From: an uncultured Candidatus Rokubacteria bacterium
GTDB lineage: Bacteria > Methylomirabilota > Methylomirabilia > Rokubacteriales > CSP1-6
Length of the DNA: 64,000 nucleotides
Assembly: GCA_963789955.1 (NCBI GenBank)
Contig: CAWBMV010000003.1
Coordinates: 126,011-190,010 of the forward strand
Reading direction: 5' to 3'
The translations under genes were made by a program, and so were the position numbers. This document shows positions 1 through 64,000 of the stretch, one piece after another. Within the stretch, counting starts at the first letter, position 1. The number at the start of each line of letters is the position of its first letter. The notes beneath the pieces are model-generated. The model did not search any database. It was not told the DNA's origin and was given only the letters and a program-made list of their open reading frames with translations.

Positions 1-460
1 AGCGCGCTTCGAGGTCACGCCGCGTGAACTCGGATGGGGTGATGATACGTGCCGCCCGGCGCAAGCTCCACGGGACCAGCGCGCGCAGTGCTAGCCGCAA
101 CCCGGGCGGGGATGACGCCACGTGGAGAAACGAGAGGTCATGAACCACGACCACGACAGGGCCCGCGTACGCCAGCGGCGCAAAGTATTGGACGTGGAGC
201 GCATCCACCCGCTCGGACGTCGCGGCCCGAGCAAGCGTCCACAGGATACGGCCGAGCCCGCCGTGCTGGGCGACGGCACGAATACGGAGGCCCGGAGTGG
301 CGCTGAGCGAGTGATAGAACGAATGGCCGGGCTCTCGTGCGAACAAGGTGAAGGTGTCGTCACCGTCGGCGGCGAGCAACGAACGGCACAAGTTCCTGGT
401 GTAGGTCGAGTTGCCCTCGCCCTCACGCTCACTGCCGTGCGTATCAATGCCGAAGTTCAT
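1..460 (-). CDS. GT4 (group 1) glycosyltransferase, N-terminal part, runs off the left edge
   Basis: Not in the ORF track. Manual translation from ATG at 460 gives MNFGIDTHGSEREGEGNSTYTRNL...VDALHVQYFAP...VVVVHDLSF...RAARIITPSEFTRRDL, open to position 1; typical GT4 N-terminal domain. Confidence 0.85.
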   Translation of the reverse strand, partial: MNFGIDTHGSEREGEGNSTYTRNLCRSLLAADGDDTFTLFAREPGHSFYHSLSATPGLRIRAVAQHGGLGRILWTLARAATSERVDALHVQYFAPLAYAGPVVVVVHDLSFLHVASSPPGLRLALRALVPWSLRRAARIITPSEFTRRDLEAR

Positions 461-663
461 GGAGGGGTGGCCCTGAATATACCTGTCACCGTCTTGATCG
501 GGGCCTTCGTCTTATTGACACGATGAGGCGCACCGGCTATTGTCCGGCGCACGCTGTAGCCGCCTATTGACGAAGGCGCGGGTCACTTTGGGAGGACCTT
601 TGTCGTGTGGACAGATTGTCGTTGTGATCTTCCCCGATACCCCGCCTGTCGGATCGCTGACCA

Positions 664-1080
664 ATGATGTGCCGCTTGCTTTCGGTCCAGTTGGTCGCGT
701 GCTTCGTACTCGCGGCCGGCTCCGGACCCGCGGCCCTCGATAAGGACGGGGCGATGCAGAAAATCAGCCCCGAGCTGCTTGCCCTCTACGATGCATACCT
801 CGCGGCACAGCGCCGCGGCATTCCTTTCACGGTCAACGATACGCTGGTTCGGGTTGTCGATGACCGGGTGATCGTCGACGCGGTCGCTTCCGGCAGCGGG
901 GCGGCTCTCGAGACAGACCTCAGAGCCATGGGAATGCGCGAGACCGTATCGGCAGGCCGGATCGTCTCGGGACAGCTACCGATCGCATCGATCGCCGCGC
1001 TGGCCAGCCTGCAGAGCCTCCGGTTCGTTCGGGCCGCCGCATCGGCAACACACGGGGGGACAGAGGGGAAGAGGCCATAG
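664..1080 (+). CDS. Secreted stand-alone subtilase prodomain-like protein
   Basis: Signal peptide. The mature part (KISPELLAL...PF...VIVDAVASG...LETDLRAMG...GRIVSGQLPIASIAALASLQSLRFVRAA) aligns by eye with the propeptide of the downstream peptidase; no catalytic domain. Confidence 0.75.
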   Translation: MMCRLLSVQLVACFVLAAGSGPAALDKDGAMQKISPELLALYDAYLAAQRRGIPFTVNDTLVRVVDDRVIVDAVASGSGAALETDLRAMGMRETVSAGRIVSGQLPIASIAALASLQSLRFVRAAASATHGGTEGKRP

Positions 1081-1156
1081 GACCGAATCGGTCGGTGTAG
1101 TGAAGCGGGGTTGCCGGCCAGTAGGGAGCACCCCCGATAGGACGGAGACACGGGCT

Positions 1157-4100
1157 ATGAATTGGCAGCTCCGGCTGTGGGTCGTTGCGCTTCTCGCGCT
1201 GGCAGCCGCGCCAGGCGTCGCGTGGGCCGACCGGACTCAGGCGACAAAGATCGCCGATGACCTGGCTTCGATTGCCGCCCAGCACGCAGCAGCCGCCGCT
1301 CGCGGTCTCCCGTTCCGTTCCGCCAACCGCTTTCTACCGGTCGCCAACGATTGGGTCACCATCGACGCCGTTGCCGCCGGCGACCCGCACGCCCTGGAGG
1401 CGGACTTCAGGCGGCTCGGCGCTCAACATGTTGCCGTCTCCGGTCGCGTCGTTTCGGCACGGCTGCCCATCTCGGCAATTTCCCTGTTGGAAAGCCTGGC
1501 GAGCCTGAGATTCGCCAAGCCGGCCTATTCCGCGACGAACGCCGGGTCAGTGACCAGCCAGGGCGACCGCGCGATGCGCGCGGACGTCGCGCGGGCGGCG
1601 CTGGGCGTCACCGGTGCAGGCATCACGGTCGGCGTGCTGTCGGATAGCTTCAACTGTCGCGGCGGCGCCGCGGCAGATGTGGCGACGGGTGACCTGTCAC
1701 CGGTCACGGTCCTTCAGGACGAACCCGGCTGCGGCTCGGGAACCGACGAGGGCCGGGCGATGCTGCAGATCGTCCACGACGTCGCCCCGGGCGCAGGCCT
1801 TTCCTTCGCGACGGCGTTTGCAGGCATGGCGAGCTTCGCCGCCAACATCAGGGCCCTGGCTGCCGCGGGCGCCCGGGTGATCGTCGACGATGTCATCTAT
1901 TTCGGCGAGCCGATGTTCCAGGACGGTGTGATTGCTCAGGCGGTCGACAGCGTGACGGCCGGCGGCGTGACCTACTTCTCCGCGGCAGGCAACTACGCTC
2001 GCCAGTCGTATGACCATGCATTCGTGGCGGGGACCGCATTTCCCATTGGCGCTTTCCCGGGCTTCATCGGAGGTATTGCTCACGACTTTGGCGGTGGCGA
2101 CGTCTTCCAACGTGTCACCCTTCCTCCATCCAGCAGCTTTCTTCTGGTGCTTCAGTGGGATTCCCCCACTTTCTCTGTCGGCGGCGTCGGGACGCCAAAC
2201 GACGTCGATGTCTACATCTTCAACGCTGCAGCGACGCAAGTCCTCAGCGCGGCCACGACCAACAACGTCGCGTCCGGGGATCCGGTCGAGTTCCTCAGCT
2301 TCGTCAACTCTGGAGCCGCAGCGCTCGACGTCAACATCATGATCGTGACGCGGACGGGCCCGAACCCCGGACGCATCAAGTATGTGCTCGCCGGCGACAA
2401 CCGCGCCGTCATTCAGCAGTTCACGACGAATAGCGGAACCATCTACGGTCATGCGAACGCCCTGGGCGCGGCCGCGGTCGGCGCGGCGTTCTATGGGTGG
2501 ACACCCGAGTTCGGCGTCAATCCGCCGATCCTGGAATCGTTCTCCTCGGGCGGGACGACACCGATCTTATTCAACACGGCCGGTACTCGGCTCGGAACAC
2601 CAGATCCCCGGGCGAACAAGCCGCTGATCGTGGCACCTGACGGCGCGGATACGACGTTCTTCGGCACTGACATTGAAGCGAATGGCTTTCCCAACTTCTT
2701 CGGGACGTCGGCAGCCGCGCCGCACGCGGCCGGCGTCGCCGCGCTGATTCTGCAGGCCGCCCCGACGATGCCGCCGGCCCAGGTGCTGGCGACGTTGCAA
2801 AGCACGGCACTCGACATGGAGACGTCGGGCTTCGACAACGACTCCGGATTCGGTCTCATCCAGGCTGACGCCGCATTGAGGTCACTCTTGAACGTTGCCG
2901 GAGTCACGCCGAATCCGATCGATCTGGCCAGCACGCCGGTGTCGTTCACGATCTCGGGCCAGGGCTTCGCCGACAGTGGCTTCGGCCTACCAGTGGCGAA
3001 CTTCGTAAGAGGCGGCAGTGTAGTCGGGCAGGCGCGGGCGACAGGGTTGACCGGCAGCACGACGCTGACCGTGCCGTTTCCGACCAACACGACGAGTCTG
3101 AACGGGCCGCTGCCGGGGCTCACGGCCGGGACGGTCCAGGTGCAGATCTACAATCAGACGGGCTCGGCGAGCTGGGCGCTCGTGGGGAGCAACACGCTCA
3201 CGGTCAACGACACGCGGCCGTGCCCGCTCTGCGTGACGGGCATCAGCCCGAGCCCGATCGATCTGGCCAGCGCGCCAGCGTTGTTCACGATCGCGGGGGA
3301 GGGCTTGGCCAACAATGGCTTCGGCCTGCCGGTGGCGAACTTCATGAGCGGCGGCACGATCGTCGGGCAGGCGCGGGCGACGGGGTTGACCGGCAGCACG
3401 ACCCTGACGGTACCGTTTCCGACGAACACGACGAGTCTGAACGGACCGCTGCCGGGGCTGAGGGCGGGGACGGTGCAAGTGCAGGTCTACAACCAGACCG
3501 GTTCGGCAAGCTGGCAGTTCGTGGGGAGCATCACGCTCACCATCGATGACACGCGACCGTGCGCGCTGTGCGTGACGGGCATCAGCCCCAACCCGATCGA
3601 TCTGGCCAGTACGCCGGCATCGTTCACGGTCGCAGGGCAGGGCTTGGCCAACAATGGCTTCGGCCTGCCAGTCGCGAACTTCGTCATCGGCGGCAGTGTG
3701 GTGGGGCAGGCGCGCGCGACGCAGCTGACAAGTAACACGACGCTGACGGTGCCGTTTCCAACGAACGCGACAAGTCTGAACGGACCACTGCCGGGGCTGG
3801 CGGCGGGGCAGGTTCTGGTGCAGGTGTACAACCAAACGGGGGTGGCGAGTTGGGCGTTCGTGGGGAGCATCACGCTCACCGTCAACGATACGCGGCCGTG
3901 CCCGCTGTGCGTGAGGAGCATCAGTCCCAACCCGATCGATCTGGCCAGTTCGCCGGCGTCGTTGACGATCGCGGGCGGGGGCTTCACGAACAGTGGCTTC
4001 GGCCTGCCGGTCGCGAACTTCACGAGTGGCGGCACGGTCGTAGGACAGGCGCGAGCGACGGGGTCAAGCGGCAACACGATGCTGACGGTGCCATTTCCGA

Positions 4101-4270
4101 CGAACGCGACGAGTCTGAACGGGCCGCTGCCGGGGCTAGCGGCGGGAGCGGTGCAGGTTCAAGTGTTCAACCAAACTGGGGCGGCGAGTTGGATGCTGGT
4201 GGGAAGCATCACGCTGACGGTTAACGCGACACCGTCGTGCGCACAGTGCGTGAGCGCGGACCGCCCGTGA
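1157..4270 (+). CDS. Secreted S8/S53-like serine peptidase with four C-terminal Ig/IPT-like repeats
   Basis: ATG 1157 with upstream GGAG, signal peptide, propeptide. Motifs VGVLSDS, DEGRAMLQIVHDVAPGA, SAAGN and FFGTSAAAPHAAG. Confidence 0.9.
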   Translation: MNWQLRLWVVALLALAAAPGVAWADRTQATKIADDLASIAAQHAAAAARGLPFRSANRFLPVANDWVTIDAVAAGDPHALEADFRRLGAQHVAVSGRVVSARLPISAISLLESLASLRFAKPAYSATNAGSVTSQGDRAMRADVARAALGVTGAGITVGVLSDSFNCRGGAAADVATGDLSPVTVLQDEPGCGSGTDEGRAMLQIVHDVAPGAGLSFATAFAGMASFAANIRALAAAGARVIVDDVIYFGEPMFQDGVIAQAVDSVTAGGVTYFSAAGNYARQSYDHAFVAGTAFPIGAFPGFIGGIAHDFGGGDVFQRVTLPPSSSFLLVLQWDSPTFSVGGVGTPNDVDVYIFNAAATQVLSAATTNNVASGDPVEFLSFVNSGAAALDVNIMIVTRTGPNPGRIKYVLAGDNRAVIQQFTTNSGTIYGHANALGAAAVGAAFYGWTPEFGVNPPILESFSSGGTTPILFNTAGTRLGTPDPRANKPLIVAPDGADTTFFGTDIEANGFPNFFGTSAAAPHAAGVAALILQAAPTMPPAQVLATLQSTALDMETSGFDNDSGFGLIQADAALRSLLNVAGVTPNPIDLASTPVSFTISGQGFADSGFGLPVANFVRGGSVVGQARATGLTGSTTLTVPFPTNTTSLNGPLPGLTAGTVQVQIYNQTGSASWALVGSNTLTVNDTRPCPLCVTGISPSPIDLASAPALFTIAGEGLANNGFGLPVANFMSGGTIVGQARATGLTGSTTLTVPFPTNTTSLNGPLPGLRAGTVQVQVYNQTGSASWQFVGSITLTIDDTRPCALCVTGISPNPIDLASTPASFTVAGQGLANNGFGLPVANFVIGGSVVGQARATQLTSNTTLTVPFPTNATSLNGPLPGLAAGQVLVQVYNQTGVASWAFVGSITLTVNDTRPCPLCVRSISPNPIDLASSPASLTIAGGGFTNSGFGLPVANFTSGGTVVGQARATGSSGNTMLTVPFPTNATSLNGPLPGLAAGAVQVQVFNQTGAASWMLVGSITLTVNATPSCAQCVSADRP
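2895..4250 (+). repeat. Four tandem 339-bp (113-aa) intragenic repeats
   Basis: CCGATCGATCTGGCCAG recurs at 2915, 3254, 3593 and 3932 (339-bp spacing). Protein unit PIDLAS...GFGLPVANF...SLNGPLPGL...CxxCV. Confidence 0.95.
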
Positions 4271-4586
4271 CGGGTGGCGATGGGAGCGAGTAGTCAGCGC
4301 GGCAAAGGCATCCGCGGCATGGGGGTGAACTGTATCGACGTTTGTAATCGGTTCCGGCGAGGATGGCCAGCACCGCCGTCTGAGCGTCGGCGATGCTCTC
4401 CCCCGCTGCTTCATCCCGCGCGATCTTGACGAGAACTCGAACGTGGCCCTTGTCGCGGACGTCCTGGAAGAGCTCTTCGGGAATACGGGGCTGGTCCATG
4501 GAGTTCCCGGTTCTTACAAGAGCACTGAGAATCAGAAACGTGAGTGCGACCAGGGGCGGTGGCACTCGGTGTTGGGCTCTCCGCAC
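4221..4586 (-). CDS. Secreted prodomain-like protein, probably C-terminally truncated or degenerate
   Basis: Strong RBS GGAGGTGA (4591-4598) before GTG, hydrophobic leader. RIPEELFQDVRDKGHVRVLVKI...IADAQTAVLAILAGTDYK resembles the start of subtilase propeptides; similarity fades after ~4330. Confidence 0.5.
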   Translation of the reverse strand: MRRAQHRVPPPLVALTFLILSALVRTGNSMDQPRIPEELFQDVRDKGHVRVLVKIARDEAAGESIADAQTAVLAILAGTDYKRRYSSPPCRGCLCRADYSLPSPPVTGGPRSRTVRTTVSR

Positions 4587-4636
4587 CTGGTCACCTCCAA
4601 AGTCGAATGCCAGGCTGTACGATACTTCCGGAAAAA

Positions 4637-4672
4637 GTGATGGCCGCTTCAGTAGTGATGGCCGCTTCAGTA
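4637..4672. repeat. Perfect 18-bp tandem duplication GTGATGGCCGCTTCAGTA x2
   Basis: Read directly in the intergenic sequence. Confidence 0.95.
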
Positions 4673-4790
4673 GAGCGGAGCGGGCGGAGGCTGTCAGGCC
4701 TAAGCGTGAGGGGACCGTTGGGCCGGAGACGGCAGGGTGGTGCGGCTATAGCGACGCCAGACCGTAGGACTACTACTTAGGGGAAGTACG

Positions 4791-6201
4791 TCAGTGAGCG
4801 CCGGTCCCGCGCAGAACCTCCGGGAGGGTCGCCAGCAAAATCCGCAGATCGAGCGCGAGCGACCACTGGTCGACGTACTCGAGATCCATTCGCATCCACT
4901 CGTCGAAGTCCACCGTACTCCGGCCGCGCGTCTGCCATAACCCGCTCAGGCCTGGGCGCATGGCAAGTCTTCGACGCTGCACGCCCTTGATCCGGCTCGC
5001 CTCGTACAGGGGCAGCGGCCGCGGGCCGACGAGGCTCATCTCGCCCTTGATCACGTTAATGAGCTGAGGCAGCTCGTCCACGCTGTAGCGTCGGATGAAC
5101 CGGCCGAGCCGAGTTCGACGGGGATCGTCACTCACCTTGAAGACCGGACCGTTCATCTCGTTGAGATGCAGGAGGTCGCTCCGTCGCTGCTCCGCGTCCG
5201 CGACCATCGTGCGGAGCTTGTACATCTCGAAGGCCCGACCGTGAAAGCCGCTACGAATCTGACGGAAGATGACCGGGCCGCGTGAGGAGACGCGGATGAG
5301 CGCTGCTACGACTCCGAGCAGCGGGAGCGTCAGAGCGAGAATGAGCACGGCACCGACGACGTCGATCGCACGCTTGACAGCGAACGCGCCCTGACGCGTG
5401 AGGGTCGGGGAGACACCGTAGAAGGGTAGGGTGAAGAGCTCCTCGACGTACGAGTGCGCGTGGGCAGGCCGGTAGAGGTCGACCAGCACACGCGCGTCCA
5501 CGCCGAGGTTCTCGCAGGCCTCCAGGGCCTCGCTGAGCCGATCGAGGCGGTCGGCCGGGACCGCGAAGAAGACCTCGTCGACGACCACGTCCTCCTGGAG
5601 CAGATCCGGAAGGTCCTGCAGGGTGCCGATGACCGGAACGCTGCCGACGCTTCGCACCGCGTCGGCCGGGTCCACGCTCAGGCAGCCGCGCACCAGCCAG
5701 CCCGCCTCTGGATAGCGCCGCAAGGACGCGATCAGCCGCTCGGCGCGCTCGTCGGTGCCCACCACGATGGCGACGTGCGACCAGCGTTCCCCGCGCCGGC
5801 GAAGCCACGCCAGCACTAGGGTGCGCTCGACCCAGAGGCCGACGGCGCTGACACCGGTGAAGAGGAGCAGGAGGCTGCGATTGATGTCGCCCTCCCGGGC
5901 GAAGAACAGCGACGCGGTCACCAGCAGCAGGCCGATGATGTTGACCCTGGCCACCAGCCATGCGCGCGAGCGCGCCATCCAGCCAAGGCCGTAGCCACCG
6001 AAGGCGGCGAGCAGGACGACCCATACCGGCACGATCGAGTCCGAGCAGCCAGAGGTAATGCGCGAGCGGGCCAGCGTTTCGCGCGAGCGGATTGTTGAGG
6101 GCCACTCGCACTGCGTACGCGCCCAGAAGCGAGCCGAGCAGCACGCAGGCGTCGGCGACGGCCAGCCGCAGGGCCCACATCGCGCGGCGCTTGCCGAGCA
6201 C
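4791..6201 (-). CDS. Initiating polyprenyl phosphoglycosyl transferase (WcaJ/CpsE-type sugar transferase), frameshift near 6035-6040
   Basis: N-terminal TM segments in ORF 5251..6201 continue in ORF 4791..6032. C-terminal motifs KRAIDV, YKLRTM, DDPRRTRLGRFIRRYSVDELPQL, GEMSLVGPRP, PGLSGLWQ and DLEYV. Confidence 0.9.
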
Positions 6202-7313
6202 TAGCGGGCCTCGCTCAACACTTCGTGAAAAAGCTGCTCGTATGCGTCCGTGACCGACTCCCAGGAGTAGTGCTCGCGGACGCGTTCCCGCGCGCGTTCT
6301 CCGGTCTCTTGCACGATCGCTGGATCCTTGAGCAAGCGTTCCAGAACCGTCCGGAGGCTCGCGGCACCGACGGAACCCTCGTAGCTGAACCCGGCGGCGG
6401 CGATCGTCTCGAGATTCTCCGGAGTATCATTGACGACGACGCACCGACCGAGCGCCATCGCTTCCAGGAGCGCCGGATGGGTGCCGCCGACCTCGGAGGT
6501 TTCCACGACACAGTAGGCGTTACCGGCCAGCTCGCGGTACCCTTCGCCGAAGAGGTAGCCCGTGAAGATGACTCGGGGGTCCGTCGTAGCCCGGAGCCGG
6601 TTGATGTACGGGGCGGCGTAGGGAGCATCGCCGACGATCACGCACCGGAAATCCGTGGCGAGCCCGACAAACGATTCCACGAGGTGATGGGCGCAGTTCT
6701 CGGGAACCAGCCGGCCCACGAAGAGGATATACCGGCCCGGGACGAGCCCGTACTGCTCGAGGTATCGGCCCGGCGGTACGCTCATGGGCTCGGCGCCGTA
6801 AGCAATGTACGTCGGGGACGGCGCGCCGTACCGGGCGAGGTAGTACTCCTGAACCCGCCGTGAGTCGGTAACCACTCGATGCGGAAAGCGCATGGCCCAG
6901 CGCTCGGAGGCTCGAATGTACCACCGCGCCACGCGGCCCCACTTCTTGCGCTTCCAGTCGAGCCCATCGACATTGAGAACCACTCGCTGGCCGGCCAGAC
7001 GCGGGATCCACGTCACGATGCTGCAGCCGACGTTGAAGAACAGGGCGATGTCGTACCTCTGGGACAACGCGTGGAAGGCCGAGAGCAGGCCGTGCGTGAT
7101 GGTGTCGAGGTGCTTGCTGCGGATGGTCGGGAGCTTGACCAGGCGCATTCCGCGATACGCGCTGCCCTTATAGGTGATGTGGGGAACCCGGCAATAGACG
7201 GTGACGTCGTGGCCGCGCGCCGCGAGCCTGGTCCCTAACTCCTCGGCGCAGGTTTCGAACCCGCTGTAGCTTGCCGGCACGCCACGCGTGCCCAGCATAC
7301 CGATACGGATCAC
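6201..7313 (-). CDS. GT4 glycosyltransferase (DUF1972-type N-terminus)
   Basis: IGMLGTRGVPASYSGFETCAEEL, NVDGLDWKRKKW, FVGRLVPEN and GGTHPALLEAMA. Likely GTG start at 7313; stop overlaps the next start. Confidence 0.9.
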   Translation of the reverse strand: MIRIGMLGTRGVPASYSGFETCAEELGTRLAARGHDVTVYCRVPHITYKGSAYRGMRLVKLPTIRSKHLDTITHGLLSAFHALSQRYDIALFFNVGCSIVTWIPRLAGQRVVLNVDGLDWKRKKWGRVARWYIRASERWAMRFPHRVVTDSRRVQEYYLARYGAPSPTYIAYGAEPMSVPPGRYLEQYGLVPGRYILFVGRLVPENCAHHLVESFVGLATDFRCVIVGDAPYAAPYINRLRATTDPRVIFTGYLFGEGYRELAGNAYCVVETSEVGGTHPALLEAMALGRCVVVNDTPENLETIAAAGFSYEGSVGAASLRTVLERLLKDPAIVQETGERARERVREHYSWESVTDAYEQLFHEVLSEAR

Positions 7314-7651
7314 AGACAACGCGGTCGCGAGGCCATGGAGCGCCCCCAGGTGACGAAAGCTCAAAAAACGAGCACAACGTGGACACCGGCGCATCCACGG
7401 GCTCGCGTGAGAGTTGGTGGCGAAGTGCCGACCTTTTACCACGATACCGACGGGCGTTCAAGCGATCGGCGAAGGCGCACGGGGCGCAACTGGCGAAATT
7501 TTGCGCGTGAACGGGCACGGCTCGCAAAAAAGCCTGACCGGTGCTATCGCTTGCCCCGTTCCGCGTATTCCAGTAGTTTCAAGCGCATGCGCAGGCTAGC
7601 CCGCCGGTTTGGGTTTCGCAGGCCACACCGATCGGTTATCCTCGGAGACCG

Positions 7652-7912
7652 ATGTCCCCGTCTGACGTCGGGATTGAGGCAGAGGTCGTTGCGATCGTGA
7701 AGCGCATCAGCCGCCAACCGGTCGAGCCGAGCGCCGAGAGTGACCTAGCGCTCGACCTCGGCTTCGATTCCATGCGCGTCTTCGAGTTGATCGCCGCGCT
7801 CGAGGATCGCTTCGACGTCTCGATCCCATTGAACGACATCGAGACGATCCGGACCGTCGCTCAGGTGGGCGAGTACCTTCGCGACCTGATCGAGCGGCCG
7901 GCTGGATGTTGA
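7652..7912 (+). CDS. Acyl carrier protein
   Basis: 86 aa, acidic, DLGFDSM phosphopantetheine site, LEDRFDVSIP; overlaps the FAAL start. Confidence 0.92.
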   Translation: MSPSDVGIEAEVVAIVKRISRQPVEPSAESDLALDLGFDSMRVFELIAALEDRFDVSIPLNDIETIRTVAQVGEYLRDLIERPAGC

Positions 7913-9585
7913 TGATCCGGACAGTCGCGCAGGCGCTCGACGACGCCGCGGCCGGCTCCGGCGGCTTCACGTTCGTCCGCGACAACGATCGCGAGCTCGT
8001 AACGCCGTTCAAGGTGCTGCGCGACTCGGCGCTTGCCGTGGGGGGCGCACTGCGCGCTCGTGGCCTCGATCGGGGCGACTGTGTCGCTCTCCTGATTCCG
8101 GAGGCCGATGGCTTTCTCACCGCCTTTCTTGGCGTTTCGCTGGCCGGTCTCGTGCCGATCCCGCTCGCGCATTCTCTCGACATCGGCCGGCTCGGCGCCG
8201 ACGTCGAGAAGGTCGCGTCCTTCCTTCGTGTCGCCGGCGCGCGCGCGATCGTCACGAGCTCGCGCCTGCTCCCGTCGCTTCGCCCGTTGCAGTCGGTCGC
8301 GCCGACCGTGAAGCTCGTGGCCCCATGGAATGATCTTACCGGACCGGCGTTGGGAGCATCGGAGCCTGCCGACCCCGACGCGCCCGCGCTGCTCCAGTTC
8401 ACCTCGGGCTCCACGTCGCAGCCGAGAGGTGTCGTCCTCACTCACGCCAACCTCTCCACGAACGTAGACGCGATCAGTGGGCCCCACGGCCTGGGGCTCG
8501 ACCACACGGATATCGCTGTCAGCTGGCTGCCTCTGTTCCACGATATGGGCCTCATCGGCGTGGCCCTGTGTACGCTCTACGTCGGGTGCCGCGGCGTGTT
8601 CCTGTCGCCGGCGGAGTTTCTGAAGCGACCGGTGTCCTGGCTCCGTGCCATCACCCGGTATCGCGGCACGGCCAGCTTCGCTCCGAACTTCGCCTATGAG
8701 ATGTGCGTGCGGCGGGTCAAGGATGCCGAGCTAGACGGTCTCGACCTGGCGTCGTGGCGCGTGGCCGGCTGCGGTGCAGAGCCGATCCAGGTGGCCACAC
8801 TCCAGGCCTTTGCCACGAAGTTCGCGCACACCGGATTTCGCGCCGCGAGCCTGGTCGCCGCGTACGGCCTGGCGGAGCACACGCTCGCCGTCACCCTTGC
8901 GCCGCGCGATCGTGGCTTGCGCGTGGATGCCGTTCGCGCCCCGGAGCTGATCGCCCACGGGCGCGCCGTGCCCTGCTCCCCCGATTCTCCCGACGCTTCA
9001 CGCCTCGTCGGTTGCGGCCGACCATTCCCAGACCACGCGCTCCGAGTGGTCGACGACGACGGCCAGCCAGTCGGGGAGCGCATCGTCGGCGAGATCCTCG
9101 TGTCCGGGCCTTCGGTGATGCGGGGTTACGTGAGCGCGCCGGACGCGACTGCCGGTGTCGTTCGAGAGCGCTGGCTCCCCACGGGCGACCTTGGGTATCT
9201 GGCCGACGGAGAGCTCTTCGTCTGCGGCCGCCGAAAGGAGATGATCATCGTCGGCGGTCGCAACTACTTTCCCCAGGACATCGAGCGAGTCGTGGATGAG
9301 GTGCCGGGTGTGCGTGCGGGGGGCGTGGCCGCGTTCGCGGCAACCGCCCCGGGACACCCAGACAGAGCGGTCTTGGTTGTCGAGACTCGCGGGCCGGTGT
9401 CTGCGGACGCGCTTCAGGCCGAGGTGCGGCGCCGGGTGCTCCAGGCGACTGGCCTCGCCGTTGACGAGATCGTCCTCGCGTCAAACGGGACGATCGACCG
9501 AACGACCAGCGGCAAGCTCCGCCGGGCCGAGTTGCGCCAGCGATACGCGGCGGGGACGCTGGTTCCTCTAAGCGAGCGCGGGTGA
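7906..9585 (+). CDS. Fatty acyl-AMP ligase (FAAL)
   Basis: LLQFTSGSTSQPRGV, SWLPLFHDMGLIG, APNFAY, AYGLAEHTL, TGDLGY and TTSGKLRR. FAAL-type insertion between AEHTLAVT and LVGCGRP. Confidence 0.9.
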   Translation: MLMIRTVAQALDDAAAGSGGFTFVRDNDRELVTPFKVLRDSALAVGGALRARGLDRGDCVALLIPEADGFLTAFLGVSLAGLVPIPLAHSLDIGRLGADVEKVASFLRVAGARAIVTSSRLLPSLRPLQSVAPTVKLVAPWNDLTGPALGASEPADPDAPALLQFTSGSTSQPRGVVLTHANLSTNVDAISGPHGLGLDHTDIAVSWLPLFHDMGLIGVALCTLYVGCRGVFLSPAEFLKRPVSWLRAITRYRGTASFAPNFAYEMCVRRVKDAELDGLDLASWRVAGCGAEPIQVATLQAFATKFAHTGFRAASLVAAYGLAEHTLAVTLAPRDRGLRVDAVRAPELIAHGRAVPCSPDSPDASRLVGCGRPFPDHALRVVDDDGQPVGERIVGEILVSGPSVMRGYVSAPDATAGVVRERWLPTGDLGYLADGELFVCGRRKEMIIVGGRNYFPQDIERVVDEVPGVRAGGVAAFAATAPGHPDRAVLVVETRGPVSADALQAEVRRRVLQATGLAVDEIVLASNGTIDRTTSGKLRRAELRQRYAAGTLVPLSERG

Positions 9586-9595
9586 GGGGAGTCCC

Positions 9596-10834
9596 GTGAC
9601 CCAGCGGAGCTTGTCCGGCGGCGATCTGTTCGACAAGTTGCGGGCCCTCGCAGTGCGCCGAGCGGAATTCGGGACCGAGGCCGCCTGCCCCGGTGACACC
9701 ACCATCGACGAGGTGCTGAGCGCCTCAGAGGTCGTCATTCGCGGACGGCGCACGCTGATGCTCGGCTCGAACAACTACCTCGGTCTGACGTTTCACCCGG
9801 ATGTGCGTGCGGCGGCGCGTGATGCCGTGGATCGTTACGGCATCGGCACCACGGGATCGCGCGCCGCCAACGGGACGCTGGCGATCCATACGGCTCTCGA
9901 GCGGGACCTCGCGGGCCACTTTGGCAAGCGCCACGCCATCATCTTCACGACCGGCTACCAGGCGAACCTTTCCGTCATCGCCGGGGTCTGCCAAGCCGGG
10001 AACGTCCTGCTCGTGGACGCTGACAGCCACGCGAGCATCTTCGATGGGGCTCGGCTCTCGGGCGCGACGACGATCGTCTTCCGGCACAACGCCCCCGAGG
10101 ATCTCGCGCGAAAGCTGGCACGATTACCGAGCGGGAAGCGAGACCGTCTGGTCGTGGTCGAGGGCGTGTACTCCGTCCGAGGCGACGTCGCCCCGCTCAA
10201 GGACATCGTCGCGGTCTGCCGCGAGAATGGCGCCTATTTGCTGGTGGACGAAGCGCACTCGTTCGGCGCCTACGGTGCACGTGGTCTGGGCGTGGCGGAG
10301 TCCGAGGGTGTTCTCGACGACGTCGACTTCGTCGTCGGGACATTTTCGAAGGCACTCGGCGGCATCGGCGGCTTCTGCGTCTCCGATCGGTCGGAGCTCG
10401 AGAGCCTCCGTTTCCTGGCGCGGAGTTACGTCTTCACCGCATCAGGTTCGGCGGCGATGATCGAGGGTGTTCGAGCGGCGCTCCGGGTGATCGCGCACGA
10501 CCCGTCGCTGCGCGAGCGTCTCTGGGCGAACACGAGACGGTTGCGGGCGGGGCTCCAGGCCCTCGGCTGCACCGTCGGGCAGATCGAGTCGCCGATCGTC
10601 TCGATCCCGGTCGGCAACGAGGTGGCCGCGATCACGCTGTGGCAGCGTCTCCTCGACGCGGGCATCTATGTGAACATCATGCTGCCCCCGGCTTGTCCCC
10701 CCGATGCATGTCTGCTCCGCGCGAGCTGCTCGGCGGCGCACACCGCCGGGGAGATCGATCACGCGGCGGCCGTGATCTCACGAGTCGTGCGCGAGGCCGA
10801 CGTCAAGCACGCGGCCGGCACCGAGAGCGACTAG
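9596..10834 (+). CDS. spt: Serine palmitoyltransferase-like alpha-oxoamine synthase (PLP)
   Basis: LGSNNYLGLTFHPDV, GTTGSRAANGT, TTGYQANL, DSHASI, DEAHS, GTFSK (PLP Lys) and YVFTAS. ACP+FAAL context matches bacterial SPT loci rather than bioF or kbl. Confidence 0.8.
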   Translation: MTQRSLSGGDLFDKLRALAVRRAEFGTEAACPGDTTIDEVLSASEVVIRGRRTLMLGSNNYLGLTFHPDVRAAARDAVDRYGIGTTGSRAANGTLAIHTALERDLAGHFGKRHAIIFTTGYQANLSVIAGVCQAGNVLLVDADSHASIFDGARLSGATTIVFRHNAPEDLARKLARLPSGKRDRLVVVEGVYSVRGDVAPLKDIVAVCRENGAYLLVDEAHSFGAYGARGLGVAESEGVLDDVDFVVGTFSKALGGIGGFCVSDRSELESLRFLARSYVFTASGSAAMIEGVRAALRVIAHDPSLRERLWANTRRLRAGLQALGCTVGQIESPIVSIPVGNEVAAITLWQRLLDAGIYVNIMLPPACPPDACLLRASCSAAHTAGEIDHAAAVISRVVREADVKHAAGTESD

Positions 10835-10850
10835 GCTCTCCCCGGGCCGA

Positions 10851-12158
10851 GTGCTTCAATCGAAGCGTGACGGGCTCATTCTGTGTAGCGCGATCGTTCT
10901 GTCAAATCTCCGTGCTCTAAGCTTTTTCCCCCGGTTTCCCGATCCCTCGGCGCTGCTCGGAAGCGCATGGATCGAGATCGCCCTCTGGTTCGGCACGGCG
11001 CTGGTCGTCGCACACACCCTGAAGCGAGAGAATCTGCTCCCCGGATACCTGTCCCTCTGCCGCAGGAACTGGCTACTCGGTGTCTTTGTTTCGCTGGCGC
11101 TTGTCTCGACCTCGTGGTCACTCGATGCGGCGGCGACGTCATTTCGCGCCCTGGAGTTGCTCTTAGCGACCGTGGTCGCTGCCTACATCGGAACGCGCTA
11201 CGACCCGAAGCAGATGCTGGAAATCCTCTTCTGGGCGGGCGCGATCTTCCTCATTCTGTGTATCGGGATCGTGTTCGGCCTTCCGACAGAAGGACAGATG
11301 CACTCGAGGCCGGAGTACCGTTCGTGGCGTGGCGTCTACTGGCACAAGAACCATTTGGGGAGTATCGCGGCCCTGGTCAATGTCGTTTCGTTGTGTCGCA
11401 TGCTCATCGCCTTCGAGCACCGCACCGCCGACTGGCTCGGTGGCCTGTTCTATCTGCTCTCGTTGGCCGCTGTATATTTCTCATACTCCGCGACCGGCGG
11501 GGTCGTTCTGATCGTTCTGCACGGCTTCCTGTTGTGTGTCTGGCTGTGGATCAAGACGTCCCATCGCTGGCGGGCATGGCACTACTACGTTGCGCTTGGC
11601 ACCGTGGTTTCGGGATTGGCGTGGACCGTGGCGAACGCCGACAGGGTCTTCAGCATCTTCAATCGCAGCCCAACGATGTCGGGAAGGGTCGATCTCTGGA
11701 ATTACCTCTTGAAGGACGTCGTTCCGCAACGCCTTTGGTGGGGGCACGGGTTCGGAGCGATCTGGACGGTCGAATCATTCCGCGTGGGCGCAGGGGAGCG
11801 TGTTCACTGGGGTAAACCGGCGGTGATTGCCGACAACGGCTTTCTCGATATCCTGCTGCACCTGGGTATCTTCGGTCTGCTGATATTCCTGAGCGTTCTG
11901 ATGGTCGCCTCGGTTCGATCGTTCCGGTACGCGCGCGCCGGTAGGACATTGACCGACTTCTTCCCGCTGTTGCTGATGTTCTACGCGATCGCCGGGAATC
12001 TTGCCTTCAGTCTGTTCATGGAGACGGAGCTTTTCGTCTGGATCCTGATCGTGATCGTGCTCTTCGAGACAACGGCGCGCTCGGATCCGGCCGAACTTCT
12101 GGCTATCGACACGCACGGTCGTGCCTCTGCACGCCACGAATCACCCCATCTGACCTGA
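10851..12158 (+). CDS. O-antigen ligase/polymerase family (Wzy_C) membrane protein
   Basis: About 11-12 TM segments; WRGVYWHKNHLG, SGRVDLW, WGHGFGAIW and DNGFLDILLHLGIFG. Confidence 0.85.
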   Translation: MLQSKRDGLILCSAIVLSNLRALSFFPRFPDPSALLGSAWIEIALWFGTALVVAHTLKRENLLPGYLSLCRRNWLLGVFVSLALVSTSWSLDAAATSFRALELLLATVVAAYIGTRYDPKQMLEILFWAGAIFLILCIGIVFGLPTEGQMHSRPEYRSWRGVYWHKNHLGSIAALVNVVSLCRMLIAFEHRTADWLGGLFYLLSLAAVYFSYSATGGVVLIVLHGFLLCVWLWIKTSHRWRAWHYYVALGTVVSGLAWTVANADRVFSIFNRSPTMSGRVDLWNYLLKDVVPQRLWWGHGFGAIWTVESFRVGAGERVHWGKPAVIADNGFLDILLHLGIFGLLIFLSVLMVASVRSFRYARAGRTLTDFFPLLLMFYAIAGNLAFSLFMETELFVWILIVIVLFETTARSDPAELLAIDTHGRASARHESPHLT

Positions 12159-12352
12159 TACCGGATACCGGCTATGCTGACATTTGAGTCACCCCTCATC
12201 CTCGTCCAAATGGGGCCCGGACTTGGCGTCCATTTCGTGATTCGGTACTCTGAGCGAACATGGTAGGCATGAGAGTGCAGGCCGTTCGGGCAGCGTGGTT
12301 CCCGCGCGCCGGCGCGGTGGTAGCCTGCCGGAGCTAGCGCTCTCCCCACGCG

Positions 12353-14638
12353 ATGTTCCGCATTCTCGATCGCTACGTGTATCGCGAGATGCTCCCCGTT
12401 TTCGCCCTCGCCACCGGTCTATTCACGTTCCTCCACGTGATGGACCGACTGAACGATTTCAGCAACATGGCCGCGAATGGCGCACCGCTTCACCTCGTGC
12501 TCCGGGTCTGGGGACTGCTGCTGGTGTCCTTCATGAGTCACACGCTCCCGATGGGCCTACTCCTGGCGGTCGTGATTACGGCCGGCCGCCTGACGTCCGA
12601 CCTCGAAGTCGTGGGGTTCGGCGCCTTGGGAGTCAGCCCGCTCCGCCTGTTCCGTCCGTTCCTGGTCGCCTCGATCGTGGTGGCCATGATGGTTGGAGCC
12701 CTGACGATGTGGATCAACCCATGGGGTTCCTCCGCCTTCTTCCGGTATCTGCGGGACCTCCGCCAGCATGCCGCCTTTCCTCTGATCCAGGAACGCACCT
12801 TCACCCGGGTCGGCGATGTCGTCATCTACGTTGACCGGAAGGATCTATCGACCTCGGCCCTCTCGGGCCTGGTCATCGGTGACGAGCGCGACCCCAGCAC
12901 GTTCGGGATCATCACGGCGCCGGTCGGGCGTCTGATCGACGACGCCGAACGTCGGAGGACGATCCTCAGGCTGACCGACGGCGCCGTCCACGAGTCGCGG
13001 CCGGCGTCACCCAATTGGTACCGCGTGACGGCGTTCAAGGTCTACGACATGCCCCTCGACGTGACTGCCCCGATCGCCGAGGCTCAGAAAGAACTCGGAG
13101 CCGAGCGGAACGAGACGACGTGGGATCTCATGGAGAATACTCGCGCGCTGGATTTCACGCGAAAGGCCGAGCACGCGGAGATGTTCGTCGTCGAATTCCA
13201 CAAGCGACTGGCCCTCCCGCTGGCCCCCATCGTCTTCGCCATGGTCGTCTTTCCCCTGGGCATCCGGCTTCAGCGCGGTGGGCGAGCCGTGGCGGCCGTG
13301 AGCGGCATCATGGTCTACCTGGTCCATCACGTCGTGCAGGAGGGTCTCGGTCGCGTCGCGGTGCTTCGTCCATGGGGCGGTGGACATTGGCTGCCGATCG
13401 CTCTGTTCGCGCTGCTCGGCGTCGTGCTCCTTTATTTCACAGCCCATCCGGCGCCGCCTGCCTGGCGACGTGGCGTGAGTCGTCTCCTCGAGCTCCTTCC
13501 GGCTCGCCTGTTGCCGTTTCGCCGCCTGCCGACTGGCCTGCGGCGTGACCGCACCCGGCGGCTTCGCCGGCAGAGCTCGATCATCGATCGGTACGTCGCG
13601 CGACAGTTCCTCATCTACGTCGGCTATGGATTGGGCCTGGCCACCGCCATCTTCGTCGTCGTCGATCTCGTGGAGACCTTGAGTCGCTACCGGCCACCGT
13701 TGCAAGCCATTCTCGAACACTTCGGCTATCGCCTTCCCGCGGCGCTGCACCAGTCACTGCCCATCATCGTGCTCGTGGCCACCGTCTTCCTCTTCATGGA
13801 GCTCCAGAGATACAACGAGCTCACGGCGCTAAAGGCGTTGGGCCTGAGCCTTCACCGGGTCAGCCTGCCCGTTCTCGTCCTGGCGGGAGCGGTGAGCGTC
13901 GCGGCGTTCGTCTTCCAGGAGACGGCGGCGCCGGTCCTGAATGCCAAGGCCGACGAGCTCGACCGCGTGGAGATCCGCAAGGTCGCGGCTCGGGGGAGCG
14001 CTCCCAAATACCATTGGTACCGCCGTTCCGACACCGAGTTCGTCCGCATCGGCCGGCTCGATCGCGCTCTGCGCCAAGTGCAGGGCGTCACGCTCGTTCA
14101 GACCGATGCGGCCTTCCGACTGGTCAAGCGGCTCGACGCGACCCACGCAGTCTGGGCTCCGGACGGCCTGGAGTTCGGGCAGAGCGTGCTGCGGGAGTTC
14201 GGCCCCGACAAGACGATGCGCACCACGTGGCAGGACGAGAAGCCGCGCCGTCTTGCCGACTCCCTCGAGGCACTCGGCGCGATGCCCGCGCCCTCGGCGA
14301 TGACGTTCATGGAGCTGCGCGCCTACGTCCGCCACCTGCGCGAGAGGGGGCAGGCGGTCGGTACTCAGGTGCTGCGTCTGCACTCCAAGCTCTCGTTCCC
14401 CTTGATGAGCCTCGTGCTCGCCTTCCTGGCCATCTCGTTTACAGCGCGATGGCAGCGTGGCGGGCGCTTCGTCGGTGCGGCTCTCGCCGTCGTGATCGTG
14501 ATCGCATACTCGATCGTCAACTCGGTCGCCCTCTCACTCGGCCGGGTCGACCTCTTGCCATCCGTCGTCGCCGCCTGGACGGCGACCATCGTGTTCGGCG
14601 GCATCGGAGTCGCGCTCTTCATCCGCGCGCCCACGTAG
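12353..14638 (+). CDS. lptFG: Fused LptF-LptG (YjgP/YjgQ) permease
   Basis: Two tandem permease halves in one 761-aa ORF: RILDRYVYRE...GRLTSDLEV...EFHKRLALP and IIDRYVARQF...RYNELTALKALGLS...LHSKLSFP. Confidence 0.92.
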   Translation: MFRILDRYVYREMLPVFALATGLFTFLHVMDRLNDFSNMAANGAPLHLVLRVWGLLLVSFMSHTLPMGLLLAVVITAGRLTSDLEVVGFGALGVSPLRLFRPFLVASIVVAMMVGALTMWINPWGSSAFFRYLRDLRQHAAFPLIQERTFTRVGDVVIYVDRKDLSTSALSGLVIGDERDPSTFGIITAPVGRLIDDAERRRTILRLTDGAVHESRPASPNWYRVTAFKVYDMPLDVTAPIAEAQKELGAERNETTWDLMENTRALDFTRKAEHAEMFVVEFHKRLALPLAPIVFAMVVFPLGIRLQRGGRAVAAVSGIMVYLVHHVVQEGLGRVAVLRPWGGGHWLPIALFALLGVVLLYFTAHPAPPAWRRGVSRLLELLPARLLPFRRLPTGLRRDRTRRLRRQSSIIDRYVARQFLIYVGYGLGLATAIFVVVDLVETLSRYRPPLQAILEHFGYRLPAALHQSLPIIVLVATVFLFMELQRYNELTALKALGLSLHRVSLPVLVLAGAVSVAAFVFQETAAPVLNAKADELDRVEIRKVAARGSAPKYHWYRRSDTEFVRIGRLDRALRQVQGVTLVQTDAAFRLVKRLDATHAVWAPDGLEFGQSVLREFGPDKTMRTTWQDEKPRRLADSLEALGAMPAPSAMTFMELRAYVRHLRERGQAVGTQVLRLHSKLSFPLMSLVLAFLAISFTARWQRGGRFVGAALAVVIVIAYSIVNSVALSLGRVDLLPSVVAAWTATIVFGGIGVALFIRAPT

Positions 14639-14655
14639 AACTGACCGGGGCGCCT

Positions 14656-16230
14656 TCAGCGCTCCTCGTGGTAGTCCGTCTCGGTGTTGACCGCCCAGAT
14701 GGCATCCTTGGCGGTGATCCCGGCGACCAGGTTGTCGACGGCGACCATGGCCGCGAGCATCGAGTGGTCCTGGTTGTTGTAGCGGTGCATACCGTTCCGG
14801 CCGAGCAGGAAGAGGTTCTCGAAGCGATCCGCCCAGCCGCGCAGGAGATCGAAGCGATCGTACGTGCCGAAGTAGGCGGGGTAGGCGCGCGGGGCGCGTA
14901 CGACCACGCCGTCGAGGACGTCATCGGCGCCGATGTCGGCGATGCTCTGCCAGCTCGCGCGCCGCGAGTTCGAGGATCTCGGCGTCCGACCGGCTCCACA
15001 GCGTATCGCCGACCGAGCAGAAGTACTCGAGGCCCACCCAGACGGTGCGCGGATCGCGCACCATGTAGGGGCTCCAGTTGTTGAAGATCTGCAGTCGCCC
15101 GACCCGAACGTCGGGCTCCTGAATGTAGATCCAGTTGTCCGTCAAATGCTCCTTCACCGCCGAGCCCGAGGCGGCGCAGGAGCAGCCCCACGGTGATGAA
15201 GTCCCGATAGGCAAGCCCTTCCGCCACGTCGCGCACGGCGTCCGGCGCGGCCGGGCGGAGGGCGCGGACGAGGTCCACGACCGGCATGGTCGAGAACACG
15301 TAGTCGGCCGCGAGCATCGACGCGCGAGCCGGTCGCGAACGTCCTCGACGACGGCCGCGGTCACCCGCTCGCCCTCGGTCTCGAGGCCGACCACGCGGGA
15401 GTGCATGTGGATCTCGCCCTTGCGAGCCATGATCTCGCCGGCGACGGTCTCCCACAGTGAGCCGGGCCCGAGCTTCGGGTAAAGGAAGCGCTCGATGAGG
15501 GAGGTCTCTTGCCCTTTCTGAGCGAGATCACCGCGTCCTGCCGCGCACCTGACGTCGAAGCGAGTGCACGCAGGGCGCGTGCGATCGACAGCCCCTTGAC
15601 GCGCTGGGCGCCCCACTCCGCGGTGATCTCCGCACACGAGCGACCCCAGACTTTTTCTGTGTAGGCGCGAAAGAACGTCCGGTACAGCTCGTCGCCGAAG
15701 CGGTTGATGAAGAAATCTTCCAGGGTGACTTCTGGGCGCCGGGGGCGAAGCACTCGATGCCCGTAGGTGGCCCCGATCCGCAGCACGCGGGCGAGCCCGA
15801 GCTTCGACAACGTGTCGAGGCTCAATTGAAGCGGGTAGTCGTAGACCTTCCGGCCGAACAGGATGCGTGACCGGCGCGAGCGTACGAGCATGACGCGGTC
15901 TTCGCGCTCGGGGTCGGGTCCGGACGGGAGGCCTTCGAGATCACGCGCCTGGCCCTGGTACGCCAGCACGAAGCGGTCCGGCGCGGCCGCCTCGATGGGC
16001 AGGAAGCTGAGCCACCAGCGCATGACCCGATCGGACTTCGAGAAGAAGCGATGGCCCCCCAGGTCCATGCGGTTGCCGGCGTGCACGATCGTGCGCGCCA
16101 GGCCGCCGATCTCCCCCGAGCCCTCGACGACGATTGGCCGGATCCTCGTCCGCTCGAGCAGCTCGTATGCCGCTGTGAGGCCGGCGGGCCCAGCGCCGAT
16201 GACGACTGCCGTGCCGCTCCTATACGCCAT
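14656..16230 (-). CDS. FAD-dependent oxidoreductase (HemY/UDP-galactopyranose mutase-like), several frameshifts
   Basis: [50 protein letters not shown] and [15 protein letters not shown] are spread over at least four frames. Confidence 0.85.
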
Positions 16231-16359
16231 ACGCGGTCAGGTGGACCACCTCCCTGGGTCGGGGATCTCGGGACGGACGTGATGAGCCGGACCGGATCAT
16301 ACCGAAAAGTGTACTCGTACGCGGAATGTCAGCGCGAATAGGCGTAAAATCTTCGATCG

Positions 16360-17538
16360 ATGAGGACGACGGCGCGTCGCGCTCGAGCACTCTTCCTTTG
16401 GCGCTCGCTGCTTCCGGGAGGTGTCGAACGGACGGCGATCACACTGATGGACCACCTCCGCGCGCCCGACTGGAGCTTCTTCCTGGCGCTGCTCGAGCCC
16501 CACGGGGATTTTCACACCGGGGCTCGCCATCCTCGACGTCTGCTTTTTCCGCGTGGAGGACCCAAGACCGAGCGCCAGGTGGAAGACCTGGCGTTTGCGC
16601 TGAAGGCGGTCCCGCGGTTGGGTTGGTATGCGTTACGCACTCAAGCCCTGCTTGACCGGGTGAGGCCAGATGTCCTGTTCACGCACTCGGGTGTGGACGT
16701 CCTGGTGGCCGGGGCGCTGACCCGGCGTCGCGGTGCCGTCTGGGTGGCGAGCGTCGGAAGCGACGCTCTGTCCGGCATCAGCTTCAGGCATCCATGGGGC
16801 CGACCGATCTTTCGTCGCTTTTTGTCGACGGCGTACCGCAGACCCGATCACATCGTGGCAGCGAGCGAGGGGCTGAGGCAGAGGCTCACCGAGGATCTGG
16901 GCGTGCCTCCAGCTCGAGTGAGCGTCATCCCCAACCCGGTCGATCTCGATTGGATCCAGGCGGAGGCGCGACGACCGCTACCGGAGTATGCGACGGGCGA
17001 CTTCGTGCTCGGCGTAGGACGCCTCAGCGCATACAAGGGTTTCGACATCCTGATCCGAGCGGCGGCTCGGCTTTTCCAGCAACAACAGCCGATTCGACTC
17101 GTCATTCTCGGGGACGGCGAAGAAAGGGAGTCGCTTGCCCGCTTGACTCGGCAGCTCGGGATCGAACATCTCGTCACGATGCCCGGCCATGAGCCGTGCC
17201 CTTGGCCCTGGATGAGTCGGGCCCTGGCCGTGGCGGCCCCCTCCCGCCAGGAAGGATTCTCCAACGTCATCGTGGAGGCCATGGCGTGCGGAGCCCCGGT
17301 GGTCGCCACGGCGTGTCACGGTCCCCAGGAGATCGTCAGTTCAGGCGTGAACGGTTCCCTGGTTCCGGTCGGAGATGAGCTGGCTTTCACCCGTGCGCTC
17401 GTCGAGCTGCTGCAGGACCCAGGGCGCCGCGAACGCTATCGCGAAGCCGCGCTCCGGCGGGCCCAGGAATACGGGGTGACCAGGGTCGGGGAGCAATACC
17501 TTAGCTTGTTCCGCCGTCTCGCAACATCCGCGAGATGA
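16360..17538 (+). CDS. GT4 glycosyltransferase
   Basis: GGVER, VIPNPVD, VGRLSAYKGF and PSRQEGFSNVIVEAMACG. Confidence 0.92.
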   Translation: MRTTARRARALFLWRSLLPGGVERTAITLMDHLRAPDWSFFLALLEPHGDFHTGARHPRRLLFPRGGPKTERQVEDLAFALKAVPRLGWYALRTQALLDRVRPDVLFTHSGVDVLVAGALTRRRGAVWVASVGSDALSGISFRHPWGRPIFRRFLSTAYRRPDHIVAASEGLRQRLTEDLGVPPARVSVIPNPVDLDWIQAEARRPLPEYATGDFVLGVGRLSAYKGFDILIRAAARLFQQQQPIRLVILGDGEERESLARLTRQLGIEHLVTMPGHEPCPWPWMSRALAVAAPSRQEGFSNVIVEAMACGAPVVATACHGPQEIVSSGVNGSLVPVGDELAFTRALVELLQDPGRRERYREAALRRAQEYGVTRVGEQYLSLFRRLATSAR

Positions 17539-18287
17539 AGGCGCCGATCTTCTACTATCATTCCGTCGGCGGTCCACCGCCTCAGACGCTAGCGCTCCCG
17601 CGGTTCCAGCAGCACCTCGAAGCGATCCGTCGCCATGACTACCGCACGGTCACCGTCGCTGAGCTGCTCGAAGCGGGTCGCAACCTTCCGTCACGGTGTG
17701 TCGCGCTCGCCTTCGACGACGGGCTCCTGGACAACTACACTCACGTGTTCCCGCTGTTGCTTCAGTACGGCATGCGCGCCACGTTCTACGTCGTTCCCGG
17801 CTATGATCGGGTCACCCGCTGGGTTGCGCCCCGGACCGGCCGCTGGAGCGACCTGCCGGCTCCGGGCTTTACCATTCCATTCGAGAGCATGGGAACAGAT
17901 CAGCGCCGGGAGCTCGCGCGACACGGCATGGAGATCGGCAGCCACTCACTCACGCATCGGACGCTCACTCGGGTGCCGAAGGACGAGCTGCCCCGAGAGG
18001 TGCGCGATTCAAAGGACGTCCTGGAGCAGGAGATCGGCGGGAGGGTGAAGACATTCTGCTACCCGCGAGGCCGCTTCGCGCCTGCCGTCGTACGAGCCGT
18101 GCGCAACGCGGGCTATGTGGGAGCGTGCAGTACTCTTCCCGGCTACTATCGCTCCGGACTGCCGCGGTACGTGCTGCCCCGCTTTCTCGTGGAGGATCCC
18201 GTTTATTTCCGCGCAGTGCTCATGGGGAAAGCCTTTCGGCCTGGCGCCTTGCTCCAGCTCGCGCGCCGACAGCTCGCTCGCTCATGA
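17535..18287 (+). CDS. Polysaccharide deacetylase (CE4)
   Basis: YYHSV, LAFDDG, EIGSHSLTH and FCYPRG. Confidence 0.9.
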   Translation: MKAPIFYYHSVGGPPPQTLALPRFQQHLEAIRRHDYRTVTVAELLEAGRNLPSRCVALAFDDGLLDNYTHVFPLLLQYGMRATFYVVPGYDRVTRWVAPRTGRWSDLPAPGFTIPFESMGTDQRRELARHGMEIGSHSLTHRTLTRVPKDELPREVRDSKDVLEQEIGGRVKTFCYPRGRFAPAVVRAVRNAGYVGACSTLPGYYRSGLPRYVLPRFLVEDPVYFRAVLMGKAFRPGALLQLARRQLARS

Positions 18288-18331
18288 TTCCGGTCCATGA
18301 CTCGATGTCTGCGACCGCTTAGTCCCTGGCC

Positions 18332-19177
18332 GTGAGAGGCGCGAACACGATAAGAGAGGTAGGCCGGTACGTCTGGATGCATGTGGGTACGGGCCAAGCG
18401 CCGATCGTCGAATGTTCCATGCGGTCCGGGAACCCGCGCGTCGTCATCTCGCTCACCACGACTCCGAGCCGGATCACGCGCTTGGGACCGACCCTTCGCT
18501 CGCTGCTGACTCAGGACTATCCGCTCACCGCTATTTGCTTGGCCGTGCCGCGCCGTTCCGTGCGGGAGAATCGAGCTTACGCGGTACCCACTTGGCTGGC
18601 GCGTCACCCGACGGTCACCGTGATCGACTCCGAGCGAGATTGGGGTCCGGCCACCAAGCTCCTGCCGATGCTACGCGTCGAGCAGGAGCGCCCGGAGACG
18701 CTCATCATCACCGTGGATGACGACAACGTCTACCCGCGTGAGATGGTCTCGACGTTCGTGCGCTTCAGCTTGACCCTGCCGGATGCGGCGCTCTGCTTCC
18801 GTGGCTGGCGCGTGCCGCCATCCGGGCGTTGGCAGGATGGCCGAGCGGTCTTCGGCACGCGCGTGGACGCGCCGACCCCGATGGACGTGATCACGGGCTG
18901 TGGCGGCATTCTGGTCAAGCCGCGCTTCTTCGACGCCGCGGTGTTCAACTACGACGCCGCACCGCGCTCGGCATTTTTCGTGGATGATATCTGGATCAGC
19001 GGCCATCTGGCGCGGCGTCGCATCCCGCGTTACGTCATTCCTTCGGCGGCGGCCTTTGTCTATTTGCCGACGCTGACTGCCTGGCGGACACGAGGACTCG
19101 ACCGGACCGAGAACGGCCCGCGCGGCGCCCACAACGACGTCATGCTCGACCATTTTCGATCCGCCTGGGGCGTGTGA
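18332..19177 (+). CDS. GT-A fold glycosyltransferase-like protein
   Basis: VVISLTTTPSRI, DWGPATKLLP, IITVDDD (DxD) and VDDIWISGHL; start uncertain. Confidence 0.75.
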   Translation: MRGANTIREVGRYVWMHVGTGQAPIVECSMRSGNPRVVISLTTTPSRITRLGPTLRSLLTQDYPLTAICLAVPRRSVRENRAYAVPTWLARHPTVTVIDSERDWGPATKLLPMLRVEQERPETLIITVDDDNVYPREMVSTFVRFSLTLPDAALCFRGWRVPPSGRWQDGRAVFGTRVDAPTPMDVITGCGGILVKPRFFDAAVFNYDAAPRSAFFVDDIWISGHLARRRIPRYVIPSAAAFVYLPTLTAWRTRGLDRTENGPRGAHNDVMLDHFRSAWGV

Positions 19178-19196
19178 TCGCCCAGTCCCGGCCAGC

Positions 19197-19943
19197 GTGC
19201 TCATAGTCGGCTTGATCGCCGCCGCTGCACTCTACCTCGGGGGGTGCTTGCTCTTACGGCTCCGCTACCCCCGGGGCTACGTCGCGCCCCCCGACTGCTT
19301 CGTGGCGAAGGTCTACTCCATGCTTGGAGCAGTTGACAGGATCCTGACCGAACACCAGATACCGTACTGGATGGAGTCGGGGACTCTGCTCGGTGCTGTT
19401 CGGCATCGGGGCATGATCCCGTGGGATGACGACGTGGACATCGGGGTTCCCCAGGTCTTCGACGATCGCTTGCTGGGGCTCGCCGGCGAGCTGGAACGGG
19501 CCGGTCTCGTCCTGCACCGCTACTCGTGCGGTTGGAAGATCGGGTTCATCGGCGACCCGAACGAGGCCGACCGCTTCGAGCACTGGTGGTACAAGATCGT
19601 GCGGTGGTTCCGGGGATCGAGCTATCCGTACGTCGACGTCATCTCGAAGCGGGAGGACGACGCCGGCTGCTTCTGGTACTCCTCGCCGGCTTGGGCGGCG
19701 CGCTGGCCCCGGCAGTTCGTCAATCACAGGTCCGAGCTCTACCCGCTGCGGCGTTACACGTTCGGACCGATCGAGCTCTGGGGTCCCCGTGATCCGATAC
19801 CGTACCTGCGTCGCTCGTATGGCGACTGGGAGATGGGCCGCGTCGTGTTCGCCCGGAGCCAACCCCGGCTGTACTGTGTCTTCGGCCTGTTCCTCAAACG
19901 GCGGGTGACGCTGGACGGGCCCGGCTGGGCCTCGCCGGGCTAG
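19197..19943 (+). CDS. licD: LicD/fukutin family phosphotransferase
   Basis: N-terminal TM; GTLLGAVRHRGMIPWDDDVDI, LYPLRRYTFG and YLRRSYGDW. Confidence 0.85.
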   Translation: MLIVGLIAAAALYLGGCLLLRLRYPRGYVAPPDCFVAKVYSMLGAVDRILTEHQIPYWMESGTLLGAVRHRGMIPWDDDVDIGVPQVFDDRLLGLAGELERAGLVLHRYSCGWKIGFIGDPNEADRFEHWWYKIVRWFRGSSYPYVDVISKREDDAGCFWYSSPAWAARWPRQFVNHRSELYPLRRYTFGPIELWGPRDPIPYLRRSYGDWEMGRVVFARSQPRLYCVFGLFLKRRVTLDGPGWASPG

Positions 19944-21034
19944 GAGAGGATCCGAACGAGATACCGCTCGAACTCGGTGGTCTTCGCGTCGAGCGAAAAG
20001 TCCTGTTCGACCCGCCGACGCGCTTCCATTCCGAGCCGCTGGCGCAGGCCCGCGTCGGCGGCGAGGCGTTGGGCCGCCGCGGCCAGCTCGTCGACACTCC
20101 CTGGCGCCACCACGAGGCCGCTCAGCTCGTCCACGACGATCTCGCGGACGCTCCCGACATCCGTTGTGATGCAGGGCAGACCACTCGCCATGGCCTCCAC
20201 GAGGGTATTGGGGAACGCTTCGGACTCGGAAAGGCTGGGCAGAACGAACGCGTCGAAGTTCGACAGGAGATCGGGCAGGTCCCGCCGAAAGCCGAGCCAG
20301 TGCACGCGATTCGCGAGGCCGAGCGCGTCGATCTGTCGCTCGAGTCGCTTCTGCTCGGGTCCCGTGCCCACGATAGCCAGATAGACGTGGTGCCCGCCAG
20401 GGACCAGCCTCGCGAGCGCCTCGAGGAGAATCTGGTGGCCTTTGCGGCGACTGATCCGGCTCGTGACACCGAAGAGCACGGCGTCGGCGGGGAGCCTCCA
20501 CGCTCGTTTGAGCGCGTCGTGACGCTCGGGCCGGAACTGCTCCGTGTCCTTGCCGTTGTGGATCACCTCGATCGATTCCGGTCGAAGCCAGGGACATCGG
20601 CGTAGCATGTCGTCCTTGGCTCGATGCCCCACGGTCATCATCCGAGGCAGGAAGCGCCGGTAGAGGAGCCGCTCGAACGGCGTGTCGTCGACGTCGTCGG
20701 GGCGGCCGACTCTGCGCACCACGGGCCGGTGAGCGACTGCGCCCGCGAGGGCGCCCGCCACGAGACCGAGACCGTAGTTGACGATGAGCACGTCCGCAGC
20801 CATTTCCCGCGCCAGGGCGGCCAGCCGCACGACGGCAATCGGGGTGCCGAAGGGTCCGAAGGTGAAGCCGCGCGTGGGCAGACCGGCGTCGTGGCAAGCC
20901 TGAACCCATGCGTTGCCGCGCCGGCCCGCCATCATGCACCGATGGCCCCGGCGGCTCAGCACGATGGCCGTTTCGAGGGCCCAGGTCTTCACGCCGCCCC
21001 ACTCCACGTTCGCCAGGATGAAGAGGATGTTCAT
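19940..21034 (-). CDS. GT4 glycosyltransferase
   Basis: WGGVK, VIHNG, RISRRKGH and EAFPNTLVEAMASGLP. Confidence 0.92.
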   Translation of the reverse strand: MNILFILANVEWGGVKTWALETAIVLSRRGHRCMMAGRRGNAWVQACHDAGLPTRGFTFGPFGTPIAVVRLAALAREMAADVLIVNYGLGLVAGALAGAVAHRPVVRRVGRPDDVDDTPFERLLYRRFLPRMMTVGHRAKDDMLRRCPWLRPESIEVIHNGKDTEQFRPERHDALKRAWRLPADAVLFGVTSRISRRKGHQILLEALARLVPGGHHVYLAIVGTGPEQKRLERQIDALGLANRVHWLGFRRDLPDLLSNFDAFVLPSLSESEAFPNTLVEAMASGLPCITTDVGSVREIVVDELSGLVVAPGSVDELAAAAQRLAADAGLRQRLGMEARRRVEQDFSLDAKTTEFERYLVRILS

Positions 21035-22767
21035 GGGCTGCAGCGGTAGAGGAGAAAGTCATCGTCGTCGCGGCGCCGGGCGCGCTCGAGCTGATCGACG
21101 ACGCATGGCCGACGCTCCTCGCGCACCGTCACCTCGAGCCGCTGCGGGTACTCTGAGGTCTGAAGCTGCCCGGCATTGACCCACAGCGTGGCCGGCGGCC
21201 TGGTTATGTCGCGTACGTGCGTGAAGCCCGTCCAGAAGATCGACGGGGGCTGTCGCGGCGCGTCTCGGTCGTTACCGGTGTATGTGTTGCTCCGGGTCAC
21301 GACCGAGAACTCGGTCTCTGCTGCGGCCGGCGATTGTCTAAACAGCTCGAGCAGGTAAGACAGCTGAAGCACGGTCTCGTGAAAACTGCCGGATCCCGTC
21401 ACCACGAGCACTGGCGCCGTCGCGGCCGCAGCGAGCGCCGCCCCCGCTCGATCGGGTTTTGTCCTCTTGGGAAACTCGAGCCCGATATCCGTCGCGACGG
21501 CGTTCCCGAAGCCGACGAGAAGGATGAGGGACAGAGCGGTCCAGGCCGGCGGCTCGACCAGGGCTCGGCGCCATGACGCCCCTGCTCGGGCGGGCAGCTC
21601 GGCGAGGATCCACGCAAACAGCGCAACGATCGCGGGGTAGTACACGAAGTGGTAGCGCGCTTCCGACACGAAATTCTTCTGGTATACGAGCGATGCGACG
21701 AGCAGCTCGGCGAGCGTGATGGCGGACACGAGCAGGAGGGCATCCGCGGCCGGTGGCCGTGACGCCGCACGGAGTCGTCGGCCGAGGCCGACGAATGCGA
21801 TCACCAGCATCCAGGCGCCGAAGACGATCGTCACTGCTTCGGTGATGACCAGGACCGGGAAGGAGGCATATTCCCACCCGCGGCCGGCGAACATCGCGCG
21901 CCACGCGTCGAGCGTGCTGACGACGATGAACCACGGCGCCTTGAGCCGCATCCATCCCTGCTCGGGGCTCACTGAATGTTTTAACAGGATCGGCAGCCAC
22001 GGCAGGAACGCGATGCCGGCGACCGTGAGACTCACCGCGAGCCACCAGAGCTGCGGCAACGAGCGCTCGCGCGCCATGAGGATGGCCAGGGCGAGCGCCT
22101 GCGCGGCGAAGGCCAGCGTGCTGTAGTAATGCGCGTAGCACGCACAGATGTTGAGCGTCGTCCACGCGGCCCAGAGCGTCGGCGGAATCGATCGCATGCC
22201 CGTCAGGCGCTTGACCATTGTCACCAAGACCCAGAACGCGGCCGCGAGCAGCATCAGCGGCAGGGTATAGTTTCGACCTTCCTGCGCGAGCATCACCATC
22301 GCGGGCGAGACCGCGGCGAGTGCCGCAGCGATGAGCCCGGCGCGCTCCCCGAACGCGGACCGCGCCAGGCCAAAGATCAGCATGACGGCGAGGACGCCAA
22401 AGACGGCCGCCACGGCGCGCAGTGTCCAGGCCAGCTCACTCAGCGGTGGTGCCAACCATGCTAGCCACGCGTGCATCAGCACGTAGAACAGAGGAGGGTG
22501 GGTGTGCTGGACGGCCGGATCGATGAGTCGTGTCACGACGTCGAGCCAGGTTGCCGAGGGATTGAGCGAGAAGATTGAGGCGAGGGCTGTGAGGGGTCTG
22601 GCCACGCCGAGCGGCACATCGTCGGGGCCCCGCCCGAGCACGACGAGGGCTGTCATGGCCTCGTCGATCCAGAGCGGCTTTGACCCGAGCCCAGCGAACC
22701 GGACCACCGCGGCGACGACGAGGATTGCGATGAGGGCGATCGAGCATCGCTCGGCGTGAAGCCGCAT
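21031..22767 (-). CDS. GT-C fold membrane glycosyltransferase (GT39/ArnT-like)
   Basis: KPLWIDEAMT, HTHPPLFY, EGRNYTL and YAHYY, multiple TMs; likely ATG at 22767. Confidence 0.85.
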   Translation of the reverse strand: MRLHAERCSIALIAILVVAAVVRFAGLGSKPLWIDEAMTALVVLGRGPDDVPLGVARPLTALASIFSLNPSATWLDVVTRLIDPAVQHTHPPLFYVLMHAWLAWLAPPLSELAWTLRAVAAVFGVLAVMLIFGLARSAFGERAGLIAAALAAVSPAMVMLAQEGRNYTLPLMLLAAAFWVLVTMVKRLTGMRSIPPTLWAAWTTLNICACYAHYYSTLAFAAQALALAILMARERSLPQLWWLAVSLTVAGIAFLPWLPILLKHSVSPEQGWMRLKAPWFIVVSTLDAWRAMFAGRGWEYASFPVLVITEAVTIVFGAWMLVIAFVGLGRRLRAASRPPAADALLLVSAITLAELLVASLVYQKNFVSEARYHFVYYPAIVALFAWILAELPARAGASWRRALVEPPAWTALSLILLVGFGNAVATDIGLEFPKRTKPDRAGAALAAAATAPVLVVTGSGSFHETVLQLSYLLELFRQSPAAAETEFSVVTRSNTYTGNDRDAPRQPPSIFWTGFTHVRDITRPPATLWVNAGQLQTSEYPQRLEVTVREERRPCVVDQLERARRRDDDDFLLYRCSP

Positions 22768-22819
22768 GGAGCCCGATATTATCACCGGGTGCTGGGGCGA
22801 CGTGGTATGACACAGAGTC

Positions 22820-24547
22820 ATGAGGGCGCAGCTTCGCGCGCTGTTCGGCATGGTGCTCGAGCAGCGGTGGCTCGTCGCGGTCGGCGGCGTGTTCGTGGCG
22901 GTCGGTCTCGTCGCGGCGCTGTCCTATCCGGTTCTCGTGAGGCGTTTGATCGACGAAGGCATTCTGGCCGGGCAGCGGTCGCGGGTCAACGAGCTCGCGC
23001 TGCTGCTTCTCGTGCTGCTGGTGGCGGAGGGCGTCGCCACCGTCGTCCGCGACCACTACTTCAATCTCGCGGCCGAGCGTGTGACCACACGGCTCCGCCA
23101 GCGCGTGTTCGACCACCTCTTGAGTCAGGAGATCGCCTTCTTCGACAGCCGCAACGTCGGCGAGCTGACGACCCGCTTGTCGGACGACGTCGCAGTGATC
23201 AACCGTGTCGTCGGCGACCGGCTGGCCGACGCGGTGCGGTCCGTACTGGTGGGAGTGCTCGGAACGGTGCTGCTCATCTACACGTCGCCGATACTCACGC
23301 TGCTTCTCATGCTCGCGGTGCCGCCGATCGCCGTGGTGGCATGGGTGCTCGGAGGGCGTGTGAAGACTCTCTCCGCCGACACGCAGCAGGCGTACGCCGA
23401 TGCCGGCATCATCGTCGAAGAGTCGCTCACGGGTATCCGCACCGTGCGTGCGTTCTCGCAGGAGACCTCTCTGGGCCTTCGCTACAGAGACAAGCTCCAG
23501 GCGGGTGTCGAGCTCGCTCGGCGGCGGATCCTCGCGAACTCCACGCGGAGCGGCGTGTCATTCCTGGCCGGCGAAGGCGCGGCGCTGTTCGGCCTGTGGG
23601 CCGGCGCCAACCTCATCATCGAGAACCGTCTCACCTCCGGCGCAGTGATCTCATTCGTCCTGTATGGACTCCAGATCGCCCGTGGCCTCCGGAGTGCGTC
23701 GGATTTCTGGGGCGAGGCCGTGCGCGGGCTCGGCGCGACGCAGTGGATCTTCGAGCTGCTCGCGCGTGAGCCCCAGCTGCCGGTCGACGGCGGCGTCCAG
23801 CCCGCGCGCGTGGAGGGTGCCGTTACGCTCGACCGTGTGCACTTTCGGTATCCGGCCCGGCCGGACGTCGAGGCCCTGGCGGGCGTCGATCTCAGCATCC
23901 GGCCCGGCGAGGTCGTGGCGCTGGTCGGACGCTCGGGAGCCGGCAAGTCGACCATCCTGAACCTGCTGCTCCGCTTCTATGATCCGGATGAGGGCCGGAT
24001 CCTGGTCGATGGGCACGATATACGAACCCTCGACGCGACGTGGCTGCGGTCCCAGATCGGTGTGGTCATGCAAGAGCCGATGCTGTTCTCGGGAACCATC
24101 GCCGACAACATCCGGTATGGACTCGTCACACGAAGCGACAGCGAGGTGGCCGCGGCGGCCGAGCTGGCCAACGCCCGAGAGTTCATCGAGCGTTTCCCCG
24201 CCGGATTCGCGACCACGATCGGCACGCGAGGTGTCCAGCTATCGGGTGGCCAGCGGCAGCGTCTGGCGATCGCGCGGGGAGTACTGCGCCGACCGAGGAT
24301 CCTCGTCCTCGACGAGGCGACGAACGCGCTCGATTCGGAAAGCGAGGCCTTCGTGCACAAGGCGCTGCAGGCGCTCGACTACCGCCCGACGACGTTGATC
24401 ATCGCCCACCGACTCTCGACGGTGATCAACGTCGATCGCGTCGTCGTTCTCGATCGCGGACGGATCGTTGAAACCGGCCGCCACGACGAGCTGCTCAAGA
24501 CCTCGACGGTCTACCGCCAGCTCGTCGAAACGCAGCTCGGTGTCTGA
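22820..24547 (+). CDS. Type IV ABC exporter, fused TMD+NBD (MsbA-like)
   Basis: TM domain plus GRSGAGKST, LSGGQRQR, LVLDEAT and IIAHRLST. Confidence 0.95.
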   Translation: MRAQLRALFGMVLEQRWLVAVGGVFVAVGLVAALSYPVLVRRLIDEGILAGQRSRVNELALLLLVLLVAEGVATVVRDHYFNLAAERVTTRLRQRVFDHLLSQEIAFFDSRNVGELTTRLSDDVAVINRVVGDRLADAVRSVLVGVLGTVLLIYTSPILTLLLMLAVPPIAVVAWVLGGRVKTLSADTQQAYADAGIIVEESLTGIRTVRAFSQETSLGLRYRDKLQAGVELARRRILANSTRSGVSFLAGEGAALFGLWAGANLIIENRLTSGAVISFVLYGLQIARGLRSASDFWGEAVRGLGATQWIFELLAREPQLPVDGGVQPARVEGAVTLDRVHFRYPARPDVEALAGVDLSIRPGEVVALVGRSGAGKSTILNLLLRFYDPDEGRILVDGHDIRTLDATWLRSQIGVVMQEPMLFSGTIADNIRYGLVTRSDSEVAAAAELANAREFIERFPAGFATTIGTRGVQLSGGQRQRLAIARGVLRRPRILVLDEATNALDSESEAFVHKALQALDYRPTTLIIAHRLSTVINVDRVVVLDRGRIVETGRHDELLKTSTVYRQLVETQLGV

Positions 24548-25515
24548 TGAGCTCGCAGGACAGCAAGGCCCAATGCGGCATCGGCTGGCAGGGCTGGTGG
24601 CGCGGAACTCCCGCCGACCGCTGGACGCTCGGTTACGCGCTGGCCGTCGCAGTCGTGCTCGTCTGCCGTGTTCCTGCCGCCTACCTGCCCGTCGTCTTCG
24701 TAGTCCACGGCCTCCTCGTCGCGCTTGCGCTTCTGATGCCTCGAGCTCGGCGGTCCGGACCGGTCGGGCGCTTCGTCGGCGATTGGTATCCGTTGCTCAT
24801 CTTGACGGCGCTCTACACTGAGATCGGGCTTGCCAACCTAGCCGACGGGCGGGCCTACGACCGGATCGTGCTGAGCTGGGAGCAAGCGCTGTTCGGCTTC
24901 CAACCTGCACGCGAGTGGATTCGCTCGAGCCCGTCAGTCTGGCTCTCCTGGGTCCTGCATCTCGGGTACCTGGCGTACTACGCCATCATTGTCGCGGCGC
25001 CGCTCGCTCTCTGGCTCACCCGACAGCGGGAGGCGATGCAGCGAGCCGTGACGACTATCACGGCCACCTTCTACCTCTGCTACGCGACGTACCTTGTCTT
25101 CCCCGTCGTCGGGCCCCGGCACGTGTTCCCGGCGGCGGACAACGCCGCGGCGCAGACCGCCATTGCGCAGTGGACGGCGCGGTTCCTCGAACACGTGTCT
25201 GCATGGGGCGCCGCGTTCCCGTCGAGCCACGTCGCGGTCGCCGTTGCCGCTACGGCCGTGGCACTTCTCGAGTGGCGGGTGCTCGGCCTCGCGCTCGTGG
25301 TCCCGACCACGCTGTTGACCCTCGGCAGCGTGTACGGGCAGTTCCACTACGCCGTCGACGCACTGGCGGGGATCGGCGTCGGGCTCGCGGTGGCGCTTGG
25401 TGCCTGGCTCGTGTCGCGAAAGGGCGCCACCGCGATAGAAGTGGCCCCGGGACTCGGCATGACGCGACAGCCGCCTATGCCTCCGGCCGATCGCCGGAAC
25501 AGTTTTCCGACGTGA
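24547..25515 (+). CDS. PAP2 superfamily protein, AUR1/IPC-synthase-like
   Basis: Multi-TM; FPVVGPR, AAFPSSHVA and GQFHYAVDALAG match the Aur1-type catalytic motifs. Translationally coupled to the ABC gene. Confidence 0.8.
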   Translation: MSSQDSKAQCGIGWQGWWRGTPADRWTLGYALAVAVVLVCRVPAAYLPVVFVVHGLLVALALLMPRARRSGPVGRFVGDWYPLLILTALYTEIGLANLADGRAYDRIVLSWEQALFGFQPAREWIRSSPSVWLSWVLHLGYLAYYAIIVAAPLALWLTRQREAMQRAVTTITATFYLCYATYLVFPVVGPRHVFPAADNAAAQTAIAQWTARFLEHVSAWGAAFPSSHVAVAVAATAVALLEWRVLGLALVVPTTLLTLGSVYGQFHYAVDALAGIGVGLAVALGAWLVSRKGATAIEVAPGLGMTRQPPMPPADRRNSFPT

Positions 25516-25557
25516 TTGGAACGTCTCGACGAAGGCCGCGCGTCGATCGTGACGGAA

Positions 25558-26286
25558 CTACGAGCGGAGCGTGCCGAACACGCGGTCCCAGAGCGGACTG
25601 GACACGCCGAACTGTATCTCCGGCGTGCGAAAGTGGTGCGTGAGGTGATGGTGACGGAGGTAGCGCGCGACACGACCCCGGAGCGAGCCGGCGTGGCAGG
25701 CGTAGTGGAGCAGGTCGTAGACCAGGTAGCCGAAGATCGCACCGGCGAAGACCGGCGCAGATGCCGTCCCGACCAGCAACCGCAGCACAAAGAACAGAAA
25801 GGCCGCCACCGGCACCGTGACGATCGGCGGCATGAGCCAGCGGCGCCGGTCTTCGGGGAACGCATGGTGGACACCGTGAATCAAGTACGCGAACAGGACG
25901 CCGAGCCGGCCGCGGGGCGTCAAGTGGAACACGAAGCGATGAAGCAGATACTCCATCGCTGTCCACAGCACGACCCCGCCACCGAAAAGGAGGGAAGATA
26001 CGAGAGGCGACCATCCCGCCACGACTCCCGCCCAGACGAAGTAGGCCGAGACCGGCAGATAGATCAAGACCAGCGTCCGAGGTCGCGTGCCCGTGAACCA
26101 CTCGAGGAATGGGTGATTGAACATCTGGGGCTGTCCAGGCCGCGGCGCTCCCCAGTCGTGCACACTGAGTGTCACGGGACCGACAAGGGTCATAGGGCCG
26201 GTTGGGAACCGACGGAAAGTGGACGACCACATCGCGCGTGCCGAGGCGTCCGGCGGCTGCAGAAGACTACCGCGCGCTTGATTCAC
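25558..26286 (-). CDS. Fatty acid hydroxylase (FA2H/Scs7-like)
   Basis: Four His boxes (EYLLHRFVFH, HGVHH, YDLLHYACH, HHLTHH) plus FGVSSPLWDRVFGT; true start probably further downstream. Confidence 0.88.
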   Translation of the reverse strand: MNQARGSLLQPPDASARAMWSSTFRRFPTGPMTLVGPVTLSVHDWGAPRPGQPQMFNHPFLEWFTGTRPRTLVLIYLPVSAYFVWAGVVAGWSPLVSSLLFGGGVVLWTAMEYLLHRFVFHLTPRGRLGVLFAYLIHGVHHAFPEDRRRWLMPPIVTVPVAAFLFFVLRLLVGTASAPVFAGAIFGYLVYDLLHYACHAGSLRGRVARYLRHHHLTHHFRTPEIQFGVSSPLWDRVFGTLRS

Positions 26287-26387
26287 GCCTGAAGTCTAGC
26301 CGCACTTTCCTACACTGGCAAGGCGATGGCCCATGAGCCGACGACGATCGACCGGGATAGCGCCCGGGCCCATCAGTCTGGTGTCCT

Positions 26388-27372
26388 GTGCGCGTGCTGG
26401 TGACCGGGGCGACCGGGCTCTTGGGCGCCAATGTTGTGCGGGCTCTCCTCGGGGCCGGCCATGCGGTGCGCGCAGCGGTCAGGGCTTCCTCGAGGCAACT
26501 CGCGCTCACGGACTTGCCCGTGGAGACATCGGTACTGACGCTGGAGGAGCCCGAATCGGTGGCAGCAGCGATGGCCGGGTGTCAGGCCGTTGTCCACGCG
26601 GCGGCGGCTAATTGGGTCGGCCGGAGCGGGCGAGCGTGGATGGAGCGGGTCAACGTGCAGGGCACCGAAGCGGTGTGCAGAGTCGCCTTGGAGACCGGTA
26701 TTCGCCGTATGGTCCACGTCTCATCGGTCGACACGCTCGGTATCCGCTCCCTCGAGCACCCCGCCGACGAGGAGTGCCGATCTGATCTGGCGCACCTGCG
26801 TTGCCCCTACATCGACACGAAGAGAGCCGCCGAGGACGTCGTCCTCGGTCACGTGGCGCTGGGACTCCCCGCCGTGATCGTCAACCCAACCTTTATGCTG
26901 GGCCCCTGGGACACCCGTCCTACTTCAGGTCGAATGCTCCTGGAGATCGCCAAGGGATGGGCGCTTCTCGCCCCGCGGGGCGGGAACTGCTTTCTGGACG
27001 TGCGCGACGCGGCGATCGGGGTCGTTGCTGCACTGGAAAGAGGGCGGGTGGGTCGGCGCTACATCTTGGGAGGCCAGAACCTCACATACCTCGACGCCTG
27101 GCGACGGATCGCCCCAATCGTCGGAGGGCGCGGGCCCCTCGGTACTGCCCCGTCCGCTGGCGCCTGGCTCCTCGGTCGTGCAGCCGGCTTCTGGGGGCGG
27201 CTCAGAGGTCAAGGAGCCCGTAGTCAATCCAGTCAGCGTGGCCATGGGCGAACTGCCGCATTACTTCAGCTCCGCTCGAGCCCGCGCCGAGCTGAACTTC
27301 CCCGAGAGCGACTTCGAGCGCGCCGTCTCGGACGCTTGGCGCTGGTTCCGAGAGCACGGCTATGCGCCCTGA
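26388..27372 (+). CDS. NAD-dependent epimerase/reductase (extended SDR, HpnA/DFR-like), frameshift near 27210
   Basis: VLVTGATGLLG, HVSS, YIDTK and VIVNP; the C-terminus (KEPVVNP...SSARARAEL...WRWFREHGY) is in another frame ending at 27372. Confidence 0.85.
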
Positions 27373-27424
27373 CAATGGTTTCCGCATTGCGCGGAGTGGC
27401 GCGAAGAGCCTAAGGCGCGTGTTT

Positions 27425-28138
27425 TCAGCGGTGCGCCAAGAGCCGACGGAATTCCGCGAGCTCGCGCGGCGGCACGTCCGACCGTTCGCGGAGCGCGGCG
27501 TCGACGCGGCCCGGGTCGTCGTCGATCGCGCGCGCGGTCTTCGCGATGTCGCCGACGATGCGCGTCGTCACCTTCATGGCTCGGGGCGCCACGACCGCGT
27601 GGAACAACCGGGCCAGCGCTTCGAACGCGGCGTTGTCGATCCGGACGAAGCTGGCCATCGCCGGCGTGATGAGGCTCTTGCCGTCTGCTTGCGGCTTGAT
27701 GGTGTAGTCGAGGAGCACCACGACGCGCCCGTGGATCGCGGGCAAAACCTGTGGTTGGTAGCGGCCCTGCAGATAGAAGATGCGGCTGCCTCGCGTCGCA
27801 TACGCGATCCGGAACCGCACCAGGGCTCCCGCGGTGTCGTCGAGCCAGAGCCCATCGGGCTCACGCCAGATCCGATAGCGACCGATCTCGAGTGCCCGGA
27901 TCACATGTGTCGCGAAGTCAGGGTGATCGAGCAGGTATTCGAACACGTCGTCCCGCACGAGAAAGGATTCGCCGTTCGACTGCGCAGTAACCGACGCGTT
28001 CTCGGTGACCTGCTCCAGGCGAGCTCGCTCCGGCTCCGGCAGATCCGGGGGCAGCGCCGCCGTGGGCCAGGTCGCGAGGGCGCTCCCCACGAAGATGAAG
28101 AGCAGGCCGACACCGGCGGCTCCGACTCTGATGGTCAT
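27425..28138 (-). CDS. Hypothetical exported protein
   Basis: Signal-peptide-like N-terminus from ATG 28138, coding-like composition, divergent from the GNAT gene; no family recognised. Confidence 0.7.
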   Translation of the reverse strand: MTIRVGAAGVGLLFIFVGSALATWPTAALPPDLPEPERARLEQVTENASVTAQSNGESFLVRDDVFEYLLDHPDFATHVIRALEIGRYRIWREPDGLWLDDTAGALVRFRIAYATRGSRIFYLQGRYQPQVLPAIHGRVVVLLDYTIKPQADGKSLITPAMASFVRIDNAAFEALARLFHAVVAPRAMKVTTRIVGDIAKTARAIDDDPGRVDAALRERSDVPPRELAEFRRLLAHR

Positions 28139-28197
28139 CGCAGCGCGTCCAGTATACGTCGCTGACTTGATTCGGTAGTACGAGCTACACTCGGCCA

Positions 28198-29325
28198 ATG
28201 GCGCCTCTCGAGATCATTCGCGCCGAGACCGGGAGTGCCTTTCGCGCGTTCATCGACCTCCCGTATCGCCTCTATCGAGACCACCCGCACTTCGTGCCTC
28301 CCCTGCGGCGGGAGCGCCGCGATCTCTTCGACAAGGCGCGGCACCCGTTCTTCCGCCATGCCGACGGCGCATTCTTCCTCGCCCGCCGCGGCGGCCAACC
28401 GGTCGGCCGCATCGAAGCCATCGTCAATCACGCGCACAATCAGTTCCATGACGATCGGGTCGGGTTCTTCGGCGCGTTTGAAAGCGAAAACGACCGGGCG
28501 GTGTCCGACGCCTTGCTCGAAAGCGCCGCTCGGTGGCTCGGTGAGCGGGGATTGCAAGTCATGCGGGGCCCCGTCACTCACTCCACCAACGAGGAGACGG
28601 GGCTGCTGATCGAGGGGTTCGAGGAGCCACCAATGATCGGGATGCCCTACAATCCGCCGTACTACGCCATGCTGGTCGAGGCCTTCGGCCTCACCAAGGC
28701 CAAGGACGTCTACGGCTGGGAGATCCGTGCGGAACAGACGATACCTGAGAAGATCCACCGCGTGGCCGACATCGTGCGGAAGAGCACGAACGTCGTCGTT
28801 CGCCGGGCGAACTTCGCAGACTACGCCGGCGAGATTCGGCGGGCTATGGGTGTCTACAATGCCTCCTGGACGCGCAACTGGGGGTTCGTCCCGCTCACCG
28901 AGGCCGAGTTCGTTCACGCCGCCGATCAACTACGACCCGTCCTCGAGCGCTTCCCGGAAGGGGTGTTGTTGGCTGAGGTAGCCGGACGAGCGGTCGGTTT
29001 CTGCCTGGCCGCGCTGGACGTCAATCAAGCGCTCCGACGAGTGCGGAATGGGCGGCTCTTTCCGTTCGGGTTCTGGCATCTCTATCGCGGACTCCGGCGC
29101 GTCGACCAGATTCGCGTGATGGCGCTCGGTATTCTTCCCGAGTTCCGGCATCGCGGCATCGATGCGGTCATTTACCTCGAGCTCTTGAGTCACGGCCAGC
29201 GCCTCGGCTATCGGCGCGCGGAGATCGGTTGGACACTCGAGGACAACCGTGCGATGAATCGAGCGATCCTCATGGGCGGCCGTCATCACAAGACGTACCG
29301 CCTCTACGAGGCGCCGCTACCCTGA
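28198..29325 (+). CDS. bcerS: Tandem GNAT N-acyltransferase, bacterial ceramide synthase-like
   Basis: FIDLPYRLY..HPHFVPPL, HPFF, VGRI, GFFGAFE, MRGP...STNEETGLLIEGF, MPYNPPYY, NWGFVP, LGILPEFR and WTLEDN match the bCerS/YghO-type family; SPT in the same locus. Confidence 0.78.
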   Translation: MAPLEIIRAETGSAFRAFIDLPYRLYRDHPHFVPPLRRERRDLFDKARHPFFRHADGAFFLARRGGQPVGRIEAIVNHAHNQFHDDRVGFFGAFESENDRAVSDALLESAARWLGERGLQVMRGPVTHSTNEETGLLIEGFEEPPMIGMPYNPPYYAMLVEAFGLTKAKDVYGWEIRAEQTIPEKIHRVADIVRKSTNVVVRRANFADYAGEIRRAMGVYNASWTRNWGFVPLTEAEFVHAADQLRPVLERFPEGVLLAEVAGRAVGFCLAALDVNQALRRVRNGRLFPFGFWHLYRGLRRVDQIRVMALGILPEFRHRGIDAVIYLELLSHGQRLGYRRAEIGWTLEDNRAMNRAILMGGRHHKTYRLYEAPLP

Positions 29326-29439
29326 TGTAAGCCGTTCTGCTTGACATCGTTCCCTGCCTGCCATTAACTCGGGCCTACGCTCTCTCCAGCCGAGCCTCAG
29401 CGCTCGCTGGCCACTACCATTGGGTACGAGGGACATCGA

Positions 29440-30213
29440 ATGGGATCCTGTCGCGGCCGTGTGGCCTTGGTCACCGGCAGCTCGCGTGGACTGGGTCGAG
29501 TCATTGCACGGAAGCTGAGCGAGGCCGGCGCTGACCTGATCATCAACTATCGTCAGGCCGGTGGCCGCTCGGAGGCCCAGGCTCGAGCCCTCGCCAAGGA
29601 GCTCGTGGAGGGCGGATCCCGCGCGGTGGCCATCCAAGCCGATATCGGCCAGAAGGACGCCGTCGCCGCCATGTTCCAGCAGATCGGCGCCGAGTTCGGA
29701 CGGCTGGACATCCTCGTGCTCAACGCGGCGCGCGCTCCCTTCAAGAAGGCCGGCGAGCTTCTCAAGCGCGACCTTCTCGAGCTCGTCGAGACCAACTACC
29801 TCGGAAATGTCTACTGCATGCAGCAGGCTCTGCCGCTGATGCAGGGCCGCCCGGGTCACGTCGTGTTCATCTCCAGTCTCGGCAGCCGCTTCGCGCTGCC
29901 GAACTACCCGCTTGGTAGCATGAAGGCGGCCATGGAAAGCCTCGTGAAACAGTGGGCGACCGAGCTCGGGGATCGTCAGATCACCGTGAACGGCGTCACG
30001 GTCGGCCTGCTCAAGACGGATTCGCTGATCGTGCTGCGTCAGTACTGGCCCGGTGTGGAACGGCTGCCGCCGTCTGCGTTCGTCGAGCTGGAGGACGTGG
30101 CCGGAGTCGTGCTGTTTCTCTGTACAGACGCCGCGCGGAGCATCAGGGGCCAGAACCTCGTTGTCGACAACGGACTTTCCAACGAGCTCTTGCACTCTGC
30201 GCACAGTTCCTGA
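29440..30213 (+). CDS. SDR, FabL-like enoyl-ACP reductase candidate
   Basis: TGSSRGLG, LDILVLNAA and ISSLGSRFALPNYPLGSMKAAMESL (widened Y..K spacing as in SDR enoyl reductases). Confidence 0.75.
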   Translation: MGSCRGRVALVTGSSRGLGRVIARKLSEAGADLIINYRQAGGRSEAQARALAKELVEGGSRAVAIQADIGQKDAVAAMFQQIGAEFGRLDILVLNAARAPFKKAGELLKRDLLELVETNYLGNVYCMQQALPLMQGRPGHVVFISSLGSRFALPNYPLGSMKAAMESLVKQWATELGDRQITVNGVTVGLLKTDSLIVLRQYWPGVERLPPSAFVELEDVAGVVLFLCTDAARSIRGQNLVVDNGLSNELLHSAHSS

Positions 30214-30255
30214 CATCAGCGATCGCCTCATTGAGAGGAGGTCCACGAGGGGAGA

Positions 30256-30831
30256 ATGCCCGAGCCATTGATCAGCCAGGCCACGATTTATCGAGCGGTG
30301 CAAACCGCCATCGGCGACGCGCTGCAGATCTCCGAAGACAAGGTGATGCCCGAGAGCTCGCTCATCAAAGACCTCGGAGTGGAGTCGCTGGATCTCATCG
30401 ACATCAACTTCCGCCTCGAGCAAGACTTCAACATCGTGATGCCGCGCAAGTACCTCCTGGACCACGTGGAGGAGCTCTTCGGGGAGGGGACGGCGATCGA
30501 CGAACAGGATCGACTCACCGGCGCGGCCGTGACGATCTGGAACGCGCGGCTCGGGTCGGCCGGATCGGCCGTGCACGCGGGCATGTCGATCGAAGCGGTA
30601 CCGGCTCTCGTCACTCCGCACACGCTGGTCATGGTCGTCGAGGAGATCTTGGCCACCTGTCCGGCCACGTGCCCTGCTTGCGGGAAGTCGGCCTGGACGG
30701 TCGCCGATGGACGCGCCATCACCTGCGGCCAGTGCGGTGCGCGCGCGCCGCTCTTGGCGGGTGACGATGTCATCCGTCAGTGGCTCGAGGACTTCCGGGC
30801 ACGCGGTGGGCTGACGAGCCACACGCCTTGA
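30256..30831 (+). CDS. Extended acyl carrier protein with C-terminal Cys-rich (zinc-ribbon-like) tail
   Basis: DLGVESLDLIDINFRLEQDF PPant motif; tail CPATCPACG...ITCGQCG; 191 aa. Confidence 0.85.
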   Translation: MPEPLISQATIYRAVQTAIGDALQISEDKVMPESSLIKDLGVESLDLIDINFRLEQDFNIVMPRKYLLDHVEELFGEGTAIDEQDRLTGAAVTIWNARLGSAGSAVHAGMSIEAVPALVTPHTLVMVVEEILATCPATCPACGKSAWTVADGRAITCGQCGARAPLLAGDDVIRQWLEDFRARGGLTSHTP

Positions 30832-32135
30832 CCAGCGCGTCACGCCAGACACGGGATCGGCGGCGCGTTGTCATCACCGGCGTGGGGATGATCACCCCCC
30901 TGGGACGGAACGTGGCCGAAACGTTCGAGCGGGCTAGCCGGGGCGTCTCGGGAATTGACTACATCCGTCGCTTCGACACCCGCGGTCTTCCCGTTCGAAT
31001 CGGCGGCGAGATTTCGGACGAGTGGATCGTGCGGCCGCGCGCGGAATCGGCGGCGGCGCTCGAGAGCATGGCCTCCAGGGCGATCCGATTCATGTGGACC
31101 GCGGGCATGGAGGCGGCCGAGCAGGCGAAGCTCGACCAGATAGGTGATCGCTATCGGGTCGGTGTCGTCCTCGGCCATCACGGAGAGACCGCCGGCCTCG
31201 ACGATCTCGTCCGGATCTTTCGGGCGTCGGCCGGCGATGGTCGGTGGGACCCGGCCCAGCTCCGCGAGGGCGGCTACGACGTGTTCGCATCGATACGCCG
31301 ACGGGTCGACGTCGGACCGTCGCTGGTCTCGCGGGTGTTCGATTGTCGCGGGCCCAGCATTGGCATCGCCTCGGCGTGCGCCGCCGGCGGCCAGGCGATC
31401 GGTGAGGCCTACCGGCTCATCAAGTCGAGGCGTCTGGATGCCGCGCTGGCTGGCGGGTGCGAGGCATCGCTCACGTACCTGGGACTCTCGGGCTTCATAC
31501 TCCTGAAGGCCCTCACCGAGCACTATCACGCTCCATCGACGGCGTCCCGACCGTTCGATCGCAAGCGAAGCGGCTTCGTGATCTCCGAGGGAGCGGGCGC
31601 GCTCGTCCTCGAAGAGCTCACGCACGCCCGGGACCGTGGCGCATCGATCCTGGGCGAGCTCCTGGGCTATGGAGACTCCACGGACGCGTACCGCATCACG
31701 GACATCCACCCGCAGGCCGAGGGCGCCGTGCTGGCGATGGTGCGCGCGATCGAGGACGCCGGGATCGCGCGCGACAAGGTGGACTATATCAACGCGCACG
31801 GGACCTCGACCGTGCAGAACGACGCGCTCGAGACCCTTGCCGTCAAGCGAGTCTTCGGCGAGCGAGCGGCCTCTGTCCCGCTCAGCTCGAACAAGTCGAT
31901 GCTCGGTCACACCATCGGTGCGGCCGGGGCCATCGAGGCCGGTCTCACGCTCGAGGGCATCCGTCAATCGCTGCTCCTCCCCACGATCAACTACAAGACA
32001 CCGGATCCGCGATGCGACCTGGACTACGTGCCAAACGAGTCGCGTCGTGTTGCCCACCGGACCGCCCTCAGCAACTCCTTCGGGTTCGGCGGGCACAACG
32101 CCTCGGTTTGCATCGGCGCGTACGACGACGGCTGA
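30828..32135 (+). CDS. fabF: Beta-ketoacyl-ACP synthase II (intact C-H-H triad)
   Basis: RRVVITGVG, SACAAG, YINAHGTST, KSMLGHTIGA and SNSFGFGG; TTG start overlaps the ACP stop. Confidence 0.93.
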   Translation: MTSASRQTRDRRRVVITGVGMITPLGRNVAETFERASRGVSGIDYIRRFDTRGLPVRIGGEISDEWIVRPRAESAAALESMASRAIRFMWTAGMEAAEQAKLDQIGDRYRVGVVLGHHGETAGLDDLVRIFRASAGDGRWDPAQLREGGYDVFASIRRRVDVGPSLVSRVFDCRGPSIGIASACAAGGQAIGEAYRLIKSRRLDAALAGGCEASLTYLGLSGFILLKALTEHYHAPSTASRPFDRKRSGFVISEGAGALVLEELTHARDRGASILGELLGYGDSTDAYRITDIHPQAEGAVLAMVRAIEDAGIARDKVDYINAHGTSTVQNDALETLAVKRVFGERAASVPLSSNKSMLGHTIGAAGAIEAGLTLEGIRQSLLLPTINYKTPDPRCDLDYVPNESRRVAHRTALSNSFGFGGHNASVCIGAYDDG

Positions 32136-32599
32136 TGCGCTTCCTCTTCATCGACCGGGTCACGAGTCTCGAGCGAGGGCGTCGCATCACGGGGATCAAG
32201 TCATTCAGCTCGTCCGAGCCGTTTCTGGAGTCGCACTTCACCAGAACAGCCCTCGTCCCGGGCGTGCTTCTCATCGAGTCGATGGCGCAGCTTCTTGGTT
32301 GGCTGGCCAGCTATTCGTACGATTTCCGCTGCGTGGCCGTTCTGGCCCTCATCTCGGACGTGACGGTTCCGGCGGCCCTGAAGCCCGGAGCCCGCGTGGA
32401 GATCGAAGGCCGACTACTGTCCAGCACCGAGCGAGACTCGCTCGGTGCTGCCACGGCCACGGTTGATGGCCGGACGATCGCCCGGGTGGAGCGACTCATT
32501 TTGCACCACGTTCCACTTCCCAAAGGGGAAACCGCGCGGGAGTTCTTCCTCTACTACGCCGGCATCGACGACTTGTCGTCTCTCGAGCGTCCCGCATGA
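32135..32599 (+). CDS. FabZ/FabA-like hot-dog dehydratase
   Basis: MRFLFIDRV and HF....VPGVLLIESMAQ; ATG overlaps the fabF stop (TGATG). Confidence 0.88.
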   Translation: MRFLFIDRVTSLERGRRITGIKSFSSSEPFLESHFTRTALVPGVLLIESMAQLLGWLASYSYDFRCVAVLALISDVTVPAALKPGARVEIEGRLLSSTERDSLGAATATVDGRTIARVERLILHHVPLPKGETAREFFLYYAGIDDLSSLERPA

Positions 32600-33349
32600 A
32601 GATCGATCTCAGCGGGCAGGTCGCATTGGTCACGGGCGGCGGTCGCGGCATTGGTGGAGCCTGCAGCGTGACCCTGGCGCGACTGGGGGCAACGGTCATC
32701 ATCAACTACCGGCGCTCCCGCGACTCCGCCGAACGGCTCGAGAAGGACATCGTCGGTGAGGGCGGCAGCGGGCGCGCGTACCAGGCCGACGTGGCGGACC
32801 CCGGAGCGGTCGACGCGATGTTCCAGTTCATCCGCCAGGAATATCGACGCCTCGACATCCTGGTGAACAACGCGGGGATCGTTCAGGACACCCTGCTGCT
32901 CTCCATGACGCTGCAGGACTGGACGTCGGTCCAATGCCACCAATCTGACCGGCGCCTTTCTCTGCACGCGCCACGCCGTGGAAATGATGTTGCGGCAAGG
33001 CGGGGGCAAGATCGTCAATATCGCTTCGGCGAGCGCGGACGTCGGTGGACGCGGGCAGACCAACTACGCGGCCTCGAAGGGCGGGCTCGTGGCATTCAGC
33101 CGGGCGGGCGCCGTCGAGCTGGCCCGCAAGGGGATTCGCATCAACGCCGTGCTGCCCGGTATCATCGAGACCGACATGAGCCTGCCAGTACGCCAGCGGG
33201 CCGCGAACAAGCTGCTCGAGCGCATTCCGGCCCGTCGATTCGGCCGCGTTGACGAGGTCGCCAACCTGGTTGCCTTCCTCGTCTCGGATGCCTCGGAGTA
33301 CATCGTCGGACAGGCGATCGCCGTCGATGGCGGTCTCAGCGCCTCCTGA
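32596..33349 (+). CDS. fabG: 3-oxoacyl-ACP reductase, frameshift near 32933
   Basis: TGGGRGIG and NNAGI in frame 1; GQTNYAASK, PGIIETDM and VDGG in frame 2. Confidence 0.9.
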
Positions 33350-33360
33350 CGCGTCGGCCC

Positions 33361-33849
33361 GTGCGCTATTACCTCGTAGATCGCATATCGGAGTGGGAGC
33401 TCAACACGCGCATCCGCGGCATCAAGAATGTCGCTATGACCGAAGACTTCCTCCAGTATCACTTTCCGCGAAGGCCGACGATGCCGGGGGTGCTCCTGCT
33501 GGAGTCGATGACCCAGCTTGCCGGCTGGCTGGAGGCGGTCAGCTCCGAGTTTACGCGCTGGTTCCTGCTCGAGCACGTCACGAGCTGTAAGTTTTACGAC
33601 CTCACAGGGCCTGGCGACCGGGTCGAGTTCGTCGTCGACGCCATGCAGCCCGCCGAGGCGTCTCGCCGCCGTTATCGCGGAACCGGCAGCGTCGAGGGTA
33701 AGCGGCGTGTCGTCGCCGAGTTCGACGGGCAGGTGATTCCGCTCCACGACATCGACACCCCGTCGAGCCAGCGCCAGCTCTTCGAAGTGCTCACGAACAG
33801 CGCTACTTTCTCGCTCAGTCCCAATCCAGGTGTCGCGGGCCCCCCGTGA
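33361..33849 (+). CDS. Second FabZ-like dehydratase
   Basis: YYLVDRI, GIKNV and HFPRRPTMPGVLLLESMTQ. Confidence 0.9.
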   Translation: MRYYLVDRISEWELNTRIRGIKNVAMTEDFLQYHFPRRPTMPGVLLLESMTQLAGWLEAVSSEFTRWFLLEHVTSCKFYDLTGPGDRVEFVVDAMQPAEASRRRYRGTGSVEGKRRVVAEFDGQVIPLHDIDTPSSQRQLFEVLTNSATFSLSPNPGVAGPP

Positions 33850-35147
33850 CCGACCGAGTTCCCGCGATCACCGGCATAGGGTTGATTTCATCCCTCGCCC
33901 CATCCCTCGAGCGTCACTGGCAACGGATTCTTCAGCTCGCGACCGGTATTCGGCAGGTCAGCGGCGAGGACGTACCCCGAGCCCTTCGTTACGCGGGCCG
34001 GGTGGACGACGACGGGCTGCCGCCGGACACACCCCCCGAGCTGCTGAAGCAGAGACGCCTCATCAGCACTGGCTCGAGGCTCGGGCTCCGGGCCGTCGCC
34101 GAGGCCGTGCACGGGTCGAGCGTGGACCTGCTGCAGATGCCACCGGCGCGAAAGGCACTCTATATTGGCGCCGCTGACTACAGTAAGGACGACTACCAGG
34201 ACTTCTACCAAGCCTTCCGCGAGGCCGGTGTCAGCCCGGATCGGGCCGTCGACGCCGAACACGTCAACAGGGCCACGCTCCACACCGTCGACCCGTTCTT
34301 CCTACTCGAAGGCCTCACCAACAATCTGGTGGCGTTCGTCTCCCGCCGCTATCAACTCCAGGGACCCAACACAACGCTCGCCAACCATTCACCCTGCGGT
34401 GCCCAGGCGCTCGACCTTGCTTGCCGGAGCCTGCTTCAGGAGGAGGCGGATGTCGCGATCGTCGTGGGCGTCTGCGTCTGGAGCCGGTTCGTGTCCTTGT
34501 TCGATCTTGACGCGTTGGGGCTACTGTCTCAGTGCCGAGACGGAGCAAGGTCCTTCAGACCGTTCGACCACCGCAGGGACGGGTTCATTGCAGGCGATGG
34601 TGCCGCCGCGCTCGTCCTGGAGCCACTAGGGCGGGCACGCGCGCGAGGGGCCCGCGTACTCGGGTGCATTCGGGGCCTAGCCAGCTTCACGGACGCGAGC
34701 GATACGCGAAACGTGGGTGTGTCCGTAGAGACAACGCGTCGAACGATCACTGCAGCGCTCGACGAAGCGGGCACTCGTCCAGAGGACATCGCCTTCGTCT
34801 CGCCTCACGGAAGCGGTACGCGAGACGGGGATCAGGTCGAGCTTGCCGCGATCGGCGAGCTCTCCGAGCGTACCCGCGCAACGATCCCGATCTCGGGGAT
34901 CAAGCCATATACCGGCCATATGGGAGCGGCGAGCGATCTCACCGAGATCGCGCTTGCACTCATCGCGCTGGAGAACGGGTTGGCGCCAGCGACGCTCAAC
35001 TTCGAGACTGCGGATGCCGAGTTCAAGGACGTGGATATCGTCGCGCAGCATCGGCGCGTCGCAGGACGACACGCTCTCTCGATGAGCCAGGGACTCGGAG
35101 GCCAGTCGATCGCGGTCGTCGTCTCCGCCGGGCCGGGCCCGGACTGA
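33846..35147 (+). CDS. Ketosynthase-fold protein lacking the canonical catalytic Cys
   Basis: AITGIG, RPFDHRRDG, SPHGSGT and KPYTGHMG; the active-site loop reads ANHSPCGAQA versus ASACAAGGQA in FabF. Confidence 0.85.
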   Translation: MTDRVPAITGIGLISSLAPSLERHWQRILQLATGIRQVSGEDVPRALRYAGRVDDDGLPPDTPPELLKQRRLISTGSRLGLRAVAEAVHGSSVDLLQMPPARKALYIGAADYSKDDYQDFYQAFREAGVSPDRAVDAEHVNRATLHTVDPFFLLEGLTNNLVAFVSRRYQLQGPNTTLANHSPCGAQALDLACRSLLQEEADVAIVVGVCVWSRFVSLFDLDALGLLSQCRDGARSFRPFDHRRDGFIAGDGAAALVLEPLGRARARGARVLGCIRGLASFTDASDTRNVGVSVETTRRTITAALDEAGTRPEDIAFVSPHGSGTRDGDQVELAAIGELSERTRATIPISGIKPYTGHMGAASDLTEIALALIALENGLAPATLNFETADAEFKDVDIVAQHRRVAGRHALSMSQGLGGQSIAVVVSAGPGPD

Positions 35148-35177
35148 GAACGATCTGGCGAATTCAGCACCCGATGG

Positions 35178-36385
35178 CTAGATGGCCCCTTCGGCCCTCC
35201 ACTGCGCGAGATCGTCCAGGGAGTGGCCGAGGAGGTCGACGAAGACGTCCTTGTTGTGGTCGCCTGGGTTCGGCGCGAGCCACTTGACGCGCCCGGGCGT
35301 CTCCGAGAGCTTCAGCGGGCGTGCCGGTGGTCTTGAGGCGACCGTAGGTCGGATGCTCTCGCTCGACGAACATCTCGCGGGCCTGGACCTGGGGGTCGGC
35401 GACCATCTCGGCGACGTTGTTGACCGGGGCGGCAGGGACGCCGCCGGTCGACAAGCGTCTTGACGACCTCGGCCTTCGAGCGGGCGCTCGTCCAGCCTTG
35501 AATGATCGCGGCGACCTGGTCTCGCCGGTCGCGCCGGGCCGCCGCGGTCGCGAATCCGGTGTCGCGCGTGAGATCGCCGCGGCCGATGATCTCGCAGAAT
35601 CGACGCCACACCGCGTCGCTCGCTCCGGCGGCGATGGCGACGTGGCCGTCAGTCGTCGGATAGACCCCCGAGCTCGAGCCGCCGAACGATACGTTGCCGG
35701 CGCGCGTGAGGAGCTCGCCGCCCACCGTGTAGCGCTCGCCGAGGTTGTCGAGCGCGATGAGCAGGCTGTCGAGGAGCGCCAGATCGATGCGCTGGCCCTG
35801 GCCCGTCCGCTGCCGGTAGTGCAGGGCCGATACGATGCTGAAGGCACAGAGCATGCCGGCGTAGTAGTCCGAGATCGACTGGCCAGATCGGGTGGGCGGC
35901 TGGTCGGGGAAGCCGGTGATGCTCATGTAGCCGCTGATGGCCTGCGCCAGCATGTCGTAGCCTCGCTGGGCAGCGTACGGCCCGTGCTGGCCGAACGCAG
36001 TGATCGAGGCGTACACGATGTCCGGCTTCTCCCGTTTCAGGTCCTCGTAGCCGAGCCCCAGCCGTTCCATGGTCCCGACGCTGAAGTTTTCGGTCACGAC
36101 GTCCGAGTGGCGGACGAGCTCCTTGAAAAGCTCGATGCCACGCGGAGTTTTCAGCTCGAGGGTGATAGCGAGCTTGTTGCGGTCTCGGTATTGCGCCGCC
36201 GGCACGCGCTCCTCGGCGCCGTTGCGCTTGCGCTTGATCCCGAGCGAGACGCGCTCCCGCCCGCGCTCGCGCGACTCGACCTTGATGACCCTGGCACCCA
36301 TGTCCGCCAGCAGCATCGTGCAGAAGGGCATGGCGATGACCTGCCCGAGGTCCAGCACCGTGACGTCGCTCAGCGCCTGGTTCAT
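35178..36385 (-). CDS. Family III CoA transferase (CaiB/BaiF), frameshifts near the 3' end
   Basis: LDLGQVIAMP, LADMGARVIKVE, ENFSVG, GYDMLAQA and GQRIDLAL; the C-terminus continues in other frames. Confidence 0.9.
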
Positions 36386-36528
36386 GTACCCTCAAACGGC
36401 GGCCAAGCCCGCGCCGCCCCGGCGATAGTGCGCCGGCGCGGCCGGCCGGGTCAACCAGGATGCCGGTTTCGATCGGGGCGGGTGTTAGCATTGAATCCTG
36501 CACTGCAGGCCGTTTCCATGGAGCCGAC

Positions 36529-36903
36529 ATGGACCTGAGGCCGAAACGTTATGTGGACACGGTGGTGCTATCCCCCGTGGGTCGAATCGACCACTCTACG
36601 TCGGAGGACTTCAAGACCGCCCTTGCGCCACACATGACTCGCTGCGCCGAGGGGCAGGACCGGGTGGTCCTGGATTTCGCCGGCGTCGAGTACATCAGTA
36701 GCGTGGGGCTCCGAGTCCTGATGCTGGCCTCCAAGCAAGCCAAGGCTCAGCGCGGCGCCCTCGGGATCGCGGCGCTGCAACCGGCCGTTGGCGAGATCTT
36801 CGACATCAGCCGGTTCACGATGGTTCTCGATGTGTTCCCGTCGGTCCGCGAGGGCCTTGCCCGGCTCTCGCCCAAGGCGCTCGCCGCGTTCGATGCCGCC
36901 TGA
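36529..36903 (+). CDS. STAS anti-sigma factor antagonist (RsbV/SpoIIAA-like)
   Basis: GRIDH and VVLDFAGVEYISSVGLRVL (phospho-Ser motif). Confidence 0.92.
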   Translation: MDLRPKRYVDTVVLSPVGRIDHSTSEDFKTALAPHMTRCAEGQDRVVLDFAGVEYISSVGLRVLMLASKQAKAQRGALGIAALQPAVGEIFDISRFTMVLDVFPSVREGLARLSPKALAAFDAA

Positions 36904-37867
36904 CGGCCGTTTGAAGGTCAAGTTCTGGGGAACACGCGGCTCGATTCCGGTGGCCATGACGTCGGCCGAGGTCCGGCGCAAGCTCATCTCGGCGCTGACG
37001 CGCGCGTCCGGACGTAAGCTCGAGACTCCCGAGCAAGCGGCGGCCTTCCTCGACCGCGAGCTCGATTTCGCCGGCTCGCATACGTTCGGCGGCAATTCGT
37101 CGTGCGTCGAGATCGTCACGGGCCAGCGCGACTTCGTCCTCTGCGACCTGGGCTCGGGCGCCCGGGTCTTCGGCAACGAGGTGCTGGCGACCCGAGGCGC
37201 CTCGGGCCAGCGATTCCACGCGTTCATGTCCCACCCGCACTGGGACCACATCATGGGGTTTCCGTTCTTCATGCCGGCCTACACCGCCGGCAACCAGATC
37301 CGGATCTACGGCTGCCACGCCGATCTGGAGGAAGCGTTCCGCGGGCAGCACGCGGCGCCGTCCTTTCCGGTCGATTTCTCGCGGCTCTCCGCCCGCATCG
37401 AGTTCGTGCGACTCGAGCCCGACCGCGACTACGAGATCGCGGGGCTGCGCGTGCGGCCCAAGCTCCAGCGGCACGGCGGCGACTCGTACGGCTACCGGTT
37501 CCAGGCGGGGGACAAGGTCGTCGTCTACTCGACCGACGCCGAGCACAAGCAGGACGAGCTGACCGAGATCAAGGCGTTCGCCGAGTTTTTCCGTGACGCC
37601 GACCTGGTGATCTTCGACTCCCAGTACTCGCTGGCCGAGGCGACGTCGATCAAGGAGGACTGGGGGCACTCGAGCAACGTCGTCGGGCTCGAGCTGTGTC
37701 AGATGGCGCACGCCAAGCGCCTGTGCCTCTATCACCACGAGCCGGTGTCCGACGACGAGCGGATCGCCGCGCTCCTCGCCGAGACACGCCGGCTCGAGGA
37801 GATCACGCGCGGCGACCGGCGGGTCGAGATCCTGGCGGCCTACGACGGCATGGAAATCGCTCTCTGA
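36893..37867 (+). CDS. MBL-fold metallo-hydrolase
   Basis: KFWGTRGSIP, GGNSSCVE, SHPHWDHIMG, DSQY, WGHS and HHEP. Confidence 0.92.
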   Translation: MPPDGRLKVKFWGTRGSIPVAMTSAEVRRKLISALTRASGRKLETPEQAAAFLDRELDFAGSHTFGGNSSCVEIVTGQRDFVLCDLGSGARVFGNEVLATRGASGQRFHAFMSHPHWDHIMGFPFFMPAYTAGNQIRIYGCHADLEEAFRGQHAAPSFPVDFSRLSARIEFVRLEPDRDYEIAGLRVRPKLQRHGGDSYGYRFQAGDKVVVYSTDAEHKQDELTEIKAFAEFFRDADLVIFDSQYSLAEATSIKEDWGHSSNVVGLELCQMAHAKRLCLYHHEPVSDDERIAALLAETRRLEEITRGDRRVEILAAYDGMEIAL

Positions 37868-37886
37868 GCCTTCCGGCCTGAGCACG

Positions 37887-40004
37887 ATGCACTGGTCGGA
37901 ACGGCGCTGGGTTCGCGTCCTCTGCGGTAGTCGCGGCCAACCTCTCGGGATCGCATTGCTCGGACTGCTCCTGGCGGTCGTCCTCGTTCCCGAGCTCTTC
38001 GGGCTGGGGTTCATCCGGCTCGCCGCGTTCGACGCGTACCAGCGGTGGGCGCCGCGCACACGCCATTCGGCGCCGGCCATCATCGTGGCGATCGACGAAG
38101 AGAGTCTTCGACAGCACGGACAGTGGCCGTGGCCGCGCACCTGGCTCGCCCAGCTGGTGGCCAAGGTCGCGGAGGCCGGCCCCGCCGCGATCGGGATCGA
38201 CATCGTGATGCCCGAAGCCGATCGACTCTCGCCGGGCCGTCTCCCGGAATTCGTACCGGGGATGGGCCAGGACCTGATCCAACGACTCTTCAGCCTGCCG
38301 AGCAACGACGCGGTCCTGGCGAAGACGCTTCAGGCCTCTCCGGTCGTGCTCGGCGTGGCCGGGCTGGAGGGCGATGTGACCGGGCCGCGTCGCAACGTTC
38401 GGCGCGTGCCGTTTCGAACCGTCGGCGCCGATCCGAGGCCGCTCGTGCGCCGATTCGACGCAACCTTGCAGAGCGCCGAGGAGATCGATCGCGTCGTCAA
38501 GGGGCATGGTCTCCTGAGCGTGGATACCGAGCGCGGGGTGGTGCGGCGCATGCCGCTGGTCGCCGCGGTCGGCGACGCCCTCGTGCCCGCCTTCGGGCTG
38601 GAGATCCTCCGGGTCGCGACCGGCGAGCGACTGCTGACGGTCCGAACCGGCAACGGCGGGGTCGAGGCGGTCGGCGTCGGCGATCTGTTCGTTCCCACCG
38701 AGCCTGACGGCAGTGTGCGCGTGCACTTCACGCGGCCCGATCAGGCGCGCTTCGTCTCGGCGGCCGACGTGCTCGCCGGGAAGATCGATCCGCACGTGCT
38801 CGAGCGCAAGCTGGTCCTGATCGGTGTCACCGCGCTGGGTCTCTCGGACTACCAGGCGACGCCGGTGGCCGATCGGATGGCCGGCGTCGAGATCCACGCC
38901 CAGCTACTCGAAAACATCTTCGACGCGGACCTGCTCTCTCGGCCTCGCGCCGTCCGGTGGGCCGAGGCGGGTCTGTTGCTGGCCGGCGGTCTCTTGCTCG
39001 TCCTGATGATGCCGCGAGTGTCGGCGCTCACGTCGGTGGCGATGTATGTGCTGATGGTCGGCGCGATCGTGACCGTGGGAATCGTGCTCTATCTGAAGAG
39101 CGGGCTCCTGTTCGATGCCGCGTCGCCGTCCCTGGCGCTGGGCACCCTGTTCACGTCGATGCTGGTCGTCACCCTGGCCGAGACCGAGCGCCATCGTCAG
39201 GCGCTGCGCCGCGAGGTCGAGGCGCAGAAGGAGCAGGCCGCGAGACTGGCCGGAGAGCTGGAGGCCGCCCGCCGGATCCAGATGGGCAGTCTTCCGGACG
39301 CGGCGACCGCGTTCCCGGGGGACACGCGGCTCGATCTCTACGCGTTCCTCGAGCCCGCCCGCGAGGTCGGCGGCGATCTCTACGACTTCTTCACCCTCGG
39401 CCACGACCGGCAGTGCTTCCTGATCGGGGACGTGTCGGGCAAGGGGTTGCCGGGCAGTCTCTTCATGGCGGTCAGCAAGGCGCTCTACAAGAGCGCGGCG
39501 CTCCGCGGAGTCGGCCCCGTCGACGCCGTCATGCGGGAAGCCGATCTCGAGATTTCTCGAGACAACGCCGAGGGGCTCTTCGTCACCATGCTTGCCGCGA
39601 CGCTCGACGCGCGCACCGGGCTGCTCGAGTACTGCAATGCCGGTCACGAGCCGCCCTATCTGCTGCCGAACGGCGACCGCCCGCTGGTCCGTCTCGCGGA
39701 CGGCGGCGGCCCTCCGCTCTGTGTCCTGGACCGCTTTACCTACACGGCGAGCGCTCGCCGTCTGACGCCCGGCGATACCATCTGTCTCGTGACGGACGGC
39801 GTGCTCGAGGCCATGAGCCCGAAGGCCGAGCCATACGGTCGGACCCGCTTCGAGGCACTGCTGGACAAGGCCGGGCACGCGGCGAGCGCCGCGGAGGTCG
39901 GTGAGGCGATTCGTCTGGAGGTCAGCCGGTTCGCCGACGGCGTCGAGCAGTCCGACGACCTGGCGATCCTGGTGCTGCGCTGGAAGGGACCTAGCGGACG
40001 CTGA
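37887..40004 (+). CDS. CHASE2 sensor + SpoIIE/PP2C phosphatase (RsbU-like)
   Basis: IVAIDEESL..GQWPWPR and AGVEIHAQ, three TMs, then EVGGDLYD, GDVSGKG, NAGH, TDGV and QSDDLA. Confidence 0.93.
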   Translation: MHWSERRWVRVLCGSRGQPLGIALLGLLLAVVLVPELFGLGFIRLAAFDAYQRWAPRTRHSAPAIIVAIDEESLRQHGQWPWPRTWLAQLVAKVAEAGPAAIGIDIVMPEADRLSPGRLPEFVPGMGQDLIQRLFSLPSNDAVLAKTLQASPVVLGVAGLEGDVTGPRRNVRRVPFRTVGADPRPLVRRFDATLQSAEEIDRVVKGHGLLSVDTERGVVRRMPLVAAVGDALVPAFGLEILRVATGERLLTVRTGNGGVEAVGVGDLFVPTEPDGSVRVHFTRPDQARFVSAADVLAGKIDPHVLERKLVLIGVTALGLSDYQATPVADRMAGVEIHAQLLENIFDADLLSRPRAVRWAEAGLLLAGGLLLVLMMPRVSALTSVAMYVLMVGAIVTVGIVLYLKSGLLFDAASPSLALGTLFTSMLVVTLAETERHRQALRREVEAQKEQAARLAGELEAARRIQMGSLPDAATAFPGDTRLDLYAFLEPAREVGGDLYDFFTLGHDRQCFLIGDVSGKGLPGSLFMAVSKALYKSAALRGVGPVDAVMREADLEISRDNAEGLFVTMLAATLDARTGLLEYCNAGHEPPYLLPNGDRPLVRLADGGGPPLCVLDRFTYTASARRLTPGDTICLVTDGVLEAMSPKAEPYGRTRFEALLDKAGHAASAAEVGEAIRLEVSRFADGVEQSDDLAILVLRWKGPSGR

Positions 40005-40584
40005 TCTCGACGCGCCGGTTCCGCGGCTCGGCGACTTCGTCGGCCGTGGGTACCTCGGGCTCGCGCTCGCCGCGGCCGGCCACCGAGATCCGGACCTTGG
40101 GAATGCCGAGCTTGATCAGCTCGTCTCGACAGCGCTCGGCGCGCCGCAACGACAGCACGTCGTTGTACTGCACGGCGCCCACGCGGTCGGTGTGGCCGAT
40201 GATGGCGATCTCGGGCGCCGGTCGGCGGGCGATCTCGGCGAAGATCTGGTTGACGAGCGCCTTGGACTCCGGCGCGAACTCGTCGGTGTCGGCGAGGAAA
40301 TACAGGAAGAACGAGACCGGCCGCTTCGGCTGCGCCTCGAGCGCCGGACCGAAGTCTTGCTTCACCTCGGCCTCTGAGCTCGTGGTACCGCTGACGCTGC
40401 CGACGTTCTTCACGCGCGCCGCGGCGTAGGGTGTGTCGAGCGTCTGCTTCTTTCCCTCGCTCTCGACGACCAGGGCGCCGGTCTTTCCGTCCTTACCAGG
40501 CAACAGGACGTACAGGTCGTTCCGGCTGGCGCAGCCGACCAGGAGGGTCAGCGCGAGGGGCGCGAGCCAGACGAGATGTCGCAC
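39991..40584 (-). CDS. OmpA-family lipoprotein
   Basis: Lipobox LLVGC; IIGHTDRVG, NDVLSLRRA and NRRVEI. Confidence 0.9.
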   Translation of the reverse strand: MRHLVWLAPLALTLLVGCASRNDLYVLLPGKDGKTGALVVESEGKKQTLDTPYAAARVKNVGSVSGTTSSEAEVKQDFGPALEAQPKRPVSFFLYFLADTDEFAPESKALVNQIFAEIARRPAPEIAIIGHTDRVGAVQYNDVLSLRRAERCRDELIKLGIPKVRISVAGRGEREPEVPTADEVAEPRNRRVEISVR

Positions 40585-40600
40585 CGGCGCGGGCAGGGGA

Positions 40601-41053
40601 TCAGTCTTTCGCCGGGCCGGTGCGCACAAGGAACTCGGTCCCGCGTACGCCGAGGATCGCCGCCGGAGTCTTCACCTTCATCGCGTCGGGCGACTGCTTG
40701 GCCAGCTTGCCGGACACGACGGCCAGGGTGCCCTGCTTCAGCGAGGCGTCGAAGTTGCCCTGATGCGTCGTCGAGTCGAAGACGAAGCGATCGATCGCGA
40801 GCACGCTGTCCGGACCGATCGAGACCAGGCTGCTGTCGCGGAACGTGATGCCGACCGAGCCGTCGGCGCCCGTGGTCACCACGTCGCCCTGCTGCACGAC
40901 CTGGCCGACGCCGGCGGGGAGCTTCTGACCGGACCGCTCGATCTGGGCGGAGCCCTTGGAAGTCTTGATCTGTCCGGCATCCTGGGCCGCGGCGAGCGCG
41001 ACACCGAAGGCCAGAACCATCGGCAAGGTCAAAGCAATCAACCTGGATCTCAT
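40601..41053 (-). CDS. Small secreted FecR-domain protein
   Basis: Signal peptide; GDVVTTGADG, LKQG and VKTPAAILGVRGTEF; RBS GAGGAGG. Confidence 0.88.
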   Translation of the reverse strand: MRSRLIALTLPMVLAFGVALAAAQDAGQIKTSKGSAQIERSGQKLPAGVGQVVQQGDVVTTGADGSVGITFRDSSLVSIGPDSVLAIDRFVFDSTTHQGNFDASLKQGTLAVVSGKLAKQSPDAMKVKTPAAILGVRGTEFLVRTGPAKD

Positions 41054-41179
41054 GGTGTCCTCCTCGTACAACTCGCAATCGTCGGGCCGATTCCGGAATG
41101 CACAGCCGTCCGACGCGCAACCCGATGTATATATAGTAGCCGAGTCGGTCGAGCCATCTCGCGAGATCCGGAGGCGCGC

Positions 41180-41623
41180 ACGAGCCACGACGCGAATACC
41201 GGAAACCACCACCGGACCTTCCCGGCCCGGAGGGATACCCTACCCGCTGTAGCGCAATTCATCGCCGACATCTGCGCGACGAGCGGCGTACCGCGCAAGG
41301 CGTGTCTCCGGTTGACCTTGCTCGTCGAGGAGCTTTTCACGAACACGGTCGTGCACGGCCACGGGACCGACACCGAAGCGCCCGTGTATCTCGCCTTCGC
41401 GATCCAGCCCGGCTCGATCGCGCTCACCTACGAGGACACGGCACGGCCGTACGACCCGTTCGCGCGAGTCGGTGTGCCCGACGACAGCCTCGGCGTGGAG
41501 GAGCGGCCGGTCGGCGGTCTCGGCGTCGCGTTGGTCGCCGCGATCGCCGAACGCGTCGAGTACGCGCACGTCGGAGGCAAGAACCGCATCTCGCTCGTGA
41601 TCCCGACACCGTCCGATTCCTGA
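41180..41623 (+). CDS. RsbW-like anti-sigma factor / HATPase_c Ser kinase
   Basis: LLVEELFTNTVVHG, EDTARPYDP and RPVGGLGV; start codon unclear (ACG behind GGAGG). Confidence 0.85.
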   Translation, partial: TSHDANTGNHHRTFPARRDTLPAVAQFIADICATSGVPRKACLRLTLLVEELFTNTVVHGHGTDTEAPVYLAFAIQPGSIALTYEDTARPYDPFARVGVPDDSLGVEERPVGGLGVALVAAIAERVEYAHVGGKNRISLVIPTPSDS

Positions 41624-41632
41624 GGAGCCGCC

Positions 41633-42451
41633 ATGACCACACCGATCGTCACGTACGCCGCCGACGGCAAGGTCGGCATCGTCTCGCTCAATCGAGCCGA
41701 CAAGCTCAACGCGATCAGCCCCGAGCTGAAGAAGATGCTGGTCGAGCGCTTCCACGAAGCCGACCGCGACCCGGCCACCAGCGTGGTGATCCTGCGCGCC
41801 GAGGGGCGGAGCTTCTGCGCGGGCTACGACATCTCGCCGAACCCGGCGCGGGCCTCCCGGCGCGGCAACGCGCTGGCGTGGCACGAATCGCTGACCGACG
41901 ACGTGCAGCTCGAGATGACGCCGTGGGAGATGAAGAAGCCGGTCATCGCCTCCGTGCAGGGACACTGCCTGGGCGGCGGCTGCGAGCTCGTGATGATGTG
42001 CGATCTCACGATCGCCGCCGACGATGCCCAGTTCGGCGAGCCGGAAATCCGATTCTCGAACGTCGGCCCGGCGCTCGTGATGCCGTTCATCATCGGTCTC
42101 AAGCGCGCCCGCGAGCTGCTCTTCTTCGGCGATCCCATCGATGCGCAGACCGCGCTGCAATACGGAATGGTCAACCGCGTGGTCCCGAGAGCCGAGCTGG
42201 CGGCGGCGACCTTGAAATACGCGCGGCGCATGGCGTTGATCTCGCCGGAGGCACTCGCGGCCACGAAGCTCTCCATCAACCGCGGCGCGGAATCCGCCGG
42301 TTTCCGGAACGCCATCAACTCCGGCCTCGACATCCTGGCCGCCCTCTACGCGGCCCGCACCGAGGTCGGCATGAAATTCGACGAGATCCGCGAGAAAGAA
42401 GGCCTCGGCGCCGCCCTCCGCTGGCGCGCCGCCCAATTCGCCGACCAGTGA
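41633..42451 (+). CDS. Enoyl-CoA hydratase/isomerase family protein
   Basis: LNRADKLNA, FCAGYD, GGGCEL and FGEPE. Confidence 0.92.
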   Translation: MTTPIVTYAADGKVGIVSLNRADKLNAISPELKKMLVERFHEADRDPATSVVILRAEGRSFCAGYDISPNPARASRRGNALAWHESLTDDVQLEMTPWEMKKPVIASVQGHCLGGGCELVMMCDLTIAADDAQFGEPEIRFSNVGPALVMPFIIGLKRARELLFFGDPIDAQTALQYGMVNRVVPRAELAAATLKYARRMALISPEALAATKLSINRGAESAGFRNAINSGLDILAALYAARTEVGMKFDEIREKEGLGAALRWRAAQFADQ

Positions 42452-42468
42452 GCAGTCGCGAAGCTCCG

Positions 42469-43275
42469 CTAGCGTCCCTTGAAGCTCGGCTTGCGCTTCT
42501 CGATGAAGGCGCGGGCTGATTCCTGGAAGTCGTCGCTGAGGTGGAGGCCGAGTCCCTGGGTGTAGTAGCGGGACTGGCGCTGCATCTCGTTGACGAACCA
42601 GCGCATGACCCGGACGTTGGCGCGGACGGATAGGGGCGGGTTCTCGAGGATCTCCGCGGCCAGCGCCTCGGCGGCGGAGAGGAGCTCCGGCCCGGGCACC
42701 ACGCGATTCACCATTCCGTGCTGGTGCGCCTCCTCGGCCGTGAACATGCGGCCGGTCAGCGCGACCTCGTTCGCGAAGCGGCTGCCCGTCCAGAACCAGG
42801 TCGCGACCCAGTGCTGGCCGCTGGCGAGACCGCGCTGCACCTCGCGGATCTGAAACTTCGTTCCCGCGGCCGCGACCACCAGATCACACGACTGCGACAA
42901 CGAGTAGCCGAGCCCGAGCGCATAGCCGTGGACGGCGGCGATCACCGGCTTCCAGTTGACGGTGTCGGCGAGCCCGTTTTCGCGCGAACGCCGGCCGGCC
43001 GGGCCGCCCAGCCGCTTGAGCTCGTCGCGCGTGCGGAGCTGGCGCTGACGCACGTCGGCGCCGGAGCAGAACGCGCGGCCGGCGCCGCTGACGATCGCGA
43101 CACGGAGCTCGGGATCGGCGTCGAACTCGAAGAGGGCGTCGTTGACCTCTTCGACGAGCTGATCGTTGGCGGCGTTGAGCTTCTCCGGGCGGTTCAGGAC
43201 GATGTGACAGATGGCGCCCTTGGGCTCGTAGCGCACCGTCTCGAATTTCGTGGCACCGTTGTCGCGTGTGGCCAT
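42469..43275 (-). CDS. Enoyl-CoA hydratase/isomerase family protein
   Basis: LNRPEKLNA, FCSGAD, KPVIAAVHG and AFIEKRKPSFKGR. Confidence 0.92.
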   Translation of the reverse strand: MATRDNGATKFETVRYEPKGAICHIVLNRPEKLNAANDQLVEEVNDALFEFDADPELRVAIVSGAGRAFCSGADVRQRQLRTRDELKRLGGPAGRRSRENGLADTVNWKPVIAAVHGYALGLGYSLSQSCDLVVAAAGTKFQIREVQRGLASGQHWVATWFWTGSRFANEVALTGRMFTAEEAHQHGMVNRVVPGPELLSAAEALAAEILENPPLSVRANVRVMRWFVNEMQRQSRYYTQGLGLHLSDDFQESARAFIEKRKPSFKGR

Positions 43276-43287
43276 CGGAACGCTCCT

Positions 43288-44334
43288 TCATTTGAACGCG
43301 GGCATCACCTGCTGGGTGAGGATCTGGAGGCTGCGCTTCTCTTGCTCCATCGGCAAGAGCCCGCCCGGGTTCAGCTCGGCCGCGACGCCGTCCAGACTGA
43401 GCTCTTCTCGAAGCTTGGCGAAGCGATCCACGAGCGCCGGGCCCGTGCCGAACGCGACCTTGGTGTCGAGGATCTCGGGATACGAGAGGGTCGACAAGGT
43501 CTTGGCCTGCGTGACCCGGCGCTCCACCGGTCCGGTGCCGGCGCGCCCGATCGGCGCGCGCGTCAGATCGGCCTGACGCTGGAAGTAATACGTGATCGTC
43601 TCCTCCGGCTCGTCCCGCGCCGCCTTCTCGGTCGGGGCGGCGTACACGGGAATGCGGAGACACACGCTGCCGCTCCCGGGATGACCGGCCGCGCGCCAGG
43701 CCTCGCGATAGTGCTTCACGTGGACGGACAGCTCCGGAATGCTCATGCCGCGCAACCCCACGAAGATCGGCAAACCCATCCGGCCCACCTGCGGAAACGT
43801 CTCGGCCGTCGTCGCGGCCATGCGGACCGGCGGATGGGGCTGCTGATACGGGCGCGGTGTGACGGTCGTCTCGGAGAAGCGATAGAACTTGCCCTCGTAG
43901 CTGAAGGGCTCGCCCTTCCACGCCGTCAGGATGACTTCGAGCGCCTCGAAGAATCGCGCCTGGCTCTCCTCGTACGGAACGCCGAGCGCGTCGTAGGCGC
44001 GCGGTCCGCCGCTGCGCCCGATCCCGAAGTCGAAGCGCCCATGACTCAGGTGATCGAGCGTCGCGACCTCGCCGGCGACGCGGAGCGGGTGATTCAGCGG
44101 CAGGAGCTGCACGGCCGTCCCCACGCGCAGGCGGCGCGTGCGGGCCACGATCCAGCTCGCCACCAGCAGGGGCGCCGACAGGACCGAGCGGGCGGGGTTG
44201 ACGAGCATCTCCGCCAACCACACCACGTCGAGCCCCCACTGCTCGCCCGCGTCGGCGAGATCGAGCAGCTCTTGGAACCATTCGCCTTGACTGCTGCCGC
44301 GCCGTATCTGCTCCGTGAAGATTCCGAAGTCCAT
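43288..44334 (-). CDS. LLM-class flavin-dependent oxidoreductase
   Basis: MDFGIF, VWLAE, HPLRVAGEVATLDHLSHGRFDFGIGR and PRPYQQPHPP. Confidence 0.92.
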   Translation of the reverse strand: MDFGIFTEQIRRGSSQGEWFQELLDLADAGEQWGLDVVWLAEMLVNPARSVLSAPLLVASWIVARTRRLRVGTAVQLLPLNHPLRVAGEVATLDHLSHGRFDFGIGRSGGPRAYDALGVPYEESQARFFEALEVILTAWKGEPFSYEGKFYRFSETTVTPRPYQQPHPPVRMAATTAETFPQVGRMGLPIFVGLRGMSIPELSVHVKHYREAWRAAGHPGSGSVCLRIPVYAAPTEKAARDEPEETITYYFQRQADLTRAPIGRAGTGPVERRVTQAKTLSTLSYPEILDTKVAFGTGPALVDRFAKLREELSLDGVAAELNPGGLLPMEQEKRSLQILTQQVMPAFK

Positions 44335-44547
44335 GGTGTCCCTTTCGCGGGCGGGAACGGTTGCTCCTGCCCGGGCCCGCCGTGAGCGATACTGCTCCGC
44401 CGTCGACCGTGGCGTCAAGACACCCGTGCGATGCTCATGCTCGCCTTTTCCGGGTATTTCCGAGCACGGATCGGGGAATCTCCTGGTGGAGATTCGCGGG
44501 TTCCACCCCTATCGTGACTCCTAGACGCCGGTCTTTCGGAGGTGGGG

Positions 44548-45114
44548 ATGTTCACGCGATGGGCAGTTGCAGCGGTTGCCGCCGCGCTGGTGCTCGGGCC
44601 TGGACACGCGACTGCCAGTCCCCCGCTCCCGCCGACCGGATATACGATAGGCACCGAGGATGTCCTCGACATCACCGTGTGGAACAATACGGTGATCAGC
44701 CGGACGGTGCCGGTCCGGCCCGACGGGATGATCTCGCTCCCGCTGCTCGACGACGTGCAGGCCGCGGGGCTCACGCCCAAGCAGCTCAAGGCTGATCTGA
44801 CGCGACGCCTGGCCAGATACATCGCCTCGCCCGAAGTGTCCGTCGTCGTCCGGGAGATCCACAGCCTGAAGGTGGCGGTCATCGGAGAAGTCAGAAGACC
44901 TGGCCGCTACGACCTGAAAAGCCGCACCTCCATCCTCGAGGCCATCGCGCTCGCCGGCGGATTCAACGATTTCGCCCGCCGATCGAAGATGGTGATCGTG
45001 CGCGTGGAGGGCTCGACGGTGACGCGGATTCCGTGTGACTACGACAAAGTGATCGCGAGCGGTCAGCCGGACACATTCTTCCTGCGGCCGGGCGACACCC
45101 TGGTCGTGCCGTGA
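44548..45114 (+). CDS. Polysaccharide biosynthesis/export protein (short Wza-like, Poly_export+SLBB)
   Basis: YTIGTEDVLDITVW, VRPDGMISLPL, VIGEVRRPG and LRPGDTLVVP. Confidence 0.92.
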   Translation: MFTRWAVAAVAAALVLGPGHATASPPLPPTGYTIGTEDVLDITVWNNTVISRTVPVRPDGMISLPLLDDVQAAGLTPKQLKADLTRRLARYIASPEVSVVVREIHSLKVAVIGEVRRPGRYDLKSRTSILEAIALAGGFNDFARRSKMVIVRVEGSTVTRIPCDYDKVIASGQPDTFFLRPGDTLVVP

Positions 45115-45115
45115 G

Positions 45116-45345
45116 ATGGCGTTGACTCCTCGTACGCATGGCGACGCCACGACGCGCGCACTCGCGGTCGTACGACGCCACGGCCGTCTGGCGGCCGTGG
45201 TCTTTCTCGTGGTCTTCGCCGGCGCGGCGACCATCGCGATGTCACTGCCCGACATCTACCGAGCGACCGCCGTGGTGCTCGTCGAGCATCCCGGAACCAC
45301 GGAGGAGAACGGGAAGTCGCTGATGGCGGGCGAGCTGGAGACTCC
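45116..45345 (+). pseudogene. Truncated Wzz/GumC chain-length determinant, N-terminus only
   Basis: VVRRHGRLAAVVF...SLPDIYRATAVVLVE is a Wzz N-terminus; after ~76 codons the frame runs into the antisense strand of ubiD. Confidence 0.8.
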
Positions 45346-45349
45346 GCTC

Positions 45350-46876
45350 TCAGATCCCGCGCTCGGCCAGGAACTTGGCGTAGTCGCGCTGTCCGGCCTT
45401 CGCCTTGCGAATTTGCTCGGGCGAGTAGAACTTGGCGAGGTCGACGACCTCGATGTTGTAGCGGGCCCGCTCGAAGGCGTCCTTGTGGATGAACGGGCGC
45501 GTGGCGTCGATGCCCATCGCGCCGGAGAACCGGATATTGCCCTGCGTCCACTGGCGGTCACCGGCCGAGCTGCGCTCCGCGGGCTGGAAGGTCTGCCCGA
45601 AGCCGCCCTCGCAGATCGTCAGGATGTCCTCCTTGGGGTTCACCCGGGTCGTGAGCGCCCACAGGATGTCCTCGATGTTGTAGATGTCGACGTCCTCGTC
45701 GACGACGATGCCGAGGCGCGCGCCCAGCGAGATCGAGAGCGCGGCCGTCAGGATGTTGCGCTGCAGCCCCTCGTCGCGGGCGCGGCGCTTCTTGACCTGG
45801 AAAATGACGCCGCCCCAGTCGGTCATGCCCATCGGGATGTGCGTGTCGACGCAGAGGCCGGGCACGATCCGCTCGGCGAGCTCGAGGAAGCACGCCTCGC
45901 GCACGACCCCGTCGATGAAGTGCTCGTCCATGCCGTGGACGATGAGGCCGTAGTAGAGCGGCCGGTCCGCACGATGCGTGATCGCCGTCGCCTGGAACTT
46001 GTAGGTGCGGTAGGACTTGCCCATGTAGCCCGACCACTCCGGATGGAACGGATGGACGCCCTGCGCGTCGTCCTTCTCGGCGAGCGGGCTCTCCCACACC
46101 TTCTGGGTCGTGTCGATGTAGCCCTCGACGACATATTCCGCGTTCGCGATCGACCAGGCGTCCTGCGTCCGAGCGCGCACCAGCTCGACCGGGTAGCCCT
46201 GGAGTGCCCCGGCGACGCCGAGCTCGTCGCAGCCTCGCGGCAGGATCACGTACGTGAATCCGGAGCCCGCCATCATCGTGCAGGTCGGCGGGATGCCGAT
46301 GTTGATCGTGACCGGGATGGGCCCCTGGCGATACCAGTGCGTGGCGACCTGGTCCATGTGCGAGCCCGGCGAGATCTGGAAGCTCGAGTAGTCGGGGCCG
46401 CGGAAGTTCATCCGGTTGTAGCCGATGTGCGAGCCGCCCCAGAAGTGCTTGCCGCGCACGACCGTGGTGCCGGCGCCCAGGGTGCGGCCGGGATCGCTGT
46501 CGGAGTGCGAGATCATCGGGACGACGTCCCACACGTCGATGTCCTTCGTCACGACGACTTCCTGGCAGGGCCCGTCCTTCACCTCGATCGGGGGCAAGGG
46601 CGTCCGCAGCGCCTCGACGACTTTGTGCTTGAGCTTTCGCGGATCGTCGACGTCCAGGAGCCGCGCGATACGCTCGGCGCTCGCGAAGATGTTGTTGCAG
46701 ATGCGCGCGTTCGGATAGCCCTTCACCTTGTTGAAGAGGAGCGCGGCGCCGCCGTCGAAATGCTTCTGGATCGCCGCGACCTCGAGGTGCGGATCGACCT
46801 CGACGTCGGTGGTGACCAGCTCGCCGGCGGCGTCGAGATACTCGAGAGTCGATCGAAGGCTCGAGATGTCCTTCAC
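45350..46876 (-). CDS. ubiD: UbiD-family (prFMN) decarboxylase
   Basis: GTG 46876 with RBS GGAGGAGG; EVDPHLE, ALLFNKVKGY, DELGVAGAL, VVDEDVDI and MGIDAT. Confidence 0.88.
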   Translation of the reverse strand: MKDISSLRSTLEYLDAAGELVTTDVEVDPHLEVAAIQKHFDGGAALLFNKVKGYPNARICNNIFASAERIARLLDVDDPRKLKHKVVEALRTPLPPIEVKDGPCQEVVVTKDIDVWDVVPMISHSDSDPGRTLGAGTTVVRGKHFWGGSHIGYNRMNFRGPDYSSFQISPGSHMDQVATHWYRQGPIPVTINIGIPPTCTMMAGSGFTYVILPRGCDELGVAGALQGYPVELVRARTQDAWSIANAEYVVEGYIDTTQKVWESPLAEKDDAQGVHPFHPEWSGYMGKSYRTYKFQATAITHRADRPLYYGLIVHGMDEHFIDGVVREACFLELAERIVPGLCVDTHIPMGMTDWGGVIFQVKKRRARDEGLQRNILTAALSISLGARLGIVVDEDVDIYNIEDILWALTTRVNPKEDILTICEGGFGQTFQPAERSSAGDRQWTQGNIRFSGAMGIDATRPFIHKDAFERARYNIEVVDLAKFYSPEQIRKAKAGQRDYAKFLAERGI

Positions 46877-47407
46877 CGCGATCCTCCTCCCGGGGGATAC
46901 TGCGCCGCGCGCCTTCGCGCCGTCAAGGCCGCTTCGCGGCGCGACGTCGAGCTCGACGATCTCGGCCGTCGGCCCGGAGGGGCCGGCGCGCAGGCGCGCC
47001 ACCGCGATCGGGAGGCTGAAGCGACGAGGCCCGGCGCTTCCGGGATTGAGCATGAGGACCCCCGAGCGGCGCTCGACCTTCGGCTTGTGCGAATGACCGG
47101 AGATGATCACGTCGACGCCGAGGTCGGCCGGGTCCTTCGGCAAGGTCTTGAGGTCGTGAATGACGTACAGGCGGAGTCCCCCGACCTCGGTCGTCACCGT
47201 TTCCGGAACCGAGGCCGCCCAGCGGCCGCGGTCGTTGTTGCCGCGCACGGCGAGCACCGGCGCGATCGAGCCGAGCTCGTCGAGGACCGCCGCGGAGCCG
47301 ATGTCCCCGGCGTGCACGATCAGGTCGACCGACGCCAGCGCCGCGACCGCCTCGGGCCGGAGGAGCCCGTGAGTATCAGAAATCACGCCGACGACGCGTC
47401 GCTCCAT
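46877..47407 (-). CDS. YfcE/MJ0936-type metallophosphoesterase, no stop before ubiD
   Basis: VISDTHG, HAGDIG, VRGNND, SGHSH and NPGSAG; in frame with ubiD. Confidence 0.88.
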
Positions 47408-47496
47408 GACCGTCGAGTGTAGCCGCCGAGACTTCGCTTGCCCAGGGGACGCTCCGGGACTAGCATCGCCTCAACTTCACACGCTCGGAGGGATAC

Positions 47497-48639
47497 ATGC
47501 ACTACACGCGGATCTCGGCCGACTGCCACATCGACATGCCCTGGCTTCCGCCCGATCTCTTCACATCGAACGCCTCCGCGCTGATGAAGGACCGGATGCC
47601 GTACGTCGTGGACGGTCCCGACGGCCCGCAGTGGACCACGAAGGCGGGCGCGCCGTTCGGGCTCGTCGGGGGCATCGGCTCGACGGGTACGAAGTACGTG
47701 CCCGGTCAGAATCAGCGCGTCGACGTGATGGCGGCGACCGGGCTCTACGACGACGGCAAGAAGGGGATCCGTCGCCCGGGTGATCCGCACCTGCGCGTCA
47801 AGGACATGGATCGCGACGGTGTGCAGGCCGAGGTGCTCTTCGGCATCCTCGGCGCCGCCACGCGGCTGGGCGATCACGAGGCGGCCGGCGAGATGTTCCA
47901 CATCTACAACGACTGGCTCGTCGACTTCTGCAAGCACTATCCCGAGCGCCACGTCGGCCTGGCGTGCTTGCCCTACGGCAACCTCGACGCGGCGGTCAAG
48001 GAAGTCTATCGGGTGGCGCAACTCGGGCTCCGCGGCCTCGAGCTCTCGTGCTCGTGGGACATGGAGCCGATGTGGCATCCGATGTGGGAGCCGCTCTGGC
48101 AGGCCGTCAACGACGTGAACCTGCCGCTGCACTTCCACACGTTCCCGTCGCTGCCGCCGGGTGTGCGCGAGCGGCAGACCGGGCAGACCCGCCGGGCCGC
48201 GTTCTTCACCAGCGTGGCCGGCTTCCAGATGAACCTGGTCAACATCCTGGCTGCGGTGATCGGTGCCGCCGTCCTCGAGCGCTACCCGAACATCCGCATC
48301 TCGTTCGGGGAGAGCGGCATCGGCTGGATCCCGTACGCGCTCGACCGGATGGACTTCGAGTGGGAGGATCGCTTCCGTGACCTCGGACTCACGATGAAGC
48401 CGAGCGACTACTGGCGCCGCCAGTGCAAGGCCACGTTCCAGTTCGACAAGATCGGCACCAAGCTGATCGACGACATGGGCGTGGAGACGCTCATGTGGGG
48501 CTCGGACTACCCGCACCCCGACGGCGTCTGGCCGCAGTCGTCGCGGTACATCCAGGAGCAGTTCGGTCACTTGCCGGCCGACGTCGTGCACAAGATCACC
48601 TGTGAGAACGCCGGGAAGTTCTACGGGCTGATGAGCTGA
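47497..48639 (+). CDS. Amidohydrolase_2 family protein
   Basis: ISADCH, DMDRDGV, YNDWL, GESGIGWIPY and MWGSDYPHPD. Confidence 0.92.
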   Translation: MHYTRISADCHIDMPWLPPDLFTSNASALMKDRMPYVVDGPDGPQWTTKAGAPFGLVGGIGSTGTKYVPGQNQRVDVMAATGLYDDGKKGIRRPGDPHLRVKDMDRDGVQAEVLFGILGAATRLGDHEAAGEMFHIYNDWLVDFCKHYPERHVGLACLPYGNLDAAVKEVYRVAQLGLRGLELSCSWDMEPMWHPMWEPLWQAVNDVNLPLHFHTFPSLPPGVRERQTGQTRRAAFFTSVAGFQMNLVNILAAVIGAAVLERYPNIRISFGESGIGWIPYALDRMDFEWEDRFRDLGLTMKPSDYWRRQCKATFQFDKIGTKLIDDMGVETLMWGSDYPHPDGVWPQSSRYIQEQFGHLPADVVHKITCENAGKFYGLMS

Positions 48640-48641
48640 CG

Positions 48642-49433
48642 ATGGCCGACGAGAATCTCTACCGGGTCCGCGCCGAGCGCGGCGAGGTGCAGCTCGGCAC
48701 CTGGGTCAACATGATCCGCACGCCGTCGGTGCTGATGCTGCTCCGCGCGGCGGGTCTCGACTTCGCGCGTATCGACATGGAGCATTCGCCGTTCTCGATG
48801 GAGACCGTGGCCGACATGGCGGCGCTCGCGCGGGCGATGAACTTTCCGATGGTCGTCCGGCCGCCGCACGGCAACCGCGAATGGATCACGCGCCTGCTGG
48901 ACGCCGGAGTCTGGAATCTCCACGTGCCGCAGGTCGATACGCCGGAGCAGGCACGGGAGGTCGCGGCGTGCTGCCGTTACGCGCCGCTCGGTGATCGCGG
49001 CATGTACGGCTTCGGACCGAACACCGAGTTCCAGGTGCGGCCGCTCGCCGAGCATACCGCGCACGCGAACGCGCGCGTGCACGTGACGATCATGCTGGAG
49101 TCAAAGCTCGCGTTCAGCCGGCTCGACGAGATCGCGGCCACTCCGGGGATCGATGCTCTGACGATCGGCCCGACCGACCTCGCCCAGGATCTCGGGGTGC
49201 TCGGCACACCGGCGCAGAATGCGGCGCTGGACGAGCATCGCCAGCGGCTGGTCACCGCGGCGCGCAAGCACGGTAAGGCGGTGGCGATGCTGACCGACAG
49301 CGCGGAGGGCGTGCGCCGTATGATCGAGCTCGGGGCCACGATCATCAACTACTCGTCCGACGCGGCAGTGCTGCGGGCGGGCTACGCGTCGACCGTCCAG
49401 GAGATTCGGCGGGCGCTGCCGGCGCGCTCCTGA
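48642..49433 (+). CDS. HpcH/HpaI aldolase family protein
   Basis: IDMEH, RLLDAG, YAPLGDRG, MLES and IGPTDL. Confidence 0.92.
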   Translation: MADENLYRVRAERGEVQLGTWVNMIRTPSVLMLLRAAGLDFARIDMEHSPFSMETVADMAALARAMNFPMVVRPPHGNREWITRLLDAGVWNLHVPQVDTPEQAREVAACCRYAPLGDRGMYGFGPNTEFQVRPLAEHTAHANARVHVTIMLESKLAFSRLDEIAATPGIDALTIGPTDLAQDLGVLGTPAQNAALDEHRQRLVTAARKHGKAVAMLTDSAEGVRRMIELGATIINYSSDAAVLRAGYASTVQEIRRALPARS

Positions 49434-49451
49434 GCTCGGCCTCTTCGGCGC

Positions 49452-51446
49452 TCAGCTGGTTTTGAAGGTGAGCTGGCGGAGCGCCGAGTGGGGGAGGGCG
49501 CGAATGAGCTCTTCCAGATTCGTCCGACCCTGTGCGAGCTTTTCGGCGACGTCGTCAGCCATCGAGAGCGTGGTGTGGCGCGCGCTCTCCCGGACTTCGT
49601 CGAACGGCGCTCCCTTGTTGATGAGCACGACGTCGGCATCGTTGGGCGTCCACAGCTCGGAGAGGATCATCCGGCCCCGGTAGCCCGTGTAGTTGCACGC
49701 GGCGCATCCGGCGCCCCGGGACCACTGGAAGTCGACCCGCGACGTCCCGAGCGTCTCCTCGAGGAGCTGCTGGGGCGGGGTGTAGGGCTCCCGGCACTCC
49801 GAGCAGACCTCGCGGGCCAGCCGCTGTGAGAGGACACCCAGCAAGGACGAGGCGATCAGGTTGGCGTCGACGCCGAGATCGAGGAGGCGCGGGAGCGCGC
49901 TGATCGCATCGTTCGTATGCAAGGTGCTCAGGACCAGGTGGCCCGTCTGGGCCGCCCGGAACGCGAGGTTCGCGGTCTCGCCGTCTCGGATTTCGCCGAC
50001 CATGATCACGTCCGGATCGTGGCGCAGGAACGAGCGCAGGAACGTGGCGAAGGTGTTTCCGAGGCGCTCGTCGACCTCGTGCTGGCGGAAGCTGTCGCAG
50101 ACGTACTCGATCGGGTTCTCGGCCGTGAGGACCTTGATGCCCGGCTGGTAGACGCTCTTGAGCGCGCCGAAGAGCGTGGTGCTCTTGCCCGAGCCGGTCG
50201 GCCCGGTGACCAGGATGATGCCGGTGGACGAGCGCAGGAGCTGGCGCATCCGCATCGTGACGGGGGCGCGCAGGCCGAGTCCCTCGACGGACTGCGGCAG
50301 CCCGCGGGGGTCCAGGATCCGGATCACGGCGCTCTCGCCGTAGTAGCCGGGGATGATCGAGATGCGGAAGTCGACGGTGGCGGTCTGCCCGTCGCGCGCC
50401 AGCCGCGCGCGGAAGCTTCCGTCCTGAGGGCGGCGCCGCTCGGCGATGTCGAGCTTGCTGAGGATCTTGAGCCGCGACATCAGCTTGGCGCGATTCTGAT
50501 TCATCACCTCGTCGAGGTCGGCCAGCTCGAGCTCTTGCAGGACCCCGTCGACGCGGAAGCGCGTCTGGATCCCGTGCTCCACGGCCTCCAGGTGGATGTC
50601 AGAGGCGCCCCACTCGATGGCGAGCCTCAGGAGCCGGCGCACCATGCTGGCCGTGCCCTCCGACGCCTGATGGGCGTCGACGTAGGTCAGCTTCTCTTCC
50701 GCGAGCCGGTCGATCTCCTCGAAGCTCAGGATGTTCGGCTCGCCGACGATCGTCGGGACCTGATGGCCGACCGGGGTGGTCGCGGACGCAGCGCCATTCG
50801 AGGTCTCGAGCGCGGGATACATCTGCTCGAGGGCCCGGCGGATGCTGGCGGTCGTCGATGTGATGACCTCGATGTCGAGACCGGTACTCGCCTGGAGGTC
50901 GTCGACGACCGGCGTCCGCGTCGGGTCGTCCATCGCGACGACCAGGGTCTGGCCCACTCGTGCGATCGGGACGACGAGGCGCTTCTTGGCGAAGCGAGGA
51001 TTGATCAGGGCCCGCAGCGAGTGATCGAGCACGATCGTGTCGAGATCGAAGTAGTTGATGTGGAGCTGCTGGCAGAGCGCCCGCCGCATCTGCTCCTCGG
51101 TCACGAACTTCAGCCGGACGACCACCTCGCCGAGGGTCTGCTTCCAGCGCCGCTGCTCGGCGAGCGCGGTCTCGAGCTGGCCCGCCGTGATCGCCTGTGA
51201 CTTGACCAGCAGCTCGCCGAGCTTCGAGCGCCGGCGATGGCGGTCGAGGACCGAAAGGAGCTGGCTTCGCGTGATGACCTTCTGGGCGACGAGGATGTGG
51301 CCGAGCGGCAGGTACGTCTTCGACTGGCTCTGCACGCGCAGCGCCTTCTGCACCTCGGCGTGGGTCGCGAGCCCTTCGGAGACGAGCAGGTCGCCGAGCC
51401 GCAAGACCACGACATGACGGCGCGCGGCGCCGTTGCGGATCGCCAT
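49452..51446 (-). CDS. GspE/PilB-family ATPase with tandem MshEN domains
   Basis: RLGDLL, PLGHIL, KLGELL and TLGEVV repeats; ASDIHLE, TGPTGSGKSTT, LRHDPDVIMVGEIRD, TGHLVLSTLH and two CxxC. Confidence 0.93.
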   Translation of the reverse strand: MAIRNGAARRHVVVLRLGDLLVSEGLATHAEVQKALRVQSQSKTYLPLGHILVAQKVITRSQLLSVLDRHRRRSKLGELLVKSQAITAGQLETALAEQRRWKQTLGEVVVRLKFVTEEQMRRALCQQLHINYFDLDTIVLDHSLRALINPRFAKKRLVVPIARVGQTLVVAMDDPTRTPVVDDLQASTGLDIEVITSTTASIRRALEQMYPALETSNGAASATTPVGHQVPTIVGEPNILSFEEIDRLAEEKLTYVDAHQASEGTASMVRRLLRLAIEWGASDIHLEAVEHGIQTRFRVDGVLQELELADLDEVMNQNRAKLMSRLKILSKLDIAERRRPQDGSFRARLARDGQTATVDFRISIIPGYYGESAVIRILDPRGLPQSVEGLGLRAPVTMRMRQLLRSSTGIILVTGPTGSGKSTTLFGALKSVYQPGIKVLTAENPIEYVCDSFRQHEVDERLGNTFATFLRSFLRHDPDVIMVGEIRDGETANLAFRAAQTGHLVLSTLHTNDAISALPRLLDLGVDANLIASSLLGVLSQRLAREVCSECREPYTPPQQLLEETLGTSRVDFQWSRGAGCAACNYTGYRGRMILSELWTPNDADVVLINKGAPFDEVRESARHTTLSMADDVAEKLAQGRTNLEELIRALPHSALRQLTFKTS

Positions 51447-51678
51447 GGCGCCGCCGTTGAGTGCGACCAGGTGAGGGGACTCGATTTCGGGACGAGCGGC
51501 AATGCGGAGTCATTGGGCATGAGGAAAAGCAACGGAGATGCCACGGCGCGTCGAGGGCCAAGCGATTGAAAAACCACGAGCACGCTTTCCGGAACGGATT
51601 CGCGTCGACGACAGACTGCTGGTCGGTCTGCGGCCATTGGTAGGTTTCGCGCCGTCGCGCGGGTATCATCGCGACCAC

Positions 51679-52884
51679 ATGTCCGACGTCCGCCGCCGGC
51701 AAGGCTGGGTGGTGGTAGGCGCCTGCTCGCTCGTGATGTTCGGCGTCTGGAACTCACATGCCGGGTTCGGGGTGTTTCTTCCGGTATTGGCGAGCGAGTT
51801 CGGCTGGAGTCGCGGGGCGATCTCGGTGGCGCCGTCGCTGAACCTGATCATCGGCGGCCTCATCGCGTTCTTCATCGGCGCCGCCAGCGATCGTTACGGC
51901 CCGCGCCTGATCCTGGCGGTGAGCGCGATCTTCGTGGGCGCGCTCTTCGCGCTCGCGTCGCGGATCGACGCGCTCTGGCACCTCTACACCGTGCTCGGCG
52001 TGCTGCTCGGCGTCGCGATGTCGTCGGTCTACCTGGTCCCCACCACGACCGTGTCGCGCTGGTTCGTGGACCGACGGGGTCTGGCGCTCGGCATCCTGCT
52101 GGCCGGGCTCAATCTGGCCTTCGTCACCGGCCCCCGTTTGTCCGCGTTCTTGATCGAGCGGTTCGGCTGGCGGACCACGTACCTCGTGCTCGGCGCGCTC
52201 GTCTGGATCCTCGCCATTCCCGGGAGCCTGTTCACGCGCTTTCCCCCGGCCGCGACCGGGGCCGCGACCGATCGGTCCGTCGCGTCGGGCGGCTCCACCA
52301 TCCGCGAAGCGCTGGCCGATCGTCGGCTGTGGCTCCTCGTGATGGCGTGGATGCTGCTCGGATTCAATCAGATGATGATGTCGATCCACCTGGTGTCGTA
52401 CGTGAAGGATCGAGGGGTCACGCTCGAGCGCGCGGCGCTGGCGCTCACGATCCTGGGCGCCGGCACCATCGTCGGCCGGATTCTCATCGGCATGGCCGCC
52501 GATCGAATCGGCACGAAGCCGATGTTCTGGTTCTGCCTGACGATCCAGGTCACGACCTTGCTCGCGGTCATCGCCGGGCCGTCGTTGTCGATTCTCAACT
52601 TCCTTCTGTTCTGGCTCGGACTGTCCGCCGCGGGCAGCGACACGACACTCGTGAAGGGCGCCGTCGAGACCTTCGGTGTCCGTGCCATCGGCGCGGTCAT
52701 GGGCGTCCTGAGCCTCGGCTGGCGCTGCGGCGCGGCCCTGGGACCCACTGCGGCCGGCTTCATCTACGATGCGACGGGCACCTACGTGCTCGCCTTCGCC
52801 CTGGCCGCCGCCGGGCTCGCGTTGAGCTCCGCCTTCTTCACCTTCGGAACCGCGATCTCGCCGGAGCGGCGCGGCTACCTGTAG
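51679..52884 (+). CDS. MFS transporter (OFA/MCT-like)
   Basis: About 12 TMs; SDRYGPR, RWFVDRRGLALG and ADRIG. Confidence 0.92.
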   Translation: MSDVRRRQGWVVVGACSLVMFGVWNSHAGFGVFLPVLASEFGWSRGAISVAPSLNLIIGGLIAFFIGAASDRYGPRLILAVSAIFVGALFALASRIDALWHLYTVLGVLLGVAMSSVYLVPTTTVSRWFVDRRGLALGILLAGLNLAFVTGPRLSAFLIERFGWRTTYLVLGALVWILAIPGSLFTRFPPAATGAATDRSVASGGSTIREALADRRLWLLVMAWMLLGFNQMMMSIHLVSYVKDRGVTLERAALALTILGAGTIVGRILIGMAADRIGTKPMFWFCLTIQVTTLLAVIAGPSLSILNFLLFWLGLSAAGSDTTLVKGAVETFGVRAIGAVMGVLSLGWRCGAALGPTAAGFIYDATGTYVLAFALAAAGLALSSAFFTFGTAISPERRGYL

Positions 52885-52893
52885 ACGGGCGCG

Positions 52894-53910
52894 CTAGCCA
52901 CCGACGCCGGTGAGGACGAGCTCGTCGGCCCGATGGCAACGTACGAGATGGCCCGCCTGAATTTCCCGAATGAGGGGCGTCTCGGTCCGACACACGTCGA
53001 GCGCAAAGGGACAGCGCGGGTGGAAGTAGCAGCCGGGCGGCGGATTGGCGGGGTTCGCCACCTCGCCGGAGAGGGCGACGTCGCCGCTGGGCGCGTGCGG
53101 ATCCGGGACGGGCACGGCGCGCATCAGCGCGGCGGTATACGGATGACGCGGATGCCGGAAGATCTCCTCGGCGGTGGCGACCTCGACGAGCTGTCCCACG
53201 TACATCACCGCGACTCGATCGCTGATGTGCTTCACCACGGAAAGATCGTGGGCCACGAAGAGCAAGGTTAGATGCAGGCGGGTCTGAAGCTCGAGGAGGA
53301 GATTCAGCACCTGCGCCTGCACCGAGACGTCCAGCGCGGACACCGGCTCGTCGGCCACCACCAGACGCGGCTCGGTCGCGAGCGCGCGAGCGATGCCGAT
53401 GCGCTGGCGCTGTCCGCCCGAGAACGCGTGCGGAAAGCGGTGCATGTGCTCCGGGCGAAGGCCGGTCAGCTCGAGCAGGTCCGCGACGCGATCGAGCCGT
53501 GCCCGCCGGTCTCGAAGGCCGTTGACCAGGAGCGGCTCGCCGACGTTGTCGAAGATGGTCATCCGCGGATTCAAGGAGCCGAACGGGTCCTGGAAGACCA
53601 TCTGGATTTGCGGACGCAGCGGGCGAAGCTCCGCGCGGGAGAGCGGCGCCAGATCGACCACTCGGCCGTCGGCCGTGCGGAACAGGATCTCGCCGCTCGT
53701 GGGCGACATCGCGCGGAGGATGCAGCGCGCGGTGGTCGTCTTCCCGCAGCCCGATTCGCCGACGAGACCCAGGGTTTCGCCTTCGCGGATCGTGAAGCTC
53801 ACGTCGTCGACCGCAGCGACGGCGCCGACGACCTTGCGATTCCATCCCCGGCGGATCGGGAACGACTTCCGCAGATGGCGCACGTCCAGGAGCCACGAGG
53901 TCGCGCTCAC
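52894..53910 (-). CDS. Peptide/nickel ABC ATP-binding protein (OppF/DppF-like)
   Basis: [25 protein letters not shown] and GCYFHPRC. Confidence 0.93.
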
Positions 53911-54944
53911 GACTCGACCGCCTCGTCCCGGTTGTACAAGAAGCAGCTCGCAAGCTGCGTCGGCCCGACCGGGCGCAGCGCCGGCACCCGCTCGGCGCAG
54001 AGGCCGGGGATGGCGTCGGGGCAGCGCGGATGAAAAGGACAGCCGCGCGGGCGCCCGAGGGGATGCGGGATCGAGCCGGCGATTGTCGGCAGGAGCGTCC
54101 GGGGCGCGACGGTCACGCTGGGAATCGATTTCAGCAGCGCCCGCGTGTAAGGATGCTTCGGCTCGTGGAAGATCTGCTCGACCGCGCCCTGCTCCACGAC
54201 GCGGCCGAGGTACATCACGACCACGTAGCGCGCCATCTGCGCGATCACGCCGAGGTCGTGCGTGATGAAGACGATCGCCGTGCCGTGCCGGCGCTGCAGA
54301 TCGCGGAGGAGATTGAGGATTTGCGCCTGCGTGGTCACGTCGATCGCCGTCGTCGGCTCGTCGGCGATCAGGAGCCGCGGCCGGCACGACAGCGCCATGG
54401 CGATCATGGCCCGCTGGCGCAGCCCGCCCGAGAGCTGCCACGAATAGGCGTCCACCCGCTCCTCCGGCATCGAGATGCCCACGCTGCGGAAGAGATCGAC
54501 CGTCATCGAGCGCGCCTCGGTCCGCGAGAGCGGCGGGCCGCTGGGCCGCCACTGACGCTCATGGAGTTTGAGCGCCTCGATGACCTGCGCGCCCACCGAA
54601 TGGACCGGACTGAACGCGGCCATCGGCTCCTGCGGGATCAGCGCGATCTCGGCGCCCCGGATCGCGCGAAGCTCGGCGCTCTTCGGCGAGAGCTGCGTCA
54701 GGTCGACGGGCGCGCCCGAGCTCTTCTGGAAGAGGATCTGGCCGCCGACGATCCGGCCGGGCGGCTCGACGATCTGCAAGATGGCCTTCATCGTCACGCT
54801 CTTGCCGCAGCCGCTCTCGCCGACGATGCCGACGACCTGCCCGGGCTGCACGTCGAAGCTCACGCCGTCGACCGCGCGCACGAGCCCTTCGTCGAGGAAG
54901 AAGTGAACGCGGAGGTCCTTGACCTCGAGGACCGGCGTCGTCAC
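53907..54944 (-). CDS. Peptide/nickel ABC ATP-binding protein (OppD/DppD-like)
   Basis: [22 protein letters not shown] and GCPFHPRC. Confidence 0.93.
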
Positions 54945-56065
54945 TGGCTGTACGGGTCGGCGGCGTCCCGGAGTCCGTCGCCGACCAGGTTGAAGGCGAG
55001 GACCGACAGAATGACGACGGCGCCGGGGACGAGGAGCCAGGGCGCCAGCGCCACCGTCTGGATGTTCTGCGCCTCCTGCAAGAGCACGCCCCAGCTGATC
55101 GCGGGCGGCCGGATGCCGAGGCCGAGGAAGGACAGGGACGTCTCGTTGATGATCATCGCCGGCACCGCGAGCGTGCTGGTCGCGATGATGTGCGACAAGA
55201 ACGTCGGGACCATGTGACGGAAGATGATGCGACCTTGACTGGCCCCCGCCAGATCGGCCGCCAGCACGAAGTCTTCTTCGCGGAGCGCCAGGAACCGGCC
55301 GCGGACCTCGCGCCCGAGCGTCGTCCAGCCCACGAGCGAGAGGATCACCGTGATCGCGAAGAAGACTTGCTGGGGCGACCAGTCGCGCGGCAGCGCCGCG
55401 GTGAGCGCCAGCCAGATCGGGATGGTCGGCAAGGACTGCAAGAGCTCGATCAGACGCTGGATGATGGCGTCCGCGACACCGCCGTAGTACCCGGAGATCC
55501 CGCCGAGCAGCACGCCGAGGACGACCGAGAACGTGACGGCGGTGAGGCCGATCGTCATCGACGTCCGCGTGCCGTGCACGAGGCGCGACCACTGATCGCG
55601 CCCGAGACGGTCGGTGCCCAGGAGATAGAGCCGTTCGCGCCCGTCGGCAGCGGTCGTGCCGAGGAGATGCGTGCGCGCCGGAATGATGCCGAGAAGACGA
55701 TACGGGTACCCGGTGACGAAGAGGCGGACCGGAATGCGCCGGCTCTCGTCGACGCGCCACTCCATGCGGAGCGTCGTCGGGTTGCGCTTGCCGGTCACGT
55801 CGGGGACCCAGGGGCTCGGGCGAAGGCCGTCGAAGAAGTGCAAACGCTGGACGGGGATGAACGCGAGCCGGGCCTCGGTGGCCTCGGGATCCTGGGTGCT
55901 GAAGAAGTCGGGACAGAGCACGACGACGTACAGCACCAGCAGCACGAACGCGCTCGCCAGCGCCAGACGATGCTTTCTGAATCGCCACCAGATCAGGCGC
56001 CAGCTCGAGGCGACCGAGACCCGCTCCTCGGCCGTCACCGGGACCGCGGGCGCGAGCGCGCTCAT
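54941..56065 (-). CDS. Peptide ABC permease (OppC-like)
   Basis: LLGTDRLGRD, EEDFVLAA and ETSLSFLGLG. Confidence 0.93.
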   Translation of the reverse strand: MSALAPAVPVTAEERVSVASSWRLIWWRFRKHRLALASAFVLLVLYVVVLCPDFFSTQDPEATEARLAFIPVQRLHFFDGLRPSPWVPDVTGKRNPTTLRMEWRVDESRRIPVRLFVTGYPYRLLGIIPARTHLLGTTAADGRERLYLLGTDRLGRDQWSRLVHGTRTSMTIGLTAVTFSVVLGVLLGGISGYYGGVADAIIQRLIELLQSLPTIPIWLALTAALPRDWSPQQVFFAITVILSLVGWTTLGREVRGRFLALREEDFVLAADLAGASQGRIIFRHMVPTFLSHIIATSTLAVPAMIINETSLSFLGLGIRPPAISWGVLLQEAQNIQTVALAPWLLVPGAVVILSVLAFNLVGDGLRDAADPYSQ

Positions 56066-56066
56066 C

Positions 56067-57057
56067 TCATCGCTCTTCGAACCTGATCCGCGGATCGAGC
56101 CACGCCAGGAGGACGTCGGAGATCAAGGTGCCGATGATCGTGAGGAAGCAATAGATGAGGAGAATGCTCCCGGCCAGGTACATGTCCTGGTTGATCAGCG
56201 CCCGGAGCAGGAGCGGGCCGATGTTGGGGAGGTTCATCACGGTCGCCACGATCAGGCTCCCCGAGAAGAGGGCGGGGAGGTACCAGCCGATCGTGCTGAC
56301 CAGCGGATTCAGCGCCAGCCGCGCCGGGTAGCGAACGACCAGGCGCCACTCGGACAGCCCCTTCGCGCGCGCGGTGGTGACGTAAGGCTTGTTGAGCTCG
56401 TCGAGCAGATTCGCGCGCATCACCCGCGCGAGCCGCGCGGTCCCGGCCACGCCCAGCACGACCGCCGGGAAGCCACACGTGCTTGAGCAGATCGAGCACG
56501 CGCGCCACGCTCCACGGCGCGTCCACGAAGTCGGGCGAGAAGAGTCCCGTGACGGAGATGCCGAAGTACGCGAAGGCGCCCCACATGAGAACGAGCGCCA
56601 GCATGAAGTTGGGCGTGGCGACGCCCACGTAGTTGATGACGGTCATCACGTAGTCGACGGCCGATCGCGGGTGCATCGCCGAGTAGATGCCGGCCGGGAT
56701 GGCGACGACCCAGGTGAAGACGAACGAGAGCAGCGCCAGGACCATCGTGAGAACGAGGCGCTCACCGATGAGCTCGGCGTTGGGGCGCTGATACTCGAGC
56801 GAAAGGCCGAGATTGCCCTTCGCCAGGTTCTCCATCCACTTGAGGTACTGGATCCAGATCGGCTGATCCAGGCCGTACTCGCGCCGGAGCGCCTCGACCT
56901 GCTCGGCGCTGATCGAGCTACCGGACGATGCGAGGGTCGCCACGTAGGTCGTCAGGAAGTCGCCCGGAGGCGCCTGCACGATTGCGAACACGGCCACCGA
57001 GAAGAAGAAGAGCAGCGCCGGCAGCAGCACGAGCCGCTTGAGGACGTATCGGGTCAT
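56067..57057 (-). CDS. Peptide ABC permease (OppB-like), frameshift near 56465
   Basis: YVLKRL, APPGD and YGLDQP in one frame; YVTTARAKGL and DPRIR in another. Confidence 0.9.
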
Positions 57058-57091
57058 CGGCGCCCTATCTTCGCACGGCCCCGGAGCGGCC

Positions 57092-57120
57092 TTGACAGAT
57101 CCGAACGATCGTACTATTTT
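57092..57120 (+). promoter_or_regulatory. Sigma70 promoter of tetR with an operator palindrome in the spacer
   Basis: TTGACA (57092-57097), 17 bp, TATTTT (57115-57120); palindrome ACGATCGT at 57105-57112. Confidence 0.75.
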
Positions 57121-57127
57121 GTTGGCC

Positions 57128-57772
57128 ATGGCGACGGCGAGCAAGAGCGTGGCCCGGCCCCGGGCCCAGTCCAAGGGAGAGCAGACGCGCGAGGCAATCC
57201 TGGCTCACGCGCTCGGGCTCGCGACGCGGATCGGCTTCGAGGGGCTCACCATCGGCCGGCTGGCCGAGGATCTCCGGATGTCCAAGAGCGGCCTGTTCGC
57301 CCACTTCCGCTCGAAGGAAGCGCTCCAGCTCGAGATCTTGAAGATGGCGGGAGCGCGCATGGTCGAGAGCGTCGTGAAACCGGCGCTCGCCGTCCCGCGT
57401 GGCGAGCCCCGTGTGCGCGCGCTGTTCGATCGCTGGCTCGCCTGGGAGCAGTCGCCGAGCCTTCCGGGCGGCTGCCCGTTCATGGCGGCATCCTTCGAGC
57501 TCGACGACCGGCCCGGGCCGGTCCGAGACTTCGTCGTCCAGAATCTTCGTGACTGGATCGACACCCTCGCCGGCGCCGCGCGGATCGCGGTCAACGAGGG
57601 CCACTTCCGCGCCGATCTCGACTGCGAGCAGTTCGCGCACGACTGCCAGGGAATCGGCCTGGCGTTCGTCCACGCCTCGCGTCTGATGCGCGACCCGAAG
57701 GCCCACCAACGGGCCGCCCACGCCTTCGAGACCTTGCTGCAGAGCTGCCGCGCCGCCGGCCGGCGGCGCTAA
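57128..57772 (+). CDS. TetR/AcrR family regulator
   Basis: KGEQTREAIL, GFEGLTIGRLA and MSKSGLFAHFRSKE. Confidence 0.95.
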   Translation: MATASKSVARPRAQSKGEQTREAILAHALGLATRIGFEGLTIGRLAEDLRMSKSGLFAHFRSKEALQLEILKMAGARMVESVVKPALAVPRGEPRVRALFDRWLAWEQSPSLPGGCPFMAASFELDDRPGPVRDFVVQNLRDWIDTLAGAARIAVNEGHFRADLDCEQFAHDCQGIGLAFVHASRLMRDPKAHQRAAHAFETLLQSCRAAGRRR

Positions 57773-57792
57773 CCCCGAAAAGGAGAATCACC

Positions 57793-58752
57793 GTGACCGA
57801 TCTCGACTATGTCAACATGGAGAAAAGCACGATCGTTCGATCCTCCAAGCCGTTCCCGCTGCTCCCGCTCGTCAAGACCGGCTACCGCGTGCTCTCCGCG
57901 CTCGCTCCGGCGCTCGCGGCGCGCATCGCGGGCCGGCTGTTCACGACGCCGCCGCGAGCGCGACGCCCCCAGGTGGAGATCGCGCTCCTCGCGGCGGCTC
58001 GAGCGCGGCCGATGCAGGTCGGCGCGCGTCGCATCGAGACATGGGTGTGGGGCGCAGGACCGAGCGTACTGCTCGTTCACGGGTGGGGCGGTCGCGGCAC
58101 GCAGCTCGGCGCGCTCGTCGGTCCGCTCGTCGGTCGAGGCTTTTCGGTCGTGACGTTTGACGCACCGGGACACGGAGCGTCGGACACGGGCACCGTGACG
58201 ATCCCGGAGATCACGAGCGCGATTCGCGCCGTCGCCGAGTCGCGCGGTCCGCTCGCGGCGATCGTCGCGCACTCGGTCGGAGCGACTGCCACGGTCCGGG
58301 CGCTCTGGGACGGTCTGGACGCGGGCGCGGTGGTGCTGATCGGACCGGCGGCCGATCTGGTCACCCCGGCACTCCGCTTCAGCGAGACGTTCGGATTCTC
58401 GCGCGCGGTGAGAGAGCGGATGCACCGCGGGATCGAGGAGCGTATCGGCCGGCCGTGGTCAGTCTTCGACGCGGTCGAGCTCGCGCCCGCGCTGACCGCG
58501 CCGCTCCTCGTGGTTCACGATCGCGGCGACGCGGAGATCCCCTGGCAGCACGGCGCGGCGATCACGCGCGCGTGGCGGGACGCCGAGTTGCTGATGACCG
58601 AAGGGCTCGGCCACCGGCGAATCCTGCGAGATCCGGACGTGGTCGCGACCACCGTCGCATTCATCGCCGCGCGAGCGGCCGAGCGTGGTGTCGCGGCCGC
58701 GGTCGACGGCGATCCGCAGGCGAGACCACTGGAGATCCTGATGGCCGGCTAG
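57793..58752 (+). CDS. Alpha/beta hydrolase
   Basis: LLVHGWGG, DAPGHG, AHSVG, HDRGD and GLGH; RBS AAAGGAG. Confidence 0.92.
   Translation: MTDLDYVNMEKSTIVRSSKPFPLLPLVKTGYRVLSALAPALAARIAGRLFTTPPRARRPQVEIALLAAARARPMQVGARRIETWVWGAGPSVLLVHGWGGRGTQLGALVGPLVGRGFSVVTFDAPGHGASDTGTVTIPEITSAIRAVAESRGPLAAIVAHSVGATATVRALWDGLDAGAVVLIGPAADLVTPALRFSETFGFSRAVRERMHRGIEERIGRPWSVFDAVELAPALTAPLLVVHDRGDAEIPWQHGAAITRAWRDAELLMTEGLGHRRILRDPDVVATTVAFIAARAAERGVAAAVDGDPQARPLEILMAG
57824..57840. promoter_or_regulatory. Second candidate TetR operator inside the 5' end of the hydrolase gene
   Basis: AGCACGATCGTTCG matches the reverse complement of the promoter site (AGTACGATCGTTCG) at 13/14 positions. Confidence 0.65.
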
Positions 58753-60685
58753 GGGAGCGCGAGGATGGCGGCCCGCAGCTCCGCGATGTGCGCCGCGCGC
58801 ACGGGAGTCGCCCTGGTCGTCAGCGACGGATCGGAGAAGGTGGGTGCTGTGCGCCCTGCCGCCTGATACGCCTGGACGAGCGCCGTCCGCATCTGGGTGA
58901 CGCGTACGCCTTGATCGGCGTGACCCCGGGAACGATCACGGGATCGGTCCAGGCGACCGCCGCCAGGGCACGTTGGGTCCGCGCGCGATCGATCGCGAGC
59001 GTCAGCTCGGTCAGATGGATCGCCTTCACGGGCGGTGCTGTTGACGACCAGCGGATTGTCGGTGAACGAGACGCCGAAGATCGTGGTGAACGTCGCGGTG
59101 ACCGATCTGAACGCGGTCATCGCCACGGGGCACGACACACTGAGCCCCGAGCAGGCGCCGCTCCATCCGGAGAACATCGCGCCCGCGCCCGCCGACGCCG
59201 TCAGGGTGACGGTCGTACCCGGCTGATACCCGGCGACGCACGTCGCTCCGCAGTTGATCCCGGACGGGCTGCTGGTGACGCTGCCGGGTCCGGACGACGT
59301 GACGGTCAAGGTGAAGAACTGCTGCGTGAACGTCGCGTTGACGGTGGTGTTGGCGTTGAGCGTGACGACGCACGCGCCCGTCCCGGAGCAGCCGCCACCG
59401 CTCCAGCCGTCGAAGCTCGAGCCCGCGTCGGCCCGCGGAGTCAGGGTCACGCGCGTTCCCGGCGCAAAGCTGGCGACGCAGGTCACGGGGCAGCCGATCC
59501 CACTCGGCGCGCTCGTGAGGGTGCCGCCGCCGGTGCCGGCCCTGGTCACGGTGAGCGTCACCGTCGGGACGGTGAAGGTTGCGGTCACCGTGGTGGCCGC
59601 CGCGACGGTGACGGCACACGTGCCCGTCCCGGAGCAGCCGCCACCGCTCCAGCCCGTGAACACGCTCCCGGCCGTCGGCGTCGCCGTCAGGGTCACGACC
59701 GCGCCCGCGCCGAACGTCTGAGAGCATGAGGTCCCACAGCTGATCCCCGCGGGCGAGGACACCACCGTCCCGGTCCCGGTGCCGGCGCGGAGGACTGTCA
59801 AGGCGAACGACTGGGAGGTCTCCACGAGCCGTTGCACGGTGCCGTCACTACCCGAGCCGTAGTGCACGACGTAGAGCTCGCCGGCTTCGTCCTCGCCGAA
59901 CGAGGTGATCGAGAAGGCGGTGTCCATGAGCTGAGTGCTCGACCACGTCTGGCCGCTCTGCGTGGCTGCCCAGATCCGGCCCGAGCAGAAGTCGCCGTAG
60001 ACGAACCGGCTCGCGTACTGCGGAAAGCGGCGGCCGCGATAGCGATAGCCGCCGGTGATCGAGCAGCCGAGCGAATGGTCGTACTCGAGGATGGGCAAGG
60101 TGAGCGTCCCGTCGTTGCATGCGGTCGACGGGTTGAAGCAGGCCGTGCCTTCCATCCGGCGCCAGCCGTAGTTTCGCCCGCCCAGGCTCGCCGCCGGCTG
60201 GAAGTCCACCTCCTCCCGGGCGCTCTGGCCGACGTCGGCGATGAACAGGTCGCCGGTGTCAGCGGTCGAAGCTGAAGCGCCAGGGGTTGCGGAGGCCGAA
60301 CGCCCAGATCTCGGGCAGCGGCCGTCGTGTTGCCGACGAACGGGTTGGTCGCGGGGAACGGCGTACGGCGATCGCGCCGTCGACGTCGATGCGCAGGATC
60401 TTGCCGAGCAGCACGGCGAGATTCTGGGCGCGGTTGTCCGGGATCGCCGGCCGCGCCGCCGTCGCCGAGGCCGATGTAGAGGAAGCGGTCGGGTCCGAAT
60501 GCGAGCTGTCCGCCGTTGTGATTGGCGAACGGGCTGCGTGACGTTCAGGATGGATCTGCGCCGAGCGTGCTGTCCGCGACGTTGGGGTTCGACGACACGT
60601 GATAGCGCGCGAGCGTCGTGTTGCCGCTGGTGTCGATGTAGTGGACGTAGAAGAAGCCGTTCGTCCGGTAGTCCGGTGGAGGGGT
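58749..60685 (-). pseudogene. PQQ-dependent glucose/sorbosone dehydrogenase + three InlB B-repeat-like domains; 5'-truncated and multiply frameshifted
   Basis: Fragments [49 protein letters not shown] and [11 protein letters not shown]; ~80-aa repeats TLTATP...FxGWSG..C. No start or signal peptide before the upstream gene's stop. Confidence 0.8.
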
Positions 60686-60712
60686 CTCGCCTCGATTGCC
60701 CCCGCGGCGTGT

Positions 60713-62633
60713 CTATTTTGAGAAAAAGAATTGCTCGGCGCGCGCGTTGCCCGGGCTCCGGAGCGGCCAGTCGTTGCCGAGCGTGGTCGGGACGTTCCTG
60801 AACCTCGTATTGGCCACCACCACGCCCTGCACCATCGGGGTCAGGCCGATCGTGCCGACCTCCCAGAGGTTGTCGACCCAGATCCGGAACAGCTCCTGCG
60901 CCAGCTTCGCCTGCTGCTCCGGCGAGACCGTCTTGGCCTGATCGACGATCTCCATGATGCGCTTGACCGAGACGGGTGGCTCCACGCCGTCGGCGCCCTT
61001 GGTCTGCGCCCAGCGGCCGTAGAGCGGACCGAGCGTGAGGATCGGCGAGTTACGCGGATCGAACTTCGCGTTACCGGTGAAGGGGAAGCCCGTCGTGTCC
61101 TCGTTCCACATCTCGGTCATGAGCTCGTTGTTGTCCCGCATCTTGAAGTGGAGCGCGCGCTCCCGGAGCTGGACGACGGTCTTCACGCCGACCTTCTCCC
61201 AGTCTTTCGCGACCAGCTGCGCGACGTCGGGCCACGCGGCGAACGCCGGCACGACGGACAGCTCGAGCACGACCCGCTTACCCGAGGGGAGGAGCCGCGT
61301 TCCGTCGCCGTCGCGCTTGGTCAGGCCGAGCTGATCCAGGAGCTTGTTGGCCTCGTCGGGCTTGTACTGCGTGTACTTCTTGGCGTACTGATCGCCTGGA
61401 AAGTAGGGATGGTTCGGGGACGGCACGCCCTGCCGCGCCTCGCCGAGCCCCAGGAAGACCGACTCCTTGATCTGGTCGCGATTGATGGCTTCCGAGAGCG
61501 CGATCCGAAAGCTCCTTGGTGGCCATCAGCTTGCCGATGTCCGCGTCGGCCTTGTAGGTCTGGTTGAACTGGATGACCGCGTCGGCGCCGCCGAAGGTCG
61601 GCCACGTGATCACGCGATACTTCCCGGTCTTCTCGTTCTCCTTGAAGACGGGGTAGTTCGTCATCTGGATGTGCCGCTCCTGCATGTCGAACTCGCCGGC
61701 GATCGCCGCGAGGTTCAGCGCCTGGATGTCGGCGAAGAACGTGAATCGCACCTCGTCCAGATACGGGAGCTGGTTCCCGCTCGGGTCGACGCCGACGAAA
61801 TACGGATTGCGCTTGAGCATGAAGACCTGGTCACTGACCCGGGTGGCGGGCGCCCACGCGGCCATCGTCGGGCGCTCCGGGTTCTCGGGCGGCGCGTTGC
61901 GCGCGGCGAAGAGCTCGGTCCACGTCTTGAACCCCGCGGCCGCGACGAGCTTGTCCAGATCCTCCTTCTTCGCGTAGGTCGGGTGGAACTTCTTCAGATA
62001 GTGCGCGGGCAGAAACACGGCATACGTCCGATCGCCGCCGTCCTGGTTCGCGAGCGCGGTGAGCAGCAAGGTATTGGGCTGCTTGTACGTCCAGCGCACG
62101 GCCGTCGGCCCGGCCTTCTCGACGGTCGCGGTCGTGCCGTCGGCGTTGCGCATCCACGAGGGAATCGCCGGCGTGAGGTCCTTGTTCAGGAGGACGTCCT
62201 GGTACCAGAAGACGATATCGTCGGCGGTGAACGGCGCGCCGTCCGACCACTTGGAGCCCTGGCGGAGCTTGATCGTCCACACCTTGAAGTCCTTCGACGA
62301 GTCCCATCCCGCGGCGATCTTCGGCTCGATCTTGGCGCCGTCGGGGGAGAACCGTACGAGCGCGTCGTAGACGACCCGGATGTAGTTGTTCGCGTCGGCC
62401 GGGCCGAGGAACGCGCGACGCCATACGCCGCCGTACTGTCCCGTGCGCTCGACGACCGGCACGACCAGCGGATCGGCGGGCAGGCGCTTGTCGACCGGCG
62501 GGAGCTTGCCGGCCTTGACCTGCTCGGTCACGCTCGGCGCTTCGTGGAACTTCGTCGGCTGGGCCGACGCGGTGCCGATCAGGATCAGCAGCAGCGCGAG
62601 CGGTATCGTTCGTAGGCAGCGGTCGAGAACCAT
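60713..62633 (-). CDS. ABC substrate-binding protein family 5, frameshift near 61510
   Basis: Signal peptide; GKLPPVDKRLP, GQYGG, KWSDGAPFTADD and GNQLPYLD; continues as INRDQI...AEQFFFSK in another frame. Confidence 0.9.
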
Positions 62634-62726
62634 GAGATGCCTCCTGTTGGAGTTCGGCTGACTCTAGCGCCCACCCGGGCGTGGCGCAAGATCGGCGTCG
62701 CGCATCGCCGTGCTATAAAGACCGCG

Positions 62727-63572
62727 ATGGAGCTACGCGTCAACGGCGCGACGATCTTCTGTGAGTCGGTGGGCGACGGGCAGCCGTGCGTGTGCTTGCA
62801 CGGCGGTCCGGGCACCGACTCGTCGGGGCTCGCGCGCACCCTCGCGCCGCTGGCGGCCGAGCTCGACCTCCGGCTGATCTTCTACGATCATCGGGGCCAC
62901 GGGCGCTCGGAATGGGTGCCGGTCGAGCAGTGCACACAGGATCAGCTGGTCTCCGACATCGAGGGCATCCGTCAGGCGCTCGGGCTCGGTCCGATCCACG
63001 TGCTCGGCATCAGCTGGGGCGGCTTCCTCGGGTTGATGTACGCCGCGCGCCACCAGAAGTCGATTCGGAGCCTGGCCGTCGTCGGCGCCTCCGCCAGTCG
63101 TGATTTCATGCGGCGGGCCGAGGAGAACGCGCGCCGGCGCGCCTCGGCGGAGCAGTGGGCCGCGTACCGCGCGCTCTGGGACGGCTCGCTCTCGGACGAT
63201 GCGAGCTTCCGGCGCGCGTTCGACACGATCCGGCCGCTCTATTTCTTCGATCCGGCTCGCGCCGTCGAGCAGAACGCCGTGCGTGCCGACATTCGCTACC
63301 GGCTCGCCGTGCGGAAGTTCATCATCGAGCACGAGTACGCGGCCTACGACTGCCGGGCCGAGCTCGCGCACATCGGGTGTCCGACCCTGGTCGCGGTCGG
63401 GCGGCACGACTGGATCTGCCCGATGGATCAGGGCGAGGAAATCGCGCGGCTCGTCCCGGGAGCAGAGCTCGCGGTCTTCGAGCACAGCGGCCACTCGCCG
63501 CAGATCGAGGAGCGCGCCGCGTTCACCCGACGGCTGGCGATGTTCCTCCGTGTCGCGGCGCCGTCGCGCTGA
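62727..63572 (+). CDS. Alpha/beta hydrolase (proline iminopeptidase-like)
   Basis: LHGGPG, YDHRGHGRS, GISWGG, GRHD and SGHSP. Confidence 0.92.
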   Translation: MELRVNGATIFCESVGDGQPCVCLHGGPGTDSSGLARTLAPLAAELDLRLIFYDHRGHGRSEWVPVEQCTQDQLVSDIEGIRQALGLGPIHVLGISWGGFLGLMYAARHQKSIRSLAVVGASASRDFMRRAEENARRRASAEQWAAYRALWDGSLSDDASFRRAFDTIRPLYFFDPARAVEQNAVRADIRYRLAVRKFIIEHEYAAYDCRAELAHIGCPTLVAVGRHDWICPMDQGEEIARLVPGAELAVFEHSGHSPQIEERAAFTRRLAMFLRVAAPSR

Positions 63573-63575
63573 TCG

Positions 63576-64000
63576 TTACTTTCCCGTCCAGCGCACCGCC
63601 TTCAGCGACTGGTAGATCCCGCCGAACGTCGGAATCGGCACGAAACCTTCGTAGCCGCCCCGCGTCACGTATACCTGCTGGCGGAAGTAGAGGAAGACGT
63701 ACGGCGCATCCTCCATCAGGAGCTTCGAGAACTCCGCGTAGTGCTTCTTGCGCTCGGCGATATTGCCGGACCGGCGCGCGGCCTCGATCGCCTCGTCGAC
63801 GCGCGGGTTCTTGTAGTGGGCGAAGTTGCGGCCCTTCCACTGGCTCGAGTGCCAGATCGTGTACGCGAAGGGATCGGGATCGTGGTGATTGGTCCAGCCG
63901 ACGACGATGCCCTCGAAGTCGGACGCGAAGAGCTTCTTCACGAACGTCGGCCAGTCCAGCGGCTCGAGATGCGCCTCGACGCCGACGCGCTTCAGGTACT
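63576..64000 (-). CDS. ABC substrate-binding protein family 5, C-terminal part
   Basis: YLKRVGVEA, DPDP, NFAHYKNPRVDE and EDAPYVFLY; begins beyond the right edge. Confidence 0.88.
   Translation of the reverse strand, partial: YLKRVGVEAHLEPLDWPTFVKKLFASDFEGIVVGWTNHHDPDPFAYTIWHSSQWKGRNFAHYKNPRVDEAIEAARRSGNIAERKKHYAEFSKLLMEDAPYVFLYFRQQVYVTRGGYEGFVPIPTFGGIYQSLKAVRWTGK

Follow-up and report, generated by a model that had tools for sequence, protein, structure and literature searches.

The window, a stretch of 64,000 nucleotides from a contig of an uncultured Candidatus Rokubacteria bacterium, carries 27 genes between positions 4791 and 35147, whose coordinates were verified by Pfam and NCBIfam profile searches. 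Together, the two libraries place each of the genes named in an earlier note on this DNA, which do lie contiguously over about 30 kb. An AcpR-like dedicated acyl carrier protein (ACP; 7652–7912, plus strand; Pfam PP-binding) is followed by an AasR-like fatty acyl-AMP ligase/acyl-ACP synthetase (FAAL; 7906–9585, plus strand; Pfam AMP-binding) and a serine palmitoyltransferase (Spt; 9596–10834, plus strand). The ACP is 38% identical to E. coli AcpR (locus L094) and is the only match to the AcpR query in the genome. The FAAL shows 36.6% identity (547 aa) to E. coli AasR and is the best genomic match to that query (329 bits; runner-up 265), and both the ACP and the FAAL form reciprocal best hits with their E. 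coli counterparts. The candidate bacterial ceramide synthase lies further downstream (28198–29325, plus strand). This GNAT protein, first read as bCerS-like, is indeed a member of the YghO/CC_1154 (bCerS) family by its homology to E. coli YghO (33.5% identity, 98% of length), which is encoded in a locus of the order lptF-lptG-spt-acp-epimerase-FAAL-yghO. In PMC9386255, the Fig. 9 legend gives yghO (ECD_02850) together with CC_1154 as the N-acyltransferase gene. Among 80 GNAT loci from other phyla, 65 have an Spt homologue no more than 10 kb from the GNAT homologue, and two natural Spt-GNAT fusion proteins were found.

Upstream of the GNAT gene lies a block that begins with an MsbA-like ABC exporter, a candidate lipid flippase (22820–24547, plus strand; Pfam ABC_membrane and ABC_tran). 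It scores 549.7 bits on the MsbA_rel model, short of the cutoff of 780, and reaches none of the MsbA equivalog cutoffs; its substrate could alternatively be a polyprenol-linked glycan instead of ceramide. Its stop codon overlaps the start of a PAP2_3 enzyme (24547–25515, plus strand; Pfam PAP2_3, 65.3 bits), a putative head-group transferase of the AUR1/IPC-synthase type, and the pair is kept in relatives. For the AlphaFold2 model of the PAP2_3 protein (pLDDT 82.7), the two best PDB folds, yeast Aur1 and an IPC synthase-ceramide complex, have a probability of 1.00 and TM scores of 0.52–0.61 at modest Foldseek E values (1.7e-3 and 4.3e-3). Of the 80 loci from other phyla, 17 have a PAP2_3 homologue in the neighborhood of GNAT and Spt. 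The adjacent gene encodes an FA2H/Scs7-like fatty-acid 2-hydroxylase (25558–26286, minus strand; Pfam FA_hydroxylase, 66.9 bits), whose sole PDB matches are two yeast Scs7 entries (E values 5e-27 and 1.4e-26). One soil RNA library contains contigs on the PAP2_3, hydroxylase, FabL, KS1, DH1 and FabG genes, a weak hint of expression because such libraries can contain DNA.

The next gene encodes an extended short-chain dehydrogenase/reductase (SDR; 26388–27413, plus strand) in the slot that holds a CerR-type gene in 22 related contigs. It had been read as a possible CerR but is HpnA-like (TIGR03466, 206 bits; cutoff of 367 not reached). CerR-type queries from E. coli and Streptomyces score higher against paralogues on contigs C12 and C15 than against the locus SDR, and they outscore the window SDR on all 70 SDR open reading frames matched near GNAT and Spt elsewhere; CerR orthology was therefore rejected, and 3-keto reduction by the locus SDR is accordingly a guess from its position. 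Between the SDR and GNAT genes, a conserved minus-strand gene (27425–28198) was overlooked in the earlier note. In relatives this reading frame is conserved better than the one on the opposite strand. Its product, a protein of unknown family that is presumably secreted or anchored, has a hydrophobic segment at its N-terminus, and its AlphaFold2 model (pLDDT 66) points to an SRPBCC-like fold, the top Foldseek matches being mostly Bet v 1/START/CoxG folds with weak E values.

A fused LptF-LptG paralogue (LptFG2; 12353–14638, plus strand) passes the models of both halves (TIGR04407, 276.6 bits, cutoff 230; TIGR04408, 290.3 bits, cutoff 240). It is 41% identical to the housekeeping fused LptFG on contig C17 and is syntenic with Spt in three relatives (G006, G009 and G011). 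A single LptB and a single LptC were found in the genome, both on C17, so that export of a sphingolipid would, as judged from gene content, borrow the shared LptB. A check of the genome for lpx genes found LpxC, LpxB, WaaA and LptD in addition to LptB and LptC; therefore, the sphingolipid would accompany LPS rather than replace it.

Seven genes 3' of the GNAT gene, all on the plus strand, had been described as a type II fatty-acid synthase belonging to the locus. They encode a FabL/FabG-like SDR, either an enoyl or a ketoacyl reductase (29440–30213; adh_short_C2, 168 bits; FabL model 194.7, cutoff of 328 not reached), an ACP with a zinc-ribbon-like C-terminal CxxC...CxxC extension (30256–30831; PP-binding at residues 14–68), a FabF-like condensing enzyme, KS1 (30780–32135; fabF 413.5 bits, cutoff of 493.75 not reached), a FabZ-like dehydratase whose start codon overlaps the KS1 stop (32135–32599; Pfam FabA domain), a FabG ketoreductase (32596–33349), a second FabZ-like dehydratase (33361–33849; FabA domain, 53.6 bits) and a KS-like, CLF-like partner, KS2 (33846–35147; Pfam ketoacyl-synt domains). 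All 191 aa of the zinc-ribbon ACP are conserved in relatives. The catalytic Cys is present in nine of nine KS1 sequences and replaced by Ser in nine of nine KS2 sequences, and neither FabD nor FabH was found in the locus. The seven FAS-type genes thus stand (29440–35147), while their self-sufficiency does not: by its gene content, the module is an incomplete KS/CLF-type elongation module with a zinc-ribbon ACP.

The remaining genes are mostly sugar genes. At the left edge lie a polyprenyl-phosphate hexose-1-phosphate transferase (PGT; 4791–6032, minus strand; Bac_transf 210.9 bits; TIGR03025 EPS_sugtrans 370, cutoff 295) and a GT4 glycosyltransferase with a DUF1972 domain (6201–7442, minus strand; Pfam). 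A Wzy_C membrane protein of the O-antigen ligase/polymerase family, with eight hydrophobic segments, is encoded within the spt operon (10851–12158, plus strand; Pfam Wzy_C, 51.7 bits). Between 16360 and 22851 follow a GT4 glycosyltransferase (16360–17538, plus strand; Glycos_transf_1, 127 bits), a polysaccharide deacetylase (17535–18287, plus strand; Polysacc_deac_1, 88 bits), a GT2-like (GT-A) glycosyltransferase with a DDD motif (18332–19177, plus strand; Pfam GT2 E value 0.0099; first Atlas match, at 0.99, a GT2 cluster), a LicD-family phosphotransferase (19197–19943, plus strand; LicD, 67.2 bits), another GT4 glycosyltransferase (19940–21034, minus strand; Glycos_transf_1, 138.8 bits) and a PMT_2 (ArnT-like GT-C) membrane glycosyltransferase with nine hydrophobic segments (21031–22851, minus strand; PMT_2, 36.6 bits). 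The earlier count of five glycosyltransferases agrees with the Pfam and NCBIfam placement.

The lipid and transport genes, for which synteny in relatives had been proposed as a check, proved syntenic, and the intervening sugar genes variable. The order ABC-PAP2-hydroxylase-SDR-unknown-GNAT-FabL-ACP-KS-DH-FabG-DH-KS is kept in close contigs, and a contig of 28 kb from a congeneric genome reads ACP-FAAL-Spt-LptFG, then ABC-PAP2, then hydroxylase, with other genes between. Judged from these sequences, the gene arrangement is not a product of chance. Spt was found at 80% identity or more in three of the 40 relatives searched, indicating a patchy distribution.

The variability of the sugar genes raises the possibility that a compact ceramide-phospholipid core (ACP-FAAL-Spt, GNAT, SDR, hydroxylase, PAP2_3, ABC and LptFG2) is interleaved with two independent units, namely an undecaprenol-linked polysaccharide or O-antigen cassette (PGT, glycosyltransferases, Wzy_C, PMT_2, LicD and deacetylase) and a type II PKS/FAS-like module with a lipid of its own, such as a polyene or alkyl lipid. 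Both PGT and Wzy_C are characteristic of undecaprenol-linked polysaccharides, and three of the four other Wzy_C genes in the genome are located 1–17 kb from PGT homologues, so the sugar genes may serve a separate polymer. Their content differs completely between G006 (GT2, DUF2079, UDP-glucose dehydrogenase and an HldE-like gene) and G009 (GT87 and PlsY), and G006 lacks Wzy_C between Spt and LptFG. However, whatever their content, the sugar genes always lie between both lipid blocks. In the window, Wzy_C sits inside the run from ACP-FAAL-Spt to LptFG with gaps of only 16 and 194 bases, and in G011 it adjoins LptFG2 together with the PGT and a GT4 gene 74% identical to that at 6201–7442. Furthermore, the Pfam and NCBIfam searches found no Wzx, Wzz or OPX export genes in the locus. 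As for the second unit, the KS/CLF pair, the two FabZ-like dehydratases and the ketoreductase presumably resemble aryl-polyene cores, and homologues of KS1 and KS2 were near GNAT in none of the 80 loci from other phyla, so the link between module and ceramide is one of adjacency in a single clade. Within that clade, by contrast, 29 of 37 close metagenome contigs have the FabL-like gene immediately behind GNAT and in the same orientation, and the other eight end in or just after GNAT. A division of the span into independent units is therefore considered unlikely, although it deserves more weight than the two alternatives below.

A second alternative concerns the substrate of Spt. The enzyme passes the cutoff of the SPT equivalog model NF047599 (525.4 bits; cutoff 500) and stays below the bioF cutoff (331 bits; NCBIfam). 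A tree of 74 rows pairs it with the E. coli BL21-type SPT as its sister (SH-aLRT 100) and places the two in a 69-row clade (support 98), which is formed by enzymes from loci retrieved via their GNAT homologue and lies apart from E. coli BioF and Kbl. The proposed tree test thus came out in favor of an SPT, and the neighboring E. coli enzyme is reported to make 3-oxosphinganine (PMC9386255). Since the alpha-oxoamine synthase family includes enzymes that take cysteate, alanine or glycine, the product might not be a true sphingolipid but an aminolipid of the sulfonolipid-like or 1-deoxy kind. Cysteate-C-fatty acyltransferase is indeed among the PDB matches at 188 bits, a score that cannot tell substrate, but the solved bacterial SPTs score far higher (365–286 bits; Kbl 204, BioF 182), which together with the model and the tree makes a non-serine substrate very improbable.

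Single-base frameshifts, at least four within 30 kb, interrupt the SDR, FabG (two reading frames, covering profile positions 1–104 and 118–236) and an FAD-dependent oxidoreductase of the PRK07208 family (14656–16230, minus strand; NF005546 in two frames). The extra base near 27211 in the SDR is absent from contigs of three other soil studies, each of the oxidoreductase extra bases (four at 14950–15334, one at 15566) from two or three of three soil studies, and that at 32936 in FabG from the one soil run covering the position. The oxidoreductase is a single reading frame in G011, the SDR is in one frame in three related contigs and FabG is in one frame in locus L107. The frameshifts are private to the source assembly, and near-identical soil DNA lacks them. 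A decaying locus, as their number and the patchy distribution might suggest, is hence barely credible, also in view of the codon-position G+C, which is gene-like throughout. G+C content is even over the whole span (0.63–0.69), and a chimeric contig, which would have undone the earlier reading, is unlikely because overlapping independent contigs bridge the junctions between 7.6 and 35 kb; the GT4/ACP junction near 7.5 kb is supported by the window alone.

Taken together, homology and gene order suggest, with a probability of about 0.7, an accessory envelope-lipid locus of a soil bacterium of the Methylomirabilota-like Candidatus Rokuibacteriota through which a complex sphingolipid is made and exported alongside LPS. 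The earlier ceramide pathway persists, on sequence evidence, in its ACP, FAAL, Spt, bCerS-type GNAT, FA2H-like hydroxylase, AUR1-like transferase, ABC flippase and LptFG paralogue; the SDR as CerR and the self-sufficient synthase drop out. In the pathway, every step of which is drawn from homology and gene order, the FAAL would charge the dedicated ACP with a fatty acid, which Spt would condense with serine to 3-oxosphinganine, as in the AcpR/AasR/SPT system. The YghO/bCerS-type GNAT would attach the N-acyl chain. The donor of that chain may come from the elongation module, as its product on the zinc-ribbon ACP, a link that only operon adjacency suggests. The HpnA-like SDR in the CerR position would reduce the 3-keto group, and the Scs7-like enzyme would 2-hydroxylate the N-acyl chain. 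The lipid would then be flipped by the MsbA-like ABC protein, and the ceramide would receive a phospho-head group, taken from a phospholipid, through the Aur1-like PAP2_3 enzyme. A glycan would be added by the strain-variable sugar genes, a role that we infer only from where they lie, between the two lipid blocks. Finally, LptFG2, powered by the single shared LptB, would extract the completed product in the direction of the outer membrane; in the periplasm, the lipid may be bound by the SRPBCC-like protein.

The proposed export route is supported insofar as LptFG2 fits both models and is syntenic with Spt, but not as a novelty. Lpt-like export of sphingolipids was proposed in PMC11324152 and has since been supported by experiment in Caulobacter, where, according to a 2026 preprint (10.64898/2026.04.12.717747), LptF2/G2 are required for sphingolipid transport and bind LptB. 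The window LptFG2 differs from the Caulobacter paralogues in having arisen by a separate duplication. In E. coli, the same five-gene set occurs together with lptF/lptG (PMC9386255), and its AcpR/AasR pair is matched by the ACP and FAAL of the locus. The locus thus represents a new variant of the sphingolipid system described in Caulobacter and E. coli.

The locus at 4791–35147 is real, coherent and conserved, and it belongs to the known bacterial sphingolipid synthesis-and-export system as a variant rather than as a separate kind. Pfam and NCBIfam scans, together with one Atlas look-up, found every gene named in the earlier note in its place, including the five glycosyltransferases it had claimed (three GT4, one GT2-like and one GT-C of the PMT_2 type) and seven FAS-type genes; a conserved gene on the reverse strand at 27425–28198 had been absent from its list. 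The G+C content is 0.63–0.69 over the whole span. According to Pfam, the upstream flank encodes an S8 peptidase, and the downstream flank encodes a CoA-transferase and STAS, metallo-beta-lactamase-fold and CHASE2-SpoIIE proteins. These flanking genes are unrelated to the locus, and its limits are therefore sound. The STAS protein, metallo-beta-lactamase-fold protein and CHASE2-SpoIIE phosphatase (36460–40004) have the look of a set for partner-switching signalling; the presence of another STAS gene near a Streptomyces Spt-GNAT locus is taken here as a coincidence.

The source MAG comprises 6.77 Mb in 38 contigs (87.2% complete, 5.14% contaminated), and the window, at 126011–190010 of contig C3, ends a 190 kb contig. 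At 27211, one base of the window is missing from the contigs of three soil DNA runs, each from a separate study; the extra window bases at 14950, 15151, 15317, 15334 and 15566 are each missing in two or three of those runs, and the single run covering 32936 is also one base shorter. The SDR is found in a single frame in three related contigs. Since other soil contigs lack the extra bases and the SDR of relatives stays in one frame, the frameshifts of the window are private to this assembly. DNA of the locus was found in soil and rhizosphere metagenomes of many studies, and a GNAT homologue with 78% identity is named "Candidatus Rokuibacteriota bacterium" at NCBI. Spt is present at ≥80% identity in 3 of the 40 relatives searched. 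Of the 201 genomes sampled from the phylum, 57 have the GNAT family at E 1e-30 or better, a count that takes in the source MAG as well as the unpublished genomes G081 and G166; among the 104 high-quality genomes, 34 have it. In an RNA library of one soil, short contigs (275–369 bases) map to six locus genes, and the same run gives no coverage over parts of the stretch; these contigs are a weak hint of expression, as libraries of this kind can also contain DNA.

With 525.4 bits, Spt exceeded the cutoff of 500 of NF047599, the SPT equivalog model of NCBIfam. This is more than it scored on the bioF, Kbl and ALAS models, and it remained below the cutoffs of bioF (331 bits, cutoff 426) and Kbl (292 bits, cutoff 460). 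Comparison with solved structures gave 365–286 bits for bacterial SPTs, 204 for Kbl and 182 for BioF. The assignment in the earlier note was upheld by a quick 74-row maximum-likelihood tree, with long branches and only two outgroup rows (E. coli BioF and Kbl), which places Spt and the E. coli BL21-type SPT as sisters (SH-aLRT 100), apart from both outgroups. The pair is nested within a clade of 69 rows (support 98), made up of enzymes whose loci were fetched by their GNAT homologue. ORFs longer than 520 aa or aligned over less than 320 aa were left out of the tree, and the closest Spt orthologues, from the genomes G006, G008 and G009, were dropped by the 520 aa filter. By model score and tree placement, Spt classifies as a serine palmitoyltransferase and is predicted to condense serine. 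The genome's sole other alpha-oxoamine synthase (contig C10, 4998–6108) is BioF/Kbl-like, 36–38% identical to Spt, and lies in two pieces; the split is probably a further assembly frameshift.

Spt forms a triad with the ACP and FAAL genes (7652–10834), in the order ACP-FAAL-Spt, with one overlap followed by a 10-base gap. ACP and FAAL are reciprocal best matches of E. coli AcpR and AasR and are predicted to constitute an AcpR/AasR-type pair. Passages of PMC9386255 state that this pair provides acyl-AcpR to SPT, which prefers acyl-AcpR. Closest to the E. coli type, the triad passes the 'BetaP' SPT model. Such triads are described, in the same paper, for alpha-, beta- and gamma-Proteobacteria; the presence of one in a Rokubacterium could stem from gene transfer. 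A second Spt type, 44–46% identical and without ACP or FAAL, occurs in three contigs of the same genus and order: L099 (genome G040), L101 (G004) and L100 (G011). The G040 and G004 copies belong to compact Spt-GNAT loci with PAP2_3 or hydroxylase, and that of G011 lies on the opposite strand, adjoining the LptFG paralogue, as if Spt modules had been swapped.

The GNAT matched no curated NCBIfam family and, by sequence, no solved structure. It is 33.5% identical to E. coli YghO over 98% of its length (E 1e-54), and YghO used as a query against the genome returned the GNAT as the sole match. Assignment to bCerS was made through YghO and PMC9386255 rather than by direct comparison with the Caulobacter sequence: the legend to Fig 9 of that paper reads "aca: CC_1154, yghO ECD_02850", and Zik et al. 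(PMC9393093) name this N-acyltransferase bcerS, CCNA_01212. We read CC_1154 and CCNA_01212 as one gene under two Caulobacter strain annotations. The annotated E. coli locus contains lptF, lptG, a class I/II aminotransferase, an ACP, an epimerase, a fatty acyl-AMP ligase and yghO, and a Streptomyces plasmid carries an aminotransferase, a GNAT and an epimerase in series. When an alignment of eight GNAT sequences was used as the search query, 65 of the 80 loci retrieved from other phyla had a Spt homologue within 10 kb of the GNAT, and in 62 the homologue reached a coverage of 60% or more. Two proteins, P0140 and P0239 (777–780 aa), are natural fusions of a Spt-like domain and a bCerS-family GNAT domain. 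Full-length homology and linkage to Spt thus place the GNAT in the bCerS (CC_1154/CCNA_01212/YghO) family, with N-acylation as its predicted activity.

The N-terminal halves of the two fusions score best on the CFB-type SPT model (470–539 bits), below its cutoff of 640. P0121 (784 aa) and the loci L144, L154 and L165 show a tandem or duplicated bCerS-family GNAT, either as two units per protein or as two copies per locus. GNAT homologues with 36–38% identity were found on Roseomonas plasmids (320–440 kb), where the matches mostly overlap genes annotated as dATP pyrophosphohydrolase or nucleotidyltransferase-type, an annotation that may mislead. The E. coli 'plasmid' record NZ_MG591698.1 (354 kb) includes the glc operon and the yghO region, both usually found on the chromosome, and may be a misassigned replicon.

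The extended SDR, which the earlier note had wished to see placed in a tree with CerR, is by the searches not of the CerR type (CCNA_01222/CC_1164). E. coli and Streptomyces CerR-type queries match paralogues on contigs C12 and C15 (68–72 bits) above the locus SDR, and no stronger CerR-type match than these two was found anywhere in the genome. A comparison over 125 loci at greater distance matched 70 SDR ORFs near GNAT and Spt, and every one of them scores higher with the CerR-type queries than with the window SDR as query. A CerR-type gene is present in 22 of 42 close loci, most at 125–150 bits to the Streptomyces protein, and in 21 of these 22 contigs it is positioned between the hydroxylase gene and the reverse-strand gene corresponding to 27425–28198. 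That slot is occupied by the HpnA-like SDR in the window and its six nearest contigs (L103, L104, L111, L124, L127 and L137). We read the HpnA-like SDR as an in-place replacement of the CerR-type gene and, from its position only, as a putative 3-keto reductase.

The only PDB match of the hydroxylase is yeast Scs7 (best E 5e-27 to 4zr1_A, residues 52–240), and the protein carries the His boxes HRFVFH, HGVHH and HHHLTHH. It is of the FA2H/Scs7 type and is predicted to be a fatty-acid 2-hydroxylase. The PAP2_3 start overlaps the stop codon that ends the MsbA-like ABC gene, and this pair is conserved in relatives; of 80 distant loci, 17 also have PAP2_3 close to GNAT and Spt. The protein scores 65.3 bits on PF14378 (cutoff 27) and matched no solved structure by sequence. 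Its AlphaFold model, built from 19 sequences (pLDDT 82.7), gave as Foldseek ranks 1 and 2 the structures 9ivc_A and 9vj4_A, which are yeast Aur1 and an IPC synthase-ceramide complex, at modest E values of 1.7e-3 and 4.3e-3 (TM 0.52–0.61), followed by PAP2 phosphatases at E >0.1. SSH and HYxxD motifs are present in the sequence and fit what we take to be the AUR1/IPC synthase motif. PAP2_3 is thus AUR1/IPC synthase-like in its modelled fold and a putative head-group transferase.

Downstream of the GNAT, the acyl-chain module runs in the order FabL-like SDR, ACP, KS1, FabZ-like dehydratase, FabG, second dehydratase and KS2. Of 37 close contigs, 29 have the FabL-like gene immediately behind the GNAT, and the remaining eight end in or just past the GNAT; the FabL-like product falls below its NCBIfam cutoff. 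The module ACP has a conserved 100-residue extension with a CxxC...CxxC pattern. KS1 retains the catalytic Cys in all nine sequences, and KS2 has Ser at that column in nine of nine. A complete type II FAS, as earlier supposed, is not encoded here: Pfam and NCBIfam revealed no FabD or FabH domain within the locus, and KS2 lacks the catalytic Cys. A housekeeping fabF-fabG pair is located on contig C16. The 80 loci of other phyla yielded no homologue of KS1 or KS2 near the GNAT. Three distant metagenome contigs (L163, L169 and L171) show the order FabG-KS-Spt-GNAT-SDR, from which it follows that a separate lineage also combined FAS/PKS-type with ceramide genes.

Both halves of LptFG2, the fused LptF-LptG paralogue of the locus, pass their equivalog models (TIGR04407, 276.6 bits, cutoff 230; TIGR04408, 290.3 bits, cutoff 240), which identifies it as an LptF/LptG permease with a predicted transport role. 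A second fused LptFG, 41% identical to LptFG2, lies among housekeeping genes on contig C17. Against this copy, the F and G halves of LptFG2 reach 238 and 308 bits; against E. coli LptF2/G2, whose own closest relatives are E. coli LptF and LptG, they reach no more than 57 bits. Shared descent with the proteobacterial LptF2/G2 was considered and rejected on these pairwise scores (≤57 versus 238/308 bits), by which LptFG2 seems to be a functional analogue arising from a separate duplication. The genome contains one LptB above cutoff and one LptC, both on C17. LpxC and LpxB, for which the earlier note had advised a search, are present along with WaaA and LptD, and LPS is therefore very probably made as well. 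In Caulobacter, as stated in parts of the preprint 10.64898/2026.04.12.717747 (2026; Uchendu, Isom, Klein), LptF2/G2 are required for sphingolipid transport and bind the single LptB, and lptF2/lptG2 are present in many alpha- and gammaproteobacterial loci.

The sugar genes vary between relatives. On a single 28 kb contig of genome G006, ACP-FAAL-Spt-LptFG is separated from ABC-PAP2 and the hydroxylase by another set of sugar genes, which comprises GT2, DUF2079, UDP-glucose dehydrogenase and epimerases together with a methyltransferase and an HldE-like gene. In G009, a GT87, a DXD transferase and PlsY are found between Spt and LptFG, and G011 retains PGT-GT4-Wzy_C-LptFG-oxidoreductase adjoining the second Spt type. 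Conserved lipid and transport genes flanking a variable sugar cassette resemble the pattern of an O-antigen locus, which is no proof of sugars on ceramide. The Wzy_C domain of the locus protein belongs to a family of both ligases (WaaL) and polymerases. An ambitious reading, which we regard as unlikely, is that the locus makes a ceramide-anchored analogue of LPS. The PGT together with the GT4 and GT2 enzymes would build an oligo- or polysaccharide on undecaprenyl phosphate, the Wzy_C protein, encoded within the spt operon, would join the glycan to phospho-ceramide at the periplasmic face, and PMT_2 and LicD would attach further groups. The private KS/CLF module would make the N-acyl chain, passed to bCerS as acyl-ACP, and the lineage-specific LptFG duplicate would extract the finished glycolipid. 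If this were true, the sugar cassette, which differs between strains, would play for the sphingolipid the part that an O-antigen locus plays for LPS.

For the conserved reverse-strand gene, a forward-strand ORF at 27362–28165 was rejected in favor of 27425–28198, which is more conserved in relatives and has a gene-like codon G+C. The protein (257 aa) has an N-terminal hydrophobic segment, and its model, of modest confidence (pLDDT 66), matched mostly Bet v 1/START/CoxG folds at the top of the Foldseek ranking (E 4e-3 to 3e-2); the Atlas gave the same fold lead at 0.80–0.81, below the level that counts. Its Atlas cluster is commonest in Candidatus Rokuibacteriota, and a paralogue on contig C1 has an uninformative neighbourhood. 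As a guess, the protein may be a periplasmic lipid binder.

Rokubacteria are abundant uncultured soil bacteria with an uncharacterised envelope chemistry. The main proposal, in which a ceramide-type lipid would be made, decorated and exported through LptFG2 sharing the genome's LptB, predicts a specific and testable lipid: a 2-hydroxy-acyl phospho- or glyco-ceramide. The locus also provides candidates for open steps of bacterial sphingolipid biology, namely a head-group transferase of the Aur1 type that is paired with an ABC flippase, a CerR substitute, a secreted SRPBCC-like protein possibly carrying lipid, and a private acyl-chain factory beside bCerS. The literature search found no description of these features for this phylum, although the supplement of PMC11334938 may list the phylum among Spt carriers.

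Two known systems parallel single parts of the locus. Yeast Aur1 (IPC synthase) and Scs7 (ceramide fatty-acid 2-hydroxylase) are counterparts of PAP2_3 by fold and of the hydroxylase by sequence, but PAP2_3 is only 16% identical to Aur1, and the locus lacks a Kei1 partner and a cytochrome b5 domain. The rhizobial acpXL-fabZXL-fabF2XL-fabF1XL-lpxXL cluster provides the very-long-chain acyl group of lipid A: a private ACP, a dehydratase and two KS genes adjoin the acyltransferase that places the special chain on an outer-membrane lipid. The KS module would follow the same logic, with a sphingoid base instead of lipid A as the acceptor. It differs in its ACP, which has a zinc ribbon, and in KS2, where the catalytic Cys is missing; matches of the locus proteins to XL proteins were weak in NCBIfam.

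Compact Spt-GNAT-CerR loci are found in Ignavibacteriota, Gemmatimonadota, Acidobacteriota, Streptomyces and other Methylomirabilota, and those of G040 and G004 are of the same type. They share with the window a GNAT (37–48% identical), an adjacent Spt and, in 17 of 80, PAP2_3; they differ in having the second Spt type (about 46% identical) without ACP/FAAL and a canonical CerR-type SDR, with neither an LptFG paralogue nor a KS module within 10 kb. In the E. coli BL21-type yghO locus (lptF, lptG, spt, acpR, epi, aasR, yghO), the five ceramide genes and lptF/lptG are clustered as here, and identities to the window are 47.9% for Spt, 36.6% for FAAL, 38% for ACP and 33.5% for GNAT. However, that locus spans about 9 kb without head-group, hydroxylase, ABC or KS genes, and its CerR-type epimerase shares, over 216 aa, only 29% identity with the window SDR.

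The Caulobacter crescentus region CC_1152–CC_1168, as far as it is covered in passages of PMC11324152, PMC9393093 and the preprint, contains spt, acpR, cerR, aasR, bcerS, cpg genes, LptF2/G2/C2 and the flippase CC_1166. In the locus, LptF and LptG are fused and derived from the lineage's own fused housekeeping copy, LptC2 is absent, the HpnA-like SDR replaces CerR, and an Aur1-like PAP2_3 stands in place of the ceramide kinase and Cpg enzymes in those accounts of Caulobacter; the KS/CLF module, Scs7-like hydroxylase, PGT, Wzy_C and GT-C genes are additional. Common to the two, on the same accounts, are an AcpR-AasR-Spt pathway leading to 3-oxosphinganine, a GNAT of the bCerS family, an LptF/LptG paralogue that is private but has no private LptB, a candidate flippase, nearby anionic or glycosyl head-group genes, and coexistence with LPS. 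Dedication of an LptFG paralogue to sphingolipid export seems, by sequence comparison, to have evolved at least twice, in Proteobacteria and here, and this recurrence would support the Lpt machine as a general route for outer-membrane lipids.

Follow-up and report, generated by a model that had tools for sequence, protein, structure and literature searches.

The window, by which we mean the whole 64,000-nucleotide stretch of Candidatus Rokubacteria DNA analysed here, codes for a 191-residue acyl carrier protein (ACP) that combines a long internal insertion with a conserved four-cysteine module resembling a zinc ribbon, and homologues of the same design are found next to type II ketosynthases in several phyla. 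ACPs are normally metal-free four-helix proteins of about 80 residues. We hypothesize that the enlarged protein serves an accessory type II elongation cassette as its dedicated carrier, with a structural zinc, a private surface and ceramide as the destination of its acyl chain, a reading that, taken as a whole, we consider evenly poised and whose parts are weighed separately below. The features concerned are collected in Table 1.

Table 1. Features of the ACP, its cassette and the neighboring genes (window positions)
Feature	Position	Strand	Basis
Enlarged ACP, 191 aa (P0001)	30256..30831	+	Uninterrupted ORF, Pfam, homologues, fold model, independent contigs
Ser44, predicted phosphopantetheine site (ESLD)	30385..30387	+	Invariant in 94/94 aligned sequences
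Insertion of ~53 aa, residues 64-116 (helices 67-75, 89-103, 112-118), between ACP helices II and IV	30445..30603	+	Model, fold alignment; common to tail-less ~130-aa ACPs
ACP helix IV (residues 121-132), closes carrier bundle	30616..30651	+	Model; solved ACPs align over ~5-137
CxxC-x14-CxxC ribbon (C139, C142, C157, C160) and beta-hairpin, presumed Zn(Cys)4	30670..30735	+	Conservation, model, weak fold matches to eL43/L37ae
Extra C-terminal helix (169-182) after conserved GD	30760..30801	+	Model; retained in ribbon-deleted P0137, P0168
FabL-like SDR, probable enoyl reductase	29440..30213	+	Upstream of ACP in 80/80 loci (best 80 of 190 GTDB)
Active ketosynthase, Cys-His-His	30828..32135	+	Family scan, active-site pattern
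FabZ-like dehydratase 1	32135..32599	+	Family scans
FabG-like ketoreductase, frameshift at 32935/32936	32596..33349	+	Family scans; run contigs
FabZ-like dehydratase 2	33361..33849	+	Family scans
Ketosynthase homologue, Ser at catalytic Cys position (S-H-H), chain-length-factor-like	33846..35147	+	Family scan, active-site pattern
GNAT protein, bCerS-like by context, candidate acyl acceptor	28198..29325	+	Context and annotation label
Serine palmitoyltransferase-like (Spt)	9596..10834	+	Best PDB match 2x8u SPT, E 5e-108
Small ACP	7652-7912		Precedes Spt
Acyl-AMP-ligase-like	7906-9585		Named from its motif and neighborhood
Fatty acid hydroxylase, candidate ceramide acyl hydroxylase	25558..26286	-	Family scans
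PAP2_3	24547-25515		Family scan
HpnA-like epimerase/reductase, CerR candidate	26388-27413		Family scan

Integrity of the ACP reading frame

The ACP frame translates without internal stops, and its size, given in the initial annotation as about twice that of a normal ACP, is conserved at full length. Purine-rich stretches lie 5' of the ATG, including AGGAGG at 30236-30241. The TGA stop (30829-30831) overlaps the in-frame TTG of fabF at 30828, an overlap that had already been noticed, and the identical 4-bp ACP/KS overlap is present in two further loci, L001 and L002. An independently assembled contig from run X2 crosses 29400-30869 with 13 substitutions and no gaps, and a contig from run X1 crosses 30508-32880, likewise without gaps; X1 or X2 could each be the source sample, and it is the homologues that decide the integrity of the frame, namely 61 of full length in a first search, 61 more in a second search among the matches listed, and 190 matches in GTDB. 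A frameshift that fuses an ordinary ACP with some unrelated small ORF, raised at the outset as a reason for doubt, is rejected as a practically negligible prospect on the strength of these gap-free contigs and many full-length homologues, even if the nearby fabG does carry an assembly indel error; the ACP ORF is whole. GC3 in the tail is 0.81/0.76, compared with 0.84-0.89 in the core. Contigs of the RNA run X15 cover parts of the ORF, which is no proof of transcription, and a scan for promoters and terminators gave matches at chance level only.

Fold and motif anatomy

The Pfam PP-binding profile (PF00550) matches residues 14-68 (E 4.5e-6, 27.3 bits against a cut-off of 20.8), and the ESLD site of the initial annotation holds, with Ser44 conserved throughout the alignment. 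A sequence search of the PDB matched only residues ~7-78, and the ESM Atlas returned only PP-binding clusters of 200-216 aa, whose names are automatic. The AlphaFold2 model built on the family alignment (A2) displays a whole-chain pLDDT of 92.8 and a pTM of 0.88, with helices at residues 8-23, 44-58, 67-75, 89-103, 112-118, 121-132 and 169-182 and strands at 147-150 and 154-157. Alignment with solved ACPs extends over model residues ~5-137 (~80 residues, Z about 10, rmsd 1.5-2.7), and consequently helix 121-132 is taken as helix IV and residues 64-116 as the insert, which splits the ACP bundle and corresponds to the long internal insertion reported earlier. The match to 7auf (Z 10.1, rmsd 1.5, 79 residues aligned) includes the predicted bundle formed by helices I, II and IV, and AcpXL (2kw2) aligns with Z 9.3 and rmsd 3.3. 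In the fold search with the full model only ACPs were matched, covering residues 1-138.

The cysteines are found at positions 135, 139, 142, 157 and 160, in the arrangement C-x3-CxxC-x14-CxxC. The terminal C-x3-CxxC-x12-CxxC motif first described thus survives as a conserved, ribbon-like module of four cysteines, but the x12 spacing was a miscount and is rejected, the gap between C142 and C157 being 14 residues. C135 is a cysteine in just 13 of the 94 aligned sequences, and its candidacy as a fifth ligand is likewise rejected. Nor does the protein end in the motif, since the conserved helix 169-182 comes after it; structure prediction yields an ACP fold and the two CxxC pairs around a hairpin, but the model places the ribbon as an insert, flanked by helix IV and the extra C-terminal helix, and not as a free terminal tail. 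The model suggests that the tail is placed rigidly on the ACP, the packing being read from pTM only, and given the two confidence values the insert, ribbon and helix would constitute one rigid enlarged ACP.

Modelled alone, the tail piece reaches a pLDDT of 87.6, and fold searches with it returned no significant match to solved structures: the best Foldseek E was a non-significant 0.08, to eL43/L37ae chains, and the alignment to NudC 74-125 was weak (Z 2.9, rmsd 2.8, 50 residues aligned). Lar and Elf1 matches to the tail in Pfam/NCBIfam fell below cut-off. The C4 ribbons of eL43/L37ae and NudC are structural zinc sites and likewise have a beta-hairpin framed by two CxxC knuckles, weak as the fold matches are, whereas here the ribbon sits inside a carrier protein. 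The four cysteines quite likely bind zinc, and a single structural Zn2+ would be held in the loop that follows helix IV and leads into the extra helix.

Distribution and conservation of the family

The first homologue search identified 68 proteins among 314 candidates, 61 of them of 180-210 aa. Both parts of the protein, for which homologues had been proposed as a check, are retained in 49 of these 61, which carry CxxC-x12-16-CxxC; ten others keep the tail with one cysteine and two differ at single sites. A second search returned 881 proteins at E<=0.001, and its breakdown covers the 150 listed, 148 of them new: among these listed matches 59 are of full length with the Cys tail, two are of full length but irregular in Cys spacing, 22 consist of core and insert and are tail-less (three look truncated) and 65 are partial. 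Alignment A2 holds 94 sequences chosen for full length (34 from the first search, query included, and 60 from the second), so its conservation figures are conditional on that choice; all four cysteines are present in 85 of the 94, down to ~25% identity.

From the 190 GTDB matches the best 80 were taken as loci. The closest of them (55-78%) are from Rokuibacteriota/Methylomirabilota, the rest from Nitrospirota, Desulfobacterota, Nitrospinota, Binatia and a single Chloroflexota bin. The four-Cys pattern is found in 77 of 81 sequences (the best 80 of 190 and that of the window), and the remaining four show CxC as their first knuckle. Among the more remote named members are Pseudomonas, Nocardia brasiliensis and a Bryobacteraceae bin. 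The members of Nocardia brasiliensis/vulneris (P0082, P0234-P0247) have 216-219 aa and bear the ribbon, and a plasmid search with the Nocardia member gave no match. Among 40 relatives of this genome just five encode the full long ACP, which marks it as an accessory gene; these five overlap the Methylomirabilota loci of the GTDB set and do not count as independent. Elsewhere in the genome (contig C12) an ordinary AcpP-like gene is present as well, and this, together with the restricted occurrence in relatives, argues for a dedicated carrier.

A quick unrooted tree was computed from 90 rows with the tail columns removed, omitting partial matches, P0153 and three truncated rows; 43 of its 87 branches are open. 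On it, 18 tail-less ACPs form one side (SH-aLRT 90) and Cys-degenerate members arise at two separate places. In P0137 and P0168 the ribbon is deleted and the C-terminal helix retained. Taken together, the two losses of cysteines and this deletion indicate that the ribbon is a strongly kept yet removable module. Tail-less insertion ACPs of ~130 aa (from the Streptomyces plasmid locus L101 and the P0162-P0215 group) have the core and insert in common with the window ACP and lie in similar KS/DH/KR clusters, but end after helix IV; accordingly the ribbon is not generally required in cassettes of this kind, and no characterisation of these shorter proteins was found in the literature searched. The plasmid cluster (L101:10952-24183) encodes a tail-less insertion ACP of 133 aa, matched in 13 records, along with FabD, KR, two DH, several KS, KSIII and an ester cyclase. 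The genome under study also has a second cassette (G000:C16:62631-67814, - strand) comprising a KS-like gene, FabG, ACP, FabZ-like, SDR and KS; its ACP (65193-65801) has 202 aa, lacks the Cys ribbon and carries an insert that is larger and of another kind, and similar matches occur in many relatives.

The putative elongation cassette

The gene order in the window is FabL-like SDR, ACP, KS, FabZ, FabG, FabZ and KS. The extra base at 32935/32936 in fabG is an assembly error, absent from the contigs of three of the four runs compared. In the best 80 of the 190 GTDB loci the SDR is found 80 times, KS1 77, KS7 43, KS10 37, KS11 36, FabG 35, LpxL-like genes 28 and AcpS 22; many of these loci end early, and the LpxL and AcpS labels derive from scans of representatives. 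The Cys-His-His triad is intact in KS1 (72/72) and KS10 (33/33), Ser replaces Cys in 32 of 33 KS11 proteins, that of the window included, and Cys is absent from the eight commonest KS7 patterns (30/36). Wherever the flank sufficed the family adjoins type II ketosynthases, typically as an active/inactive pair, and by its active-site residues the pair in the window matches the type II KS/CLF pattern, for which a heterodimer is predicted.

An LpxL-like gene is present in 28 of the 36 loci that reach KS11, and LpxL-ended cassettes are frequent in Nitrospirota and Desulfobacterota. In two genomes the cassette ends after KS1 and a FabG-FabZ-KS11-LpxL half is located elsewhere. Upstream of 15 loci lie what we take, from the sequence starts, to be lipid A genes. 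The end use of the cassette apparently varies across the family. In five loci (L045:17813-20275, L016, L022, L055 and L071) a ~360-aa protein without family matches and a condensation-domain protein (Pfam E 1.8e-9) stand after LpxL, or in L045 instead of it, as a possible further acyl acceptor. In L028, L031, L032 and L053 a FabK/nitronate-monooxygenase-like gene precedes the cassette, upstream of the SDR.

Relation to koreenceine-type clusters and AcpXL

The Pseudomonas ACP is 29% identical to the window ACP over 166 aa (E 2e-23), with insert, ribbon and C-terminal helix in common. With a Pseudomonas member as query 35 metagenome loci were retrieved, and all 30 ACP ORFs recovered (in 32 loci) have the four cysteines. 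In the 20 loci with at least 8.4 kb downstream the order is invariably ACP, KS, CLF-like, KS, CLF-like and a class III aminotransferase fusion of 956 aa, after which SDRs come in most cases. This order matches kecA-H, whose cluster yields C14 alkaloids according to the accessible part of PMC6498172, and the aminotransferase fusion is given as 959 aa in that of PMC10829540. The forward primer for PP_2777, the ACP of the P. putida koreenceine cluster, encodes Met-Asn, like the start of the Pseudomonas members (PMC12490732, methods as accessible). From synteny, Pfam content and this primer start we infer that the Pseudomonas members constitute the KecA/PP_2777 ACP family (Pseudomonas koreensis kecA-K; P. 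putida KT2440 PP_2777-2787), to which the window ACP belongs by the same design. The koreenceine cluster differs from the window in having two KS/CLF pairs and the KecF aminotransferase-reductase; the window cassette has one pair and no KecF-like gene, and instead two DHs, an ER-like SDR and a sphingolipid-island setting.

The initial annotation knew of no characterised ACP with a metal-binding appendage. This stands in that we found no paper describing such a module, but PP_2777 has been purified and assayed, its 'unusual predicted structure' was remarked upon, and DeepFRI assigned it 'cation binding' at 0.53 (PMC12490732, in part). The word 'zinc' and any description of the ribbon are absent from the accessible portions of that paper's text and supplements. 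Beyond this remark, no description of a zinc-ribbon ACP architecture, or of a conserved putative metal-binding ACP design of 185-220 aa across several phyla, was found in the literature searched, largely outside subscription journals.

The AcpXL system resembles the cassette here in having a specialised ACP with a private FabZ and FabF pair, and the order acpXL-fabZXL-fabF2XL-fabF1XL-adhA2XL-lpxXL, as given in the part of PMC11901934 at hand, is similar to that of the cassette. However, AcpXL has about 93-101 aa and no ribbon, SDR reductases here take the place of AdhA2XL, and the AcpXL clusters end in lpxXL, as many relatives' cassettes end in an LpxL-like acyltransferase and the window's does not; neither adhA2XL nor lpxXL was found at the window locus. 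Against the AcpXL model NF005079 (PRK06508) the window ACP scores 40.6 bits (E 2.5e-10) and fails the cut-off of 83, and in view of this score and its 191 aa filing it as AcpXL is rejected.

The sphingolipid island

The Spt of the window scores 365 bits to the SPT 2x8u and 204 to the best non-SPT. The GNAT gene, co-oriented with the cassette and 114 bp upstream of it, encodes a protein that shares 33% identity with E. coli YghO and 36-38% with proteins annotated 'dATP pyrophosphohydrolase', presumably an old label of bCerS; in a PDB search it gave no meaningful match. A homologue stands beside an Spt-like aminotransferase in all three annotated regions opened, two of which also carry acyl-AMP ligase, ACP and LptF/G, and positions 12353-14638 of the window encode what we take to be an LptF/G-like fusion. 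The window set thereby matches the aasR/acpR/spt/cerS set (PMC11324152, as far as accessible) of Rhodobacteria (Caulobacter CC_1165-1162, CC_1154), with counterparts for the ACP, ligase, Spt and LptF/G and with a CerS-like GNAT, and those loci, in the part of the description available, include neither a private elongation cassette nor a giant ACP. No description of Rokubacteria sphingolipids was found in the accessible portions of the literature searched.

In all four same-genus relatives with the long ACP the GNAT gene lies directly upstream of the cassette and Spt is present. Since this adjacency is confined to one genus it may reflect a single inherited event, and five relatives have a bCerS-like GNAT (41-45%) without the long ACP, which indicates that sphingolipid synthesis is independent of the cassette. 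A complex prediction of ACP, GNAT and Zn (score 0.09, mark 0.32) is no evidence either way.

Several further observations concern this region. A 257-aa protein without Pfam match (27425-28198, - strand), which has a paralogue on C1, is encoded head-to-head with the bCerS-like gene in relatives. In one carrier (G011, L093:1881-2951) the island Spt is divergent, 44% against 80-83% in the three others, and lies on the opposite strand, which suggests replacement within the island. A Streptomyces plasmid (L098:13724-18250) has what resembles an actinomycete operon of sphingolipid type, with consecutive genes for an aminotransferase I/II, a bCerS-like GNAT (42%), an epimerase and a condensation-domain protein. 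An FAD-dependent oxidoreductase is split over several frames in the window (14619-16230, - strand), probably by further assembly indels as in fabG. At 1100-4270 (+ strand) a 1056-aa protein carries a subtilase-like motif followed by several near-identical repeats of ~110 aa.

Proposed role and alternatives

In the mechanism that we propose, the cassette would comprise the ER-like SDR, the ACP as dedicated carrier, an active KS, a first DH, the KR, a second DH and the inactive KS/CLF. Ser44 would be phosphopantetheinylated, so that the ACP would carry the growing acyl chain among the KS/CLF heterodimer, the KR, the two DHs and the ER. This carrier role draws on the invariance of Ser44, the ACP fold and, indirectly, the AcpS gene within the cassette in 22 of the best 80 of 190 loci, and the protein very probably occurs in holo form. 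The extra surface would keep the carrier private to the cassette enzymes and away from housekeeping fatty-acid synthesis (FAS), in accordance with the report that PP_2777 is inactive in a reconstituted E. coli FAS in which PP_1915 is active (PMC12490732, accessible part). The failure of PP_2777 could also reflect failed loading or folding, and its authors allow for wrong annotation as well. A structural or partner-selecting role of the tail is the reading towards which we lean, and of the three roles first suggested for it, docking or partner selection fits best, shielding being weakened by the C14 product and redox sensing by repeated loss of the cysteines or of the entire ribbon.

Chain shielding, in which insert and tail would widen a hydrophobic pocket for C24-C30 acyl groups, is unlikely. 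AcpXL, for which such cavity expansion was proposed (PMC9234698), is among the best matches in both sequence and fold, and the LpxL-like gene in most loci reaching the last KS recalls acpXL-lpxXL (PMC11901934, in part), but the same full design serves as ACP of koreenceine-type clusters with their C14 products (PMC6498172, in part) and AcpXL handles C20-30 chains at its small size and ribbon-free. This argument concerns the tail, and the product of the cassette here could still be a very long chain.

In the preferred reading, the finished and probably saturated long chain would be handed to the neighboring ceramide-synthase-like GNAT and end up as N-acyl chain in a sphingolipid. Ceramide as the destination in this lineage is an even call, argued from the GNAT and Spt in the four same-genus carriers and from the lack of a cassette-type LpxL. 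The main rival destination is lipid A, the chain being transferred by an unlinked LpxL (C1) and the sphingolipid neighborhood being incidental; in 28 of the best 80 of 190 loci the cassette closes with an LpxL-like gene, the two split cassettes have their LpxL-bearing second half elsewhere, a genome of the same order (G028) has LpxL directly after the inactive KS, and lipid A genes are present in this genome (C30). We nevertheless regard lipid A as improbable, because the GNAT gene is co-oriented just upstream of the cassette and no cassette-type LpxL was found in this genome or its same-genus carriers (G000, G006, G008, G009, G011; 66-96% complete): the best LpxL match is 32% in this genome and 32-33% in the four carriers, with none in one, compared with 56-66% for cassette LpxLs.

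A redox or metal switch, the four cysteines gating chain synthesis by a disulfide, Zn release or rubredoxin-like Fe, is very unlikely: conservation of the cysteines in most aligned sequences and the groundwater or sediment origin of many hosts (record titles) would suit it, but three cysteines or the whole ribbon were lost independently, no redox partner is among the gene families recurring in the best 80 of 190 loci, and the weak fold matches are to structural zinc sites. The repeated losses accordingly point to a probably structural zinc and speak against a catalytic or sensing role.

If the proposed role is true, the ribbon ACP would represent an extra means of separating an accessory acyl pathway from housekeeping fatty-acid synthesis. 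The design offers an explanation for the failure of PP_2777 in the E. coli FAS, and a host amenable to experiment (P. putida KT2440 or P. koreensis), with a product read-out, takes the place of uncultured bacteria in addressing the question. More speculatively, and with less confidence than for any part of the mechanism above, the zinc-ribbon ACPs could form a cross-phylum class, a portable, FAS-orthogonal module with KS/CLF that feeds no fewer than three outputs unrelated to one another (acylation of lipid A, an alkaloid antibiotic and very-long-chain ceramides in soil Rokubacteria), its metal-held tail being a docking element that selects partners and that could then be swapped to re-route acyl chains. 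For this abundant uncultured soil lineage the proposed role predicts unusual sphingolipids, and the ceramide route of Rokubacteria would, if true, parallel in bacteria the elongase-fed ceramide synthesis of eukaryotes.
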